Source: a virus
Lineage: Duplodnaviria; Caudoviricetes
Direction: 5' to 3' (one strand)
Virus record (IMG/VR): IMGVR_UViG_2788500220_000013
Coordinates: 32,001 to 96,000 of that record
Length of the DNA stretch: 64,000 nt
The notes under the pieces: generated by a model
Seen by the model: the letters and a program-made list of their open reading frames with translations, nothing else
The model's database searches: none
What the model was told of the DNA's origin: nothing
Translations under genes and position numbers: made by a program
Part shown: piece after piece, positions 1 through 64,000 of the stretch
Layout: each line of letters starts with the position of its first letter
Numbering within the stretch: the stretch's first letter is position 1

Positions 1-1385
1 ATGGGGCCTTTCTCAGCTTTCTTACTTTCTTTTAAGACATCATCATACCCCAGATTCTGGTTTGATAATGCCAACTTCGTTGCATTTTCATCAAGGCCCA
101 TCTGGCTAGATAATAACTTAAGTTCTTGCCGGCTAAGATCCTCAACACTTTTCCCTGTCTGGAAAAATGCATTACGTAACATTTCCATACGCTTCGCCGG
201 ATCTTGTTCTTGCATCATCTTCATAGCATCAACATTCATGCCAAATGCCTGTGACAACATTGATGCAGACTTTGCAGCATCCTCAAAGTTGTCAAACTTA
301 TCGATTAACCCAGTTAACGCCTTGACTTCAATCCCTAGCTTGTGTGCATAAACTGAAACTTGTGCTAGTTGTTTGGGAGCCATTTGGCCGAAGTGACCAA
401 CATCGGCAGCCATTTGTGCCATGTCTTGTGCAATTTCTTTGCCTGCTATACCGAAAGCGTCACCCATTTGTAGGGAGTAATTTGATACTTCTTGTAATGT
501 CTCTTTTAATGACCTACCGGTTGTCCTCGCAAGATTAGCAAGGGCACCAGTCTGTTCTCCAGATATCCCTAATCCCTTAGTAAATGCAACAAACTCTGGA
601 CCCATTGCAGCAATTTCACTTTTAAAATGATGAAATGCAGGACCCATTCCATGAGCTTGCTCACCAAGATAAGCTAAAGCCTTTGCTGCTCCCTCTGGGC
701 CGAACCCAAACATTTTGGACATTGATAGGCCAGTACCTGCAACATTGCCAGCCTCAGACTTAAGTGATTTGAAACTACCAATTACAGCCTTACCGGGACC
801 ACTAGACAGATCTCCGAATTGCTTTCTTACATTTTCATACTCTTGACGTAAAGCTAGTCCAGCCTGAGCTGCATCATTGGCCATTTGAGTCAGGCCACCA
901 AGTAATCTAAATGGTGCCTTTATAATTGCAGTACCGACACCGGCAATGCCACTAGTTAGGCTACCTATAAATTTAAGTGTAGATCTAATTTGGGCGCCGG
1001 CGCCACGGAATGCATCAACAAGTCCGACGCCTAGTCCGACTGCACCAACCCGGGCGGGTGTAAAAGCTTTTGTTAGCTTTTGTAATGCGGTTTGGCTTTG
1101 CTGTATTTTCTTATTAGATTTTGTTGTAGAATCGCCAAGCGATGTTTGGGCAGTTGCCATATCAGACGCTGCATCGGCCGCGGCTGCCATGCCCTTACGA
1201 ATACCCTCAATGCGCTCTTCCATGCCATCAAGATCTTGACAGTCGAGTGCTGAACAAAGTTCTTTGGCTAGCTTAGCTTGCCCAGTAACATATGCTTCCT
1301 GCTGCTTTAGCATAGAGGAACGCTTAGCAAGAACTGAATTAATTTCTTGTTGTATTTTTAACTGTGCGCCAAGATCATCAGCCAT
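1..1385 (-). CDS. Tape measure protein, N-terminal part (runs off the window edge)
   Basis: Manually read open frame from ATG 1385 (SD GGTGAGG upstream) to the edge: MADDLGAQLKIQQEINSVLAK...AFTPARVGAVGLGVGLV...DAAKSASMLSQAFGMNVDAMKMM...KKAEKGP. Ala/Gly-rich helical sequence downstream of tube and chaperone genes. Not in the ORF track because it lacks a stop in the window. Confidence 0.85.
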   Translation of the reverse strand, partial: MADDLGAQLKIQQEINSVLAKRSSMLKQQEAYVTGQAKLAKELCSALDCQDLDGMEERIEGIRKGMAAAADAASDMATAQTSLGDSTTKSNKKIQQSQTALQKLTKAFTPARVGAVGLGVGLVDAFRGAGAQIRSTLKFIGSLTSGIAGVGTAIIKAPFRLLGGLTQMANDAAQAGLALRQEYENVRKQFGDLSSGPGKAVIGSFKSLKSEAGNVAGTGLSMSKMFGFGPEGAAKALAYLGEQAHGMGPAFHHFKSEIAAMGPEFVAFTKGLGISGEQTGALANLARTTGRSLKETLQEVSNYSLQMGDAFGIAGKEIAQDMAQMAADVGHFGQMAPKQLAQVSVYAHKLGIEVKALTGLIDKFDNFEDAAKSASMLSQAFGMNVDAMKMMQEQDPAKRMEMLRNAFFQTGKSVEDLSRQELKLLSSQMGLDENATKLALSNQNLGYDDVLKESKKAEKGP

Positions 1386-1455
1386 TTAAGCAAACCTCAC
1401 CTGTAATAACCTTATATGAGTATATAGGCTAGTAGTAAAATTTCTAGACTGTTCT

Positions 1456-1710
1456 TTATAGCAACCAGGGTGTACCTACTACTTCTAGAAATTGCCTAGA
1501 GGCAACCCTCTTTTTATCTAGTAGCTCAACGACCCTTTCCATACTAGCGGTTGAACTAGTTAATTCTTCGTATAGATTTTTAGATGTTGTAATTACATTT
1601 TGGCAGGTTTTTATTTTTTCCGGACTACCACTTAAACGTACATTGGTCTCTTTGCCCAATATATACGCTGCAGCTGCTGCCTGAAACCGTTTCATATTAT
1701 TTGTGGCCAT
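1456..1710 (-). CDS. Hypothetical protein (84 aa) between chaperone and tape measure genes
   Basis: ORF with strong SD (AAGGGAG) and an upstream ATAGTTA motif. Confidence 0.75.
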   Translation of the reverse strand: MATNNMKRFQAAAAAYILGKETNVRLSGSPEKIKTCQNVITTSKNLYEELTSSTASMERVVELLDKKRVASRQFLEVVGTPWLL

Positions 1711-1733
1711 AATTAACTCCCTTAATACTTTAT

Positions 1734-1740
1734 TAACTAT
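1734..1740 (-). promoter_or_regulatory. Putative late promoter motif ATAGTTA
   Basis: Exact ATANTTA match 23 nt upstream of ATG 1710. The motif recurs in 11 intergenic gaps. Confidence 0.55.
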
Positions 1741-1747
1741 GGCGGTC

Positions 1748-2011
1748 CTAAGTGAAACGCCTTAATCTAGATGGTACTTGTGCACGCTGCCTACCCATCA
1801 GTGACCTAGCATCAGGAGAATTTGCATGTGCTGCCCTAGATGCGCCCTGATTACTTTCATTGGCGCGTTTAATTTCCTTATTAATTCTATCTAAAAACCA
1901 TAGTCTTTCCCAAATAGGAAGCATATATGCCTCTGAATAGGTAAAACCCATGTAATACATTAATAAGAAAATTTGTTCTAAGTATACTTCCTTATCACTC
2001 GGCGTCAGGCC
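1748..2011 (-). CDS. gp51-like / tail-chaperone GT-type C-terminal extension, probably reached by +1 frameshift from the upstream gene (ORF track gives 1748..1960)
   Basis: Frame is open from 2083 and reads FFGLTPSDKEVYLEQIFLLMYYMGFTYSEAYMLPIWERLWFL across the T7 run. The 'MLPIWERxxF' motif is gp51-like. ATG 1960 has no well-spaced SD. Confidence 0.7.
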   Translation of the reverse strand, partial: GLTPSDKEVYLEQIFLLMYYMGFTYSEAYMLPIWERLWFLDRINKEIKRANESNQGASRAAHANSPDARSLMGRQRAQVPSRLRRFT

Positions 2012-2843
2012 AAAAAAACGAAGCGCCCATCGGTAGGCGCACCTCCGATGTCTCCAAGCAGTGGGGACAGTCCATCCAGGATTTCATCTCAATCCCTGGC
2101 TCGCTTTTGTCTATATGGCGGCGGAGGGCTAACGAATCCCTTGCCGGCATATTCCGAATGAATGTATCAATCTTACCTTTGTCAGTAACATTATCAATAG
2201 CAGTGATGGCATGCTTAAGGCGAGTTGTAACCAGGTTCTCACCAGAAAGACCAGATTTCTTTTTTCTTTCTTCCATTACCATGATGTTTGTTTCTGCATG
2301 ACCATCTAGAAAACTAAACCTTACAACCTTCTTTGTAATAGGTAGCGTAAACTCAAATGCGTTTGACCCATCAGCGATGGGATTTGTTTCAAGTCGCTTA
2401 ATTGGTAACTCTGCAAGATTAAATGCCTGCTTGGACCTGGTACTACATGCAGGGCAATCTACTTCAACATTATAATCCGTACCATAACCGGTGATTCGCA
2501 GTGCTGTCATTACTGCATTTCTATCACCAGCTAGCATATCGTCAGGATTAATATCTTTATTGACCATACATGATTTAAGCAAGTGTGAAATAACAGTACC
2601 CTTTTTAATAAGGGCTTTAGAAGTTAAAATATCTTCTTCTCGGGCTGTCATAGCCCTAATTTCGATCGTTTCTTTACCATATAGTGGACTATCAACAGGA
2701 TAACATACACCACGTGATGGAAGGGGCACAGCCTCAACAGGAATCTCAAACCCGAAATCGTCTTTCATTACATTACGAGTCGGCATACCCTGTGCTTGCG
2801 CAGCCTTAAATATTTCATTTTCAGTTCTGGTTTTATCAGACAC
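1995..2843 (-). CDS. T4 gp26-like baseplate hub / tail assembly chaperone
   Basis: LPSRGxxY, IRAMTAREEDIL, two CxxC motifs (CPAC, CPHC) and a C-terminal FFWP. GTG start with GGAG SD. Lies between tube and tape measure genes. Confidence 0.8.
   Translation of the reverse strand: MSDKTRTENEIFKAAQAQGMPTRNVMKDDFGFEIPVEAVPLPSRGVCYPVDSPLYGKETIEIRAMTAREEDILTSKALIKKGTVISHLLKSCMVNKDINPDDMLAGDRNAVMTALRITGYGTDYNVEVDCPACSTRSKQAFNLAELPIKRLETNPIADGSNAFEFTLPITKKVVRFSFLDGHAETNIMVMEERKKKSGLSGENLVTTRLKHAITAIDNVTDKGKIDTFIRNMPARDSLALRRHIDKSEPGIEMKSWMDCPHCLETSEVRLPMGASFFWPDAE
2009..2021 (-). other. Putative programmed ribosomal frameshift site TCG TTT TTT TGG C (U7 run)
   Basis: Seven A at 2012-2018 on the + strand, 5 codons before the stop. 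A +1 slip joins the gene to ORF 1748..1960. Confidence 0.65.
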
Positions 2844-2890
2844 AGTTTCTCTCCGTTCAATTATTATTGTGCCCTATCGCACGTGCAAAT

Positions 2891-2897
2891 TAAATAT
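2891..2897 (-). promoter_or_regulatory. Putative late promoter motif ATATTTA
   Basis: Exact ATANTTA match between the tube terminator and the chaperone gene. Confidence 0.55.
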
Positions 2898-2931
2898 CAC
2901 CATTCTAAGATTTCTTGTAAACTATTAGGAT

Positions 2932-2965
2932 AAAAAAAAAGAAAGCTCCGGAAAGGAGCTTTCTT
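2932..2965 (-). terminator. Rho-independent terminator after the tail tube gene
   Basis: Stem AAGAAAGCTCC / GGAGCTTTCTT with a 5-nt loop, followed by a T run on the minus strand. Confidence 0.9.
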
Positions 2966-2988
2966 ATAAACCGAGATTAAATTTTGAT

Positions 2989-3477
2989 TTAGTACTGTAG
3001 TACTGCGTTGTCGAATCGAACAGTTAATGAAATCTCTGTAGGATCTTCTGCACCATAATCCAGGTCACCAAATGCTGCTGAAGTTAGGAAACAACCTTTA
3101 AGGTCCCATAATTCAACAACTGTGCCGACAGGATCAAGCAGCTTAAGCTGACAATCGCGCTTATAAAAATCTGCATAACCAGAGCGGCCTGATACGGATT
3201 CAAAGTGGGTGCGAATCCACTCCATTACTTGCTGTGAACCAGATGGTGCAATTGGATCATGTAGTGTTAAACTAATTGCATCAAACTTTGTTTTACCTGC
3301 AAGGTAACGAGTAGAGTTCATATAAGGAACTTCTTGTTCCGCTGTATTAATAGTTGGTCTAGCAGCAGTCTTCATTAAGAATGCGTCTATTCCCTCGATA
3401 GCAAATACCCACCTAAACTTACGCTTGGGTTCAAACTTGTTAGGTAGCATATCGGTAACTGATAGTGTCTCGGCCAT
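2989..3477 (-). CDS. gp19: Tail tube protein (T4 gp19-like)
   Basis: FEPKRKFRW, YLAGKTKF, QVMEW, YKRDCQLKLLDPVGTVVELWDLKGCF, FGDLDY, ISLTVRFD. 162 aa, directly after the sheaths, AGGAG SD. Confidence 0.92.
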   Translation of the reverse strand: MAETLSVTDMLPNKFEPKRKFRWVFAIEGIDAFLMKTAARPTINTAEQEVPYMNSTRYLAGKTKFDAISLTLHDPIAPSGSQQVMEWIRTHFESVSGRSGYADFYKRDCQLKLLDPVGTVVELWDLKGCFLTSAAFGDLDYGAEDPTEISLTVRFDNAVLQY

Positions 3478-3510
3478 TTCTAAAATCTCCTATGATTTCG
3501 TTTCGTATTA

Positions 3511-3517
3511 TAAATAT
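3511..3517 (-). promoter_or_regulatory. Putative late promoter motif ATATTTA(TAATA)
   Basis: Exact ATANTTA match 33 nt upstream of the tube ATG. Confidence 0.55.
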
Positions 3518-3532
3518 TCATCTCTACCGAAT

Positions 3533-6500
3533 TTATACTTCAAATTGTCCTGCATTCTTGACAACAAAGTCAAGTGCGATGAACTCAACAGTCCTCGTCG
3601 GTTGTAAGAAGATCTTACCGCGAACCGTATTATTTTCAACATCCGCTTGAGTAGTTGTTGTGGTATCAATGATTACCTTAAACTTATCCAAGCCTTGCTG
3701 GGCCTGAATTCTTGCCAATATTGGATTTACAGCAGCAGAGAATCTCGCCAATGTAGCTTCACGATTCGGTTCGAATAAAATTCTATTACCGACAGCGCGA
3801 ACTCGCCGGCGGACTTCAATAAGCAACCGACGAACATTAACTCTGTCAAGAGAACTCTTTGCCTTCTGTAACGTTTTCTGGCCCCATACCACAACACCTG
3901 GAGTGTGTGGGAAGGCCGCTAGAGGATTAATATCTGCCTCGTATAGTGTATCAAGGTTTGCTCGACTTAGCTTCACCTGGGCCTCTATGACTGTGTCTAG
4001 GGCACCGCGGGTAAACCCTGCCGGGGCATACCATGGATGAGCAACAGAATCGTTAAGTGCAAAGGCACCTAATACTGCAACTGACGGTGGGCAAACTACT
4101 GCTGAGCCTAAGGCTGGATCGTTTACTACAACATCTGGATAATATACTGCTGCGAATGAAGAGTCAAGATTTCTGCCTAGTAATCTATCAGTCGTATTTG
4201 TAACACTTGGGTTTGTGTTAGTTGAATCAACAATTAGATTATTTTCAGAATCCATTTCTTCTGCATCTGCAATTAGCATTGCGTCGAATCGATTCTCAAC
4301 AACATCAATTGCATAATCTACAATACTTGGATCTCTAAGGCCTGGAATTGCTAACAACTTGATATCTACGTCAGCGGTTTCCTGCATTACATCCAATGCT
4401 TTTCGATATGCAGCAACTGTTGGGCCCTTAGTAGCCCCTTGCTGAGTTGAATCAATCATTTCTCTTACAGCTGCAAGGTTTGACAATTTGCCTTTTTCTC
4501 TATCAAGAATATTGACACCATCAAATCCACCTTGTAGGAAGAAACTGAATTTCATGTATTTCTTCATCGGTAGTGATGTAAAGTCGTCCTGGAAATTTAG
4601 GCGACCTAAGAATCTGGATGTTGTACCACCCTGAGCAAGCGTACCATCTCTACGATATTCTGCCGCGGCCCATTGTTTATTGTCAACATCGCCATCTGAT
4701 TCAAGTAATACTTCAACGTTCTCTAGGGAGAATGCATTATTATTAAATCTATCAGAGTCAAGTACTGTTGTTAACCACTCAGCCCCTAAAGCATCATCAG
4801 GAGTACCAGCATTATCACCAGCGACAACATCTAGATTTACTTCTTGAAAATCTGGAAAGTACTTACCGAATGAAAGAAGAGATTTATCAAATTTGTTATT
4901 CTTATTTTGTTGTAGAACATCATCATTGACCTGGAATTGCACACCCCAACAAAGTGCAGAATTAACTTTTTCCTTAGGTGAAACACCTGTTTTAATATTA
5001 TTTCTCATTGGAATGGGGAGCTGTACGACCTCATTCCAGATTGTAGGCTGTAATATCGATGCTAACGGAGGGCTAATTAATGGTCCATCCCCTACCTCAT
5101 TTGAAGATGTTGCAGCACCAGAAGCCCCAAGTTCTCCGGAAGTGATTAAGTGATCATGGCCTCTAAACCCTACTGGCAGTGCCGTAGCATCAATCGTTCC
5201 ATTATCAACCGTACTATCCATTTCTACCCTAATATATGTAGAGCGGCTTGGGTGCACACCTTCAATTACTAGCTTTTGAGCGCCCTGAGGTTTATCAAAA
5301 TCATAATATGCATACATATCACCAATTACCCTGGCAATGTATCTTTCAGATGATGGATTTAGATCAAGCTTAGCAAACTTCTCAAAAACAACTGGGTCAT
5401 TATCATTATCAGTCATACTCCTGACCAGTACATCAAATGTCCCATACTTAGTTGCTTCAGAATTTGAGGCCTGAACATTATCAATCGTAATCTTAAATTT
5501 GCCAGAACCGGCTGTGCCATCGTCTAATGCGTGTACCTTGAAGAGATTCTTTGGCTTGCCACCGAACATCTGGGATGTAACCCAAGGTGAACGTGCTGTT
5601 CTATATCTATCTTCAAAGTTTTCGTAGTTAGGAACACCTTGGTTCCCTCGGTTATGATCTGCTGAACCTGTTAACAAGAATGCAGCAACCTCTCCGAGGT
5701 TCGGAACCCCTGTACCAGGATCAACACCATGGCCATTATCAACATTTAAGACCTGGCTTCCTGTGACGACTGCATGGGAGGGATGGATATCATAATGTGC
5801 GTATAGATAATGTCCTGCATGTTCTATACAACCAGCATCTTGGTTTAAGATGTTTGGAAAGTAATCTGGGCGTTGCGGGTTTAAAGATGCCGTAATAATA
5901 TTTGGATTATCGGGTGTGTTTGTATGACCGTTTAAGATCATAACGAATTGATCTGCATCGCCTGTTAGGTCAACTGTTCCTAAGTGGTAGCCACCGTCGA
6001 GGGCTGCCCCGAATTCGCCAGTTGCGCCTGCTGCTGGAGCATTATTTGCGCCGGCGACTTCCGAACACGAAAGTGCAAGAACAACACCGGAAGGTGCCAT
6101 TATTACACCTCGGACGATTGGAACTGTAGAGGAGTCTCCTCCTGAAAATCCTGTGAGTGTAATGCCTGGATTTGAGGGTGTATTGACCATGCTAACATTA
6201 CCTGATGCACCTTCAATTGCTTGCTCCAGACTTAGGCTACCTACGCCACCCCCTGGGGAAGTGTCAGTAACAATAATCTTATCACCTGGTGTTCCGGCAT
6301 TGTGGCCGTTTGCGGAGTCTATTGCTATTTTCAATTCCGCAGCAATGGCAGGTTGAAGTCCTGTAGCGTCAACGTATATTTTGGTCGTCATCGCCTCAAC
6401 AAACGTGTCACCAGAGCTAAGTGCGGGCCCCCCCCAGTGTGAACCGTCATCATTGCAGAACTTGTATATCTTCTCCGTACCCTCTGCGTCTGTTATTACT

Positions 6501-7084
6501 AGATCAGTGTGATGAAACACTCCGGCGCCGCCGGTGATGCCGATCGTTCCTGTTGCAGCAGCAGAATCAACAAGACCTGCGCCGCTAAGCAACGTTGAGC
6601 CGTTTGTTTCTGCCATTAAGGCCCCGAGGAAGTATGTTCTACCCTCAGCAGACCCATTACCGATGAATGTACCGGCATGGATATTAGCATTAACCATGCC
6701 ATCCGTTACGCCGGCAACTGTAAGTGGCTGTACTTGTTCGCTACCAACGATAAAGCCAGCATTATTTACTCGTCCTGAGTTATTGGCATCTGTTAAGTCT
6801 CGGCGTAGGCCATCACCTGTGCCGAGGACGCGTACATAAGTTCCTGATCTGGATCGTCTCATCCACTCGTGCATAGCTATCGGGCCGAACTTCTTACCGT
6901 CGGTCGGTCCAAACTCTGCAACGAAATCTTGATATGTAGCGACTGTTACTGGGACAAAAGCAGGTCCCTTTAGTGCAGTACCAATAACGCCTGCAGGGAC
7001 TCCCTGTGGCTGTACAGCCGAGGGTCCACTAAGGTCAATTTCTTTGGTTGATACACCAGCGCTCTTAAAGGTCAATTCAGCCAT
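3533..7084 (-). CDS. gp18: Tail sheath protein, copy 2 (1183 aa)
   Basis: N-terminal SAGVSTKEIDLS...IGTALKGPAFVPVTV. C-terminal YYPDV, PWYAPAGFTRG, LYEADINP, VVWGQKTLQ, LDRVNVRRLL, PTRTVEFIALDF. Confidence 0.95.
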   Translation of the reverse strand: MAELTFKSAGVSTKEIDLSGPSAVQPQGVPAGVIGTALKGPAFVPVTVATYQDFVAEFGPTDGKKFGPIAMHEWMRRSRSGTYVRVLGTGDGLRRDLTDANNSGRVNNAGFIVGSEQVQPLTVAGVTDGMVNANIHAGTFIGNGSAEGRTYFLGALMAETNGSTLLSGAGLVDSAAATGTIGITGGAGVFHHTDLVITDAEGTEKIYKFCNDDGSHWGGPALSSGDTFVEAMTTKIYVDATGLQPAIAAELKIAIDSANGHNAGTPGDKIIVTDTSPGGGVGSLSLEQAIEGASGNVSMVNTPSNPGITLTGFSGGDSSTVPIVRGVIMAPSGVVLALSCSEVAGANNAPAAGATGEFGAALDGGYHLGTVDLTGDADQFVMILNGHTNTPDNPNIITASLNPQRPDYFPNILNQDAGCIEHAGHYLYAHYDIHPSHAVVTGSQVLNVDNGHGVDPGTGVPNLGEVAAFLLTGSADHNRGNQGVPNYENFEDRYRTARSPWVTSQMFGGKPKNLFKVHALDDGTAGSGKFKITIDNVQASNSEATKYGTFDVLVRSMTDNDNDPVVFEKFAKLDLNPSSERYIARVIGDMYAYYDFDKPQGAQKLVIEGVHPSRSTYIRVEMDSTVDNGTIDATALPVGFRGHDHLITSGELGASGAATSSNEVGDGPLISPPLASILQPTIWNEVVQLPIPMRNNIKTGVSPKEKVNSALCWGVQFQVNDDVLQQNKNNKFDKSLLSFGKYFPDFQEVNLDVVAGDNAGTPDDALGAEWLTTVLDSDRFNNNAFSLENVEVLLESDGDVDNKQWAAAEYRRDGTLAQGGTTSRFLGRLNFQDDFTSLPMKKYMKFSFFLQGGFDGVNILDREKGKLSNLAAVREMIDSTQQGATKGPTVAAYRKALDVMQETADVDIKLLAIPGLRDPSIVDYAIDVVENRFDAMLIADAEEMDSENNLIVDSTNTNPSVTNTTDRLLGRNLDSSFAAVYYPDVVVNDPALGSAVVCPPSVAVLGAFALNDSVAHPWYAPAGFTRGALDTVIEAQVKLSRANLDTLYEADINPLAAFPHTPGVVVWGQKTLQKAKSSLDRVNVRRLLIEVRRRVRAVGNRILFEPNREATLARFSAAVNPILARIQAQQGLDKFKVIIDTTTTTQADVENNTVRGKIFLQPTRTVEFIALDFVVKNAGQFEV

Positions 7085-7133
7085 TTGTCTATGCTCCTAC
7101 CTGTTAATCCTTTTATTCTACTATAGGTATACA

Positions 7134-10100
7134 TCATGCGAATATTACACCGCTATTCGTAATAATAAAATCGATTGCGATAAACTCGATTGCTCTCGTT
7201 GGTACCACAACAATCCTACCATTTAGTCTGTTATTTTCGTAATCTTCCTGAGAATTATTAGTGTCATCCATTATGACCTGGAACTTCTCAATACCAGCTT
7301 GTGCTTGTACCAGTGCTAATAATGGAGTAACAGAACCAATAAATCTTGCCCGAGTTTGTGGTGTATTAGGCTCGAATAAGATTCTGTTGGCAACACCAAC
7401 AATTTGTCTCTTAACCTCAAGCAACATTCTTCTTACGTTAACCCTGTCCAACGCCGATTTGTTCATTTGGAGAGTTTTCTGTCCAAAGATTACAAATCCA
7501 CCAGATGGGAATACTGCAATTGGGTTAATTCTTGCATCATATAAAGTATCTCTATCACCAGCAGACAATCGTGTTGTTACGTTTGAAACAAATGATAAGG
7601 CACCTCTATTAAAACCAGCTGGAGCAAACCATGGATAAGATACTTTGTCATTGTATCCTAAGGCAGCCAAAGCAGCAACAGATGCAGGAACTCTAACCTT
7701 GAGATTGTTCATAGGATCATCAATATATACATCTGGGAAATACGTTGCGCTGTAGTTGTTATCTACCGCACGAGATTCAAACTCCTCAGAAGTATTTCTT
7801 ACATCAGGCTTAAGCTCATCATGGACTAAAGATCCAACGAACATCCTTGTTCCGTCCTCTGCAACATTTGGAATGTCCATCACATACATAGCTTTGGAAT
7901 ATTCCTTTGTTCTATCAGCTGCAAAGTCTGTAACAAATGAATCCCTAATTCCTGGGATTGCCAAGAGGTTTGTATTCACTGTTAATGGATCAGTCATCTG
8001 GCGGACAGCAACGTTGTATGAATTTACAATGTTATTATCTCTACCTTCACCAGTAATCAATGTACCTCCAAGACCATCATCCTCAAATCCCTCTGCGGCC
8101 AGACCGTCAAGATCACTAGAACTTGCACGATCTGTCATTAGCGCATTGTCTTTATCAAGGATGTTAAGCCCATCGAATCCACCGTAGAATGGTAATGTGA
8201 ATTTCGCATAAGGTGTGAAACGGTTAAACTTAATAGCATCATTATGAACAAGCGATGCTAGTGTAACTCTATCACCAGCCCCTGGATCGTTAACAGTATA
8301 TGTTGCAGCATCCGGAACACCATTTCTAATATATGCCGTTTCTAGCATATGAGTCTTTGCTGTTCCATCAACATCAGCAATTGCTGTTTCATTAAGGGCA
8401 ACCCTGGCCAGGGTGAACTTATTGTTGTTGAATGTGTCAGCACCTGAACCTGTTACCAGTGTATCTAGTTTTGCAATACCCATAAATTTTGTGTATGCAG
8501 AAACTAACGGATTAGGTGTTGAAGAAAGATTTGCATTTAGAATTGCACGATCCATTGACCCTGTGGTTGGAAGTCTTTCAAACTTAACACCCCAGTATAG
8601 TCTAGAGTCGGCGCGTTCATCATTGCCTGATTGGCCTATATGTGTAACGGTTCCACCTTCACAAGAGCTCATAACATGCCCTCTAGTGCATTTGAACCTC
8701 AGTGGTAATGGTGGTACAATGGCATTTTGTAAATCACCTGTTGCACCTACACCTGCAAGGCGTGTATCTTGACCAGCTGGACCAAGTGTATCTGGACCAA
8801 GTGTCAATGCTAGAGCATTTTCATGTGTTAATGAATCAGCGGTCTTAATTGTCGGGATCCCCAAGAAACCGAATGGCATTATATCTTCTGGAAGACATGC
8901 ATCACCTGTGTCTACTGACTCATGTACAATGACCCTAATATGGTGAGACCGATTAGGATATTTTCCGCTAACAACCAATCTACGTTCATCAATTTGATCA
9001 GCGTCAAAATCATACAGGACTTTATAATCACCAATTAATCGGCCGATGTACCTATCACTCTGTGGATCTAGGTTACAATCTGGATATGCTTCAATGATCT
9101 CTCTTGTCATGTCAGTATCGCCAAAGCGCCTGACCTGAACTTCGAATGAACATGTCTTATTATTCGGATCTGTTGAGGCTCGAAGATTTGCAATAGAAAT
9201 CTTTATCTTATCATTAGCATATGCACCATCTGTTAGTGTTTCAAATCTGAATAATGGGTACTCTGTCCCACCATATGGCTGTGATACAATCCATGGTGTG
9301 GTAGGTGTAGTATAACGTGTGTCATACCTACCGTATAATTGTCTAAACGTTTCATCAGCAGTAAGTGGGCAATCCGCGGAGGTTGCTCCGGAGCCAGATA
9401 ATATTGCAACAGCCTTTGTAGCTTCAGTTACAACTCTTGCTAGCTCATCCTCAACTGCAAAATCTGCATAGAGATAATGTTCTAATGTTTGGAATTTATT
9501 AGGGTCCCTGTTAAGAATTTTTCCGACATATGTACTGGCAGATGGGTCCAGTGAGGCTGTCATAATTTTGATACCAGCCAGGCCGTCATCTTCTGCAAAC
9601 GTCTTTCCTGTTGAGGAAGAAATTATTAGCTTGAATGTCTTGTGGTCACCAGGGTTAAGGCCTGCGCAGTCATCCATACTTGACAAGTTTGAACCTGCTA
9701 GGTCTTCATCACCATTAGCAATCATGACGCGTGACCCGGAAGGGGTCATAATAACTGCCCTAACAAGATTTACCTCATCACCGGCTCCAGCAAGTCCTGC
9801 GAAACTATCATTATCACTAAATGCTGGATAACCTTCCATCTCACCACAAGAACTAGAAACCTGATGTCTTGCTACTAAGAATTGTGTTACGCCAGAATGT
9901 CGCCCTTGGGTTTCCGATGGATCCCAGTTAATTGCTCCAGTACCACCAAGAACAAATCCTGCGTTCTTTACGGTACCAAGCCTTTTTGTATTATCAATAT
10001 CAACTAGGGTGTCATTTGCTCCTGCCCCTAGCACTCTCATATATGTCACCGCGGTGCGATTTTTTAAGAATTCACGAACCGCATATGGTCCGAATCTATC

Positions 10101-10286
10101 TGGACTTAAGCCGCCAAATCTTGTTTGGAAATCGGCAAAAGAACCAACGGTTACCGGCACGAAGGCTGGGCCTTTCTCTGCGGTACCAATTATTCCGGCG
10201 GGGGTTCCAACTGGACCCACTTTTCTAGAAGATAGGTCAATTTCCTTCTCAAAAAACCCGGGTGATCGAAATGTCTGCTCAGCCAT
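7134..10286 (-). CDS. gp18: Tail sheath protein, copy 1 (1050 aa)
   Basis: SPGFFEKEIDLS...IGTAEKGPAFVPVTV; YFPDV, PWFAPAGFNRG, LYDARINPI, FGQKTLQ, LDRVNVRRML, PTRAIEFIAIDF. Confidence 0.95.
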   Translation of the reverse strand: MAEQTFRSPGFFEKEIDLSSRKVGPVGTPAGIIGTAEKGPAFVPVTVGSFADFQTRFGGLSPDRFGPYAVREFLKNRTAVTYMRVLGAGANDTLVDIDNTKRLGTVKNAGFVLGGTGAINWDPSETQGRHSGVTQFLVARHQVSSSCGEMEGYPAFSDNDSFAGLAGAGDEVNLVRAVIMTPSGSRVMIANGDEDLAGSNLSSMDDCAGLNPGDHKTFKLIISSSTGKTFAEDDGLAGIKIMTASLDPSASTYVGKILNRDPNKFQTLEHYLYADFAVEDELARVVTEATKAVAILSGSGATSADCPLTADETFRQLYGRYDTRYTTPTTPWIVSQPYGGTEYPLFRFETLTDGAYANDKIKISIANLRASTDPNNKTCSFEVQVRRFGDTDMTREIIEAYPDCNLDPQSDRYIGRLIGDYKVLYDFDADQIDERRLVVSGKYPNRSHHIRVIVHESVDTGDACLPEDIMPFGFLGIPTIKTADSLTHENALALTLGPDTLGPAGQDTRLAGVGATGDLQNAIVPPLPLRFKCTRGHVMSSCEGGTVTHIGQSGNDERADSRLYWGVKFERLPTTGSMDRAILNANLSSTPNPLVSAYTKFMGIAKLDTLVTGSGADTFNNNKFTLARVALNETAIADVDGTAKTHMLETAYIRNGVPDAATYTVNDPGAGDRVTLASLVHNDAIKFNRFTPYAKFTLPFYGGFDGLNILDKDNALMTDRASSSDLDGLAAEGFEDDGLGGTLITGEGRDNNIVNSYNVAVRQMTDPLTVNTNLLAIPGIRDSFVTDFAADRTKEYSKAMYVMDIPNVAEDGTRMFVGSLVHDELKPDVRNTSEEFESRAVDNNYSATYFPDVYIDDPMNNLKVRVPASVAALAALGYNDKVSYPWFAPAGFNRGALSFVSNVTTRLSAGDRDTLYDARINPIAVFPSGGFVIFGQKTLQMNKSALDRVNVRRMLLEVKRQIVGVANRILFEPNTPQTRARFIGSVTPLLALVQAQAGIEKFQVIMDDTNNSQEDYENNRLNGRIVVVPTRAIEFIAIDFIITNSGVIFA

Positions 10287-10322
10287 CGAATATATCTCCT
10301 TAGACTAGTGTCACTCTTTAAT

Positions 10323-10329
10323 TAAGTAT
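10323..10329 (-). promoter_or_regulatory. Putative late promoter motif ATACTTA
   Basis: Exact ATANTTA match 36 nt upstream of the sheath-1 ATG, followed by an AAGGAG SD. Confidence 0.55.
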
Positions 10330-10413
10330 TGGGTTGAATATCAAACTTCTAGACTACTATTCATTCAAGCACATCATATTATGTATAATGTCATCGTGTA
10401 GCGTCATACCCAT

Positions 10414-11751
10414 CTAACTCTTAAAAGACCGTAAAACAGTCTCTCCTTTTCTACGATTTTTAGTTTTAACTTTTACCAATGTCTTTACCTCTTTCCCAGT
10501 AAACGGGTCTTTAGAAATTTTAAAAATTGTAATACCGCCCGGATTTGCAGTATGCCCGCCAACAGTCGTTGATGAGCTACCAGGAACCGCATAACCATCC
10601 GGACTATTATTATTTATTGCTCTAGAATCGCTAGTTGCCACAGATGATCCAATTTGTGGATGTCCGGCAGCATTATATGATGATGCTATCCCGGAAGATC
10701 CGATTGAATCACCAGGAACCGGTCCATGAATTGTTGCAAAATCCTGCAAAATATAGCTATCTGGGTCACCGCTGGGTAACGACCCTCTTTGGTCTGTATA
10801 AATACTAGAATTTCCAAGATCACTATGTTCAAATGAAATAATTGGTGCAGATACAAACTTTCGTAATGGAATACCGGCACCTGGATGATCTGATGCTAAA
10901 ACATACGCCGGTACGCTTATCTCAAAGCTATACCTCACTAGTCTCTCATCATCTGTGAAATCTTCGTAGTTATTACCTGGTGATAGCTCACTAGCAACAT
11001 ATGCAATAAACCAGTATCCCTTATCTGTTTCAATCCTGAATGTTCGCCTATGATTATCCATATATGAACTAAGGACAGCCATCATCATATCATTCATCTG
11101 CTGTGTATATTGAGCCCAAAACGTCACTTGGTATGTTGCACTATAAAACTTAACAGGGGGCATTGTTACAATTTCAAATATATTATCGGAAAGCTCTAAT
11201 TCTAATAACTGGCCTGATCTTGACCCAGTCGTTCTTGGTGCAGAATTTCTTCTAGTGGCTACAGTGCCTGGTTCTGTACCATCACCTTTTCCATCGATCT
11301 TATGAAGATCATGAGAAATATTATCTTGGTTCTTTAAACCCAGCCGATTAATAAGTGCCTGATAGGCGGGATCTGATTTTTCTAATCTTTTTCTTATAAT
11401 CATCGGCGAGCTCTGGCCTGGGCCGATGCCGCGATCGATATCCTGCGCTATACCTGTTCTCATTATAGAAACAAGGGGAAGTATTAATGCACCTGATTTA
11501 TCTCTAAGTGGCCGTTTTCGTCTAAGGACGGCAAATCTTTCGCCGGTTGCAAATATGACAGGAATACGCTTAGCTTCTTTTCCCTGATTAAAGATTAAGG
11601 GAAGCTCTTTATTAAAAAGATTAAAGATAGCCCTATCTACATCCTCTACAGTACATGAAGGTAATACCATATCCTCAGGAATATTATTTCCCTCATAACC
11701 AGTAGGGACGGATACCGAATCTGTGGATGTCTTGCTTGTCTTTATGGTCAT
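10414..11751 (-). CDS. Tail terminator / sheath stabiliser (T4 gp15-like)
   Basis: IPVIFATGERF, LILPLVSIMRTG, YQVTFWAQYTQQMN, DERLVRYSFEISVPAY. Positioned between neck genes and sheath. Confidence 0.7.
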   Translation of the reverse strand: MTIKTSKTSTDSVSVPTGYEGNNIPEDMVLPSCTVEDVDRAIFNLFNKELPLIFNQGKEAKRIPVIFATGERFAVLRRKRPLRDKSGALILPLVSIMRTGIAQDIDRGIGPGQSSPMIIRKRLEKSDPAYQALINRLGLKNQDNISHDLHKIDGKGDGTEPGTVATRRNSAPRTTGSRSGQLLELELSDNIFEIVTMPPVKFYSATYQVTFWAQYTQQMNDMMMAVLSSYMDNHRRTFRIETDKGYWFIAYVASELSPGNNYEDFTDDERLVRYSFEISVPAYVLASDHPGAGIPLRKFVSAPIISFEHSDLGNSSIYTDQRGSLPSGDPDSYILQDFATIHGPVPGDSIGSSGIASSYNAAGHPQIGSSVATSDSRAINNNSPDGYAVPGSSSTTVGGHTANPGGITIFKISKDPFTGKEVKTLVKVKTKNRRKGETVLRSFKS

Positions 11752-12422
11752 TAGCAGTCATCTCCATAAAATGATGAATCTGTTGTTGCAACACCGGGGT
11801 CATTATTCGATACTTCATGAGGCCCTGAAATAGGTGCTTCAAGTTTTTCATTCTCTTGAAGACTTCTAATATCGCCTGTTTCTCCAAGCCTATTTTCAGA
11901 AACTCCCCGCTGTTGTACAAATTCGGTTTGTACTGCATCATCATCTGAATATTCTTCACCAGTTGGGCCAATTGGTTTGATATTAATTTGTCCCTTACGT
12001 GCCTGCTTGCCTACTAATTTCACGCCAGTTTTATGTTCAACTTGGCCGTAGACATTTTTATCGGCAATTACAGACGTTATCTCAAAAAACATTGCACCGT
12101 AACTAAAATAATCACCTTGCAAAACCTTTATCTCTTTATCTAGTAAGTCTCTAGAATGCAGATATATTTCAATTGTAGCAATTTCTTCACTGCCAAATTG
12201 GTTCGTTCTAATAACTTCTGGCTGCCAGTCAACCAGCGCATCGATTTCGATTGGTGGATTAAAAATCTTTTCCGGAGCTTCTTCATATACATCATGTACA
12301 TTAGTTAGATCTTCCCTAACCTTGTAATAAAAGATTTTTTGACCAATAATATCTTTTGTAACTTCTTTTGTTAGATCAGATATATAGTCAATCTCTCGTG
12401 GTGTTATGAATAGACGTGCCAT
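11751..12422 (-). CDS. Neck / head-closure protein (T4 gp14-like)
   Basis: IIGQKIFYY, DVYEEA, PIEIDALV, FG, GDYF pattern; position after the gp13-like gene. Confidence 0.7.
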   Translation of the reverse strand: MARLFITPREIDYISDLTKEVTKDIIGQKIFYYKVREDLTNVHDVYEEAPEKIFNPPIEIDALVDWQPEVIRTNQFGSEEIATIEIYLHSRDLLDKEIKVLQGDYFSYGAMFFEITSVIADKNVYGQVEHKTGVKLVGKQARKGQINIKPIGPTGEEYSDDDAVQTEFVQQRGVSENRLGETGDIRSLQENEKLEAPISGPHEVSNNDPGVATTDSSFYGDDC

Positions 12423-12432
12423 TTAAAATCCG

Positions 12433-13629
12433 TTAACCAACTATTATTGCCTTGCCACCAGGAACCGGAATATGTCTTAGAATTTTCTGCATACTCTCAA
12501 CAGCCGAGGCCTCATCCTCAATCATTTTGCTGTATGTTAATTTAGTTAGCATTTCATTAAGGCTAGTTTTTAAGTTTGATTGTTCTTCTCTGCCCTGCGA
12601 TATAAGGTCAGACCCATTTAAACTAAGATCTCCTCCAGGAATAGGCACTGAAGAAAATTTAGACCTGATTAGTCCTAACATTTCTTTGCAGGCAGCTAAT
12701 GTATATTGTCTGACCCATTGGCGGCCCATGCTATTCACATTTTGAAATCTTAGATTCCCGTATGGAATATTAGACAAGTTACTGACACCATATATCTGGG
12801 CGTCTGGATAGCTGGGGTTAAACGGATTGGGACTAAATGCAATTCGCATCCACAACTTTTTAGGATTTGATTGGGTAGGTCGGGGAAAAACCCTAATTTT
12901 TGTACCAGAAATTCTGTAACTATAATTTGATCTTCTTACCCTATTAGATATATCCATTTGTCCTGCTCGAAGAATATCTTCAAAGACTGGTAGCACATAG
13001 AATACTGTTTCTGGGGTAAATGATTCAAAGCTAAATTCATTGTTAAGATAATTTATTGCAGATGTTGTATCAAAGAATCTATATGCAGCCTGAGGTGAAA
13101 AATGGTATACATCAAGAATCTTTATTTTTGTCTGGGGATCATTTTGTGCGCTGTCAAATAATGCATCACCGTTCTCGTCTTTAAGCTCAGAATATATATC
13201 ATAATCTTGTTGATCTTGTACTAACTGAATAGATCCTGACATCGTGTTATATGATCCACCTATGCCGGCTTCCATCGCATATGGCTCTGCGCGGCGTAAT
13301 AAAAATTCTAAATTTTCAAGTGGAAATAGCTGTTCTTTTCCATGGGGGCCTACATCATATGATCCAGACATATTGCTGCCAGTAGGAAATCCTAGCAGGT
13401 TCATTAAGTGAGACTCTGCCTGAAATTCGTTAACAATCTTGCCATATTCTAAAAATGATTCTTCAAAACATGTCCAAATTTGTTTTTTTGTTAGCTCTAC
13501 GCTTAGTATGTCATCCCCAAGCTTTCTTTTAACAAAAGTAACTAATGCATCGGCCTCAAATTGAAATGAAGCGTCGTCATCAAAGAAACCAAAAGGAGTC
13601 GGATTAAGTGTGTTTATAAATGATGCCAT
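12433..13629 (-). CDS. Neck / head-tail adaptor protein (T4 gp13-like)
   Basis: KRKLGDDILSVELTKKQI, WVRQYTLAACKEMLGLIRSKF, IPGGDLSLNG. First gene after the capsid gene. Confidence 0.8.
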   Translation of the reverse strand: MASFINTLNPTPFGFFDDDASFQFEADALVTFVKRKLGDDILSVELTKKQIWTCFEESFLEYGKIVNEFQAESHLMNLLGFPTGSNMSGSYDVGPHGKEQLFPLENLEFLLRRAEPYAMEAGIGGSYNTMSGSIQLVQDQQDYDIYSELKDENGDALFDSAQNDPQTKIKILDVYHFSPQAAYRFFDTTSAINYLNNEFSFESFTPETVFYVLPVFEDILRAGQMDISNRVRRSNYSYRISGTKIRVFPRPTQSNPKKLWMRIAFSPNPFNPSYPDAQIYGVSNLSNIPYGNLRFQNVNSMGRQWVRQYTLAACKEMLGLIRSKFSSVPIPGGDLSLNGSDLISQGREEQSNLKTSLNEMLTKLTYSKMIEDEASAVESMQKILRHIPVPGGKAIIVG

Positions 13630-13658
13630 TAAGATACTCCGATTCGCTAAATCACTAA

Positions 13659-13665
13659 TAAATAT
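13659..13665 (-). promoter_or_regulatory. Putative late promoter motif ATATTTA
   Basis: Exact ATANTTA match downstream of the MCP terminator, 29 nt before the neck gene ATG. Confidence 0.55.
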
Positions 13666-13741
13666 GTAGCTTCGACTATGGTTGACAGAACCAACTCAAT
13701 AAGCGGCTCAAGAATATCATAAGAATGAAAAAAAAGTAGAT

Positions 13742-13774
13742 AAAACAAAAGCGGCTCCTAAAAAGGAGCCGCTT
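13742..13774 (-). terminator. Rho-independent terminator after the major capsid gene
   Basis: 11-bp stem AAGCGGCTCCT / AGGAGCCGCTT with a 4-nt loop; T-rich tail (TTTTGTTTT) on the minus strand. Confidence 0.9.
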
Positions 13775-13798
13775 GGAAGGTTGGTTTTAAACTATCTG

Positions 13799-15664
13799 TT
13801 AGATAACGTCAAGATCTAGAACCGTAACTGTACCGTAGAAGTCAGCACGAACCATCTTCTTACCATACCGGGTCATTACGCCCTTACGAGGAGTGAAATC
13901 CTCAGGAGCGAAAATAGTCGGTGTGACAATCAATGGAACATATGGCGCGTAGACGTAACCGGTCTCAAGGTAGCTTCCACCCTTATACCCAACAAGAATC
14001 TTGTTGCGTGGGAAGTAAGGATCCTTGTAAACCGTAAAGCGGTTACTAAGTGTACCCACCTTCTCAGCACCAAGACTCATTGGGGCACCAACCTGACCAT
14101 CGCCGTCAAGGCTATAGGAAGGCCGGTAAAGGACGGAAGACTCAAGGATGGTAGCCACATCAGGACCAACAACCATGAAGTTCGCCGAACCCCTAAGGGT
14201 CTTACGGTGGATTGTATTTGCACAATCAATTACAGTCTCAGTAAGAGTCTCATACCACTCGCGGACGGTACCAGTAAACTGTGGACCAGGGGCACCGGCA
14301 GGAGTCTGGGTCTGGAAGACCTCAGCGCCGGAATTCTTATTAACAAACTTACCAGGTGCGCGACTCCAGAAGAGATTAGCACCAGAAGCCGAGGTAAGAA
14401 GATCGTTGAGGATTTCACGGTCAAGCTCTAGAGCAATCTGCTCAGAGAGAATCTGCGTAAGCTCAACCTCTGCATCAAGGCTGTGATAAGCGTTAAGATC
14501 CTGTGCAAGTTCCGGACTCCAACGAGCTCGTAACTTACGAGTTACTGCGGTAACAGCAATTGATTCAATCTTGATATCAATTTCTGGAATCTCAGGGGAA
14601 GGCTCAGTATCAAAATCTGATTCAAAGGATGGTACAACCAAACTATCACCAGAATCGCCAGATGCTCTTGTAGGAGCCTGAACAAATGATACTGCCATGC
14701 CAGCTGCTTGAGTAGCGGTATCGCCAACAATTACCAAAAGCTCGTCTCCGCTCATTGCATTTGGCGTCCACGGATTCGTAAGATTGCTTGGATCCCAATC
14801 ACCACGCTGATTAAGGCGTCGGATATTTTGGATACTAGTACCATGCTCTTGTAAGCCTCCTGGAAGTGCGCCTGCATCAGCATGCCCATGAACTGCAAAA
14901 TCCTTAATCATTGTTTTGTCTGCACGATTGAAATCGGAACCAGATATATCAATAATCAAGGCGCTGAAACCCTCACCGTCGTCGTCGATCGATGCTAGGA
15001 CAGCAGGATCAAATTGAAGCAGTTTGGCATCTTTACCAGCACTATCAAGTGTAGCACCATCAACGAATGCACCGTTTGTAGCACCATGAGCGCCACAAGA
15101 AACTCCGGCTGTTACGGTTACATTCTCATGTACTCGAGAATAACCGCTACCAGCAAGATTGTACATACCACCGAGAGCATCAGAACCAGCCTGAATGTTT
15201 CCTACAGGCGAGCTATAAATAGATGCACCCGCTGAGTATGTATGTGTTCCATCAGCTGGTGTTCCGCCTGTTGGACTTGCACTTGCACCGACGTTTGAGC
15301 CGTATGTATAGTCAAGATAGAAAAGAAGCCCACTGGGGAGGCTCATTGGTTGAATAGAAACGAGCTCGTTTGCTACTAGGCCACCGAATACACGGCGAAC
15401 GATTGGGAACGCAATATTGGTAAAACCACGAATATCACCACTAGCAACGCCAGTGCCGCTACCATCACCAAGTGAGTTAGCCTCTCGTAGCTGCTGTGCA
15501 GCCTGGTTTTCGAGTAGCATAGCCATATTTTCACGATATACGCTATCCAGACCACGAAGCAAACCAGTACGAGACCACTTTTCCACCAAGCGGCGGTTAG
15601 CCGTTCCAAGATGTCGCTGGCGAATTCCTTCGGTCAGCTGTTCTAAAGTAAAAGTCTTCGACAT
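13799..15664 (-). CDS. gp23: Major capsid protein (T4 gp23-like) with a large insertion
   Basis: LLENQ, PIVRRVF, VSIQPMSLPSGLLFYL, TRKLRARWSPELAQDLNAYHSLDAEVELT, ELDREIL, YAPYVPL, FTPRKGVMTRYG. Confidence 0.97.
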   Translation of the reverse strand: MSKTFTLEQLTEGIRQRHLGTANRRLVEKWSRTGLLRGLDSVYRENMAMLLENQAAQQLREANSLGDGSGTGVASGDIRGFTNIAFPIVRRVFGGLVANELVSIQPMSLPSGLLFYLDYTYGSNVGASASPTGGTPADGTHTYSAGASIYSSPVGNIQAGSDALGGMYNLAGSGYSRVHENVTVTAGVSCGAHGATNGAFVDGATLDSAGKDAKLLQFDPAVLASIDDDGEGFSALIIDISGSDFNRADKTMIKDFAVHGHADAGALPGGLQEHGTSIQNIRRLNQRGDWDPSNLTNPWTPNAMSGDELLVIVGDTATQAAGMAVSFVQAPTRASGDSGDSLVVPSFESDFDTEPSPEIPEIDIKIESIAVTAVTRKLRARWSPELAQDLNAYHSLDAEVELTQILSEQIALELDREILNDLLTSASGANLFWSRAPGKFVNKNSGAEVFQTQTPAGAPGPQFTGTVREWYETLTETVIDCANTIHRKTLRGSANFMVVGPDVATILESSVLYRPSYSLDGDGQVGAPMSLGAEKVGTLSNRFTVYKDPYFPRNKILVGYKGGSYLETGYVYAPYVPLIVTPTIFAPEDFTPRKGVMTRYGKKMVRADFYGTVTVLDLDVI

Positions 15665-15707
15665 TGTTAAATTCTCCTATTTGTTGTGTTAGACATATTA
15701 AATGCGT

Positions 15708-17534
15708 CTACTTTTTAATTCCCGCTAGAACTTGCCAGCGGTTATCTGCCTCAACACCACTTTTGGCCGGAGCTGCCGACCGGGTTGATCTGGAAGACGA
15801 ACCTGAAGTTCGAATACGACTCTCTTTTAACGTTGACGCTGAACGTCGTTGGAGTGAGGAAGTTAGGCTCTTATAAAGGAGCTTGGCTTCTCTAAGTGTC
15901 TTTGCCTCATCGAGAGCTTGGACAACTTGTCGCTGTTGTTTTGCCGTAATATTACGATTCTGCATAAGCTTATTTGCATAAAGCAACTTCGCATTAAACA
16001 GATTCATCTCAGAAAGCTGTGAACGCAGAGTCTTTACGGCCTTAGCGTATTCTGCTAGCTTCTTCTTAAGAGCTCGATTAGTCCGGCTCTCATTGGTCCT
16101 GTTTCTGCGCCGGCGCCGGGTCTCAGCAACAGCAGCAGCTGCGCTTCCGCTAGCGGCGGTCACACTCCCTAGCTCATCAGCTAAGGCATTTAAAAGCGTA
16201 TCTTCATCGACATCAACGAATGCTTCATCATCGACATCACCACCACCAAATGCATCGGCAGTCTGTGATGGATCATCTACACCAGATGTCTCTTCTCGAA
16301 TGTGGCGACGGCGAGTGCGGCTAGTTTCTTTAAGCTTCTTCATCCGGCGTAGTTCACTACGAAGCATAGCCTCATCAATCTCTACAACATCAGACTCATC
16401 AACTTCATCAACCTCGTCGACTTCATCGAATTCGTACATTCCCTCTCCGAGGTCAAAGTCATCGTCTCCACCCTCTTCTTCAGGGGCTTCCTCACCGACT
16501 TCGGCTTCTTCATCGCCACCCTCTTCTTCAGAAGGCTCTTCGATTTCGAGGTCTATATCTAAATCAGCAAGAACATCCTCTACTGTTTCTGCTTCATCCT
16601 CTTCAGGCGTTAGGGTCAGCACGGCATCCAACTCAGCAAGTTCTAACCGATCTGACTCAAAAAGCCTTGCAAATTTACTGTTACGGCTATTTGACATTAT
16701 TTTCATCTCCTTAATAATTGCAATTGCACGTTGACGGAGCCGACTTGAACTTGACTCTCCTTCACTAAATATTACGTGTCCTTTCAAACTTCCCACTTCT
16801 TTTAACAACTTTATGTAATAATTGCGCATAATCTCTCTCTGGGAGGAACTTAGTTTCCTTCCTTCGAATGCCTCAATTATACGTTTAAAGTTACTAACCT
16901 TATTTCCCAACTTATATATTTTTTTCTCAAGAACTACTCGTTGGGAAGTTTGCTCTCTTTTCCGCAACAAAAGCGCAAGCGCCTCAGCTATTGGTTCATC
17001 AAGCAACAAATCTTCTTCTCCGTCATCTTCTGCGCTTTCTTCATCAGAAGTAGCAAGGTCAATATTAACCTTGCTTGTGTCGACGTTAACACCACCGTCT
17101 GAAGAAACTTGTACATCAACATCAGCACCAACAGGAACTGTAAGTGATGGGCCGGTCTCATCAGCATCTAATTGCACCCCAGAATCATCAAGGCCGGACA
17201 TATCCGGGTCTAAAGCATCTGTGGAACTTAAATCATCTAAATTGATTGTCATCATCTCTGTATCGCCAGTACCATCAGTTGGCGAGTCAGTCCCTGCAGG
17301 ACCCTCAGGCGATGCCAAAGTCTCTGTGTCATCTGACAACCCTAAATCATCTAATTCTAGATCTTCAGATTCACCAGATTCTTCACTGCTGTCCTCCCCT
17401 AATAACTCACGCTCAATCATGCGCCGAATTTTTGGAGTAACTGCATCTATGATTCTATTTTTTGCATTACGTTCAGCCATCTCTTTTAACTGTTTGGCTT
17501 CGGCTATTGCTTCATGATATAGGCTAGCTGACAT
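15708..17534 (-). CDS. Prohead core / scaffold protein (functional gp22 analogue)
   Basis: Acidic low-complexity segments and coiled coils (LSEMNLFNAKLLYANKL), C-terminal RWQVLAGI, immediately upstream of MCP. Start moved from 17570 to ATG 17534, which has a GGGAG SD. Confidence 0.8.
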   Translation of the reverse strand: MSASLYHEAIAEAKQLKEMAERNAKNRIIDAVTPKIRRMIERELLGEDSSEESGESEDLELDDLGLSDDTETLASPEGPAGTDSPTDGTGDTEMMTINLDDLSSTDALDPDMSGLDDSGVQLDADETGPSLTVPVGADVDVQVSSDGGVNVDTSKVNIDLATSDEESAEDDGEEDLLLDEPIAEALALLLRKREQTSQRVVLEKKIYKLGNKVSNFKRIIEAFEGRKLSSSQREIMRNYYIKLLKEVGSLKGHVIFSEGESSSSRLRQRAIAIIKEMKIMSNSRNSKFARLFESDRLELAELDAVLTLTPEEDEAETVEDVLADLDIDLEIEEPSEEEGGDEEAEVGEEAPEEEGGDDDFDLGEGMYEFDEVDEVDEVDESDVVEIDEAMLRSELRRMKKLKETSRTRRRHIREETSGVDDPSQTADAFGGGDVDDEAFVDVDEDTLLNALADELGSVTAASGSAAAAVAETRRRRRNRTNESRTNRALKKKLAEYAKAVKTLRSQLSEMNLFNAKLLYANKLMQNRNITAKQQRQVVQALDEAKTLREAKLLYKSLTSSLQRRSASTLKESRIRTSGSSSRSTRSAAPAKSGVEADNRWQVLAGIKK

Positions 17535-17555
17535 AAATTTCTCCCGTGTATCCAT

Positions 17556-17562
17556 TAAATAT
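17556..17562 (-). promoter_or_regulatory. Putative late promoter motif ATATTTA
   Basis: Exact ATANTTA match 21 nt upstream of scaffold ATG 17534. Confidence 0.55.
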
Positions 17563-17605
17563 ATCGTCACGTGTAAAAGTTACATATCAGACATCATAAC
17601 GATTA

Positions 17606-18208
17606 CTATAATTCCTTCTCGGTTTCTTGTTGATAAAAGATATTGGCTATTAATTTCCTGAGATCTTTAATCGTTAACTCATCATCTGATGTTAAATTTT
17701 CTAATTCGTATACTGGGTCATCTTCAACGACGTCAACATGCACAGGCTTAGACCACCCTATCTTGCTACCGGTTGGCCGGCCACTTGGATGATAGCCTGG
17801 TGGATGGAAATTGGCAGGGGATGCGCCCCCACCAGCGGAGGCAGTTCTTTTTTTATAAAGGTCAGGAATAGGACTTAACCCAGTTGATATCCCTTGTGCA
17901 CGTTCTTTCAATTTATTATTACCTGCCACAAAATAAAATGGATCTCCGCTTGCTGCATCTAAATAATCTACTGGATTGTAACCAATGTTAACCATCTTAA
18001 CAAACAAATCTATATCATCATCATCGATAGGTAAATCTATATCATCATCTAATTCTATATCATCATCAATATAAGGAAAAACGCCCTGCAGTTGGCGGGG
18101 CGTTTGAAATTTAGGCTCCAGGATTCCGTACCCTAGACCTTTGCGGTCATCATAGGATCCTATGCCTTGTTTATATCCTTGTAATTTTGCGTCTTGTCTT
18201 TTAGGCAT
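17606..18208 (-). CDS. Hypothetical head-module protein (200 aa)
   Basis: ORF with AAGGTGG SD in the head cluster; acidic patch and C-terminal LRKLI helix. Confidence 0.75.
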   Translation of the reverse strand: MPKRQDAKLQGYKQGIGSYDDRKGLGYGILEPKFQTPRQLQGVFPYIDDDIELDDDIDLPIDDDDIDLFVKMVNIGYNPVDYLDAASGDPFYFVAGNNKLKERAQGISTGLSPIPDLYKKRTASAGGGASPANFHPPGYHPSGRPTGSKIGWSKPVHVDVVEDDPVYELENLTSDDELTIKDLRKLIANIFYQQETEKEL

Positions 18209-18223
18209 ATTCTGGCCACCTTA

Positions 18224-18763
18224 TCAACCGGTAGGAGAAGAACCTAATATATAATCATTGACAGTAAACGTATCAATCTTTGCAGAAGAGCGGGCAGGTG
18301 ACAATACTGCACCTTCCCCAGAGCCCGGTGTTGATGCGGATGGCACAGCTTTCTCCATCCAGGCAGGAGGAGAAGACATTGCATCCCACGGGCTGCCGGC
18401 AGGGGCTGATGCTGCGACATTCGGGCCCCACGGACTACCAGGATCAGAATTTCCACCAGTTTTAAAAGCGGTGTTTACATCACCGTAATTAAAATTACTA
18501 GCATGTGCGGCAAACTCTCGACTATAATCAGCCATTCCCCAATGTGCTAATGCACCGGGGCCTTGAGGGGCCCCATCAATTACCAATTTCTGAAAATTGA
18601 CTAGAAGATCTTTTCGACCGTTATCACTGGTAATCCATTTGGGTGTATTAGGAAAACATGCCGTCAAAGATGCCTTATTTGATCTAGATATCCCGCTAAT
18701 TGGGCCAAGGCCGCCATCAGCACCTGGTCTGGTGTCTACCGTATTTTGACCTGCTGAAGGCAT
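18224..18763 (-). CDS. Gly/Pro/Ser-rich hypothetical virion protein (179 aa), paralog of the adjacent gene
   Basis: AAGGA SD; shares ordered motifs with 18778..19257. Confidence 0.75.
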   Translation of the reverse strand: MPSAGQNTVDTRPGADGGLGPISGISRSNKASLTACFPNTPKWITSDNGRKDLLVNFQKLVIDGAPQGPGALAHWGMADYSREFAAHASNFNYGDVNTAFKTGGNSDPGSPWGPNVAASAPAGSPWDAMSSPPAWMEKAVPSASTPGSGEGAVLSPARSSAKIDTFTVNDYILGSSPTG

Positions 18764-18777
18764 TCAAGAATCCTTTA

Positions 18778-19257
18778 TTAGCTTGGCTGGCTTTTTCCAA
18801 ACCCATAATCACCAAGCGTCTGGCCAGATTGAGCTTTCGAAGAGGTTTTTGGATTTAATTGTGATCCAACACCAGAGCCCCATGTATCGCTCGGCGTTTC
18901 TCCATAACCTTTAGGCGCCTCGCCTTGTTTTGTTGGGTCTAGGCCGTTTCCTTCTCCAGGACTTGTTGGATTAGGCATCCAAGCGCTAGCAGGAAGACCG
19001 CCGCCGCCGGTTTCTACATCGCCGAAATCTGGGGCATCAGCATAATCTCTGCTAAAAACGCCAAAAGTATGTCCTTGATCGTTGACCGTTCCATCCAAAA
19101 CATTTTTTTGATAATCATCTTCTACGCTTTCTTTTGTAAGCGACCCATCATGGATAGGGCTAGAAGAATATATATCTGACATACTTTGTGATGCAGACTT
19201 GCCTAATGACCGATCTGTTACAACTGCTTCAACAGTTACTTGCTTATGTGTAGGCAT
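18778..19257 (-). CDS. Gly/Pro/Ser-rich hypothetical virion protein (159 aa), paralog of the adjacent gene
   Basis: AAGGAG SD; shares ordered motifs with 18224..18763. Confidence 0.8.
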   Translation of the reverse strand: MPTHKQVTVEAVVTDRSLGKSASQSMSDIYSSSPIHDGSLTKESVEDDYQKNVLDGTVNDQGHTFGVFSRDYADAPDFGDVETGGGGLPASAWMPNPTSPGEGNGLDPTKQGEAPKGYGETPSDTWGSGVGSQLNPKTSSKAQSGQTLGDYGFGKSQPS

Positions 19258-19280
19258 TTAATATCTCCTTAAATTTAAAT

Positions 19281-19568
19281 TTATAGTTTTCTTAAAACTT
19301 TTCTACGGAGCTTCTTTCTGGCCTCATTTACTTTTGCTGCTCTGCGTTGCAAACGCTTCATTTCAACTTTAAGCACCTTAAGGTGGTCTAAATCTTTTTC
19401 AAGAGCACCTGCTTGCTCATCAGCATCTAATTCTTGAGCATCAACCTTCTCAGGATCATCCTTACCTTGCTCCAGTGTTTCCAAGCGGATTCTGCGGGCC
19501 AGTTTTCTTTTTTCTTCTAGCACCAAACGCCGTAGCATTTTAGGGGTTAACTTTCGTACATTCGCCAT
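19281..19568 (-). CDS. Small coiled-coil prohead-core-like protein (95 aa)
   Basis: AGGAG SD; KLTPKMLRRLVLEE N-terminal helix. Confidence 0.75.
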   Translation of the reverse strand: MANVRKLTPKMLRRLVLEEKRKLARRIRLETLEQGKDDPEKVDAQELDADEQAGALEKDLDHLKVLKVEMKRLQRRAAKVNEARKKLRRKVLRKL

Positions 19569-19640
19569 GATTTTAGTCTCCTATTAATTTAAACAAAACG
19601 AAACGATTCTATTATACATATTTCGTTGATGGGATTTATT

Positions 19641-20051
19641 CTAATTACCTTCTGTTTTTTTAGCATCAGAAAATGCTAGCGCTGCCCAATTTTGTGCAGC
19701 CTCTCCAAATGTATCATCTACACTCTCGACCGACGGTGTATCAATAATATCTGATTTTACATTTGAGCGTGGCTCATGAACCTGTTGTTCTTGCAGTGTT
19801 GTTGCAGCTGTATCAGCAAAAATTGATGCCATAGTACTATCACTAGTTAATGCATTAACCGTTCTATTGACAGCACTTTCAAATTGCTTCGTAGGACGAG
19901 ACTGAGTTCGAGTAGTTGGGCGAGCCCTTAGATCTCTTGATTCTTTAAGTGCTGATGTACTTTGGCTTTGACCGGTAAGGCCTTCTTCTAGTATTTCAAC
20001 AAGACATTCCTTAACAATCGACTTAAGTTGGCTTCTAGATAATTTTGCCAT
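19641..20051 (-). CDS. Small prohead-core-like protein (136 aa)
   Basis: KLSRSQLKSIVKECLVEILEE N-terminal helix; TAATG coupling to the upstream gene. Confidence 0.75.
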   Translation of the reverse strand: MAKLSRSQLKSIVKECLVEILEEGLTGQSQSTSALKESRDLRARPTTRTQSRPTKQFESAVNRTVNALTSDSTMASIFADTAATTLQEQQVHEPRSNVKSDIIDTPSVESVDDTFGEAAQNWAALAFSDAKKTEGN

Positions 20052-20398
20052 TATGCAACACTTCCTAAATTATTCTGATCAATTGCAGGCAATGCCTTGG
20101 CAGGAATGCCTGTTACTTCTGCACAAACTGAAACTCCTCCGTCGTTGACAGTGACCTCTATTTGTTTACATTTTACTTCAAATCTGACCGGGGTTCCGTT
20201 GGGCAGTGTAAAGACACCGTCATTTAAATTACCAAAGGCGACTGAATTGTCATCCCCGGTGGAACAAACAACAACAGCACTAGTAACAAACTCTAGGTCA
20301 ACAGTGTAAGATGAGGTGTCAGACGTTATAAAAGGTACACCTGATGATTGAAATTCAGCGGTTGAACCTATTCCTGGCTTATGATAATTTAAAGGCAT
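20051..20398 (-). CDS. Small beta-rich hypothetical protein (115 aa), possible capsid decoration
   Basis: TAATG-coupled to the protease gene; alternating beta-strand pattern. Function inferred from position only. Confidence 0.65.
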   Translation of the reverse strand: MPLNYHKPGIGSTAEFQSSGVPFITSDTSSYTVDLEFVTSAVVVCSTGDDNSVAFGNLNDGVFTLPNGTPVRFEVKCKQIEVTVNDGGVSVCAEVTGIPAKALPAIDQNNLGSVA

Positions 20399-21021
20399 TA
20401 TTTATTCTCCCAATTCATGATATCGTTGAAAATCCTATCAATGCGATCTGACTTTGTAAAGAATTTATCCAGGTCCCCGCGTGAAACTAAAATATCCTTA
20501 CCTTCCTGCATCATAAAAGCGCCAGGGGTTGAAGGTTCCGAAACAAAATCCCAGCAAATTAATTGAAAATCGTCTTGTACTACCTGGTAGTCACCCTCTG
20601 ACCGGGTGGAGCCTACACCTCTTGATGATATCCCTAATGTAACACCAGCCTCAACAAGATTTTGGAGAATCTTTCCACATGGGGTATCTAATAATTCGAC
20701 AGTCCCCTTACATACATCACCCTCCATCCAGGCCTCTCGTATAATATGGGAAACATTCTTTAGCTCTACAACTGATGAATCTGGATGGTCACATTCTCCC
20801 AAGGCACGATTTTCTTTAATAAACTTTTGATAATTTCTTACTTCTCTTTCCAAAATAGTCCGTGGGTATATTCTGCCATTCTGGTTTAGTGTATCAGACT
20901 TTTGAAGAATCCCCTTCATAACAATCTTACCATCATTATTATCTCGGGATTCCTTAATCATATCTGGTGTGTATTCCCAAGGAGTCCACCCTGTAAGCAG
21001 CTTTAATTTCGGCTCAGCCAT
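20398..21021 (-). CDS. gp21: Prohead protease (T4 gp21-like)
   Basis: NQNGRIYP, ALGECDHP, VSHII, TPCGKIL, LGISSRGVGS, WDFVSEPSTPGAF. ATG 21021 has a GGAG SD (ORF track starts at GTG 21027). Confidence 0.95.
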   Translation of the reverse strand: MAEPKLKLLTGWTPWEYTPDMIKESRDNNDGKIVMKGILQKSDTLNQNGRIYPRTILEREVRNYQKFIKENRALGECDHPDSSVVELKNVSHIIREAWMEGDVCKGTVELLDTPCGKILQNLVEAGVTLGISSRGVGSTRSEGDYQVVQDDFQLICWDFVSEPSTPGAFMMQEGKDILVSRGDLDKFFTKSDRIDRIFNDIMNWENK

Positions 21022-21868
21022 TTTCACTCTCCAATAATTCTTTCTTTAGGCCTGACACTAACAAGAACTTTGCTATTACGTCATCGTCTATAGAAGTAAA
21101 CTTAAAGTCGTTCACATTTTCTCTTACAACATTGATTTTTTCATTTAAAACATCATTATCACAGGTCTCAGAAAAATAATCAATTTCGCTTAATGTCGAC
21201 TCCCTTAAGTATTCTAAATATTTCCTAAATTGCCCCGTATCTCCGCTAGATAAGCTAAAAACATACTCTTGAATTAATTTTGCCTGATCACTGTTTAGGG
21301 CCTGGCCATATTTCTTATTAAACTTTTCTGTCATAATCTTAACTGATAGTGAGTTAACATCTTCATCACGATGGTATGACACGTCTTCTTCCACACGCTC
21401 AGTCATTAGCCACTCACAGACAATATCTTCATACTTTGCTATCCTTACTAAATCCGAAGCCCTTTCGCGGCGCCAATCATTTAATAAGGTTTGAATGGTC
21501 GCATATGACCTATAATCACCAACATGTTGGTGGTAAAAATTTTGATCATCTATTCGATAATTAATCTCTTTTATTAATGCTGCCTTTTCGCGGCGTAGCT
21601 GATCTTTATCAAATCCAATAGCGGCTTTTTTGGCCTCACCTAAAATTCTTGTAGCTAAAGACTCAGACTTAACAGTCGTCTTAACTAGCGCATTAAATAA
21701 TCTAAATTCTCTATATAATTGTGAGCCAGGTTTAAAATGCTTTTTTAAGATCTCTGATGTAACCTTGGCCTTGAGTTCATCGCCCTCAACCAAAGACTCA
21801 GAAATACATCTAAGTAACTGCTCATATATTATTCCAACATTACGTTTTTTATTATGTGCTTTTGCCAT
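21014..21868 (-). CDS. Helical hypothetical protein between portal and protease (284 aa)
   Basis: Long ORF overlapping both neighbours; HNKKRNVGIIYEQL N-terminus. Confidence 0.8.
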   Translation of the reverse strand: MAKAHNKKRNVGIIYEQLLRCISESLVEGDELKAKVTSEILKKHFKPGSQLYREFRLFNALVKTTVKSESLATRILGEAKKAAIGFDKDQLRREKAALIKEINYRIDDQNFYHQHVGDYRSYATIQTLLNDWRRERASDLVRIAKYEDIVCEWLMTERVEEDVSYHRDEDVNSLSVKIMTEKFNKKYGQALNSDQAKLIQEYVFSLSSGDTGQFRKYLEYLRESTLSEIDYFSETCDNDVLNEKINVVRENVNDFKFTSIDDDVIAKFLLVSGLKKELLESENG

Positions 21869-23960
21869 TGTTCTTAGAATTTCCTTCTTCTAAATCAATT
21901 TCTAATTCGATGTCATCATCCACCATGCCTGTTTCAGCAAGGAGACCCTTCTTAGGAATACTTATTGCGCTACCAAGCTTACTTAACGTAGATTCAATCT
22001 CTTTAGTCATCTTAGCATGTTGAACTATCTTAGTATCCAAAAATTCATCCAATGCTGGATTGTATATCAAGTCTTCAGCATTTTCTCTAAATGGATTTCT
22101 CGTTACGGAACCCTTATCATACGGGTCATTCATTGAATCTTGAGTTCTTGCAGGTTTCCCTACAGAAGTCATCTTAACAAAATCTGGCATATGCGTTGAG
22201 CGGGGCCCCGAAGTAACCTTTCGTTTCTTTTTGATGGGTTGATTAAAGACATTCCTAATTTGCTTTTGAGCTTTAGCTGGTGAATCTTCATCATCTATCG
22301 ACAATCTAACTATGCTGTCTTCATCTTCATCGTCATCGTCGTCATCGTCATCAGAATTTAACGATGGTGTTAATGAAGTTAATAAGTCACCGGGGCTTAA
22401 ATCAGATGCAAATATGTCTCCGCCCTCTTCGCCACCCTCGTCGCCGGCGGCGTCGCCGCCTTCATCATCTCCAAAAAGACCACCGCCGGCATCACCGCCG
22501 GCATCACCGCCACCGGCATCAGGCATAGGGCCGGGGAGTTTAATAGCCTCTGATTCTGGTAATTGAGTTTGTTCAACCCTAAGATCATCAAGTTTATCAT
22601 CTAACTGGTCATCACGAATTTTTTGGATCTCTTCTGCTCGAAGGCCAATGACGTTTTTCCGAACCCATTCCCTTGATAAAACGCCTTCAGGCGCCTGGCC
22701 AGCTATTTCAAACTTTCTAGCAATTAGCTCTAACTTTTGCTGTTGGGCAACTGATGAAGGATTCGACAGCTTTAACTCAAAGTCAATTAGGTCTTCACCC
22801 TCATAACCATGTGAATATAAATGTATCATTGCCAATTTATTTAATTCAGCAAGTATTGTTTTCTGAATCCTTTGGATAGTCCTAGAAAATCGTATATCTT
22901 CCTGGGCCAACGTAGCCTTTGATCCAACATCTTCATCGTAGCCAAGATATGCACGGGGGATTTTTAATGCAGCAAAAAGCTTCTTCTGGATATATTCAAC
23001 ATCTTCAATTGCAGCAGTATTTGTTCCGCCGGCCAGCGTCTCAATTTTTGTACCGGATTCACCCCCGCGTACGGGAAGAAAATAATCCTCATCGACGCTA
23101 AGCGGATTATAACGTAGATCTACCTGTCCGGTCGTTTTATCAACAATCGCATTTCTTTTAAGCGATGACTGGGCTTGTTCAAGATAATTTGCAACATTTT
23201 CAGGCGGGACGTTACCAACATCAATATAAAATACTCGTCTTTCAGGCGCACGAATGACACGATATACAAGCATTGCATCCTCAATAAGGATTAACTGGCG
23301 CCAGATACGGCGCGCTGCTTCTAATACTGAGGATCCGTATGGTAAAAATGCATCATTTCCCAGCAGCCTAAAATGTGTAACCTGCCAGTTCTCTAATACC
23401 TGATTCCCTTGTGTAATCCACCTAAAACGAACAGCTGCCGGATCATTTGGGTCAAAGCCTTCCTCACGTTCAATCTCTGATATGGGTATTGGAAACGCAT
23501 TTAAAACACCAAACTCAGGTGAAACATCATTGAATAAGAAAAAATCACCGTATTTACATAAGTTCCTTACCCATAATACCAGATTAAAATCTATATTAAG
23601 AGTATCATAAAAAACGGTCTCAAGTAATTCCTGTATTTTTCTATTTTCTGAGTAAATGTGGAGCATGTGCCCCTTCTCATCTGTTGAGACAGTCTCCTCA
23701 GAGTATATATCTAATGCAGATGCTATCTCAGGAGTTGATTCCATCTCGCTAAAATCGCTATACCTGGACATTCTATCAAATGCACCGTATGCGCTTAGAG
23801 TGCTATTATAAACATCACTGTGAGCACGTTTAAACATCTCCATAGCAGATGATGCAGGCTTAGATGTAGAAACGTCGCGGACCCTTCTTTTAACAATCGG
23901 ACCAGATCGAAATAGTCTGGTTAATCTTTGAAACAAGTTTGGATTTTTCTTTGAAGCCAT
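21852..23960 (-). CDS. gp20: Portal protein (T4 gp20-like) with a long acidic C-terminal extension
   Basis: PEIASALDI, PYGSSVLE, EDAMLVYRVIRAPERRVFYIDVGNVPP, EDYFLPVRGG, IETLAGG, DVEYIQKKLFAALKIP. Confidence 0.96.
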   Translation of the reverse strand: MASKKNPNLFQRLTRLFRSGPIVKRRVRDVSTSKPASSAMEMFKRAHSDVYNSTLSAYGAFDRMSRYSDFSEMESTPEIASALDIYSEETVSTDEKGHMLHIYSENRKIQELLETVFYDTLNIDFNLVLWVRNLCKYGDFFLFNDVSPEFGVLNAFPIPISEIEREEGFDPNDPAAVRFRWITQGNQVLENWQVTHFRLLGNDAFLPYGSSVLEAARRIWRQLILIEDAMLVYRVIRAPERRVFYIDVGNVPPENVANYLEQAQSSLKRNAIVDKTTGQVDLRYNPLSVDEDYFLPVRGGESGTKIETLAGGTNTAAIEDVEYIQKKLFAALKIPRAYLGYDEDVGSKATLAQEDIRFSRTIQRIQKTILAELNKLAMIHLYSHGYEGEDLIDFELKLSNPSSVAQQQKLELIARKFEIAGQAPEGVLSREWVRKNVIGLRAEEIQKIRDDQLDDKLDDLRVEQTQLPESEAIKLPGPMPDAGGGDAGGDAGGGLFGDDEGGDAAGDEGGEEGGDIFASDLSPGDLLTSLTPSLNSDDDDDDDDEDEDSIVRLSIDDEDSPAKAQKQIRNVFNQPIKKKRKVTSGPRSTHMPDFVKMTSVGKPARTQDSMNDPYDKGSVTRNPFRENAEDLIYNPALDEFLDTKIVQHAKMTKEIESTLSKLGSAISIPKKGLLAETGMVDDDIELEIDLEEGNSKNNGKST
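22481..22519. repeat. In-frame 12-bp tandem repeat (CACCGCCGGCAT x2 plus a 15-bp variant) encoding DAGG units in the portal tail
   Basis: Seen directly; GC-rich island in the low-complexity C-terminus. Confidence 0.8.
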
Positions 23961-24013
23961 GTCGTTCCCTATTCTCTTCTACCCAAATATACTAGTTTTT
24001 GTAAAAGAATAAA

Positions 24014-25603
24014 TTATTTCAATAACCATGACATATCACCTAATGGACCATCAGAGCCTGAAACTGGTGCACTTCCAATGCTAATTGGTTTAAATGGGTT
24101 TTGGTTCATGTTATTCCATGAACTAAATACCGATTTATCTGTAGAGTTACTATTTACAGCAAATGCCTGAAGCATTGCAGCGTTAATATCAACAGTGTGT
24201 TTATTGTATTCAGGTTTTGTATCATACAACCAAACACCTATAGCTAATGCTATTACTAAGTCATCATTTGCTCCTCTTTGAGCCTGAGCTTTGTTTCCTT
24301 TCCATATAAACGTCTTAAGTTCATCGTATAAACGAGAGGAATACGCATTAACTTGCCTATTTCTTAAAACCTCTTCAAGCTTTGTTAAGATCTGTACCCT
24401 TGACACACCTGATGTCGTGAAGCCGGCCTTGGAGATATTTCCTTCTCCATACATCGCAGCAAATTTATCTTTTTGATTTTTATAATAAAGATTTGGATAC
24501 CCAAGCTCCTGTAGTTTCATAATAACTGCATAACCATATGAATTATTTTCTGGACATATAACTGCCTTGTTATACCTCATCCCTGCTTCATTTAAAAGTG
24601 TAGCAAATTGATCAGGAGGTATTTTCCCTTTATATTCTGCAACTATCTCAGATTCGTTAGTATCTATAACATGAAATGTAGAATAATCAGCTGCATCTCC
24701 TCTAGAAACATCTGCTGAAATAATATATTTGTGTTCTGTCAATGCATATTTCCAGACCCATACCCCCATGTCGGGGCCCCATTTTTCTAACGGGTTTTTT
24801 ATACGGGTACGTATATATTCAATATCTTCAGCTGATAAAAATGTGTCTCCGGAGGCTGCAAAGTCACACAACAACTCTTGCGCAATTTGTTTATTTGTTA
24901 AATTTTTACATTCGTCCTCAAACCACTCATCGCTTCTTTCTGGGTGTACATCCCATGGTAGCTTCGTAGGATGAAACTCATTTTCCCCACTTGCTGCCTT
25001 CATATAGAGATCATAGTACTGACCACCTACGCCGTTAGGGGTCGACAAGACAATGGCACGGCCGCCCGTTGACAGGGTAGGATATAACCCCATCCATAAC
25101 TCATCAAAGTTTCTTACAAATGCGGCCTCATCGACGATTAGCAAAGACAATGCCTCTGATCTACCTGCATCATCAGATGTTGGTACTGCCTTTATTTGAG
25201 ATCCATTTGAAAACTCAATTGACTGCTTATTATTTGAAACTATCTCTGATAGCATCATCCATGGTGGTAGACTCTTAATACCTACCTTTACCTTTTTAAT
25301 AAAGTTCATTGCCACAGAAAGCTTTGTGGCAATTACTAATATGTTCTTATCTTTATAAAAAAGAGCTAACCATGTAGCATATGCAGCAGACAATGTAGAA
25401 ATACCCAGCTGCCTAGACTTCAAAATAACATTAAACCGGTTATCAACAAAGCTTTTAACACAATCATCTTGAAAATCATATGTATTAAAAGGAATTAGTC
25501 CTCTAGTGGGATGTTGAATCTTCATATATTTATTGAAAAAATATACGGGATCTTTTCCACACCGAACAATTTCTTTTACTTGTCTTTGTTTATTAACTGG
25601 CAC
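24014..25603 (-). CDS. terL: Terminase large subunit (T4 gp17-like)
   Basis: Walker A KSRQLGIST, Walker B LLIVDEAAF, motif III STPNG, nuclease ADVSRGDAADYS and DDLVIA. Confidence 0.96.
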   Translation of the reverse strand: MPVNKQRQVKEIVRCGKDPVYFFNKYMKIQHPTRGLIPFNTYDFQDDCVKSFVDNRFNVILKSRQLGISTLSAAYATWLALFYKDKNILVIATKLSVAMNFIKKVKVGIKSLPPWMMLSEIVSNNKQSIEFSNGSQIKAVPTSDDAGRSEALSLLIVDEAAFVRNFDELWMGLYPTLSTGGRAIVLSTPNGVGGQYYDLYMKAASGENEFHPTKLPWDVHPERSDEWFEDECKNLTNKQIAQELLCDFAASGDTFLSAEDIEYIRTRIKNPLEKWGPDMGVWVWKYALTEHKYIISADVSRGDAADYSTFHVIDTNESEIVAEYKGKIPPDQFATLLNEAGMRYNKAVICPENNSYGYAVIMKLQELGYPNLYYKNQKDKFAAMYGEGNISKAGFTTSGVSRVQILTKLEEVLRNRQVNAYSSRLYDELKTFIWKGNKAQAQRGANDDLVIALAIGVWLYDTKPEYNKHTVDINAAMLQAFAVNSNSTDKSVFSSWNNMNQNPFKPISIGSAPVSGSDGPLGDMSWLLK

Positions 25604-25618
25604 CGTTTCATCTCTATT

Positions 25619-25996
25619 TTAGTTTTGTATTTCTAGCTCAATATCGCGCCGATAATACGCAACCTTACGAGGTGAATTTACTGTTGCAGATATTAGTTCA
25701 ACATTATCACGGTTTGAAAGCTCTGAAGTTTTTAATGTATTGCCAGTTCGGTCTTTAAACTGTGACTTAACATCGCCCACCGCATCATTCAATATTTGCA
25801 TTGATTCATCAATAAGCGCCTTGACTTGCTCTCTTAAAGCGATCTCAGACGCAAAATGAACAATTGTCTGAAATCTGAATGATACGATATCATCTTTAAG
25901 TTTGCATGTTACGCTGCGGCCATTTACTTCAGCAGATTTTCCCCACGTATGATTAACAATATCACCGAGTTGATTGATTTCTGTACTATTTAACAT
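25619..25996 (-). CDS. Hypothetical protein (125 aa) directly upstream of terL
   Basis: ORF with AGGAG SD; no recognisable family. Confidence 0.75.
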   Translation of the reverse strand: MLNSTEINQLGDIVNHTWGKSAEVNGRSVTCKLKDDIVSFRFQTIVHFASEIALREQVKALIDESMQILNDAVGDVKSQFKDRTGNTLKTSELSNRDNVELISATVNSPRKVAYYRRDIELEIQN

Positions 25997-25997
25997 A

Positions 25998-26035
25998 AGT
26001 TCTCCTGTGATTCCTCAGTTCTCCTGTGATTCCTC
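25998..26035. repeat. Perfect 19-bp tandem duplication AGTTCTCCTGTGATTCCTC x2 containing the SD
   Basis: Copies at 25998-26016 and 26017-26035. Confidence 0.95.
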
Positions 26036-26043
26036 ATCATTAG

Positions 26044-26050
26044 TAATTAT
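26044..26050 (-). promoter_or_regulatory. Putative late promoter motif ATAATTA
   Basis: Exact ATANTTA match upstream of the 125-aa gene and terL. Confidence 0.5.
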
Positions 26051-26062
26051 TTACCTTTATCA

Positions 26063-26362
26063 TTATTTAACTAGATAGGACGGTTGTAATAGTCTTTTCT
26101 CTTTTTCTTTTTCTATTTCATTGCTAGTCGGGCGCCTTCCTGCATGCCACCCGTCAATATCATATTCTACCCATTTCATAAAACAGCTAGCGCAACAACC
26201 GTATTTACTGTAAAGCGAGGCATCACTATAGTCACGCATTAAAAATCCACATATGTCACAATCTAAAGGAACTGTCTTCATGTGCCCTTCAGGAATTATA
26301 ATTTTAAATCCTGAAACGTCTTCTAGCATTTTTCTATTCTGTGTCAGTTTTTTCCAGACCAT
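26063..26362 (-). CDS. Small Cys-rich putative zinc-binding protein (99 aa)
   Basis: CDIC...CCASC; overlaps the 3' end of the SbcCD fusion by 29 bp. Confidence 0.7.
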   Translation of the reverse strand: MVWKKLTQNRKMLEDVSGFKIIIPEGHMKTVPLDCDICGFLMRDYSDASLYSKYGCCASCFMKWVEYDIDGWHAGRRPTSNEIEKEKEKRLLQPSYLVK

Positions 26363-29300
26363 TACAAATTACCTGTGCATTTTTTCCGTTAGAAGATATT
26401 TCGATAGTATTATCAACAATATCCTTGACTCCATCAACATGAGAAATTACTAAAATATTCTTAAACCACCGTTTTAAAGACTTAAGCAGCCTATTACAAG
26501 ATTCAACATTCATATCATCTAATGCGCCAAATCCCTCATCAATTACCAGTAGATCAGTTTTTGGTAAAGAAGAAACATTAATAAGGGCTACTCGAATAGC
26601 TAAAGATGCCATCATTTTCTCCATCCCAGATCCGCATTCAATAATCCTACGTGAATCACCATAGTTTATGTAAATATCCATAGCATTCGACGTCGACTCA
26701 GCTTCGAGCTCCACAGTAAACCCAACAACATCCTGAAGAATTTTTGATATTTCTGCATTAATTGCAGGGAGTTGTGATGTTATAATTTGAAGTGGTATGC
26801 CTTTTTTTGAAACGGCATTCATAAATAATTCGTATGTTTTCCAGCTAGCCAATAACTCAGTGTACTTGTCCCTATCTGTCTTAAGCTTTATAATCTCATT
26901 TGATAAGCGGCCAATCAACTCACTTAAAGACATCCTCTTTGCATCAGTTGTGGTAATGTCATCAGTAAGAGAAACTATTTCACCCTTTATCTTTGTTATT
27001 TCAGCTGAAACATTGGCAGACGAAACCCTAAGCTTCATGTCATTTAAGATATTTGTATCTTTATCAATCTCAGAATCTAAAGAAGCTTCTCTAGATTGCA
27101 ATCCATGAAGCTCAACCGTTTTGCTTGAAACTGTTACCTTAAGCTCTGATTCCTGCTTTAAAACATCATCATACTTCTGTATTTTTGTACTTAAGTCTTC
27201 TAATAATAAAACGTCTAACGCTTTTTGTGCTACCTTTACCTGGCTTAATATCTCACCAGTCTTTTCTAGCTGCCCTGTTAATAATTTCTTGTTTTTATGT
27301 GATTCCTTTATAAATTTACATGTTGGAAATGAATCACCACAAGGGACTTCTTCAAGGCGCTTAATAGAATTCTTTTGTGTCTTTAATAACGTCTTTTCCC
27401 TCTCATGATCATGACGTAATTGAATTAGTGATCGCTCAAGACCAAGCTGCGCTGCTAATCTCTCTTTAAGATCATCAATCGGAAAGACATTTCTAATATT
27501 TTCAATTTTTACTAATTTTTCGTTTAATATAGTAATTTCATCATTAAGGGCAGATATCCTTGATCTTGCTTGTAGTAATTCATTATTAGCAGCATCAATT
27601 TTTTTCTGCTGAATAGTAACATCATCCGGTGTTACGATATCTTTATCTTTGTGAGTAGCCAAAGAAATCTTAAGACCTTGAAGCTTTTTCCTTAGCTTGG
27701 TTAATTCTGCATCAACTAAGTCGCGATCTTTTGCTTTTGCATCATGTTCAATTTGTGCTTCTAGAATCTTTGTTTCATATTCAATATTTGGGACTGATTT
27801 TAATAAAGCCTTAACGGTCGCAGATTCATCCTTAACTAGGTCTAACATATTCTCAAATATGTTTAGATCTAAAAAGTTTGTTAGTATTGACTTTCGCTGA
27901 GTTGCCTTGTGTTTTATAAATGCATTCATTTCACCCTGGCTGGCTAGTGACGTTAATAGAAAGTCATCGCTAGTACCAATAAGGCTACGTAGAACCTTCT
28001 CAGTCTCGCGGCGTTGCTCTTCTGTCATATCAATTGCTAAGCCATCGTCAATTTTATGCAAATTTAAGTGTGTCACAGCATGAAGCTTTCCAGCCCTAGT
28101 TTCATGCTTAACAGATTGACGTTCAACACGAAAGTTCTTACCAGAAATTGCGATATCAATCCCCGCCTTACAGAACCCCTTTCGTGAATTAATAATATGT
28201 AAATTTTTAATTGAACCCCTATCTGTTGTATTAAAAAGGCCATACATTATAGCGCCAGGGATTGATGATTTACCTATCCTGTTAGGGCCAAATAGGCCTG
28301 TGATTCCCCCTAAATTCTCAAAATCAATTACATTACCTTTACCATAGGAAAATATATTATCAAACTCTAAACGCCTAATAGACCACTTAATGTTTCTAGC
28401 AGCATCATTATGCGCTAGCTGATTTACGGTGGTTGTAGTTAGTTCCTCTAACTTATCCCACTCATCATCTGTTAAGTCTAAATCAGAATAATACTCTCTC
28501 ATTAACTTACAATGTGTCTTAGAGTCTCGTAGATCATCCTTAAAAAATGACGTTCCATTTGACTTAATAATTGTAACATCAGAGTCATACTCATTCTTAT
28601 ATACAACTTCAGTTGCATCCTTAAACTCTTTTAAAGCAGAATGTAATTGTTTTATCTCTGGTTGTGATATCGGTGAGTTCGTTCTAATTCTAAATCTAGA
28701 ACCATCTGGATATGTCTCTGCAAAGTCTAATGTTGACTGAACATCTTCACTCCAGTCAATCGTCACAAATGGTTGATCATGGGGAATTTCATAAAACGTA
28801 CTAGTGAAATTGTCTTTATCTTCAATTTCCCAAAACAAAAATCCCTTACCGGGTGTTTCCCCATAATTCTGCTGGATCGATGAACCACAATATGCCACAC
28901 GCTTATCATCGTCCAAATATTGTACCTTATGAATATCACCAAGCATAGTAAAGTCATAATTCTTAAAGAAATCTACATCTACTTCGCCCTCGATATTCCA
29001 ATTGATGTCTGTCTTTGAGCCCCTAACACCTCCATGGAATAATGCAATATTAATTTCGTTAGGAGTAGGCTTAACATTCGGCCAGTTTTCTTCATCAAAA
29101 CATGAAAATACTGACCAATTAAATCCCGGGATGCCAATCGGGTACGTACCAGAATTTTTGTATAAATGAATATTCGGATTATTTAATGCTGAAAGAATCG
29201 GGCTGATTGCATCTTGTCTATGCTTGTTTAAAATTAGGCCATCATGGTTCCCTAGAATGACATGTGTGGGGGCAATATCTGCTAGTGATGTAAACCACCA

Positions 29301-29492
29301 ATTTAATATATCAATTAACTCAGGTGATATCCCCTGTGTCTTCGAGTGAACAATGTCACCACCGACGTAAATAACATCCGGGTCAAGATCTTTTGCAATC
29401 TCAAAAAATTTCTCAAAAGACCTACGATATTCATCATGACGACTTAAGCCACGGAAATGAATATCCGAAATGTGTATACACTTTAAACTCAT
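26334..29492 (-). CDS. Fused Mre11/SbcD nuclease - Rad50/SbcC ATPase (T4 gp47-gp46-like single polypeptide)
   Basis: Phosphoesterase motifs SDIH, GGDIVH, GNHD, FHG, GDIH; then Walker A GPNRIGKSS, Q-loop SQGE, long coiled coil, signature GSGMEK, Walker B/D-loop VIDEGFGALD, H-loop VISH. Confidence 0.93.
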   Translation of the reverse strand: MSLKCIHISDIHFRGLSRHDEYRRSFEKFFEIAKDLDPDVIYVGGDIVHSKTQGISPELIDILNWWFTSLADIAPTHVILGNHDGLILNKHRQDAISPILSALNNPNIHLYKNSGTYPIGIPGFNWSVFSCFDEENWPNVKPTPNEINIALFHGGVRGSKTDINWNIEGEVDVDFFKNYDFTMLGDIHKVQYLDDDKRVAYCGSSIQQNYGETPGKGFLFWEIEDKDNFTSTFYEIPHDQPFVTIDWSEDVQSTLDFAETYPDGSRFRIRTNSPISQPEIKQLHSALKEFKDATEVVYKNEYDSDVTIIKSNGTSFFKDDLRDSKTHCKLMREYYSDLDLTDDEWDKLEELTTTTVNQLAHNDAARNIKWSIRRLEFDNIFSYGKGNVIDFENLGGITGLFGPNRIGKSSIPGAIMYGLFNTTDRGSIKNLHIINSRKGFCKAGIDIAISGKNFRVERQSVKHETRAGKLHAVTHLNLHKIDDGLAIDMTEEQRRETEKVLRSLIGTSDDFLLTSLASQGEMNAFIKHKATQRKSILTNFLDLNIFENMLDLVKDESATVKALLKSVPNIEYETKILEAQIEHDAKAKDRDLVDAELTKLRKKLQGLKISLATHKDKDIVTPDDVTIQQKKIDAANNELLQARSRISALNDEITILNEKLVKIENIRNVFPIDDLKERLAAQLGLERSLIQLRHDHEREKTLLKTQKNSIKRLEEVPCGDSFPTCKFIKESHKNKKLLTGQLEKTGEILSQVKVAQKALDVLLLEDLSTKIQKYDDVLKQESELKVTVSSKTVELHGLQSREASLDSEIDKDTNILNDMKLRVSSANVSAEITKIKGEIVSLTDDITTTDAKRMSLSELIGRLSNEIIKLKTDRDKYTELLASWKTYELFMNAVSKKGIPLQIITSQLPAINAEISKILQDVVGFTVELEAESTSNAMDIYINYGDSRRIIECGSGMEKMMASLAIRVALINVSSLPKTDLLVIDEGFGALDDMNVESCNRLLKSLKRWFKNILVISHVDGVKDIVDNTIEISSNGKNAQVICNGLEKTDTE

Positions 29493-29509
29493 AAACTATC
29501 CTACAGGAT

Positions 29510-30481
29510 CTACAAAATTGATCCACTTTTTACCGTATCAAATAGATTATATAGTCTATCATCCGGCTGCCACTCTTTTGCCTTTTGCAATGCACATGCA
29601 AAATCCAATTTTGACATTTCCCCAACATCAGAAAACTGCCCTAAATCCAACATCCGAATTCGGATACCGTAAGATGATAATTTACGTGCATATTCCTGCG
29701 TCTTCAATTTAACATCCGGATCCAGTGCCATCAGCACAGGAGTTGAATTTTTAATAATTTGTTGAAATAACTTATAGTCTTCTGAGAAGTGTGAACCCAA
29801 CAGACACGTCGCATTATCATTACATTTTGTTAGATCAAAGGGCCCTTCTACCAAAGTTAACTCAGAAGACCAGTCGATATTAATTTCGTTAAAAATAACA
29901 TCTTTCTTTGGTACTTTTGCATTTAAGTACTTCATTTTTGAATCATCATCGATCGTTCTTGCAACAAAGTAATTTAGATCCCCATCAGCATTAAAAGATG
30001 GCATTATAGCGCGGCGGCGGTACCTGCCCCTAGTGCAGGTTCCGAACCTAAAATACCATAAGTCTTTTGATGTGAGGCCCCTATTTGACAAGTATCTAAT
30101 TGTGCTCCGAACGTCGGGGTCCTTGCTCGATAGACTAGCTGCTAAAAGTACAAAATTCTCTGGAACTGATACTAGAATTTCTTCTTCGACAATATCAATC
30201 GGTTTAAATGACTTTTTAGAAAACCTTGTTAAGTACTCAGATAAATGTCTAGGAAAATGTCTTTTTAAAAGATATGATAAGTTTCTACCTTTAAGGTCAC
30301 ATACCCAACAATGATATTGATCAGTATCAACTCGGATAATCAATTTTTTCTTAGATGAATTACCATATGTGCTACATTTTGGATTTGGGCAACAAACAGA
30401 CACGTTTATGCCATCATTGCCAAGCACACATGTACCAAAAACCCTACTCAAAAATGATATTTTATCGCTCGTTAAAGACAT
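29510..30481 (-). CDS. DNA primase (zinc finger + TOPRIM)
   Basis: CPNPKC...HCWVC zinc finger, YLSNRGL, YFVAR, KYLN, LVEGPFD, ALDPD, DVGEM. Confidence 0.88.
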   Translation of the reverse strand: MSLTSDKISFLSRVFGTCVLGNDGINVSVCCPNPKCSTYGNSSKKKLIIRVDTDQYHCWVCDLKGRNLSYLLKRHFPRHLSEYLTRFSKKSFKPIDIVEEEILVSVPENFVLLAASLSSKDPDVRSTIRYLSNRGLTSKDLWYFRFGTCTRGRYRRRAIMPSFNADGDLNYFVARTIDDDSKMKYLNAKVPKKDVIFNEINIDWSSELTLVEGPFDLTKCNDNATCLLGSHFSEDYKLFQQIIKNSTPVLMALDPDVKLKTQEYARKLSSYGIRIRMLDLGQFSDVGEMSKLDFACALQKAKEWQPDDRLYNLFDTVKSGSIL

Positions 30482-30490
30482 CTTACCTAT

Positions 30491-30500
30491 AATATACCCA
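30491..30500 (-). promoter_or_regulatory. Putative sigma70-type -10 element TGGGTATATT, 9 nt before the primase ATG
   Basis: Same motif and spacing as upstream of the glycosyltransferase; weak -35. Confidence 0.4.
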
Positions 30501-30549
30501 CTAATGGATAAGTGTTCATTTCAGATTATCCTAGCCCATTCGAACTAAA

Positions 30550-31101
30550 CTAATCTTTTGTTAGATAACCTGCTTGAGCAATTACATATGCATCTGCGGC
30601 ATCGTAGCATCCTGGTTCTAAAATTGTTTGATTCTTTCTAGGCCCTGATTTTAGTGTCTTGGTCGGCCAGTTGAAGGCTACCCGTTCAGAAACCCATGTA
30701 TGTACCTGTTCCTTTGTAGGAGCCCCACCCTTAGACTTGCGGACAATCTTTAGGCCAACTAGCTTCCTTGCCGCGTTGACATTAATATATTCTGGTTCAA
30801 AATCAAATTGTTGTTGTACTAAATAACCCACTATCCCATTAAACCTGGCCAATGTTAGCAGGGTCTTTGCAGAAGATAAACCAGGTCGAAATGCTTGAAG
30901 GTTCTCCTCAATATAGGTTTTAGTTATATTATACGGCGCGGCTATAATAGACAGATGTTCTGATGCTTCTTGTGCCTTCTTAAAGAGGCCTATATGTTTA
31001 GACAGTGGTATATACCCCATCGCAACTAGTTGGCCCTTAGGGCCTAATACACACCACCCAATACATGATGTTGATATATCAAGGCCTAAAATATTATCCA
31101 C
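30550..31101 (-). CDS. ruvC: RuvC-like Holliday junction resolvase
   Basis: ILGLDISTSCIGW, YIEE, ARKLVG, KEQV, DAADAYVIA (RNase H fold acidic residues). GTG start overlaps the upstream TAG. Confidence 0.85.
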   Translation of the reverse strand: MDNILGLDISTSCIGWCVLGPKGQLVAMGYIPLSKHIGLFKKAQEASEHLSIIAAPYNITKTYIEENLQAFRPGLSSAKTLLTLARFNGIVGYLVQQQFDFEPEYINVNAARKLVGLKIVRKSKGGAPTKEQVHTWVSERVAFNWPTKTLKSGPRKNQTILEPGCYDAADAYVIAQAGYLTKD

Positions 31102-34100
31102 TAAAAATCTACCTTGACACGAAACACATACCCATCACTGTTTCTCTTAATAATAGGTCTAGCTAGGTTTGTTCTGGCTACAACATTCAAGTTTTCATCA
31201 TGAAAATTTAAACCGGTGATATAAACAAACTCTGATTCATTTTCACTGGCAAAATTTGATGCATATAATTTTTCAAACTGAGGGTTGGAGGAAGAGTTTA
31301 TTGTCCCTGCATCACAGGGAACATGGATCTCCATGATATGAATGTTTTGATCTCCTGCCATCTTTACCTCAAACTGTTCCTTACCATAATATGGTATAAC
31401 TGGAGATTTTATAACAGATATTCCTTCTTCATAAATTATACTACCTGCATCTGCCCACTTAGCGTGGGGTGTTTTAGCATCAGCACGATAAAGACCACCA
31501 ATCCCATTATCACGCATTCGAATTCTTACCTTACCATCAGAACCGGTAACATCAGAATCATATATTTCGTACGTGTTTGGTTGAATCGCATTTCCATAAA
31601 ATAAGTTTGATGCATCAAAAAACACAACTTCGTTCGACGACCCATCCCTAGTTCTCTGAAAAATTGTCAAAACAGAACCTGGTGCAATACCAGGATTTTC
31701 TGGAGAAGCACCCATAATTGCAGCCATGGTTCCAGATGCCTCTTCTGGTGTCCCTTCACCCAAGCTATCAACCTGAATAAGGCCTGGGTATAACGTTTCT
31801 TCAGGAATTAGGTTCGTCAAAGAAATCTTACTATAGTCTAAACTACCAAAATCGTTCGTATATTTCTCCGTTTCAGAACCAGAAACAGGGTGGGTTGTTA
31901 TTGAGCCAGAACTTAATAACCGAAACCCGGGAAAAAATAGACCGTTGTCACAAGGAAGTACAGTTAAATTACGCTTTCTAATTGATGACGTCGCAAACAA
32001 ATACTCATTCGCCTCAAGGGGAGTTTGCACCTGGACGTCTATCCTAGATGCAGTTAGATTTAGTAACCTCGGATAATCTTTTCTAACAAATTCTCTACAA
32101 AAATTCTCTAAATTTAATAAATGACCACCTACACCAAATGACATAGCAACATTAAATGGGTCATCCGTTGTTGTCGTCATATTTTGGAAAGGTGTTAATA
32201 AAACATCTCTTTCACGCGTTTCCTTAACAAAAAACGGAGGAACATAAAATAATAGACCATCACCCTGATTAATTGAAGATATTCCATACATCGATGATGT
32301 TACAACTTGTTCTAATGATCGATAATGATCCCATACCTTCAAATCATGAACTTCTGCATTTAAGGGATGATTAAAAGCGTATGTTCCATGTTCTAATGCA
32401 TCTAAACCAGAACCTACATTATCGCCATAAATTAGGCCCTCGGAGACTGATGTGGCTGAATCAAAGAAGCCACCAATATAGTGCTGGTTTGGCATCGCTG
32501 TCACATCTAGGTTATTTCTACCCTCATAAAAATTACCTATGAATACAGCACTAGGGTCACCTAGCTCCTCATCGAGATGTGTTATATGATTATCAAATTC
32601 CTGAGGAATTACTGAACCTGATTGGATTACAAACTCAGAATCAACTTTACCATCGATTACAAATGATCCGGTCCCGTTATTTACTGCATCGGTACCCCAG
32701 CGGATGGCAACATGATGCCAGTGATCCCTCTTTAATGAATTATCAGAAGATGCGAATATCAGGTCAGTAGGTGTCCCTTCACCTGTCATTGGATCATAGG
32801 GTTCAACCCCACCATACCCTGCAGTTATTAAATGCTCATTATTCTCTATAATATTTCCTGATCCATCATAAAGCGGAATTGTAGACGGAGGAACTTCGGC
32901 CGATGAGCTGAGTTGTAACATTATCCTGAATCCGTCTAGTTCTTCATCATAATTGCTCGTTGAGCTACCAGACACTAATGAAACTGTATAGCTGGATGAC
33001 ATATGGAAAATTGTCCCAGCTTTAAATTCAGGATATATAGGGCCGCCGAAGTCAAATCCTGAGTATAGTATAGCTTCTGATGGTAGGCCCAGATTTGTGT
33101 CACCTGGATCTATGGTAACATTACCGGCTGGGCCCAAGATATTTTGGGTTAAATGTATAACATTACCAATTCGATTGACAGTAATTGTATTAGTGCCCAT
33201 GTTACCATGGCCATTCACACTATTTATAGCTATTTCTACTTGTTCAGCAACATCGGTACAAGGCGGGAAAGCGCCTAAGGTGCCAATACCAATAAGGACA
33301 CCGGAAGCTGTAACATTACCAGTTGCAGACCAATGTACATCTTTATCAAAGTAATATACAATGCTGGTGCCATTAGAGTCTGTAATCGTGAACCCGTCCT
33401 CAGCTGGAACATCTGTGTCTAAGTCAGCAGCAACGGCCTGGCCGCCGCCATCATCAAAGATTGTGATTGTTGCAACAGCGGCAGTATTAGGTTCTTCATC
33501 ACGGATATAATACCTGGGATTAATATAAAAGTCAAATGTGAATCCCTCAGGAGGACTGTAGGGGATTACCTTTGGAACTTCCGTTGTAATTGCAGCTGCC
33601 GGATATATTAGCACAGAATCTGATGGGACGTTGGATGCCGTAAAAAAGTTTAAGCTATGATAGTTTGTCGTAGCCCAATGTAGCGAAGGGTACATACTTC
33701 TATAATATGGAAATAATATTTGCCTCGTAACATTTTTTCGGCTAGTGTCACTAGTAAATCTTACAGAAGGTTCAAACCTTAATACTTCTACTACTTTCTT
33801 TTTTCTTTCACTTGGCCCTGAGCTGTTTATTGATACGGGTGTTGTAGGAATACCAGTGTTCGGGTCTAGAGAGCCCATGTAATTATTTATAGAGCCAAAA
33901 ATATCTGTTACGCCCAAGTCTGATGCAGATATGACTAACTCACTTCTTATAGATTCTAAATTTTCATCCTCAAATATAGATGCAGCGTCGCTAAATGCGC
34001 GCAGTTTTTGGGCCTCTTTCTCTATAGGCGAACGTTGGGCAAAAACATGTACAGTACCTGTCATCCCAGATGGTTGACTGCTCTCTACTGATGCAGATAC

Positions 34101-34172
34101 AAATTCCCTTCTAGGATGAGTTGTTAATGATAGGTTTTCAAAATGATCTTTTGTTAGCTCAAATATAGCCAT
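31101..34172 (-). CDS. Baseplate/tail-associated structural protein with a LamG-like domain and tail-collar-like C-terminus (1023 aa)
   Basis: FTFDFYINP...WHHVAIRW...FVIDG...EVHDLKVWD (LamG pattern); C-terminal ITGLNFHDENLNVVARTNLARPIIK...FRVKVDF. Confidence 0.7.
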   Translation of the reverse strand: MAIFELTKDHFENLSLTTHPRREFVSASVESSQPSGMTGTVHVFAQRSPIEKEAQKLRAFSDAASIFEDENLESIRSELVISASDLGVTDIFGSINNYMGSLDPNTGIPTTPVSINSSGPSERKKKVVEVLRFEPSVRFTSDTSRKNVTRQILFPYYRSMYPSLHWATTNYHSLNFFTASNVPSDSVLIYPAAAITTEVPKVIPYSPPEGFTFDFYINPRYYIRDEEPNTAAVATITIFDDGGGQAVAADLDTDVPAEDGFTITDSNGTSIVYYFDKDVHWSATGNVTASGVLIGIGTLGAFPPCTDVAEQVEIAINSVNGHGNMGTNTITVNRIGNVIHLTQNILGPAGNVTIDPGDTNLGLPSEAILYSGFDFGGPIYPEFKAGTIFHMSSSYTVSLVSGSSTSNYDEELDGFRIMLQLSSSAEVPPSTIPLYDGSGNIIENNEHLITAGYGGVEPYDPMTGEGTPTDLIFASSDNSLKRDHWHHVAIRWGTDAVNNGTGSFVIDGKVDSEFVIQSGSVIPQEFDNHITHLDEELGDPSAVFIGNFYEGRNNLDVTAMPNQHYIGGFFDSATSVSEGLIYGDNVGSGLDALEHGTYAFNHPLNAEVHDLKVWDHYRSLEQVVTSSMYGISSINQGDGLLFYVPPFFVKETRERDVLLTPFQNMTTTTDDPFNVAMSFGVGGHLLNLENFCREFVRKDYPRLLNLTASRIDVQVQTPLEANEYLFATSSIRKRNLTVLPCDNGLFFPGFRLLSSGSITTHPVSGSETEKYTNDFGSLDYSKISLTNLIPEETLYPGLIQVDSLGEGTPEEASGTMAAIMGASPENPGIAPGSVLTIFQRTRDGSSNEVVFFDASNLFYGNAIQPNTYEIYDSDVTGSDGKVRIRMRDNGIGGLYRADAKTPHAKWADAGSIIYEEGISVIKSPVIPYYGKEQFEVKMAGDQNIHIMEIHVPCDAGTINSSSNPQFEKLYASNFASENESEFVYITGLNFHDENLNVVARTNLARPIIKRNSDGYVFRVKVDF

Positions 34173-34195
34173 ATGATTTCACCTGGTTTATTATC

Positions 34196-34240
34196 TTTCA
34201 AACTATTAGTTAAGTTAATTTTCAAACTATAACTATTAGT
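34196..34240. repeat. Overlapping short direct repeats TTTCAAACTAT x2 and AACTATTAGT x2, including an ATAGTTA motif (34230-34236)
   Basis: Copies at 34196/34220 and 34201/34231 in the gap before the 1023-aa gene. Confidence 0.7.
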
Positions 34241-34278
34241 CTCTTGTATACCATTATGCATGATACACATACCAACCA

Positions 34279-35613
34279 CTAGAAATCAAGTCTAACTCGG
34301 ACGGTTATATCCTTTTCATCATTTTTTTCAATTGGGCGGGACATCTTCGCAACAGCTAAAAGATTATCATTCGCATCATATAGACCCACGGTAGTTGGAA
34401 ATGTAAATGATCTTTGCACATCCTCCTGACCTTCATCAATTACTGTGATTCTGTTGTCATCGTCCGTATAGGTTGGGTTGGCGGAATAATTAAACTCATC
34501 AGCAGTAGCCCTGCAAAATATTAGCGTAGAATTAATATTTGTAATATTTTGAAATGTTGCTGCAGTAAGTGTACCAGATTGAAATCTGCAAGATGCAAGG
34601 TGATCTACAATATTATCAATTGAGCCTGATATCATGAAATCTGGATAAAATGTGGGTGGCCCTAGGGCTGCACGCCAATCACCCATTTCTTCCTTACTAC
34701 CCATTACAATACTGCCACCGGGACAATCATCGACAGTATCCAGATCAGAGTCATAATCACCCTGGCGCATTGCATGAATTCTTCCCAGGCATGGTTGTTT
34801 AGGGGCCCAGATTTTATTTAGATCTAGAACAGCTATTCCTGCATCATAGAACATTAGGCCGACCGTGGTCTCTGTATCGCTGGCGTCAACGATGTCCGCG
34901 ACCTCACCACCGAATGTAACACGTTTTGCAGTTGCAGATCCGATGTCAGTATAGATTTGTACGCTACCTGTTGATGTAGTATGGATATTATCATGTACAT
35001 CTGTCATGGGGTTCATGGCGTCCAGACCAGTGGCAGCTTCGCCGTTGGCAACGCCCCCATAGTCAGGGTTAAGGTATGTATTACCAGCTAGAGTACCTGA
35101 TTGATAGAAACGAAGTGCAAACGTCTCCCGTTTGATTTTGTCTCTTGCAAATAGACGTTTAAATGACAGAAACATTGCTGCATCAATTTCTGCTGTTTCA
35201 TCTTTATTGCCAAAAGGAGTAGTAAATGCTGCATCTGCATCACCCAAAAGTGTTTGGGCAAATTGTTTATAGTTGTATGTCTTTTCTCTCATCATAAGAC
35301 TTTGAGATGTATAAAGCCTTTTATTTGATGAGTCAAGGCCGGTAGAAGCAGCAAGGACGGCTGGGCCCTCTGGCTTAAGGCCTACCGTCATATCGAAAAT
35401 TGCATTTGAACTTTGCAAAGTAAAGTCTTGATCATAAACAGTCTGAAACAAGGAAGATGTAACACCCGGGCCGATACCACCCGTCACGAATACTTCATAA
35501 TGTTTTCTAGTTACAGATCCAGAAACATCTTCTTGAATGATATCAACTAGTTGATTTAATGCTGACCTGCTAGTTTTTATATCAGCTGCTGAAATTTCTT
35601 TAAACGTTGCCAT
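34279..35613 (-). CDS. Baseplate/tail structural protein (444 aa) with tail-collar-like C-terminus
   Basis: EFNYSANPTY...TTVGLYDANDNLLAVAKMSRPIEK...VRVRLDF; C-terminus paralogous to the 1023-aa protein. Confidence 0.7.
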   Translation of the reverse strand: MATFKEISAADIKTSRSALNQLVDIIQEDVSGSVTRKHYEVFVTGGIGPGVTSSLFQTVYDQDFTLQSSNAIFDMTVGLKPEGPAVLAASTGLDSSNKRLYTSQSLMMREKTYNYKQFAQTLLGDADAAFTTPFGNKDETAEIDAAMFLSFKRLFARDKIKRETFALRFYQSGTLAGNTYLNPDYGGVANGEAATGLDAMNPMTDVHDNIHTTSTGSVQIYTDIGSATAKRVTFGGEVADIVDASDTETTVGLMFYDAGIAVLDLNKIWAPKQPCLGRIHAMRQGDYDSDLDTVDDCPGGSIVMGSKEEMGDWRAALGPPTFYPDFMISGSIDNIVDHLASCRFQSGTLTAATFQNITNINSTLIFCRATADEFNYSANPTYTDDDNRITVIDEGQEDVQRSFTFPTTVGLYDANDNLLAVAKMSRPIEKNDEKDITVRVRLDF

Positions 35614-35625
35614 TTATATTCCCTT

Positions 35626-36336
35626 TTATCTAGATATCTGAACTTCGAATTCTTTTGTTGCACCAGATTGTACACCTACAATGCCTACAACGGATGATAT
35701 CACCGTTTTATCCCCAGCATTCCCGTACACATCAAACTGTGCATCTGTTATTGATTTGGTCTCAATCTCAAGTTTTAATTGGGACCCCCCAAGTGCAGTT
35801 ATACTAGCATCCCGGGGAATGATATATGTTGCAATATTATTACTATCAACGTTATCAGGGGTCTCAGACTTCATTTGTAAAAACATATGTGGGAGTTTAG
35901 CTATAAATGCTTGATCTCGAAGCTCAACATCAATCGAGCTTTCGTTAATAATACTCTGGGTTATTGTAACCGTTCTTGAGGAGCCGGATCCTGATCTGCT
36001 CATATCCAATGTAGAACTTGTAGAATCTAGGCCGTCTCCCCTGAGTGATAATGACGGAAGCCGAAGAAGGTTTGGGTTTGATATACTAACTAACTTATGT
36101 TTAAGTGCTAAATTTCCAATGGTTTGAGCTTCAAAAACCGGAGTATTTTTCTCAATCTTCTCTTTTCCTACAGTTCTACCGAACTTTCTTATTACTTCAT
36201 AATCAACTTCATCATCACCTAAGGCAAATTTTACAATAGAAAATGATCCGTCGTTTCGTGCTAAAAATGCTCGACCAACGTCAGTTAGTACAGCATCAAT
36301 TATAATATTGTTAGTTGAATGATCTAAAAAACCCAT
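35626..36336 (-). CDS. Baseplate/tail structural protein (236 aa) with tail-collar-like N-terminus
   Basis: IIDAVLTDVGRAFLA...FSIVKFALGDDEVDY; AAGGAG SD. Confidence 0.7.
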   Translation of the reverse strand: MGFLDHSTNNIIIDAVLTDVGRAFLARNDGSFSIVKFALGDDEVDYEVIRKFGRTVGKEKIEKNTPVFEAQTIGNLALKHKLVSISNPNLLRLPSLSLRGDGLDSTSSTLDMSRSGSGSSRTVTITQSIINESSIDVELRDQAFIAKLPHMFLQMKSETPDNVDSNNIATYIIPRDASITALGGSQLKLEIETKSITDAQFDVYGNAGDKTVISSVVGIVGVQSGATKEFEVQISR

Positions 36337-36352
36337 TTATATACTCCTTCGA

Positions 36353-36359
36353 TAAATAT
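36353..36359 (-). promoter_or_regulatory. Putative late promoter motif ATATTTA
   Basis: Exact match inside a gap of only 27 bp, 16 nt before the ATG. Confidence 0.55.
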
Positions 36360-36363
36360 ATTG

Positions 36364-38199
36364 TCATTTTCCTGTCCGTAAATCTTTAACATCAATACTG
36401 ACTATTTGGCTCTTTTGCCGGTCTGTATTTATAACTTGCAATTTGTAACGCCCTTCTGTGTCCTTTGTGCTTACTGACAGTAGCCCAAGATCATGATCCT
36501 GTTCATCTACAATTGATAAGTATTCCGGATCAAAGAATATGCTACATTTTTGGTGGCCACTATCTGTTATTGAATCAGATGTTAGGCTGACATCCCCTAT
36601 GCCAAGATTTGAATTCTGGATAAGATAAAAATTTGGATATGGCTTGGGAGCCCCTTCGGGGGATATCATTTTCTTTACCAGTCGGTTTGTATTGACATCA
36701 AATGTTACAAGAAATTGTTGCGAATAGTTTGAGCTAAAGTCATGTGCATCTATACTACATAAGGTATATATGTATTCTGACTCTTTTGTAAATTCATAAT
36801 CAACATATATTGTGGATGGCTCGTCCATTTCATGAACCCTTGATGACCTCGGCGTTTCTTTTCTTGGGTCAGGTATTTCGCTATCGTCAAAATCATATTC
36901 TGCTAATAGTTCATATGGATCGTTTACTGTCATTCGGCGAAAAACCTGAAATCTTTTTACATCGCGGGTTGAAGTAACAGGAAAACTCCACATCATCATC
37001 ATTTTTTTGTCTCTATAATCCCATATAAAATCTAGATCCTGGGGAGGAGGGGGAGGATTATATTCCCTACAAACAACATGAGATGATGGGCTCGGCCTAG
37101 ATGAAATTAAGCCAGTTGTAATATATGCCTGGCCGGTTTCTTCATTTAGGGCTTGAAATTGTACCATCGCGATTGCCCTAATAGAGTATCGATATGCCGA
37201 ACCATATTTTACTTTTGAATCAAGGGCTGATGAAACTGATGAGGCTGCAATTATAATCGGTCGGTGGCGGCGAACTCTTCGATCTGATGTATATTCTATT
37301 TTGTCTACCAGGTATCCAATAATCTTAACAGCATTTTTATACGTGCCGGCGCTAACAGGCTTTGTCATAATTGGCCGGAAGTTAGGTATAAATTCGTAGT
37401 CAGATATTACACCTGGATTACTTTGCAATCTTGCAGTCCGTTGTAGGTCTAGTGACTGTTTTGCCAAATTTGACAATTCACCAGCAAAAGGATTTGCAGG
37501 ATCCATTATAGATTTCTTTAATATAGATCCTAAAAACTTATCATTAAACTGTGAATAATGATTAACATTTGCCAGCTCCCTAGACCATGATGACCGATAT
37601 CGACGCCTCTGGCGTGTCCTAGTGGAGTATGAGTATACCCCTTGATCTGCTAGCTTTCCGGAAACTTTCATTATCCAGTTTCCGGCAACCCTCGAGGATG
37701 TTACACTGTTTAATAGCTTTGCAACATCTGCCCTTGAGTCCGGTAAGTCTTTTTTCTTTCCCTTTGTCTCAGACTGTGATCTTACTGCCACTGCCAAACC
37801 CATACTTCTAGAGGCCTTAGTTTCGATCTCCCTATCTTGAAGATTTAAAGAGGAATATCCCCTTGTTGCAACATCAGTTTCACTCTGGATTCTCCACATG
37901 TTTTTATGCAAAAGGCGGTGAACGTTTGAAGCGGTTGATATGTCAACTGCAAATTCATTATCAACAGACACATTGGATCTTACGTCAACAGTCTCAAACA
38001 TTAACCTAACATATCTGGGAACCTTTCTAGAAATTAATACTTCATTATTTTCATCGTATACGCCGAAAGCAACGGTGTTACCCCTATCATTTGTCTTTTC
38101 ATCTTTTTCAAAAAAATTATATTGAAATTCTGTTCTAAACTTTCGTACTTCCGGAACGTCTAAAACAGTCATAATTTTTGAAGGATATGATATTGTCAT
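36364..38199 (-). CDS. Hypothetical structural protein (611 aa) with Fn3/Ig-like segments and basic patches
   Basis: DSKVKYGSAYRYSIRAI, PPPPPQDL...W...FQVFRR...YIYTLCSID; TAATG-coupled. Confidence 0.7.
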   Translation of the reverse strand: MTISYPSKIMTVLDVPEVRKFRTEFQYNFFEKDEKTNDRGNTVAFGVYDENNEVLISRKVPRYVRLMFETVDVRSNVSVDNEFAVDISTASNVHRLLHKNMWRIQSETDVATRGYSSLNLQDREIETKASRSMGLAVAVRSQSETKGKKKDLPDSRADVAKLLNSVTSSRVAGNWIMKVSGKLADQGVYSYSTRTRQRRRYRSSWSRELANVNHYSQFNDKFLGSILKKSIMDPANPFAGELSNLAKQSLDLQRTARLQSNPGVISDYEFIPNFRPIMTKPVSAGTYKNAVKIIGYLVDKIEYTSDRRVRRHRPIIIAASSVSSALDSKVKYGSAYRYSIRAIAMVQFQALNEETGQAYITTGLISSRPSPSSHVVCREYNPPPPPQDLDFIWDYRDKKMMMMWSFPVTSTRDVKRFQVFRRMTVNDPYELLAEYDFDDSEIPDPRKETPRSSRVHEMDEPSTIYVDYEFTKESEYIYTLCSIDAHDFSSNYSQQFLVTFDVNTNRLVKKMISPEGAPKPYPNFYLIQNSNLGIGDVSLTSDSITDSGHQKCSIFFDPEYLSIVDEQDHDLGLLSVSTKDTEGRYKLQVINTDRQKSQIVSIDVKDLRTGK

Positions 38200-41100
38200 T
38201 ATATTTCCTCCGAAGACGGCGTTGATATAGCCACAAAAAATTCATTAAATGAACTATAATTTTCGCCGCGGCGGCGGGGGCGGACCATTTTAACTACCCT
38301 TCCATCTTCTTGCTCAACATCAATTAACATCTCTGATAACATGTCTTGATTTAGAAGGCCCTTCCCGCTAGCTGACTCTTGAGTAGCATCTATATCTACT
38401 TCAAAATCATCTGGATCAACTGGCAATAAAAATACTCTATCAAATAACTTCGGTGACAGTGCTTGATGCATAATAGCATCCCTAGAAAATAATCCAGAAC
38501 TGCATAATGCCCTAAAGTTATTTAAGTCTTCAGTTGTTAAATGATTTGCTATAACATAAGTTCTTGACCTGGGCCCTGCATATTTGCGGCGCCTAAGGCG
38601 ATGGTATTTAGAAAATATTCTACCCTTAGATGTAAGCAGCCTTGAATACCTTCTAGAAAATACCCTTCCAAGGCCTCGCTTACCCCCAACCTTAAACATT
38701 CCAGCAAACATTGACATAGGATTTGAACCCATGCGTGCTTTTGTCATAGTTCTGTTTGCTTTAAAAACCCTAGAGCGTGAAATGCTAGAATATCGCTTTT
38801 TAGTTTTTACTCTGTGCTGTATACTCTTTCTTTTCCTTATCGGCTTTATTACTCTTTTCTGAGGGGGACATGCCTGTTTTCTAGCCTTACGAGGGCTGGT
38901 TGTAACTCGAGGGCGTATCCAGGTTGCTGTATCGTTTAGGGTCAATACTCTTTGACGGGATTCACCATCTATATTAATTTTTTGTAATAAACTAGCAACA
39001 GGTATTGTCCCATTCCTTACCCAGTATTTGAGTTTTTCATTAGCTTCCATTATCTTTAATGTATTTGCAGCTCCATCGTCGACTATTAGATCAGACCATA
39101 TGTCATGTTGAATAAATGTATTTTCATCAAACTCATAACCAAATAATAGTTGATAGTATTTTCTTAATAAAAAATTAGTCATATGATTGGATAACATTTT
39201 AGATGCCTGGCCGGTGCCGAGATAATCATATACTCCTGACTCTAATATGTTCGTCGCTGTCTCTTCACTTTCAAAATCATTATCTGACTGCTTTTCAATT
39301 TTTAATCTTGAAAACGTTGCATTCTTTATAACGTCTTCATATGAACTAAATTTATATCCATCTGCAACAGGGGAAAATGCATTTGGTAAAAGAAACATTG
39401 ATATATCAAATAAATATTTTTTAGGTTTAAAGACCAGGTCTTCATACTCTAAATCGCGCTTATAAACTAATATCTCAATAATGTTTTGTTGTGATGCAAT
39501 CTCAGTCGACTCTTTTGACCCTAAAGTATATGGAGGATTGTATAACGCATCTATTAACTCTGCTGGAATCCCAACCGCCAAGGTGCGAATATTATCACCT
39601 ACCCTGCCTGACATTATTGCTTCCGAGGCAAATGCTTTTACTGCCGATAATTCATTTTCATTAATAACTTGATCTGCAGGAAGATATGAACCATCATTAT
39701 TTCTAGGAAATAGTTTTTCCCTGGCAGCATTTAACAATATGAACTGTTGAGGATTTAGATCTCGCAAGAATTTCTTACTCTCCTTTGTGTCTAAAAGCAA
39801 TAAGCTATCTTTTGTTGTAGAAGATCTTGTGTCTGATTTTAAATCAAAGAATGATGTAAGTTGTTCTGATGCTGTCTCTAGAGTAGAGCTTAAGGCCTGA
39901 AGAAAACTTAGCATTTGATTTACAAAAACTGTTTCACGTTCCAGGTCACTAATAAATGATTGAATGTCAGATGTCAATGTTGCGGATGATTCATTACCCT
40001 TTAGTGAAGATAAAGCAGCACCTCGAGACAATCTTTTATTATCTTTCTTATTAAAGAAGTTGTTAGATAATAATGATCCTGACTTCTGGATAGTTGAAAT
40101 TAACTTTGTCTGGCGGGCTCGGGCTGCAGGACTATCAACAATGGCTAGTTCTGAAATCGTACCCAGGGCCTCCAGCATATTCTTATTATTAGAATAGTTG
40201 TATAATACATGAAGCTCACTATTATCATGGGTTTGTACAAAGTTAGCAGAAACATATCTTGAGAATAGTGAACAAAATATCTCTAATAAAACCATTAATA
40301 ATGTATCTTCATCCCACCCATTAAACAGTGTAACCCCGTTATCATCAAGGTAACTGCTGTCATTTGATGCTGCAGCTATCTCGGCAGCAGACTCTTCTAA
40401 CTGCTTGGCTAAATCAACAATAACTGCCATAATATTTTTTGACTGGCGGGGGCTACTTACAGCAGACTGTAGTACAGAATATACTGAGGATCTGGATATC
40501 TTTATTGAGTTTGCATCCCTTCCTGATGTTGCACTTTCAATACTAGGGACATTGTCTGCAATCTTTGAAGCTTTTACTGCAATTCTCATCCCTGTTGTGG
40601 CTATAGGATTTTTTGAAGATGAAAATAATCGCTCGGCGGCGCCGAGATTAATTAACAAATTCTTAGATATTGAAGACTGTGTTAAGTCAGACATATAAGG
40701 GCTAAAACTATTAACCCTTGTTAGTTTGACAGGTTTCTTTTTTGTATTTCGTCTAGGCGATTTCCTGTTTCTTGAAGGAGTCACGCGTTCGTCTGTTGAA
40801 GTATCTGTGTCCGTATCCTCTATTGTATCCCTAATTTCAATTAAATATCTCAATAACATATGCTTGAGTTCTTGATCCTCTTTACTCATATTAAGTAAGG
40901 CAGCTGTAACAGCTAACTCCTCATCAATAAGAGATGTATTAGAGATTCCATCAATTAGCTCTTTTATACGAGATAAAATATCAATAAAAACTGAATGGGG
41001 GTGCAGTACAAAGTTTTCATCATCTAAATTAAGAAGCTTCTCTATAAACTTGACAACATCAGAAGACGTACTGTTAAAATTTTTAGCAAATTCAGAATAC

Positions 41101-42644
41101 TCTTTTGTACTAAATCCGCTTCTTTCCTCCTTGCCAAATCTAAGAATATTATCAACATATGCTACAGACCCCGGTATTGAGCGATTACCCTTATTATCAG
41201 AAAATGCTCGAGTCTCAAATGGTAGTACTATTTCTCTATTTTTAGACTCTACATGTACATAATCAGCAATGCTTCCAGCAGGACCAGGTGAATCGAGAAT
41301 GTTGTCACGAGGACGGCCGAGGGCGTTGACAACTGCATTACTTGCATTTAGCTTATCTGCACCAAACCTTTTTCCTATAGTATATTCAGATAATGCACCA
41401 ATCCCAGCTGATATGGTCAGTTCTCGAGATAAAGAGACCAACAAAACTTTTATTCTATCTGCATCGTCAATCGGTAGTGAAGATAAGAATGAAGAATATC
41501 TAGAATATTGCGTCGGATTAAACACATTTTTAATATTTTTAGATCCGATATTCTGTATTCTAAATTTAAATGACTTATTTCTTGGAGAAATTTGTTTATT
41601 TATTTTTAAGGAATCTAAATCATCAATTCTATCAAAGTTCTCAGATGATATTAGTAATGGAGAATGACGCTGACATGCCATTAACAGGTCATGTAATACC
41701 TGGTTTATAATCTTACTATTACTAAACCTTGCATATCCTTCTTCAGAAAATTTCATACTATTAGTAAGCATTGCCTTTACTGAGGTGTCTAAATTGGATG
41801 ACAGTCCTGGATTATTTTTTTGAGAAAAATATTTTGCTATTGACGTTGATAATATATCTGAATTATCTTTTATATCTAGTGCTTTTTTTGCATTAATAGT
41901 TGCCATTAATGTCTCAAACATGGCGTTGACTAGCTCTTTCGAACTATTATTGACTATGCTATCATACTCCTCCTTAAGCGCCGTATAGGTACCTTCAGGG
42001 TCTTCTTCTTTAAATAGCTCAATAGCATCATGAACATTATCAATCACTAATTGCCGCAAATACCATCTAAAGTCTAACATTCTTTCGATAGATGTGTGAT
42101 ACCCTTTATCATTTCTGGTTGGTAGCCAATCTAATGATGCAATAAGCTCCGGTCGGAGGCGGCTAATACTAGCATCTCTCATATATGTAGAGACGCCTGC
42201 AAGGGAATCTAAAACCAATTCTTCAGACGTTGAATCAGCAATATAATTTTCCGGAATTTTTGGCTCTTCAGGATGCGGTCGGGGCTTTGTATTGATTCCT
42301 GGAACATATTGCATTAATAGCCCTGTTGGGTCGGGAGATACTAACGCAGAGCTAGCACGTGATGTTGTGGCAGATCTCTGTGCAATAGGTGAGTATATTG
42401 CCATTGGTGCTGCTCTTTGATCTCTCCTTGTAGGTTTTTGCTGCTTGACTTTTGCATTAAACCCAATTGTATATAAGGACCTAAAAATACTTTTAGAAGA
42501 CGTCTTGGGTGCCGGTGCCTGCCTTGCTATCGAGACCTTAACCTTCCGTGAAGGCTTACAGTCACCAGACCTGTTGTTAACTTTTAACAACGGCATTGCC
42601 TGAACTGACATGGTAAACATTGAACGATAATTTCTTTTTGCCAT
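38199..42644 (-). CDS. Large hypothetical protein (1481 aa), mostly helical, with Arg/Lys-rich segments
   Basis: Long ORF coupled by TAATG on both sides. Confidence 0.8.
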   Translation of the reverse strand: MAKRNYRSMFTMSVQAMPLLKVNNRSGDCKPSRKVKVSIARQAPAPKTSSKSIFRSLYTIGFNAKVKQQKPTRRDQRAAPMAIYSPIAQRSATTSRASSALVSPDPTGLLMQYVPGINTKPRPHPEEPKIPENYIADSTSEELVLDSLAGVSTYMRDASISRLRPELIASLDWLPTRNDKGYHTSIERMLDFRWYLRQLVIDNVHDAIELFKEEDPEGTYTALKEEYDSIVNNSSKELVNAMFETLMATINAKKALDIKDNSDILSTSIAKYFSQKNNPGLSSNLDTSVKAMLTNSMKFSEEGYARFSNSKIINQVLHDLLMACQRHSPLLISSENFDRIDDLDSLKINKQISPRNKSFKFRIQNIGSKNIKNVFNPTQYSRYSSFLSSLPIDDADRIKVLLVSLSRELTISAGIGALSEYTIGKRFGADKLNASNAVVNALGRPRDNILDSPGPAGSIADYVHVESKNREIVLPFETRAFSDNKGNRSIPGSVAYVDNILRFGKEERSGFSTKEYSEFAKNFNSTSSDVVKFIEKLLNLDDENFVLHPHSVFIDILSRIKELIDGISNTSLIDEELAVTAALLNMSKEDQELKHMLLRYLIEIRDTIEDTDTDTSTDERVTPSRNRKSPRRNTKKKPVKLTRVNSFSPYMSDLTQSSISKNLLINLGAAERLFSSSKNPIATTGMRIAVKASKIADNVPSIESATSGRDANSIKISRSSVYSVLQSAVSSPRQSKNIMAVIVDLAKQLEESAAEIAAASNDSSYLDDNGVTLFNGWDEDTLLMVLLEIFCSLFSRYVSANFVQTHDNSELHVLYNYSNNKNMLEALGTISELAIVDSPAARARQTKLISTIQKSGSLLSNNFFNKKDNKRLSRGAALSSLKGNESSATLTSDIQSFISDLERETVFVNQMLSFLQALSSTLETASEQLTSFFDLKSDTRSSTTKDSLLLLDTKESKKFLRDLNPQQFILLNAAREKLFPRNNDGSYLPADQVINENELSAVKAFASEAIMSGRVGDNIRTLAVGIPAELIDALYNPPYTLGSKESTEIASQQNIIEILVYKRDLEYEDLVFKPKKYLFDISMFLLPNAFSPVADGYKFSSYEDVIKNATFSRLKIEKQSDNDFESEETATNILESGVYDYLGTGQASKMLSNHMTNFLLRKYYQLLFGYEFDENTFIQHDIWSDLIVDDGAANTLKIMEANEKLKYWVRNGTIPVASLLQKINIDGESRQRVLTLNDTATWIRPRVTTSPRKARKQACPPQKRVIKPIRKRKSIQHRVKTKKRYSSISRSRVFKANRTMTKARMGSNPMSMFAGMFKVGGKRGLGRVFSRRYSRLLTSKGRIFSKYHRLRRRKYAGPRSRTYVIANHLTTEDLNNFRALCSSGLFSRDAIMHQALSPKLFDRVFLLPVDPDDFEVDIDATQESASGKGLLNQDMLSEMLIDVEQEDGRVVKMVRPRRRGENYSSFNEFFVAISTPSSEEI

Positions 42645-45292
42645 TACGTTGCTATCCTAAAAATAGGCTCCTCAGAATCAGTTGTTATAGAAGCAGCAGA
42701 TACTTCGGTACCGTATGTATAATCAGAAAAAACTGGGATAACAGAATACTCTATTGATCCTAACTCACCGGAAAGATCTAAGTCAATAACCTTGTAATTT
42801 CCGGTGTCAGAAATATTATGTGTAGAAGCCACTGTCGATTTTACACCCTGGTATACTGCCATTACTAGAAAATGATCAACTTCATTTTGATTTCCTGTTA
42901 TTGACCATTGAATCATATTCCTGTTATCTCCTGTCTTCATTGCTGAGACGTTTGATATACGGCAGCGCTGACATGGGATAGTTGCCTCTATGCTTCTTTC
43001 TAGACCGATTCTGCCTAAGGAAAATTGGCTTCTAGAAGTTATTCTAGATGCAACCTTAAACCCTAATGCAGCAGATGTTGAAGGCAATGTACCTCTAGTC
43101 AATGTATACGGATTAAAATATTTAGCAACTAACTTCTCAAAAGTACGAGACGTCTCTAAATCAATAGTTGTAGAAGCAGCACCTGTAAATAACGACTCAG
43201 GACTTCTTAATAGTACCTTAATAATATATCTATATTTCCGGCCGGAGAGGAGGTCTGATACGCCGGCCTTTGTTCTTGAGGCTAGGTCATCTACAAATAG
43301 GCCGTTAAGGTGAATACCCATATCCTCTGTTACACCTGATATACTATCCTGCCTTAAAACCCAAAATGATAATATTGATGACAGCTTAGAACGATCAGCC
43401 TGAATTTCTGAAACGAAGTTTGTGCCTACGCCGGCTGCAGATAACGAATCGAGAACCAAGTTAATCCCTACATCTGTTAGTTCTGCATTTATTTCAAACG
43501 TTATTGATAGATTACTCTCATCATCGGCACGAACAGTAAGGTCATCTAAGTTTAAGATTGCGCGCTCTTGAGCAACATATTCTTTTTTAAATTCATGAAG
43601 CTCAGTTATTTTTGATATTTCTTCTTTGCCATTAGGGTAAATTAAAACACAACGATATTCATATACATGGTTATCTTTAACACCATAATCTGGTACTTCT
43701 ATGTCTATAGACTTTGAATTAATTGTGTGTATCTGATCAGAAGGCAGCCTTCCGACAATCCTATAATCTTTTAGCCCATTTCTTACTAGGGGCCGGGAAG
43801 TCATATCTGTAGCTGTAATATATAGGGCACATGGGCCTTCCGGAATGTTTGTAACTCTAATATTTACATGATCTTGAGATGTTTCTGCGAATATTGAAAT
43901 ATGCGAAAGTTCTTGTTCTATTTTCTTTGGTACTAGAGGACTTCTATATCTTTCACAAACTGCCCTTCTAGCGCGTGCAGAAACAGAGCCCCGGGGCCCA
44001 ACTGCAATTGCCATGTATATGCAGTTTTGTGTATTGTTAACCCTGTCTAAAATTCTTTTGTTGCCATCTTCTCTTGTTAGGGGCACGGTCTCTATCAACT
44101 GGTAGTTTGTCGACGTTACAGAGCTTAGAGGTGATACTTTTTTTCTATATATTTTTATAGCTGTTGCCGTAGCATCCACTTGCGTAACCCTTAATGCATT
44201 ATGTCCTAACTCAAATGGGGTAGCATAAATAATCGGAGGATAGTCAGGTGTTAAGTAATCCTCTAATAGATCTTCATGATTAATAACACGGTGAATAACA
44301 TCAACTATAGCATTTTCAGAATCAAAAAGCTCAAACAAAAAATGTATCTCGCTAGCGCCAGCTAAAGAGTCTTTATGTACTAATAATTCTTCAGTTATAT
44401 TAGTCGTCGTATTTTTTACAATCTTATTAACTACATGAAAGCGGCTAGATAAATCGCCAGCAGCACCTGAAGTTGCATATACATTTGCAATCGATCTTAG
44501 TTTATTTCTAATTATCAATCCAGACTGTGATGATTTAATCTTCCTATTTGCATGACTATGTAATAATTCTCTTGAATTAGGATTTGCTGTATTCCTTGTA
44601 TTTCTAGGGTACCTATGTGGGAAATAGTTTCTAGTTTTTGTACCGTATCTTGTCAGCCCCTGCATAGCCATTGTATGAGTATTAATAGGAAACGTTGCCT
44701 CTGCAACAGATGCAGGATCTATTGAATTTCGGAAAATTGATCTAATTGCAGCTAAACGAATTGATTTATTTTGTAATTTATCAAGCTTAATATTAGAGAA
44801 AGAAGAAGTCTTTGGTGCACACAGTACCGGGTACTCTTTTTCAGTATCGTCAATAATACTAGATGTAGGTACTGTCACTGAAATTCTTCTAGTGCCTAAA
44901 AGTCTTGTTGCATGCTCTGGATTTGCAGCGATTCTTTTTGCTACATCATTATTAATACCTGTGGTAATATCAGAGTTCTTAACAACTATAGGATCTTTTC
45001 TTGCTGCAGTAATCCTATCCTTGACACGTGTTGCATAGTTTCGAATATTCTTAATAACATCTTCAGCGGCAACAGAATTCCCAAACATACTTGAACGAAC
45101 TAGGGGATCATGAGTATAAGCGGACAATTTAACTGTTGTGACCTTATTTCTTATGCTGTCTGGAATCGATGCGATATAATTTATATTATATAAAAACCTG
45201 CCGTATTCATCAATTCCGACAATGGCTGCAAAGGCTTTTGGAACTTCAATAATTTTCTTCTTTTTAAAGAAATTTTTTGTTGATATTTTCAT
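42644..45292 (-). CDS. Hypothetical structural protein (882 aa) with Fn3-like repeats
   Basis: IKIYRK...YMAIAV, DYGVKDNHVYEYRC, GRKYRYII, IEYSVIPV patterns. Confidence 0.7.
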   Translation of the reverse strand: MKISTKNFFKKKKIIEVPKAFAAIVGIDEYGRFLYNINYIASIPDSIRNKVTTVKLSAYTHDPLVRSSMFGNSVAAEDVIKNIRNYATRVKDRITAARKDPIVVKNSDITTGINNDVAKRIAANPEHATRLLGTRRISVTVPTSSIIDDTEKEYPVLCAPKTSSFSNIKLDKLQNKSIRLAAIRSIFRNSIDPASVAEATFPINTHTMAMQGLTRYGTKTRNYFPHRYPRNTRNTANPNSRELLHSHANRKIKSSQSGLIIRNKLRSIANVYATSGAAGDLSSRFHVVNKIVKNTTTNITEELLVHKDSLAGASEIHFLFELFDSENAIVDVIHRVINHEDLLEDYLTPDYPPIIYATPFELGHNALRVTQVDATATAIKIYRKKVSPLSSVTSTNYQLIETVPLTREDGNKRILDRVNNTQNCIYMAIAVGPRGSVSARARRAVCERYRSPLVPKKIEQELSHISIFAETSQDHVNIRVTNIPEGPCALYITATDMTSRPLVRNGLKDYRIVGRLPSDQIHTINSKSIDIEVPDYGVKDNHVYEYRCVLIYPNGKEEISKITELHEFKKEYVAQERAILNLDDLTVRADDESNLSITFEINAELTDVGINLVLDSLSAAGVGTNFVSEIQADRSKLSSILSFWVLRQDSISGVTEDMGIHLNGLFVDDLASRTKAGVSDLLSGRKYRYIIKVLLRSPESLFTGAASTTIDLETSRTFEKLVAKYFNPYTLTRGTLPSTSAALGFKVASRITSRSQFSLGRIGLERSIEATIPCQRCRISNVSAMKTGDNRNMIQWSITGNQNEVDHFLVMAVYQGVKSTVASTHNISDTGNYKVIDLDLSGELGSIEYSVIPVFSDYTYGTEVSAASITTDSEEPIFRIAT

Positions 45293-45294
45293 TC

Positions 45295-46248
45295 CTACTC
45301 CAGTATAACCGTGAAGATATTAACATACGTTGACATGCCATCATCATCAGTAAAGATTTTCCCAACAAAAAAAACTCTTTTTCCAGGAGAATATGGGTCA
45401 TCACTAGGAAACTCTCCAAAATCTATCATAGAAAGCTTCTCTATTTCGCCTATCCCTGTTTCTAAGAACTGCATTATAATATTATTATGTTGTGAAGTTT
45501 CTGAAAATTCTAGTTCTATAACTTCTCTATTTACTAACTGCATTTCTAATTCATTAATGGTCATGACCTCAGGTTGATTTAATTTAGCATAAACACCTAA
45601 AGGTTCACCCTCATCCTGACCAGGCTTTTCTTGGTTAATAGGGGGTAAATATTTATAAAATGGAAGATGTTGCAGCCTTTTATCTTCATGTAATGATTCA
45701 ACCTTGGTAATTGATGCCTCAGTTATTTCACCTGGGGTAAAGGGTGTACTGTTAGTTATTGCAAATTGAGTATAGTTTGGGGTTATTGTAAAACTGCTAG
45801 TCTCTGATAGCCTATCCAAAGTTCCTATAATTTTTTGGTCTCTAAAGTTTTGGGCTGAGCCTTCTAGCAGTTCATCAATTAGTTCTGCAGTTACTGAAAT
45901 TTCTGCTGGTATTAGTTCTTCATTGGGGGTTGAGGATCCCACTATGTCTTTATAGAGTTTTCCATTATACCCTATCTTTATATCATTTCCTGCAAATGGA
46001 AGCATCTTTGTGTCATTATCAGTCTCAAAAATGATTTGATCTTGTGGCCGGTTTGTTGCCTCGAAGAAAAGACGGCCGTCAGCTGACTCTACAGAGCCAT
46101 CTCCTCTATCTGACTCAGTATAGAACGTATGTCTGTCTGTAAATGTAACATATCTTATACGTAATTCACCATCAGCAATCTGGCGGCGACCTTCTTTTGT
46201 TATGATCGTGTCTAAAATACGTTGTTTTTGATCTAATATACCAGCCAT
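45295..46248 (-). CDS. Baseplate/tail structural protein (317 aa); N-terminus paralogous to the 236-aa protein
   Basis: MAGILDQKQRILDTIITKEGRRQIADGELRIRYVTFTD...FFEA compared with MGFLD...IIDAVLTDVGRAFLA...FALGD...VFEA. Confidence 0.7.
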   Translation of the reverse strand: MAGILDQKQRILDTIITKEGRRQIADGELRIRYVTFTDRHTFYTESDRGDGSVESADGRLFFEATNRPQDQIIFETDNDTKMLPFAGNDIKIGYNGKLYKDIVGSSTPNEELIPAEISVTAELIDELLEGSAQNFRDQKIIGTLDRLSETSSFTITPNYTQFAITNSTPFTPGEITEASITKVESLHEDKRLQHLPFYKYLPPINQEKPGQDEGEPLGVYAKLNQPEVMTINELEMQLVNREVIELEFSETSQHNNIIMQFLETGIGEIEKLSMIDFGEFPSDDPYSPGKRVFFVGKIFTDDDGMSTYVNIFTVILE

Positions 46249-46254
46249 ACTGAT

Positions 46255-46261
46255 TAACTAT
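46255..46261 (-). promoter_or_regulatory. Putative late promoter motif ATAGTTA, 6 nt before an SD-less ATG
   Basis: Exact ATANTTA match in a 32-bp gap. Confidence 0.5.
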
Positions 46262-46280
46262 TTCCGTTATAAATTTTCAA

Positions 46281-47462
46281 CTAAGTCATTTCAGGTTTTG
46301 CTAGCATAGGAATACTATTTAAAATGATATTAATATTCCTAAATATTCTACATCTAACATCACCAGGTATGCCTTGTTTATGCATTAAACCATTCATCAA
46401 ATTAAATCCAGCATGTACATCATTAACCTGACACAGACAAATTGACAATTCATCTATCAGCTTAAAATCATATATTGCATGTGGCACAAATAAAATATCA
46501 TGGGGTGGAACTTTTAAAAACGACATCGCTGCCTGCCCCCAGAAGCATCCCTCAGCAAACAATCCCTTAGATCTACAATACGCAACCAAATGATATAATG
46601 GTTCGGCTGACCGGAGTCTATGTAGTTTACAGGCTTTTAATAAGTTATCAGCAGCTTCTTCATATGTGTAGTCATCACTATGCAACATAAGCAAACCTGT
46701 TTGAAATTGTGCAAAATACTTTTCTTCTTGCCAACCGTCTAGCTCTGCCCTTTTTTTATAGTTTAATAATGCTTTCTTCTTATCCCCTGCATCGCGATAA
46801 CTTTGTGCAAGGTAAAATAAACTTCTTAAATCATCAGGATTTTTTTCAAGCTCCATTTCTAAAAGCTCAGCATCGGCAGAAAACTTTTCTTCTAAAGTTT
46901 TTCCTCTTGACCTAACTCCCTCGCCATGCTTTGCAGTAATATGTGCCATCGAAAGCTCGCCTTTTCTCATTTCTTCCATCTGGCCTGGTGCTGTAATTGC
47001 TTCATGAACAACACCTTTCCATTCCCAATTATAGTCTCTTATATTTGGAATTGCCGGCAACCTGTATCTTAAACCACCGTAATGTTTTTCTATTAAGTAA
47101 ACACCAAGATTATGTGAAAATGATTCCCGAAATGCTACGGGATCCGTACAGTGGAATATTTCATCTGCATCAATAAATAAGGCATATTTGGCGTCAGTAT
47201 CATTAATAACAAATTCTAGAGCTTCATTTCTATTATGCTCAAAACTTACCCAGTCAGAATGATAGACCTTTCCAGGGATCCCCTTTTCCTTAAAAAATGA
47301 TTCAATAATCCCAGGAGTATCATCAGATGACCCAGTATCAACAATAACATACGAATCAATTATATTATAGACAGATTCCAGGCATCTCTCGATAACTGGC
47401 GACTCGTCTTTTACAATCATATTTAAACAAACTGTATTAGAAATAATATCACCTACCCACAC
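46281..47462 (-). CDS. Glycosyltransferase family 2 with C-terminal TPR repeats (SunS-like architecture)
   Basis: CLNMIVKDE...RCLESV, VDTGSSDDT, F..NRNEAL, FIDADE (DxD), WKGVVHE, then TPR-like RSLFYLAQSYRD, EEKYFAQF, AEPLYHL. Confidence 0.9.
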   Translation of the reverse strand: MWVGDIISNTVCLNMIVKDESPVIERCLESVYNIIDSYVIVDTGSSDDTPGIIESFFKEKGIPGKVYHSDWVSFEHNRNEALEFVINDTDAKYALFIDADEIFHCTDPVAFRESFSHNLGVYLIEKHYGGLRYRLPAIPNIRDYNWEWKGVVHEAITAPGQMEEMRKGELSMAHITAKHGEGVRSRGKTLEEKFSADAELLEMELEKNPDDLRSLFYLAQSYRDAGDKKKALLNYKKRAELDGWQEEKYFAQFQTGLLMLHSDDYTYEEAADNLLKACKLHRLRSAEPLYHLVAYCRSKGLFAEGCFWGQAAMSFLKVPPHDILFVPHAIYDFKLIDELSICLCQVNDVHAGFNLMNGLMHKQGIPGDVRCRIFRNINIILNSIPMLAKPEMT

Positions 47463-47471
47463 TTTTTGATT

Positions 47472-47481
47472 ATTATACCCA
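47472..47481 (-). promoter_or_regulatory. Putative sigma70-type -10 element TGGGTATAAT, 9 nt before the glycosyltransferase GTG
   Basis: Perfect TATAAT; GTAACT 17 nt upstream as a weak -35. Confidence 0.45.
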
Positions 47482-47528
47482 TAATACAGAAAATAGTTAC
47501 TATATAAGTTCTATATCACATGCCCTTA

Positions 47529-50500
47529 TCATCTATTTCTCGGTATACCATCATCAAAATAAGGCAACGATGATGTAAAGACTGAACTAATATTTTGAGC
47601 TTGGGTTAATATAGGATCTAATAAGTCACCTGCAGGGTTAATAAATTTGCATGTAACCGGTGCAGCTGTTACTGGATTCTTTGATTTTCCTGTTGTTATA
47701 AACAATCTAGCATCTAAACGTTGCTCAATCATATCTCGATACTGGCCAAAGGTATCACTTCTAAAAACTGCATTTGAGTTTAGTGGTAATGCACTAATTA
47801 GGCCATATTTCCACCCTCTAATCTCTGGTATATATCTCCATGTAGCCGACTGTGATAATATTGGAGAGTGGACCCAACCATTTCCAGAACCAAAATAAAA
47901 CTTATAAATATTGTTGTCTAGCTCCTGAGTATCGCCGAACATTATGTTGCCATCAGTGTCAGAAATAAATCCCTGGGCGCCGTAATTCGGGCCAGAGGGG
48001 CCCCAGGGGTTCGGCATAAGCCCAGTTCGAGAGCCGGTCACAAACATTGTTGTAAACTTTAGACTTTCATCAGATGATCCGTATATACCAGTTGGGGCAT
48101 TTGATAAAGATAATTGGGGTGTTGACTTCCAGTCTGTTTCATCCTCTGAAAATACAGTTCTTAGCATACCAGAATATCTTTTTTCAAAAGGATATGCACC
48201 TAACCACCCATCATCAACTACATCTTTCATTGATGTATGATATGAACTAATCCCCTGCACAAGCGTCTCAGCTTTCCAAGGTGTGCTTGTATTGTTAACA
48301 ACCTGGCCTCCGTCTGTTTGAGGGCCTGTACCATCTTCAGAAGCGCCGGCACCACCAGGCGCTCCATATTGGATAAATTGTGGGCTGAATTCGATATATG
48401 GACCAGGACTATAACCAGGCGGGAGTGCTGCATCAGGCAAGCTTAAATGGCCCTCGACGCCTGGGAATGTTACGTCAGTAGCTGCACCGGTTGAGGTATT
48501 TCTAATTAAAAATGAATCAGAACCTTCTAGGCCAGGCTCATACTCAACTATAAACTCATCTAATGCGTTGATTGCAGCTGCGGTCTTTTCAGCAACTTCA
48601 TATTTGTTTGCACCCTGGGTTATATCTTCAATTTTTACCAGGGTTCCATCTGGTTGTGATGGGGCTGGTGGAGGTATCCCAATGGATCCGCGGCCTTCAA
48701 TATCATACCATATGTTATATGCTCGATTATCACCATCATAAATCGTGAACCAGCAACCCTCGAGGCTAGTCTCGTATCCATCATTTAAAGTAGAATGACC
48801 GTCCAGAATAGAGCTTTCAGGGCCGCATGTAATCCTTGTTTGTTCAGGTACCACAGGGCCATTATCTGCAGGGTTTGGTTGGCCAACAGCTAAATGTGTT
48901 CCAAAAAAATTCATAAGTTCTTTATTGTTTCGCTTATGGTAATTTGAAGGAGAAGGTGTTACTGTATCATAAAATCTGTCAGAGTCTGAAATATGCTTGA
49001 CGTTTCTAGAAAATGAACCTTGTGTACCTGGGTATGGTATATCAATATTTTCCCCAGGAAGGCCAGGCAAAAATCCTGAACCTGAGGCTCTATATCTTAC
49101 TCTACGAGTTCTATCAAAATATGTAATACCCTGCACATATTCATCTCCGGGATCTAGCTGTTTAGATGTAATCAGATCAGATAATCCATGGCCAGATAAT
49201 GTTTGAGAATCATATGCCGCAGTTATTTCAATGTCAGTACTTAGATCACCTAGCACACCTGCTTCATCAAAGATTTTTATTTGGCCGCCTGTTGACTTGA
49301 ATGATAGCCTATGCCATGCAAAAATATCCCCAAGCTGTTTCCAGCCAGTAGCTCCTGGGGTATATGGGTCGGCAGAGTTCTCAGTACGAATTCGTGTTTG
49401 GGGATTTGATAAAACAGTATATACTAATTTAGACAGCTGGTTTGCTGTAAGTGGTGTATCGTCCCACATTGTTGAGTATGTATTGACACTTTCATTATCA
49501 CTATTCCATGTATGCTTTGTTACATGGATACCGCCGTCATAGTTTGGTGCATTGGTACCCCCGGTATCAGCCATTATGATACCACTACCACCACCGCCAG
49601 TTGTTGGAGGTAATGCTGGATCTTCTATATAGGACATATAGTTATTTGTGAAATCGTTAAAGTAGATCCTGAAGGTGAAATTATTTAAAGCAGGGTCACT
49701 TAATGATGTTCCATCCCAATATTCATTCTTATTATGGTCACCGTAGTATACTGCTTCTGGATCTGGAGAGGGCCTAACAACTATGTCGACATAATCTATA
49801 CACTTGGTTGGGGCGAAGTGGTGGTCAAAATTATCAAGTACTTCTACATAATATGGGTCGCGGCCGCCAATAAATGATGTTGTAAACCCGTTATTATCTT
49901 CTGTAGATGAAAAATATGTAGCATGACCTGGCCAGTCCGAGCTGCACTTTGTATACTCATTATAGTTTATAGAACCATCATTTGCCGTCCCCCGGAAACT
50001 CCTTGACCATTGATATGATGTATTATTAAAATTTGTTGCCAAAAACAACGGATCTACATTTCCAGCATCTCCAGCAAACCAAGACTCAAATACGATTGTG
50101 TCTAGTAGCCCATCATTGGTTGAATTGATTATTTTAAAATCATATGGTATAAACCATGTACATAGATCATTTGCTGCTGCTGTGCTTGTGGCGCTGGCTA
50201 CTGCTGCGGCAACTGTTTGTTGATATGCTAATAGACTATAAAAAATCGTTTTTGTTTGCTGTTCCCTAGACCATGTAGTCACTTGCGGGCCCGAGAAGAA
50301 AGTGCTCAACGTGGCCCCAGGAGAAATAGGCGGAGAGGTTACACAGCCGGCTGCTAATGGAACCCTAATTCTGCGGGTGCCTAGATTCCAGAAGCTACCT
50401 ACAGATTCTGCATAGTACGTACTTGCAGGATCGAAAGGATTATAGAGAGTGCCAAACCCATTAAAATCCTGACCAGTGGCAGGAAATGAAGCAACTCCTG

Positions 50501-53500
50501 GATGGGTTATTAGTAGTTCCGGATTACAAATATCTCCGGAGATGATGGCTGTGGCGCCGAAGACACAACCTGTATACCCTATTTCGGCAAAAGCTTTTAA
50601 CTGGCCAGTATCAAGGTCATCCAAGACTAGCTTTGTCTTTGCATTTGCAAATTCACTCCATTGAGTAGAATCTAAGGTCGTTCCGTACGTAGGATTTAAA
50701 ACATTTGGTAAATACCTGATCCTATCCGGCATTTCGAATGAACTGTCTCCCGGGCCGGGGATCATGAATACTTCAGCAGATGCGTCACAAATCACACTGG
50801 CGCAATCAACACCGAGGTCCTCGCCGACGGTATCATTCAAGTAGCAGTGTACATAACCAGCGTTATTCAGCCATAAGCTGTCTGGATCTGCACCAGGGAC
50901 ACTGGCTGCATGCTGATCATGAGTCCACCTTATTGGGCGGTGTGATCCAGTCACTGGCCAGTTTCCTGCAGTTGCTATAGGCCCAGGCCCGATGCCTTGA
51001 TCAATGCTATTTGAATTTGCAAATGGGCCCTTGTCGATTTTAAATGCGTACACACTCCAGTCACCCATTGCAGATGTTGACCCTACATCATTCCACCCTA
51101 TTGGATTAGGTTTGAGATTTGAATTTAAAAAGCCTGTTGACCCAACTTGGTCCATAAGAAAATCATCCAGCCACTCTGCAGAAGTTACCCGTTCACGTGG
51201 GCCCTGGAGAACGCCGTCAAACCTTACATTAAAATCTCCAGTTCTATAGTTAACAGCTCCTCCAAGAACTGCATCGCTAGTTGATGTTACAAGGCCGGAG
51301 CCACCAGACAAGTCAAACGAACCATCATGAGCAACAAGATCAACACCGCCACAAATACCGCACTCTGAGGACCCTGCACCGCCTTCAGCAGATATTCTGC
51401 TTTCATCTAGATATTCTAGCGAGGCTAAGCTAGGATATAGACTTGTAATCGGCCGATATGGTAGTGTCCACTGGGCGCCGGCGGGTTTGGTGGCGAAAAG
51501 ATTTTTCCCTTGATCTGTAAATGACCCGGTAGTTCCTTCAAAAAGTAATCTTGAAGACGTACAGTCTGGATCCGACTCAGGAGCTAATACACCAACCGGA
51601 TCCCCAAGTGCATTCACCTGGGAAGGGGCTATGGTTGCAGTTTTGTTCAAGTCGGGGGCAGTTATATATACACAATTTCTTGTTACATTGGAGTCAAGGC
51701 CGGTTTGTATATTATAATCGTGGAAAAATAATTCTGTAACTGATGGATAGGGGCCTATTTCTTGCATGTCGCCGGCAACAATATCATCTAGGTAATTCTC
51801 AGCATGGTATCCTAAATTATCGACATCAAATTGATCAACTACAGGAGTAGAATATTGTAATGCCTCATGAACTGCGTCCGTAGTTAATGGCTGGTTTAGT
51901 GAGTCATGTTTCTCTCTTTTGTCACTAACCAATGAACCATACAACGTTATTTTAATCTTCGAGGGATTGTTCGGGGTGGCGCCTGGGGCCAGGATCATAT
52001 GAGGCCCGGTATTATACATATCGGCAGATCTAGCAAACATATAAGGACAAGCAGCCTGAAACCCGAATACTAGTTTGTCACCTGGTAACAAGACATATGG
52101 GCTGTGTGGACGAAGTCTTTGTGAGGTTTTTGTTTCTATAAGACCTGTTGAAGCACTGTCATTAAATGATGACATCACCGTTCCCATATCCATTGTGCTG
52201 GATATAGGAGTAGTTCCAGGAGTAGCAGCATTAAATGCTCTTGCAGTTGATAGTTCATTCTCTAAGCCAGTTCTTACTCCAGTATGACTTGTCTGGAATG
52301 CCACTATACCAGTAACTGGGTCATTAAGCACCGGTTTTGTCCCTATTGCATATGCATGGCCATCCTGGAATCGGCCCGGGCGTTGGCATATACCTTTTAT
52401 AAAATGACGGCCAGCGACCATCATCTGGTCATCCCCGGTAGTCAGTGGGTCGCCACTTATATCTGATCCTGAAACTACTAGTTCTCTCTTAAGGCCTGTT
52501 TCTAATATATCATGTATATTATTAACTGAGTCTGGAATATCTGCATATCCTGTAACTTGGCCATAGGTTACCAACTCTCGAATAGTATCAACGTATTCAG
52601 TAGTATAATCATAACATGAAAGTGTTATAAAGTCATAATCATAATATTCAAGTAATGTTGGGGGATTAAACTCTTTTGAACTAGCGGATGGATCAAACAC
52701 CATATTCATAGGAACGGTGCCTGTATTTCCAGCTGGATCTTGACAGATGGTCTCAATCCAGTCTTTAATTTCTTCTAGTGTAGGATATCCCACTAGGGCG
52801 CCATTATTATCAAGATTAGTAACCTGGATTGTAAGGGTTGTACCCCCACTAATATCTGGGGCCCAATTGCCATCAATCTGTAGTGATCCACCTACTACTG
52901 GCATTGTCGTAAAGATAATGTTCCATGGGCCTGGAAAGGAAGAAGGTGCAGTATCAGGATAATCAGCACAGTCTACATCAATGGCTTCAAATGTTATAAT
53001 GTCTGATGTTGATGTTGCTTCGTATGTTGTGTCTGGAACGCCGGACCCATCTTCAATTCCCACTCTGGCGAAATCAGGAATTTGACCAGATAGATTAATG
53101 ACATCGCCATCTTCCCATGACGGATCATTTGGATTGGCACCCCCATCGGGAATATCAAGACCATAAACCTTGGTCTTAAATGAATAATCACCAGCCCAAG
53201 GTCTTTGATTTAAAATAAAGAAGTTATTAATAACGGCCTTATTATTCTTATACGTGTCGGTCTCGTTTGATATATTACCAGCAGCGTCGACGGAATACAT
53301 CACTGCGCGAGGATCGACGTCATCGCCTTCATACCATTCACTATCAAACTCTATTGTAAATTTCTCAAGTAAGAATGGTTTATTAATGACGGACGACATC
53401 TTAAACGTCTTACCATCTTGGGCTGCAAACTTAGGATGTGCGGGAAACCCAAAGTTAGATATTGGGCGGGATGACATCAATGAACCTGACTCTAATAATT

Positions 53501-54614
53501 CAAGGCCGCGTGAGAACCCAATACAACCGTCCCTCATAAAGTCTTCGCAATATGCCTTGTCATCTGCCCAGCCTCCGGCTGGTCCGGATGCACCATCAAT
53601 ATTAATACCGGTACCTTGTTTTTCCCATTGATTGGTCTCAAAGTTATAATAGACCATATTATGGAAACGAATACCTGGATTACTTCCATCTGCTGTAGAA
53701 TCATCAAGGCCGAAAGACGTTTCATTTTGACAATCCATCTCAATAACAATTTGTGTTTTGCTTTTAAGGGGACCTGAAAATCCTTCTAGATCTTTCTTGC
53801 TTACACCTTCATCAAAAAACTCATCATCATTTGAAAGCTTTAATAGGCTATCATCGAAAGCACCAAGATTTTCGCCTGGGGTAAATGTAAGTTCAACGTC
53901 TGCAATACCTTTTGGTGTTATTGCAACTGAGGTAAGATCCGATGGTAGGCTCGGTGATGCTATTCTATGATCAGTCCAGCTGGAATCTTCATGTAGCTTA
54001 GTTGGGTATCTTACAATATGGCCTGGTGATGGACTGACGAACGAACCGGTTATAGAAAATGCATCACCGGGAAGAAAACTTTGTGAATTTGATATCTCTA
54101 AATTCGTATTAGATGTTGCCGTTATCTCAGTAGAATATTCACCCGGTATTGAGTGCCTTAGTTCAATTCTATCTTTTTTTGCATATGCATGGATCTTTAA
54201 GCTAGATGAACTTATTTCTCGAGCAAATTCAGCATGAATAGATGATAAGTCAGGACAATCTCTAATGTCGACAACTATATTTCCCAGCTCAGATATTATG
54301 CCCCGTTGTGTTTCAAACGTTTCACTGTTGCCAAGGGAGTCAGTTAGTACTATTGTTGATGCATCACTTGGACGTTTGGTAAACTTTATCCATCCCGTTG
54401 AATAAGAACTATTAAAGATTATAGCACTAGTATCATCATATGTACTCTTGTGGGTCCCTAGTCTCCCAGATGGATTAGTCCTCATTACTGTGGGATAAGA
54501 GCCTGTAGCCGAATCCCAGGCCCGGAGGATGGTACGTGGTGGGTTATTTAAAACTCCGCTCCCAGTTACATACCCCCTAGAAGGACCACTACCTGTTAGA
54601 TATATTTTAGGCAT
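47529..54614 (-). CDS. Giant acidic multidomain virion protein (2361 aa), probably baseplate/fibre-associated
   Basis: Uninterrupted 7-kb ORF, G/S/T/D/P-rich beta pattern, located in the baseplate block, TAATG-coupled. Confidence 0.75.
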   Translation of the reverse strand: MPKIYLTGSGPSRGYVTGSGVLNNPPRTILRAWDSATGSYPTVMRTNPSGRLGTHKSTYDDTSAIIFNSSYSTGWIKFTKRPSDASTIVLTDSLGNSETFETQRGIISELGNIVVDIRDCPDLSSIHAEFAREISSSSLKIHAYAKKDRIELRHSIPGEYSTEITATSNTNLEISNSQSFLPGDAFSITGSFVSPSPGHIVRYPTKLHEDSSWTDHRIASPSLPSDLTSVAITPKGIADVELTFTPGENLGAFDDSLLKLSNDDEFFDEGVSKKDLEGFSGPLKSKTQIVIEMDCQNETSFGLDDSTADGSNPGIRFHNMVYYNFETNQWEKQGTGINIDGASGPAGGWADDKAYCEDFMRDGCIGFSRGLELLESGSLMSSRPISNFGFPAHPKFAAQDGKTFKMSSVINKPFLLEKFTIEFDSEWYEGDDVDPRAVMYSVDAAGNISNETDTYKNNKAVINNFFILNQRPWAGDYSFKTKVYGLDIPDGGANPNDPSWEDGDVINLSGQIPDFARVGIEDGSGVPDTTYEATSTSDIITFEAIDVDCADYPDTAPSSFPGPWNIIFTTMPVVGGSLQIDGNWAPDISGGTTLTIQVTNLDNNGALVGYPTLEEIKDWIETICQDPAGNTGTVPMNMVFDPSASSKEFNPPTLLEYYDYDFITLSCYDYTTEYVDTIRELVTYGQVTGYADIPDSVNNIHDILETGLKRELVVSGSDISGDPLTTGDDQMMVAGRHFIKGICQRPGRFQDGHAYAIGTKPVLNDPVTGIVAFQTSHTGVRTGLENELSTARAFNAATPGTTPISSTMDMGTVMSSFNDSASTGLIETKTSQRLRPHSPYVLLPGDKLVFGFQAACPYMFARSADMYNTGPHMILAPGATPNNPSKIKITLYGSLVSDKREKHDSLNQPLTTDAVHEALQYSTPVVDQFDVDNLGYHAENYLDDIVAGDMQEIGPYPSVTELFFHDYNIQTGLDSNVTRNCVYITAPDLNKTATIAPSQVNALGDPVGVLAPESDPDCTSSRLLFEGTTGSFTDQGKNLFATKPAGAQWTLPYRPITSLYPSLASLEYLDESRISAEGGAGSSECGICGGVDLVAHDGSFDLSGGSGLVTSTSDAVLGGAVNYRTGDFNVRFDGVLQGPRERVTSAEWLDDFLMDQVGSTGFLNSNLKPNPIGWNDVGSTSAMGDWSVYAFKIDKGPFANSNSIDQGIGPGPIATAGNWPVTGSHRPIRWTHDQHAASVPGADPDSLWLNNAGYVHCYLNDTVGEDLGVDCASVICDASAEVFMIPGPGDSSFEMPDRIRYLPNVLNPTYGTTLDSTQWSEFANAKTKLVLDDLDTGQLKAFAEIGYTGCVFGATAIISGDICNPELLITHPGVASFPATGQDFNGFGTLYNPFDPASTYYAESVGSFWNLGTRRIRVPLAAGCVTSPPISPGATLSTFFSGPQVTTWSREQQTKTIFYSLLAYQQTVAAAVASATSTAAANDLCTWFIPYDFKIINSTNDGLLDTIVFESWFAGDAGNVDPLFLATNFNNTSYQWSRSFRGTANDGSINYNEYTKCSSDWPGHATYFSSTEDNNGFTTSFIGGRDPYYVEVLDNFDHHFAPTKCIDYVDIVVRPSPDPEAVYYGDHNKNEYWDGTSLSDPALNNFTFRIYFNDFTNNYMSYIEDPALPPTTGGGGSGIIMADTGGTNAPNYDGGIHVTKHTWNSDNESVNTYSTMWDDTPLTANQLSKLVYTVLSNPQTRIRTENSADPYTPGATGWKQLGDIFAWHRLSFKSTGGQIKIFDEAGVLGDLSTDIEITAAYDSQTLSGHGLSDLITSKQLDPGDEYVQGITYFDRTRRVRYRASGSGFLPGLPGENIDIPYPGTQGSFSRNVKHISDSDRFYDTVTPSPSNYHKRNNKELMNFFGTHLAVGQPNPADNGPVVPEQTRITCGPESSILDGHSTLNDGYETSLEGCWFTIYDGDNRAYNIWYDIEGRGSIGIPPPAPSQPDGTLVKIEDITQGANKYEVAEKTAAAINALDEFIVEYEPGLEGSDSFLIRNTSTGAATDVTFPGVEGHLSLPDAALPPGYSPGPYIEFSPQFIQYGAPGGAGASEDGTGPQTDGGQVVNNTSTPWKAETLVQGISSYHTSMKDVVDDGWLGAYPFEKRYSGMLRTVFSEDETDWKSTPQLSLSNAPTGIYGSSDESLKFTTMFVTGSRTGLMPNPWGPSGPNYGAQGFISDTDGNIMFGDTQELDNNIYKFYFGSGNGWVHSPILSQSATWRYIPEIRGWKYGLISALPLNSNAVFRSDTFGQYRDMIEQRLDARLFITTGKSKNPVTAAPVTCKFINPAGDLLDPILTQAQNISSVFTSSLPYFDDGIPRNR

Positions 54615-55663
54615 TACTTAAGTAACCCCCCGAATGCTAGTGAATCAGTCCCAAGTTCATTGTTATTATAAGTAAAACCAGCACCTGATGATTTGTGGTC
54701 TCTGGCCAATAGGCTGTCAACGGACGATGGATGTGTAGAAGCAGTTGCACCGGAAACACGAGTAAACTCTGATTGTGCCATGTCTAACAATGCTTGTTGC
54801 ATTCCTCCGGGGTCATGAGCAACGGAGTCTGATACCTGAATTTTTTCATGAATCTCTTCCCAATCTGTTGACTCAATAAATGGGCTTATGGATGCATCAT
54901 TTAATGTTAGGTAACCTGGATGTACTGGACCGGTTTTTTCTTCACCATTTTGATATAACAGCTTTGCACCAAAATTTTCTATGCCATCCTCATACCAGTC
55001 AAATGATGTGTCCTTCATATCAATCATCTGCACAATTCTATTTGCCCGAAGACGTGAACACTCGCCGGCATCGGAAACTAATAAACCTCTAATGTCATGA
55101 CCAAAAAAAGGATTTTCAGGATTTTGGCGAGAAGCGCGTGACCTTACTGTAAGCGGTTCAATTACACCGTCAAACTGATCTGGGTCAGTCATCGATGCAT
55201 TCCATAAAATCAGCGGATACATTAATGTGTTATTGTCATCTAAAAGAAAGTGAACAGGATGAAATTTCTTCATATCCTCATAAGGTTCATCATCCTTAAA
55301 GAATTTTGGCTGGCCAAAGTCTCGACGCTCAACCTCATGATTAGGAACCAAGACAATTTGTTGACCAGCGTCGGTGAGCGGTGATGTTGTACTACCGCTA
55401 ACCCATGTGCCGTCCACATCTACAAACCCCTTATCATTTGATAGGGGGTTAATCATTTTAAGAGTAGGAGTAACCAATGAATCATCGAAGCATACTTCTT
55501 CTACACAATGAGAACCTTTCATAACCCTTTTAAAGTTTGATCCAGCAGAAAACTTCGGCACCATACCAGTCATTAGTTTATCCATTGTATTTACACTTAT
55601 ACCCTGGATGTATGGGATCACACTTTCATTTGAGCCTGAAATGGGCGTCATTGTAGATGCCAT
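54614..55663 (-). CDS. Hypothetical baseplate-region protein (349 aa)
   Basis: ORF abutting both neighbours. Confidence 0.75.
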   Translation of the reverse strand: MASTMTPISGSNESVIPYIQGISVNTMDKLMTGMVPKFSAGSNFKRVMKGSHCVEEVCFDDSLVTPTLKMINPLSNDKGFVDVDGTWVSGSTTSPLTDAGQQIVLVPNHEVERRDFGQPKFFKDDEPYEDMKKFHPVHFLLDDNNTLMYPLILWNASMTDPDQFDGVIEPLTVRSRASRQNPENPFFGHDIRGLLVSDAGECSRLRANRIVQMIDMKDTSFDWYEDGIENFGAKLLYQNGEEKTGPVHPGYLTLNDASISPFIESTDWEEIHEKIQVSDSVAHDPGGMQQALLDMAQSEFTRVSGATASTHPSSVDSLLARDHKSSGAGFTYNNNELGTDSLAFGGLLK

Positions 55664-58600
55664 TTAGTATCTCCCCATTTTTGCAATATATTGTTGCAAT
55701 GTAATTGTCCCTTTAAGGCCATGGCGATTATTCTCACCCAAATATACATCTTCGTATGAATATTTAAACTTTGCTCTTTCTAACATGTGTGACTCAATTA
55801 TAAAGTTCATTCCTAAAAACTTGGTTTTCTTAGGTATTAAATCTTCAATTATTAGACCGATTGAATTATCAAACCACTTAAAAAACTCAAAGAATGACGT
55901 AATATTAATTTTATCAGTAAGCCTATTAAAATAAACTTCTCTAAGATTTTTAAGATCTGGATATTCTGTTGCAAATAATAGCTCAGGGGCACCAAGAATA
56001 TTATCTAAAGAATCTAGAGTTGAAAAAATCTTAATAATATCCTCATTTAATGCTTGCACTGACGACATGTCTATTGCAAATCGTGTATCATCTTGAGGGC
56101 GCTCAGATGGAAGAATCTCATAAACTGGGGCAACTTCGGCACCAAACTCAGTTACATTATCAAAATTTAGAAAACTTCGTATACGAACTTTATTTGTAAC
56201 TGAGTGTTCATCAAACTTCGGATCCAACATACCTTTATAGATCCTTTCAGGCTTAATAATTCTTGTTTCTGGCTCAAATCCAGTAGCTAATATATGAAAC
56301 CCAGATTGGCTATAATCAAATATGTCTAAGTTACCTATATTATCCGTGGTATGGTGTGCCTGGTGGGCGGAAACATCTAATCGCAGCTTTTCGAAAGATC
56401 CTGTTGGCGTTATGGTAAAATTAAAATTTGTTAAAGGGTCTTCGACACCAAGGGAAGCATAATTCCTTATATGCTCAGTGATATCAACAGTACTTAAAGC
56501 CTTAGACCAAAACCTAATTTGTGCAACTTGACCAGCAAATTGTGTAGTCCTTGATGCATCATCTGCAATTGGATTAAGTCCCCAGTACGCGGATGCTACC
56601 GTATCATCAATCTGCTGGTTGCCTATTACAATACATGACCCAGATGCATTTAGTGCAGGATCTATCACTGACCATCTATTATCACGACTGGGGTCAATAG
56701 TCTCTTTGAATAAAGATGATGTAGTCTTATGTTCAATAATATCACCATAATTTTGCCTTGCAGCAGATAGATAATACGAAGAACTTACATATGAATTGAT
56801 AGAGTCATTTCGGCTTCTACCGAAGCATATATGCCATATATTTCCATCAAATATATCAATATCTGAAATTGTTAATTGTAAATAGTCATCTGCAGGGTCT
56901 AGTCCGGGCCGGGAATAAAGATCAAGCGTCTTAGCATCAGGGTCAGCAACAAGGTTTGTAATAACTGCAGGAACTATTTCATCAGATCCTGTTGCATGCA
57001 ACCTAACTAAACTTTGAGGTTGAAGAGAAGGTGTTTTTATAGGGTCAAACTTATAGATTGCCTCATATGACCAAGAACCTGATGTAAATAGACCATCATT
57101 AGGATCTGTTGATATTCCATGCAACCCATATGGGCCACCGTCTGGGCCTGTTGATGCGTCAATAAAGGTCCCGGCCGGGGGTGGATAACCTACTTCAGTA
57201 CGTGAGCCAGATAAAAATGGAGACATAAAGAACGGCTGATTCAATGGAATACCCTGGGTATCAACTGGCATACTAGTATTGGGGGCTATAGATCCTGAAA
57301 AATCTGTCATAGCTGTAACTTCAGAAACAGCCTTCCTAATATCTGATAGGTCTTTTGTCTTAGACCCTCCATACTCTCTAAATCTAAAATATTTATCTGG
57401 GTTAACCCCCATCGAACGCATTAGCACCTTAAGGCTATGTACAGTACCTTTTGATCGAATAATCTCATTTACATTTGTCAATATTCGGCGCCACAGCTGG
57501 TTTTGTACATATTGTAAAGTATGCTCGCTTATTGACAGATCCGGACCAAGATTTAATCCCTCGAATAACTGTTCTATAGAGGCACCCTCAAATGGAGAGG
57601 GTAGCTCAATTCCATGATGTTCAGCTAACATTGGTAAGAATTGATCTGCTACAACATCTGTCCCCGTGTAATCAACATGCAAAAGATTTGAAATATGATC
57701 TAGAAACATTTTTGTTTCATCAAAAAATCTTGCCCAGGTAAAGAGAAGTGAAGCTAACAGTTGCGCTGAACCAAGTTTACCATAGCCAGGCACCGCATCA
57801 GTACCTGAATAACTGTAGTCGTCTCCTACATCTCCAAACTCAGTATCAAACCCTTCTGCCAATTGAGACTCGAGTAGATAATGCTTTGGAACTAGTTTGG
57901 TAATTAAGTTTGGATTATTCGAATCATAGTTAATTGCAGAAGCCAATAACTCCTTGTTTAATGTTATGACATCAGAATGCGAAGGAAATAAATTCGGTGA
58001 ATATACAGAAGATTCTAGTACCAAAGGTGTCTGTACTACATCACCGTTAGTATCAATAATTTTTGTTGGATCCCTATTATCAATATGATAATTTGTAATA
58101 CGAGCATGTAATGAGTTTCCAGAACTATCTAATACTACGTCATTTGAAACAAAATCGCCAGAGGGTTCATTAAATTTGAAGTACGTCTTTAAGTCGCCAC
58201 TAAAATTTGAAAATACTGTTCTATCTAGGTATTTTTTAAGTTGACCAGTACTACGAACTGAGTGCCAAGCCCTGAATTCGTCAATAGAACCTGATAGTGT
58301 TTGTAAGGGCGTAATAGTATCATGGATTGATCCAGTGCCAATAGTTAATGGTGCCGTTACAAATTCCGGAGATAATTTACCCATTTGTAAACTATTTGAT
58401 GTGCTAGCCAGTTCTGCATTTTGAAACAGTTTTAGATTATGTTCTCCAGAACTACGATCTAGCGTACCACAAATATGAACAAACTCCCCCTTAGGAATTT
58501 CCATATCTGTCTCTATAGAATTTGACCCAGATGCTGCCAACATTTTTACTTCGACTGTTGTACTTGCAGCTAGGGAAGGCATTAAGGCGATAGTCAGGCC

Positions 58601-59224
58601 ATCAGCAACAGGGATATCTGAACCATCTATTTTTTGAACTAATATCTGCGTTTCAGTATCGGTACCTTGATCTGGGACTAATAAATGCATCTCAAAAGAT
58701 ATAGACTTATTTGCCATAGGGTCTAGTACCGACTCGCCGGTATTGATCTTAGATAATGATGGGAAAAGTGCACCAGCATGATCAATGACAGATATATGTG
58801 ACCCGAGATTCTCATCATAACCGAAGGCGGGGGTTTCGTCAACAACAGTACCAGAAAAATGAAGAAATCCAACATTTTTTGGAAATCTATCATAAACATG
58901 TTTTTCAAATCCTGTTAGCTCATCAAAAAATGTTTCTAGCTCGTCCTTTGTGCCATCGAATGGATAACCATTAATGATAACATCAAATGCTGTATTCGTC
59001 TTAGCTTCTGCTGAATTAAAGAATGTATGATTCTCAAACTGTGACCAATCAACTGGCAACTGTTGTGTTGATTTGAGCCCGGACCCAGGCGGATCAAATC
59101 TAAATGAATTCTCAGCGCCGATAGTCGTGCCTGATAAATGTGACGCAGCGATGGGGCTAGTCTGTACAGATTTATGAGTAAGCTTACGAACAAATGAAGG
59201 CTTAAATAATCTATTTGATGCCAT
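55664..59224 (-). CDS. Baseplate wedge protein: P2 gpI / T4 gp7-like core flanked by two LamG-like domains (1186 aa)
   Basis: FLPMLAEHHGIEL...LWRRILTNVNEIIRSKGTVHSLKVLMRSMGV (Tail_P2_I-like); LamG-like ends GSIDEFRAWH and GQVAQIRFWSKAL. Confidence 0.72.
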   Translation of the reverse strand: MASNRLFKPSFVRKLTHKSVQTSPIAASHLSGTTIGAENSFRFDPPGSGLKSTQQLPVDWSQFENHTFFNSAEAKTNTAFDVIINGYPFDGTKDELETFFDELTGFEKHVYDRFPKNVGFLHFSGTVVDETPAFGYDENLGSHISVIDHAGALFPSLSKINTGESVLDPMANKSISFEMHLLVPDQGTDTETQILVQKIDGSDIPVADGLTIALMPSLAASTTVEVKMLAASGSNSIETDMEIPKGEFVHICGTLDRSSGEHNLKLFQNAELASTSNSLQMGKLSPEFVTAPLTIGTGSIHDTITPLQTLSGSIDEFRAWHSVRSTGQLKKYLDRTVFSNFSGDLKTYFKFNEPSGDFVSNDVVLDSSGNSLHARITNYHIDNRDPTKIIDTNGDVVQTPLVLESSVYSPNLFPSHSDVITLNKELLASAINYDSNNPNLITKLVPKHYLLESQLAEGFDTEFGDVGDDYSYSGTDAVPGYGKLGSAQLLASLLFTWARFFDETKMFLDHISNLLHVDYTGTDVVADQFLPMLAEHHGIELPSPFEGASIEQLFEGLNLGPDLSISEHTLQYVQNQLWRRILTNVNEIIRSKGTVHSLKVLMRSMGVNPDKYFRFREYGGSKTKDLSDIRKAVSEVTAMTDFSGSIAPNTSMPVDTQGIPLNQPFFMSPFLSGSRTEVGYPPPAGTFIDASTGPDGGPYGLHGISTDPNDGLFTSGSWSYEAIYKFDPIKTPSLQPQSLVRLHATGSDEIVPAVITNLVADPDAKTLDLYSRPGLDPADDYLQLTISDIDIFDGNIWHICFGRSRNDSINSYVSSSYYLSAARQNYGDIIEHKTTSSLFKETIDPSRDNRWSVIDPALNASGSCIVIGNQQIDDTVASAYWGLNPIADDASRTTQFAGQVAQIRFWSKALSTVDITEHIRNYASLGVEDPLTNFNFTITPTGSFEKLRLDVSAHQAHHTTDNIGNLDIFDYSQSGFHILATGFEPETRIIKPERIYKGMLDPKFDEHSVTNKVRIRSFLNFDNVTEFGAEVAPVYEILPSERPQDDTRFAIDMSSVQALNEDIIKIFSTLDSLDNILGAPELLFATEYPDLKNLREVYFNRLTDKINITSFFEFFKWFDNSIGLIIEDLIPKKTKFLGMNFIIESHMLERAKFKYSYEDVYLGENNRHGLKGTITLQQYIAKMGRY

Positions 59225-59226
59225 TA

Positions 59227-60759
59227 TTACTCCACCCTAAATTGGGCCCCTGAATCTTCTATAATATACTCTACATCTCTGTCTAACACAAGATAATCTA
59301 CTGTATATGATCGGCCGGAAGGGAGGGCACTCATATAAAAATCAAAAAACATTCCATCAACATCAGATGATACCCTTGTCCCATTGTTCTCTTGCTTGAA
59401 TGGTACTATAACATCCCCAGTTAATACATCTTTTATCCTATAATAAACCTCATTTAAAATAATACTATCTAAACTAACAGGAAGTTTTGTGGCTTTTCTT
59501 TCGACCTCTAAATCACGAGCAAACAATCTAAATCTGGTTTTATCAGAGGTGTGATATTTTTCCCTGATATTTGTTGTAACCAAGTCTAAACGGCGTGAAG
59601 ATGAAGAAAATGCAGTTCTAAATGGTGATTGTATCTTTAAAGATCCAGTATGATAACATATACTGTTATCAGTTGACCTCCAATATTCATCAAATGTAAT
59701 TGATCCGCTAGCCAAAACAAAATCCTGGATCGTGTCTTCAGGATTTACATTAGTAGAATCAGTTGTGTCGATTGCGAATGAGGCAGTATATACCCCATCA
59801 ACAGAATTCTCACCAATCATTAACTGAGATACATCTACTGTTTTTGTAAAAGATCCTGTAACGATATCTACCTTCATACATGATGCCCCAGAGAGCCCTA
59901 AAGAATTGCCGGCTAGAATATTTGCTCCAGCTCCATAATGATAATTCTTTAAAAATAAAGATCCCGTTAAGTCAAAATAAAAGTTTTTATGATTATCTTG
60001 GTTGCTATTATCCCATGAAACCTCAATGCGGGGCCTGTTTCGTGAAGTACTAACATGGCGTGAGGCAAAGCGTTTAACAAACCTAGTTTTATTATCTGTT
60101 TCTTGAGAACCTGAAAATGATAGCCTGAATCCATGATTGGGAATCAGGCCGGCCATTGAGGCGGAGACAATTGTGGTTATATCCAGAACCAGATTTTCTG
60201 TTCCATTAACAAAATGTTGAGTTACAAACAGGTCTTGAATACCTGAACCATCATTTAAGTTTCCGGATGAAATAATATCAATATCATTTGAGCCCAATAA
60301 TCCCTGGGCGTTGGCACCAGTGGTATGCCATTCGACAGCAGAAGAATTTGAAATCGATGATGTTACCCAGTTTGAAACATCTAAGTCATTAAATGATAAA
60401 ACATCTTTTCCAGAACCTTCATCAAATGATTTTGCTAATGGAAATAATATAATAGTAAAATCTACGGGTACTGCCTGGCCTCCCATAATATCAGACATAT
60501 GTAATTTACACTCGAAAGAATCATCATTTAAGTCTAAAATAGATGATGTTAACTCTTGTAGGCCTTCATAATCAAATTTCAATAATATTCTAGATAGTTC
60601 CTGTGGCTCTGTCTCTCCATCTATTACTGATTCATCATGTAGTTTAAATAAATCTAACGTACCGGCCATCCCAACATTTGCATCCGACGTACGAAACTTA
60701 TTATTCATAATTTTGTTAGTTATATACGTGTCTTTATCTGGGTCTAAAATAAAAAACAT
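59227..60759 (-). CDS. DNRLRE-like domain structural protein (510 aa)
   Basis: KDTYI...SRILLKFD...LVLDITTIV...NHGFRL...FASR...RPRIEVSW pattern. Confidence 0.6.
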   Translation of the reverse strand: MFFILDPDKDTYITNKIMNNKFRTSDANVGMAGTLDLFKLHDESVIDGETEPQELSRILLKFDYEGLQELTSSILDLNDDSFECKLHMSDIMGGQAVPVDFTIILFPLAKSFDEGSGKDVLSFNDLDVSNWVTSSISNSSAVEWHTTGANAQGLLGSNDIDIISSGNLNDGSGIQDLFVTQHFVNGTENLVLDITTIVSASMAGLIPNHGFRLSFSGSQETDNKTRFVKRFASRHVSTSRNRPRIEVSWDNSNQDNHKNFYFDLTGSLFLKNYHYGAGANILAGNSLGLSGASCMKVDIVTGSFTKTVDVSQLMIGENSVDGVYTASFAIDTTDSTNVNPEDTIQDFVLASGSITFDEYWRSTDNSICYHTGSLKIQSPFRTAFSSSSRRLDLVTTNIREKYHTSDKTRFRLFARDLEVERKATKLPVSLDSIILNEVYYRIKDVLTGDVIVPFKQENNGTRVSSDVDGMFFDFYMSALPSGRSYTVDYLVLDRDVEYIIEDSGAQFRVE

Positions 60760-60772
60760 AGACTATAATCTC

Positions 60773-62623
60773 CTAAGATGCTGTTCCAATAATATCATGA
60801 TCTGGATATCTAAGCTCAAATATCGAACCTGGTGGCCCTACAACAAGGCCTTTAAATGTATTTGCTGCAAGATTTAGACTTACATTACTATATTCTCTAT
60901 CCTGAATTATTCCTCGCATGTTATTAACGGATAAGTCAACCAATGATAAAACGTCTGGTGTATTAATAATAACATTGATAATATCAATCATCATAATGGG
61001 TTGATCTATTTGGAATGCCTCAATCTTTAAAATATCCTTAAGACGACGAATGACCTTCTGTACAGTTACTTCTTTATTAGCAATTGGATCAACTATAATG
61101 TTAAATTCAACAGAATAATTTAAAATCCTTGCATCTAAAACATCAACTGCATCTGATATTAGTCTAAAATCGTCTACATATGTCCTTAGGTTTTTCTTTA
61201 ATGAATCTGGGGCAAATGCCAGTCGGCCCATTTTATCCAAACTAACAATAAATAATTGGGATGCTAAATGGTTATTTGGATCTGGTCGTAAACCTGCCCG
61301 AAAGACGCGGCCGAATTCAGAGGGCAAAGTATAAATACGAGACAATAAGTCTTGCTTTGTTACTACCCGGGATTGCATTTGTCTAGCAGAAGGGATTTGT
61401 TTTTTAACTTGATCTAACGTTGGTTTTTTCGCGCCACCAGCTGCTGGGAATCGATTTGTGACAGCAATAGAATCCCGTACGAACCTGATTGTTTCGGTCG
61501 GTAAGCTAGAGTTTCTTGGCCATTTTATCAGAAGTTGTTCAACATTTTTAATTTCCCCTGAATTAACATTATGTGATAGACCACCGCCGAAACGATACTT
61601 TACCTTAATAGTTGTTCCCCGGGGTGATAGGCCAAGGGTATGGGTATCTAATAGCTTGTTTGGATCTAGCGAAAATCTAGGAATGACCGTCTTTCCATAC
61701 AGGGGCAATGATAATTCGCTAGGGTCTGGTATAACGTCATCATCAAATGATGCAGAATCACCAGAGCCAAACCTAAGGACTGTCCTCTTTGTATTAGGGT
61801 CAACATGTCTTGTGTATCGATATGTTGCAGGTTTAACCTCTAGGGTATATTCTACAATATCAGCATCATCATTAATATTCTTAATTCCCTGATATACTGT
61901 GTCTTGTGCTAGGGATTCAACTTCGTAGTAAATGTTGTGGTTCGTATCTTCAACGGAAATAATGTCTGTCAAGTCAGGTTTTGATAATGATATTTTTCTG
62001 AAAGGAACATGGTCATCTGAGATCGTAAAATACTCTTCCGTGGATTTTCCCGAAAGACATATTACATTTTTTTCTAACACAAAATATGTCGGGTGATTAT
62101 CATTTGGGTCTGTTGCGGATGTTGTTACATTGGCTAGTAAGACCCCACCTAAATTCGTCTCAGAAAAATCTACATCTTCCGTTGTGATAAATGATGCTCC
62201 ACCCCCAGTAAAAACTGTCCCCTCTAGTATTTGTGGTAGTGCCATTGTATTGGGGACATAAGCATCCCCCTCAAAAACAGACGGTACCTCTATTCGAATT
62301 GTTACCTCTGCAACTGCAGGTGAGGGCCCTGGGATTTTTAATCCAGCATTTTCGATATGCCGATGGATATTCTTCATCTCAATAGCAGTATCCCACCGAA
62401 GCTCATTAAATTGATGATCCATATAAAATGACATAGAGTCGCCAATCATCGCAGCCATATCTAACAACAACCCGCCGACAGACGCCTCAGAAAAATCATT
62501 AATCTGATCTGGGAAATACGTTCTGGCATATCTTAATAAGTCAGATCTAAATCCAGAGAAATCCCTGGACAAATAGGATCTCGTTTTCTCTTTCTTTATC
62601 TTCTTCTTAATATTAATCGTCAT
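60773..62623 (-). CDS. gp6: Baseplate wedge subunit (T4 gp6 / baseplate J-like)
   Basis: YLSRDFSGFRSDLL...DFSEASVGGLLLDMAA...SFYMD, LRFGSG, YRFGGG, AAGGA, QSRVVTKQD. Confidence 0.88.
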   Translation of the reverse strand: MTINIKKKIKKEKTRSYLSRDFSGFRSDLLRYARTYFPDQINDFSEASVGGLLLDMAAMIGDSMSFYMDHQFNELRWDTAIEMKNIHRHIENAGLKIPGPSPAVAEVTIRIEVPSVFEGDAYVPNTMALPQILEGTVFTGGGASFITTEDVDFSETNLGGVLLANVTTSATDPNDNHPTYFVLEKNVICLSGKSTEEYFTISDDHVPFRKISLSKPDLTDIISVEDTNHNIYYEVESLAQDTVYQGIKNINDDADIVEYTLEVKPATYRYTRHVDPNTKRTVLRFGSGDSASFDDDVIPDPSELSLPLYGKTVIPRFSLDPNKLLDTHTLGLSPRGTTIKVKYRFGGGLSHNVNSGEIKNVEQLLIKWPRNSSLPTETIRFVRDSIAVTNRFPAAGGAKKPTLDQVKKQIPSARQMQSRVVTKQDLLSRIYTLPSEFGRVFRAGLRPDPNNHLASQLFIVSLDKMGRLAFAPDSLKKNLRTYVDDFRLISDAVDVLDARILNYSVEFNIIVDPIANKEVTVQKVIRRLKDILKIEAFQIDQPIMMIDIINVIINTPDVLSLVDLSVNNMRGIIQDREYSNVSLNLAANTFKGLVVGPPGSIFELRYPDHDIIGTAS

Positions 62624-62629
62624 TAAACA

Positions 62630-63118
62630 TTATCCCGTTACATACATTGTTACTTCCATTGCCTTAATATTATTATTAAGCTTAGGAACCTTATAGGTAA
62701 TACGTATCTTAACTTTTGCAACATGTTGATTATCATGATGTTCGACAGACGTCTCAAATGTATCAAGTTCTATATACGGTAAATACTTTGTTGTTGAAAC
62801 CTTAATCCTGCTTATAGCTTTTGTATCGCCAGACTCACTACCTAATTCATGGACTAACTCTTCAAGATTTGCACCAAAATCAAAAAATCCTAATCTCTCT
62901 CCATGGTTTGTCATTAATAGATTGCGAAAATTATCATGAATCTGATCTGCTAGTGCAGTGTGCATCTTAAATAGGCCATGATTATTTATTCCTGGCTCTA
63001 GAGGTGTCTTGAACCCTATGGGTATCTCATTGGGAGGAATGATACCATCAATAATCCGATCAGACTCATTAATGCCAACACTCTTAAAACTATATTTTGT
63101 TGCGATCTGATTTGCCAT
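62630..63118 (-). CDS. gp25: Baseplate wedge / sheath initiator (gp25/GPW-like)
   Basis: QIHDNFRNLLMTNHGERLGFFDFGANL...YLPYIEL...IRITY. Confidence 0.9.
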   Translation of the reverse strand: MANQIATKYSFKSVGINESDRIIDGIIPPNEIPIGFKTPLEPGINNHGLFKMHTALADQIHDNFRNLLMTNHGERLGFFDFGANLEELVHELGSESGDTKAISRIKVSTTKYLPYIELDTFETSVEHHDNQHVAKVKIRITYKVPKLNNNIKAMEVTMYVTG

Positions 63119-63148
63119 AAACTGTTTGTCCTTACCACCTATCGTAAC

Positions 63149-63155
63149 TAAATAT
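63149..63155 (-). promoter_or_regulatory. Putative late promoter motif ATATTTA
   Basis: Exact match 30 nt upstream of the gp25 ATG. Confidence 0.55.
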
Positions 63156-63218
63156 TGCCCTTAATAAATTATCGCAATATATAGGCGAATAATTCAAGGC
63201 TATAAAGTAAACTATCAA

Positions 63219-64000
63219 TCAAGATAATGTTCCCGTACCGGATCCTGAACAACCGTCAGTCTCCGACGGTACTGTAGCTCCTGATGATACGTTCGAGTTT
63301 CCGGAAACAGTTCTTCCATCAGTCTTCTCATCAGTAGTTATGACAGTGACTGATTCAAAATATGCACGGATGCCATCACAGACACCCTTCGCAAGGATCT
63401 TATTAACTATCTCATCCTTTGCTAATGACAATTTGTCCGAATCTGTTGCATCTGGGTTTGACAAATCTGCATATGACCCGGAGGGCGCTGCACCTGCTTC
63501 CATAGCTTCAATATATGCATCTTTTATTGCAGCATCTAAATCGCTGTCAGCGCCTGCAGTTAAGCCAGTAGCTGTGCCACCCTCACCCTCACCATCGCCC
63601 TCACCATCAGTAGCAATCGAACCCCCAGAATTTCCGCTACCTGGTGCACTTGTGCCTGCAGTTGTATCTGACTTTGTTACAATAGCATGATCCTTTGTAT
63701 ACGTATGGATATACCCGGCCAGCTCAGTAGCAAAAGAAGTTATATTTGCTACTGCATCTTGTTCACCAGCCTCGCCCTTGTCATGAAGATTTGTTTTTTT
63801 TGCATTAAATATATCTTCCTGAAGTGTTGACAATAGTCCTGAATCGTGAACTACGTGGCCCTTACATGCTGATGATGTTGTTTCGTCATTTGCGCCAGAT
63901 GCTGAACACGTCTCTGTTTCCCATGTAACAACAAGATCTAACTTTGAAGACATTAGAAATTGATCAATAGCCAGGCCGAGGTCATTAGCTAACTGTTCTA
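63219..64000 (-). CDS. Three-repeat protein upstream of gp25, 5'-truncated (possible spike-tip protein)
   Basis: The frame stays open upstream of Met 63953 to the window edge (EQLANDLGLAIDQFLMSS...), so that Met is probably internal. Confidence 0.7.
   Translation of the reverse strand, partial: EQLANDLGLAIDQFLMSSKLDLVVTWETETCSASGANDETTSSACKGHVVHDSGLLSTLQEDIFNAKKTNLHDKGEAGEQDAVANITSFATELAGYIHTYTKDHAIVTKSDTTAGTSAPGSGNSGGSIATDGEGDGEGEGGTATGLTAGADSDLDAAIKDAYIEAMEAGAAPSGSYADLSNPDATDSDKLSLAKDEIVNKILAKGVCDGIRAYFESVTVITTDEKTDGRTVSGNSNVSSGATVPSETDGCSGSGTGTLS

Follow-up and report, generated by a model that had tools for sequence, protein, structure and literature searches.

We analyzed a 64-kb window (the whole stretch of DNA considered here) from an uncultured giant T4-like phage and scored the encoded proteins for occurrence of the tripeptide [ST]GS. 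The features of the window that bear on the motif were as follows:

3533..10286, minus strand: two oversized sheath paralogues (1183 and 1050 aa), with motifs only in the inserted middle domains
12433..13629, minus strand: neck / head-tail adaptor (gp13-like), 3 [ST]GS, all in the variable N-terminal third
31101..34172, minus strand: 1023-aa protein, 6 [ST]GS vs 1.4 expected
34279..35613, minus strand: 444-aa protein, 3 [ST]GS vs 0.4 expected
36364..45292, minus strand: motif-poor trio of 882, 1481 and 611 aa, 1 motif in 2974 aa
45295..46248, minus strand: 317-aa protein, 0 motifs here, its family 4.9x enriched
46281..47462, minus strand: GT2 glycosyltransferase with a TPR-like C-terminal part (SunS/GmaR-like; PF00535, phrog_13126)
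47529..54614, minus strand: 2361-aa fibre-like protein, 10 [ST]GS vs 3.7 expected, its family 3.6x
54614..55663, minus strand: 349-aa protein, 2 [ST]GS vs 0.4 expected, its family 3.7x
55664..59224, minus strand: 1186-aa protein with LamG/pentraxin-like jelly-rolls (Laminin_G_3, E 8e-13), 9 [ST]GS vs 1.3 expected, its family 5.8x
59227..60759, minus strand: 510-aa all-beta baseplate-peripheral protein, 5 [ST]GS vs 0.7 expected, its family 6.3x
60773..62623, minus strand: gp6-like inner baseplate wedge, no motif, its family 11 vs 34.9 expected

The counts in the six baseplate/fibre proteins were exactly those given in the original prediction, as were the 3 motifs of the neck protein and the 6 of the sheaths, which divided into 2 and 4. 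Three of the 10 motifs in the 2361-aa protein lay within residues 1-40. The AF2 model of the 510-aa protein (pLDDT 88) consisted of beta-sandwich CBM-like domains in a chain. The glycosyltransferase embedded among these genes matched PF00535 over residues 15-103 with 41.9 bits (cut-off 23.3, E 1.3e-10) and phrog_13126 with an E of 5.8e-26, and its Atlas clusters were named SunS family and TPR-containing GT. The closest solved structures to residues 14-303 were GmaR (6.7e-7), SunS (3e-5) and 7msk (5.6e-5), and the DxD motif, FIDADE, aligned with IDADE of GmaR and IDADN of SunS. The predicted GT2-TPR identity was thus borne out for the GT2 domain, while the TPR part gave a weaker signal: TPR_17 scored 16.5 bits against a cut-off of 24.4 (E 0.01), and residues 198-243 matched a designed TPR protein from the PDB (E 6.7e-4). 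GmaR acts on flagellin and SunS produces S-linked glycocins; the phage enzyme shares with them a GT-A domain, the IDAD(E/N) motif and, putatively, helical repeats in its C-terminal part but is of low identity, and it probably acts on protein.

The six baseplate/fibre proteins were compared with composition-preserving shuffles of themselves (n=5000). These proteins held 35 [ST]GS, while the shuffles gave 7.8 +/- 2.8 (maximum 21) and none of the 5000 reached 35. When all 8000 tripeptides were ranked, SGS came first (19 vs 4.3 expected, P 1.4e-7) and TGS second (16 vs 3.7 expected, P 1.6e-6). The permuted controls were flat in the same six proteins (GS[ST] 7 vs 8.0; G[ST]S 6 vs 7.9; [ST]SG 7 vs 8.0), so the [ST]GS enrichment is real and order-specific, and the predicted excess survived correction for composition. 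The codons encoding the motif were varied, indicating that the signal is at the protein level. The proposed generalization to [ST]-[GA]-S held family-wide, where [ST]AS was raised 2.25x, but within the window [ST]AS was only weakly raised (10 vs 5.8). A control set comprising the MCP, portal, gp6-like, SbcC-like, 323-, 882- and 611-aa proteins had 2 motifs in 4807 aa vs 3.5 expected, without significant depletion within the window; the MCP had 1 motif vs 0.8 expected. Other contigs of the assembly mostly had observed/expected ratios of ~1.0-1.2 (range 0-1.8), indicating that the composition-based expectation is calibrated.

All 80 relatives analyzed were enriched, by 2.3-9.3x, and the motif was carried by the sheath inserts, the variable third of the neck protein, the baseplate rim/periphery and the fibres. 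In the outward-facing tail, neck and baseplate proteins of this phage and its relatives the excess over chance was four- to eightfold. In the neck protein family the excess was 8.2x and concentrated at 20-40% of protein length. The middle domains of the sheath families were enriched 3.9-4.7x vs 0.5-0.7x for the N-terminal 100 aa; for the C-terminal core, the 1050-aa family was at 0.47x and the 1183-aa family at 1.9x. There was no motif excess in the tube (0 motifs vs 2.3 expected in its family), in the gp6-like wedge or in the basic trio of 882, 1481 and 611 aa (1 vs 19.8 expected in the 882-aa family and 2 vs 8.6 in the 1481-aa family), which are probably internal virion proteins. Such low counts in inner proteins do not imply avoidance, since T4 structural proteins are equally low. 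The excess was confined to outward-facing virion parts, in agreement with the predicted marking of outer surfaces. The carrier proteins had no homology to one another detectable by hhalign, and the motif occurred in 815 distinct sequence contexts. The 1023-aa orthologue in the relative G001 had 7 motifs vs 1.1 expected, and 4 of the 6 sites in this protein were conserved. Flavobacterium phage immuto, Microcystis phage Mel-JY01 and Rhodothermus phage RM378, the cultured members of the clade, had motif excess in their baseplate/fibre blocks; immuto and Mel-JY01 also had it in the sheath, and their homologues of the 444-aa protein were likewise enriched.

The recurrent form of the motif was [ST]-[G>A,S]-[S>T>A], and the next residue was large and hydrophobic, a conserved F/W/L/I. 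Among all X-G-Z combinations, SGS (5.0x) and TGS (4.9x) stood out, with lesser values for SGT (2.7x), AGT (2.5x), KGT (2.2x) and TGT (1.9x). Position 1 stayed Ser/Thr in about 90-100% of homologues, the Gly was 80-100% conserved at most sites and often invariant, and position 3 tolerated Ala. In the 1186-aa protein the generalized motif was kept at 9 of 9 sites, in 82-100% of homologues. Hydroxyl conservation was 0.89 for motif Ser/Thr vs 0.47 for other Ser/Thr of the same protein (P 2e-7), while singleton sites were no more frequent than chance. The motif sites are old and highly conserved in position.

The phage encodes both glycosyltransferases and sugar-nucleotide genes. Just outside the window lies a conserved pair of GT4 genes adjoining a variable sugar-nucleotide cassette, which here comprises a GDP-mannose dehydratase, epimerases/reductases and a UDP-glucose/GDP-mannose dehydrogenase. 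The pair was syntenic with baseplate hub genes in 39 of the 41 relatives having enough flanking sequence, with 54-61% identity. An invariant EX7E motif is retained in both GT4a and GT4b, and the best PDB match of GT4b was chlorovirus B736L rather than GtfA. Immuto, Mel-JY01 and RM378 were the only database phages with the pair and all three are motif-enriched, while the pair is absent in T4 and in the cyanophage S-RSM4. All the genomes positive for both pair and motif fall within one clade, so that the co-occurrence is phylogenetically confounded, and we found no lineage in which the pair had been lost. We consider the GT4 pair a better candidate enzyme than the embedded GT2-TPR.

Our leading reading, held tentatively, is that the [ST]GS sites may be the O-glycosylation acceptors of a clade-wide virion glycosylation system. 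In this view an entire clade of distant T4-like phages, the RM378 / immuto / Mel-JY01-like group with the ~320-kb jumbo phages analyzed here, would have conserved the tripeptide as a mark of the virion surface, placed at beta-strand ends of outward-facing lectin-like and Ig-like domains of sheath, neck, baseplate rim and fibres. The first Ser/Thr would be the acceptor, modified in the cytoplasm by soluble phage glycosyltransferases before or during assembly. The GT4 pair would supply the core enzymes and the adjoining cassette the sugars, and the embedded GT2-TPR may be a lineage-specific accessory that extends or diversifies the glycan or modifies a neighbouring fibre, rather than the reader of the motif. 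A fuller version, about which we are slightly less confident still, is that [S/T]-G-[S/T] at exposed strand ends is a true sequon, that the GT4 pair reads folded domains and that a phage-made glycan coats all outward virion parts. Swappable cassettes and accessory transferases would then vary the glycan, giving a serotype-like glycocalyx in phages of Bacteroidota, cyanobacteria and Rhodothermus.

The motif could instead be purely structural, an unmodified tight turn or strand cap that the clade prefers in its beta-sandwich decoration domains, and we regard this as a real if lesser possibility. Of the 14 sites in two AF2 models, 13 abutted the end of a beta-strand with a buried hydrophobic residue adjoining, and 2 sites were classic two-residue G-S hairpins. 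The conserved Gly, the conserved residue after the motif, the retention of the generalized motif in homologues and the chance-level singletons are all in keeping with such a turn. A 1689-aa surface protein of the host has similar motif contexts, some beta-rich host surface proteins have a milder excess of about 3x without the GT4 pair, and S-RSM4 has about 2x, in fibres only. On the other hand, T4 baseplate, fibre, Hoc and sheath proteins had no motif excess (0.79x), and proteins without homology to one another carry the motif in various parts of the virion. The one tripeptide serves five or more kinds of local structure: it was found in a hairpin, at a helix N-cap and just before, just after or within a strand. 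In Asx/ST-turns, Asn and Asp exchange freely with Ser/Thr, and at positive-phi positions they do so with Gly. However, they were not enriched in place 1 (NGS 0.7x, DGS 1.1x), and at recurrent sites the middle Gly was swapped to Ala/Ser 98 times vs Asn/Asp 2 times. The requirement thus looks chemical rather than conformational.

We think it improbable that the triad marks another modification (phosphorylation, acylation), a ligand- or ion-binding loop of the lectin-like domains or an assembly-factor site, with the GT4 pair acting on DNA, lipid or host polysaccharide. The conserved hydroxyl residues do occur in carbohydrate-binding-like folds, a PD-(D/E)XK nuclease adjoins the GT4 pair in four lineages, and DNA modification by phage glycosyltransferases is known (PMC12619734). 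However, the block yielded neither a kinase nor any other candidate enzyme, and the cassettes look like complex-glycan pathways. Moreover, a ThyA-type hydroxymethylase was absent from G008, G025 and Mel-JY01, all of which carry the GT4 pair, which speaks against hm-pyrimidine DNA being what the pair modifies.

The original prediction had taken the embedded GT2-TPR as the enzyme that recognizes [ST]-[GA]-S and attaches sugars to the outer virion proteins encoded around it. The gene does lie within the structural block and shares the late-gene strand, and its nearest solved relatives are protein/peptide glycosyltransferases. However, it was absent from the syntenic site in 28 of 28 relatives spanning that site, where fibre or spike genes fill the slot, and missing from the contigs of 31 of 32 relatives, including three near-complete ~320-kb genomes (86-93% complete). 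We found it only here and in one close relative, and conclude that it is a recent lineage-specific insertion into a variable fibre-gene slot. The expected co-occurrence of gene and motif failed both ways: relatives without the gene were equally or more strongly enriched, and 79 other viral loci with GT2-TPR homologues had no nearby excess (ratio 1.5, only one ORF at P<1e-3) and no shared structural genes. As a general explanation of the motif the GT2-TPR is largely refuted, and we give it very little probability.

To our knowledge, some actinobacteriophages are so far the only phages for which virion glycosylation by phage enzymes is established, and no sequon is known there. If the motif does act as a conserved acceptor dispersed through the virion proteins of a widespread clade of aquatic T4-like phages, glycosites would be predictable from sequence and the core-genome glycosyltransferase pairs and sugar pathways of these phages would be explained. 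It would also suggest that large phages generally use glycan coats to mask, stabilize or stick their particles. Even as a structural element, the motif would mark the decoration domains of the clade with unusual specificity. Since three members are cultured, the idea is directly testable.

Several known systems resemble the proposed glycosylation in part. The BAHT heptosyltransferases AAH/TibC act on autotransporter beta-helices, and the eukaryotic enzymes POFUT, POGLUT and EOGT on EGF/TSR hairpins. They are likewise soluble enzymes that modify Ser/Thr in a short inter-strand loop of a folded domain, often by a Gly, but they belong to unrelated enzyme families, not to GT4; we know of none from phages. 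The GtfA/GtfB pair that primes serine-rich-repeat adhesins is also encoded by two adjacent GT-B genes and uses Ser-small-Ser acceptor motifs, whereas its substrates are long disordered Ser repeats and those here are folded domains. A pair of this type was rejected because GtfB is non-catalytic, whereas both phage GT4s keep EX7E. Mycobacteriophage virions are glycosylated by phage-encoded glycosyltransferases, with the glycans on the C-termini of capsid and tail-tube subunits (Freeman et al. 2023, as described in PMC12619734). As far as that description goes, the two systems would share the phage's own glycosyltransferases, exposed virion proteins as proposed targets and a presumed glycan coat. 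They differ in that no dispersed sequon is known there, while the candidate sites here are dozens of internal triads predicted from sequence, and in that capsid and tube are not enriched here whereas sheath inserts, neck, baseplate and fibres are. The 'Moraphages', aquatic jumbo phages of Flavobacteriia, have glycosyltransferases of four groups in their core genome; that paper assigned these no target and reported no motif (PMC12619734). Like the phages analyzed here, they are large and aquatic, with predicted Bacteroidota hosts, a capsid protein related to that of RM378 and glycosyltransferases in the core genome.

We recounted the Ser/Thr-Gly-Ser tripeptide ([ST]GS) in the six baseplate/fibre proteins of the window (510, 1186, 349, 2361, 1023 and 444 aa; 5873 aa together) and found 35 occurrences, each of the manual counts in the original prediction proving exact. 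Composition-preserving shuffles gave an expectation of 7.8 +/- 2.8, and none of 5000 shuffles reached 35. The permuted controls were flat, with GS[ST] at 7 versus 8.0 expected, G[ST]S at 6 versus 7.9 and [ST]SG at 7 versus 8.0. An unbiased ranking of the 8000 tripeptides placed SGS first and TGS second, so that post-hoc choice of the motif is no longer a worry. The expectation was calibrated against other contigs of the assembly, for which the observed/expected ratio was mostly ~1.0-1.2 (range 0-1.8). Every one of the four Gly codons and all but one of the six Ser codons occurred in the motif, GGA-TCN accounting for just 13 of the 35; this diversity rules out a DNA-level cause and indicates that selection acts at the protein level. 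Low-complexity Gly/Ser linkers were also ruled out, since the motif contexts were hydrophobic and lay inside confidently folded domains.

The window covers positions 32001-96000 of contig C13 (108.9 kb, 40% G+C), which belongs to a 33-contig assembly of 4.9 Mb. The minus strand carries every gene of the window, which by PHROG and Pfam matches is the structural module of a distant T4-like type:

3533-7084 and 7134-10286, minus strand: two oversized sheaths (PHROG/Pfam)
12433-13629, minus strand: neck protein, gp13-like (PHROG/Pfam)
13799-15664, minus strand: capsid protein (PHROG/Pfam)
60773-62623, minus strand: gp6-like wedge (PHROG/Pfam)
Elsewhere in the window, minus strand: portal, large terminase and a fused SbcC-like nuclease (PHROG/Pfam)
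Elsewhere in the window, minus strand: a series of large proteins without annotation

The capsid protein was just 37-42% identical to those of the uncultured phage LR756508, Microcystis phage Mel-JY01, Flavobacterium phage immuto and Rhodothermus phage RM378, and no cultured phage is close to the window's phage by sequence. A DNA search of the phage collection gave no matches, nor did a search of cultured phages with the 1186-aa protein, and a search for loci related to the 1023-aa protein found none. The 323-aa protein at 29510-30481, originally taken as SbcD, matched phrog_47 'DNA primase' (E 7e-37), and the 1052-aa ORF beside it carried metallophosphoesterase and SbcC-like signals together. 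Three consecutive proteins at 36364-45292 (882, 1481 and 611 aa) were Gly-low and nearly motif-free, as were their families (882-aa family, 1 versus 19.8 expected); a role as internal or ejected virion proteins is probable.

Comparison with related sequences indicates that the motif excess belongs to the clade and not solely to this phage. The six orthologues in the syntenic relative G001 (IMG/VR UViG_3300008954_000067; 40-80% identity) had 34 motifs versus 9.4 expected, and most sites were common to the two phages. In 80 further viral contigs, taken in by their 1186-aa homologue (36-59% identity), the homologues of the 510-, 1186-, 349-, 2361- and 317-aa proteins were at 2.3-9.3x expectation in all, and the gp6-like, 162-, 882- and 1481-aa families were motif-poor (0.05-0.31x). 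Another 80 loci, collected with the sheath as query, gave 3.1-3.9x for both sheath families. The middle domains, which are insertions, accounted for almost all of this excess (3.9-4.7x); both families were low in the conserved N-terminal part (0.5-0.7x), and the C-terminal core was at 0.47x in the 1050-aa family versus 1.9x in the 1183-aa paralogue. Homology with T4 gp18 places the core of the sheath against the tube and the motif-rich inserts on the outside, which supports the earlier proposal that the motif marks outer virion surfaces. The neck protein family reached 8.2x, with the excess limited to its variable N-terminal third, and the tube family had no motif in a family-wide count. Avoidance of the motif by inner proteins was dropped as an explanation of their low counts, T4 structural proteins being equally low (1 versus 7.8 without fibres).

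When all X-G-Z combinations were compared family-wide, SGS (5.0x) and TGS (4.9x) stood out above a lower tier of SGT (2.7x), AGT (2.5x), KGT (2.2x) and TGT (1.9x); ~2x was also reached by some unrelated combinations, FGR and YGQ among them. NGS was at 0.7x, DGS at 1.1x and [ST]AS at 2.25x. Substitutes at recurrent alignment columns were SGT/TGT (165), SGA (49), [ST]AS (48) and [ST]SS (50), and Asn or Asp took the middle position in 2 cases. Per site, ~90-100% of homologues had Ser/Thr at position 1 and 80-100% had Gly at position 2; position 3 preferred Ser over Thr over Ala, and a conserved F, W, L or I followed. Hydroxyl conservation was 0.89 for motif Ser/Thr versus 0.47 for the other Ser/Thr of the same protein (P 2e-7), and in the 1186-aa protein each of the nine sites retained the generalised motif in 82-100% of homologues. 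Sites present in only one or two sequences occurred at about chance frequency; the excess therefore sits in old, conserved sites, and high site turnover as the sign of a shield was dropped. The 815 non-redundant motif contexts had weak flank preferences and hhalign detected no homology between the 510- and 1186-aa families (probability 0.1%), leaving paralogous repeats or a single shared domain unsupported. Three TGS motifs fall within the first 40 residues of the 2361-aa protein (47529-54614), at positions 7, 17 and 37; G001 keeps only the third.

AF2 models predicted that two of the proteins are strings of beta-sandwich domains: CBM-like ones in the 510-aa protein (pLDDT 88) and LamG/pentraxin-like jelly-rolls in the 1186-aa protein (pLDDT 77.5). 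In these models 13 of 14 motif sites abutted a beta-strand end: two as G-S two-residue hairpins, five just before a strand, four just after one (two of these starting a short helix) and two inside a strand. The fourteenth was placed in a loop of low model confidence.

Two GT4 glycosyltransferase genes lie beyond the window on the same contig:

99295-101720 of C13, same strand as the adjoining baseplate hub genes: GT4a and GT4b
99295-106513 of C13 (locus L207:5295-12513), adjoining the baseplate hub genes: GT4 and sugar cluster

The pair is followed by a UDP-glucose/GDP-mannose dehydrogenase, a PD-(D/E)XK nuclease, a GDP-mannose 4,6-dehydratase and two epimerase/reductases. Of the 41 relatives whose flanks were long enough, 39 had the pair in synteny; its identity was 54-61%, above that of the baseplate proteins themselves, and the EX7E motif was invariant in both members. 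The pair is conserved clade-wide and the sugar genes vary. The best full-length solved match of GT4b was the chlorovirus glycosyltransferase B736L, and its only homologues in the phage collection were in immuto, LR756508, Mel-JY01 and RM378, which are also the nearest by capsid protein. A PD-(D/E)XK nuclease stands next to the pair in immuto and Mel-JY01 too, together with a different sugar cassette. All three cultured phages had the motif excess:

Motif counts in cultured phages (observed versus expected)
Immuto, vB_FspM_immuto, accession NC_055915: whole genome 111 versus 44; in the baseplate/fibre block, 1053-aa protein 26 versus 5.9 (P 1e-9); 373-aa protein 12 versus 1.3; sheath 7 versus 1.3
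Mel-JY01: whole genome 145 versus 56; 718-aa protein 9 versus 0.6; 1336-aa protein 11 versus 1.4
RM378: whole genome 45 versus 18; strongest in a block at 66-76 kb

The T4 baseplate rim, fibres, whiskers and Hoc had no excess (7 versus 8.8), and the cyanophage S-RSM4, which is without the pair, reached only ~2x, in giant fibre proteins. Co-occurrence of the excess with the pair is phylogenetically confounded, being confined to one clade. A ThyA-type hydroxymethylase was missing from three genomes that carry the pair, G008, G025 and Mel-JY01, which speaks against the pair acting on hm-pyrimidine DNA. We found no paper that describes the motif. The window's phage may be a moraphage; a 2025 paper (PMC12619734) describes these as jumbo phages from aquatic settings that belong to Flavobacteriia and whose four core groups of glycosyltransferases have no assigned target.

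We tentatively read the motif as a glycosylation acceptor site, at a little short of even confidence. Position 1 is selected for a hydroxyl, with Asn/Asp no substitute, and the middle residue is small and not positive-phi. One tripeptide serves several local structures and unrelated outward-facing proteins, T4 is without the excess, and the same clade has core glycosyltransferases and sugar pathways. A purely structural motif, possible though less likely, would fit the strongly conserved site positions, the near-invariant Gly, the buried hydrophobic neighbour, the placement at strand ends and the milder excess in host beta-rich proteins and S-RSM4 fibres. Some other modification or binding role seems unlikely.

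If the motif is an acceptor site, the GT4 pair would be a better enzyme candidate than the GT2-TPR gene at 46281-47462, whose role as the motif's enzyme, originally proposed, is very improbable because the gene does not co-occur with the excess in relatives or in other carriers. Its GT2 part held up (nearest solved structures GmaR, SunS and 7msk, with an aligned DxD motif), and the TPR-like tail was weakly supported. It was absent at the syntenic site in all 28 relatives spanning it, where either the 317-aa gene or additional fibre/spike genes came next after the fibre gene. A six-frame search of 32 relatives' contigs found no homologue in 31, including three genomes 86-93% complete (~320 kb). 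The 79 other viral loci with GT2-TPR homologues, many from giant-virus bins, had a motif ratio of 1.5, one ORF with P<1e-3 and no structural genes in common with the window. Absent from relatives with the excess and carried elsewhere without it, the gene is by this comparison a mobile accessory that the lineage of the window's phage and G001 acquired at a variable fibre-gene slot. This slot (45295-47529), flanked by the giant fibre gene and the 317-aa gene, is a variable cassette slot also in L121, L123, L137, L139, L158, L171 and L009. It holds GT2-TPR in the window's phage and G001 and endosialidase-like, Peptidase_S74-chaperone, CBM_X2 or collagen-repeat ORFs in relatives, where the ORFs were fibre- or spike-like and no other modifying enzyme was found.

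Motif-rich ORFs were also seen at other loci. In the near-complete relative G008 (C1:230833-235780), a 733-aa ORF (9 versus 2.6) adjoins two GT2 genes (250 and 651 aa), distant from the baseplate block. A 610-aa ORF at C23:7623-9455 of the window's assembly, on a 46% G+C contig, had 5 motifs versus 0.8 expected; several small 43-46% G+C contigs of the bin may be another phage or other parts of the window's phage. On the minus strand of a host contig (C14:1327004-1332073), a 1689-aa ORF had 15 motifs versus 5 expected in phage-like contexts such as IV-SGS-INST and MV-SGS-ATLHL, and may encode the fibre of a prophage or else a surface adhesin.
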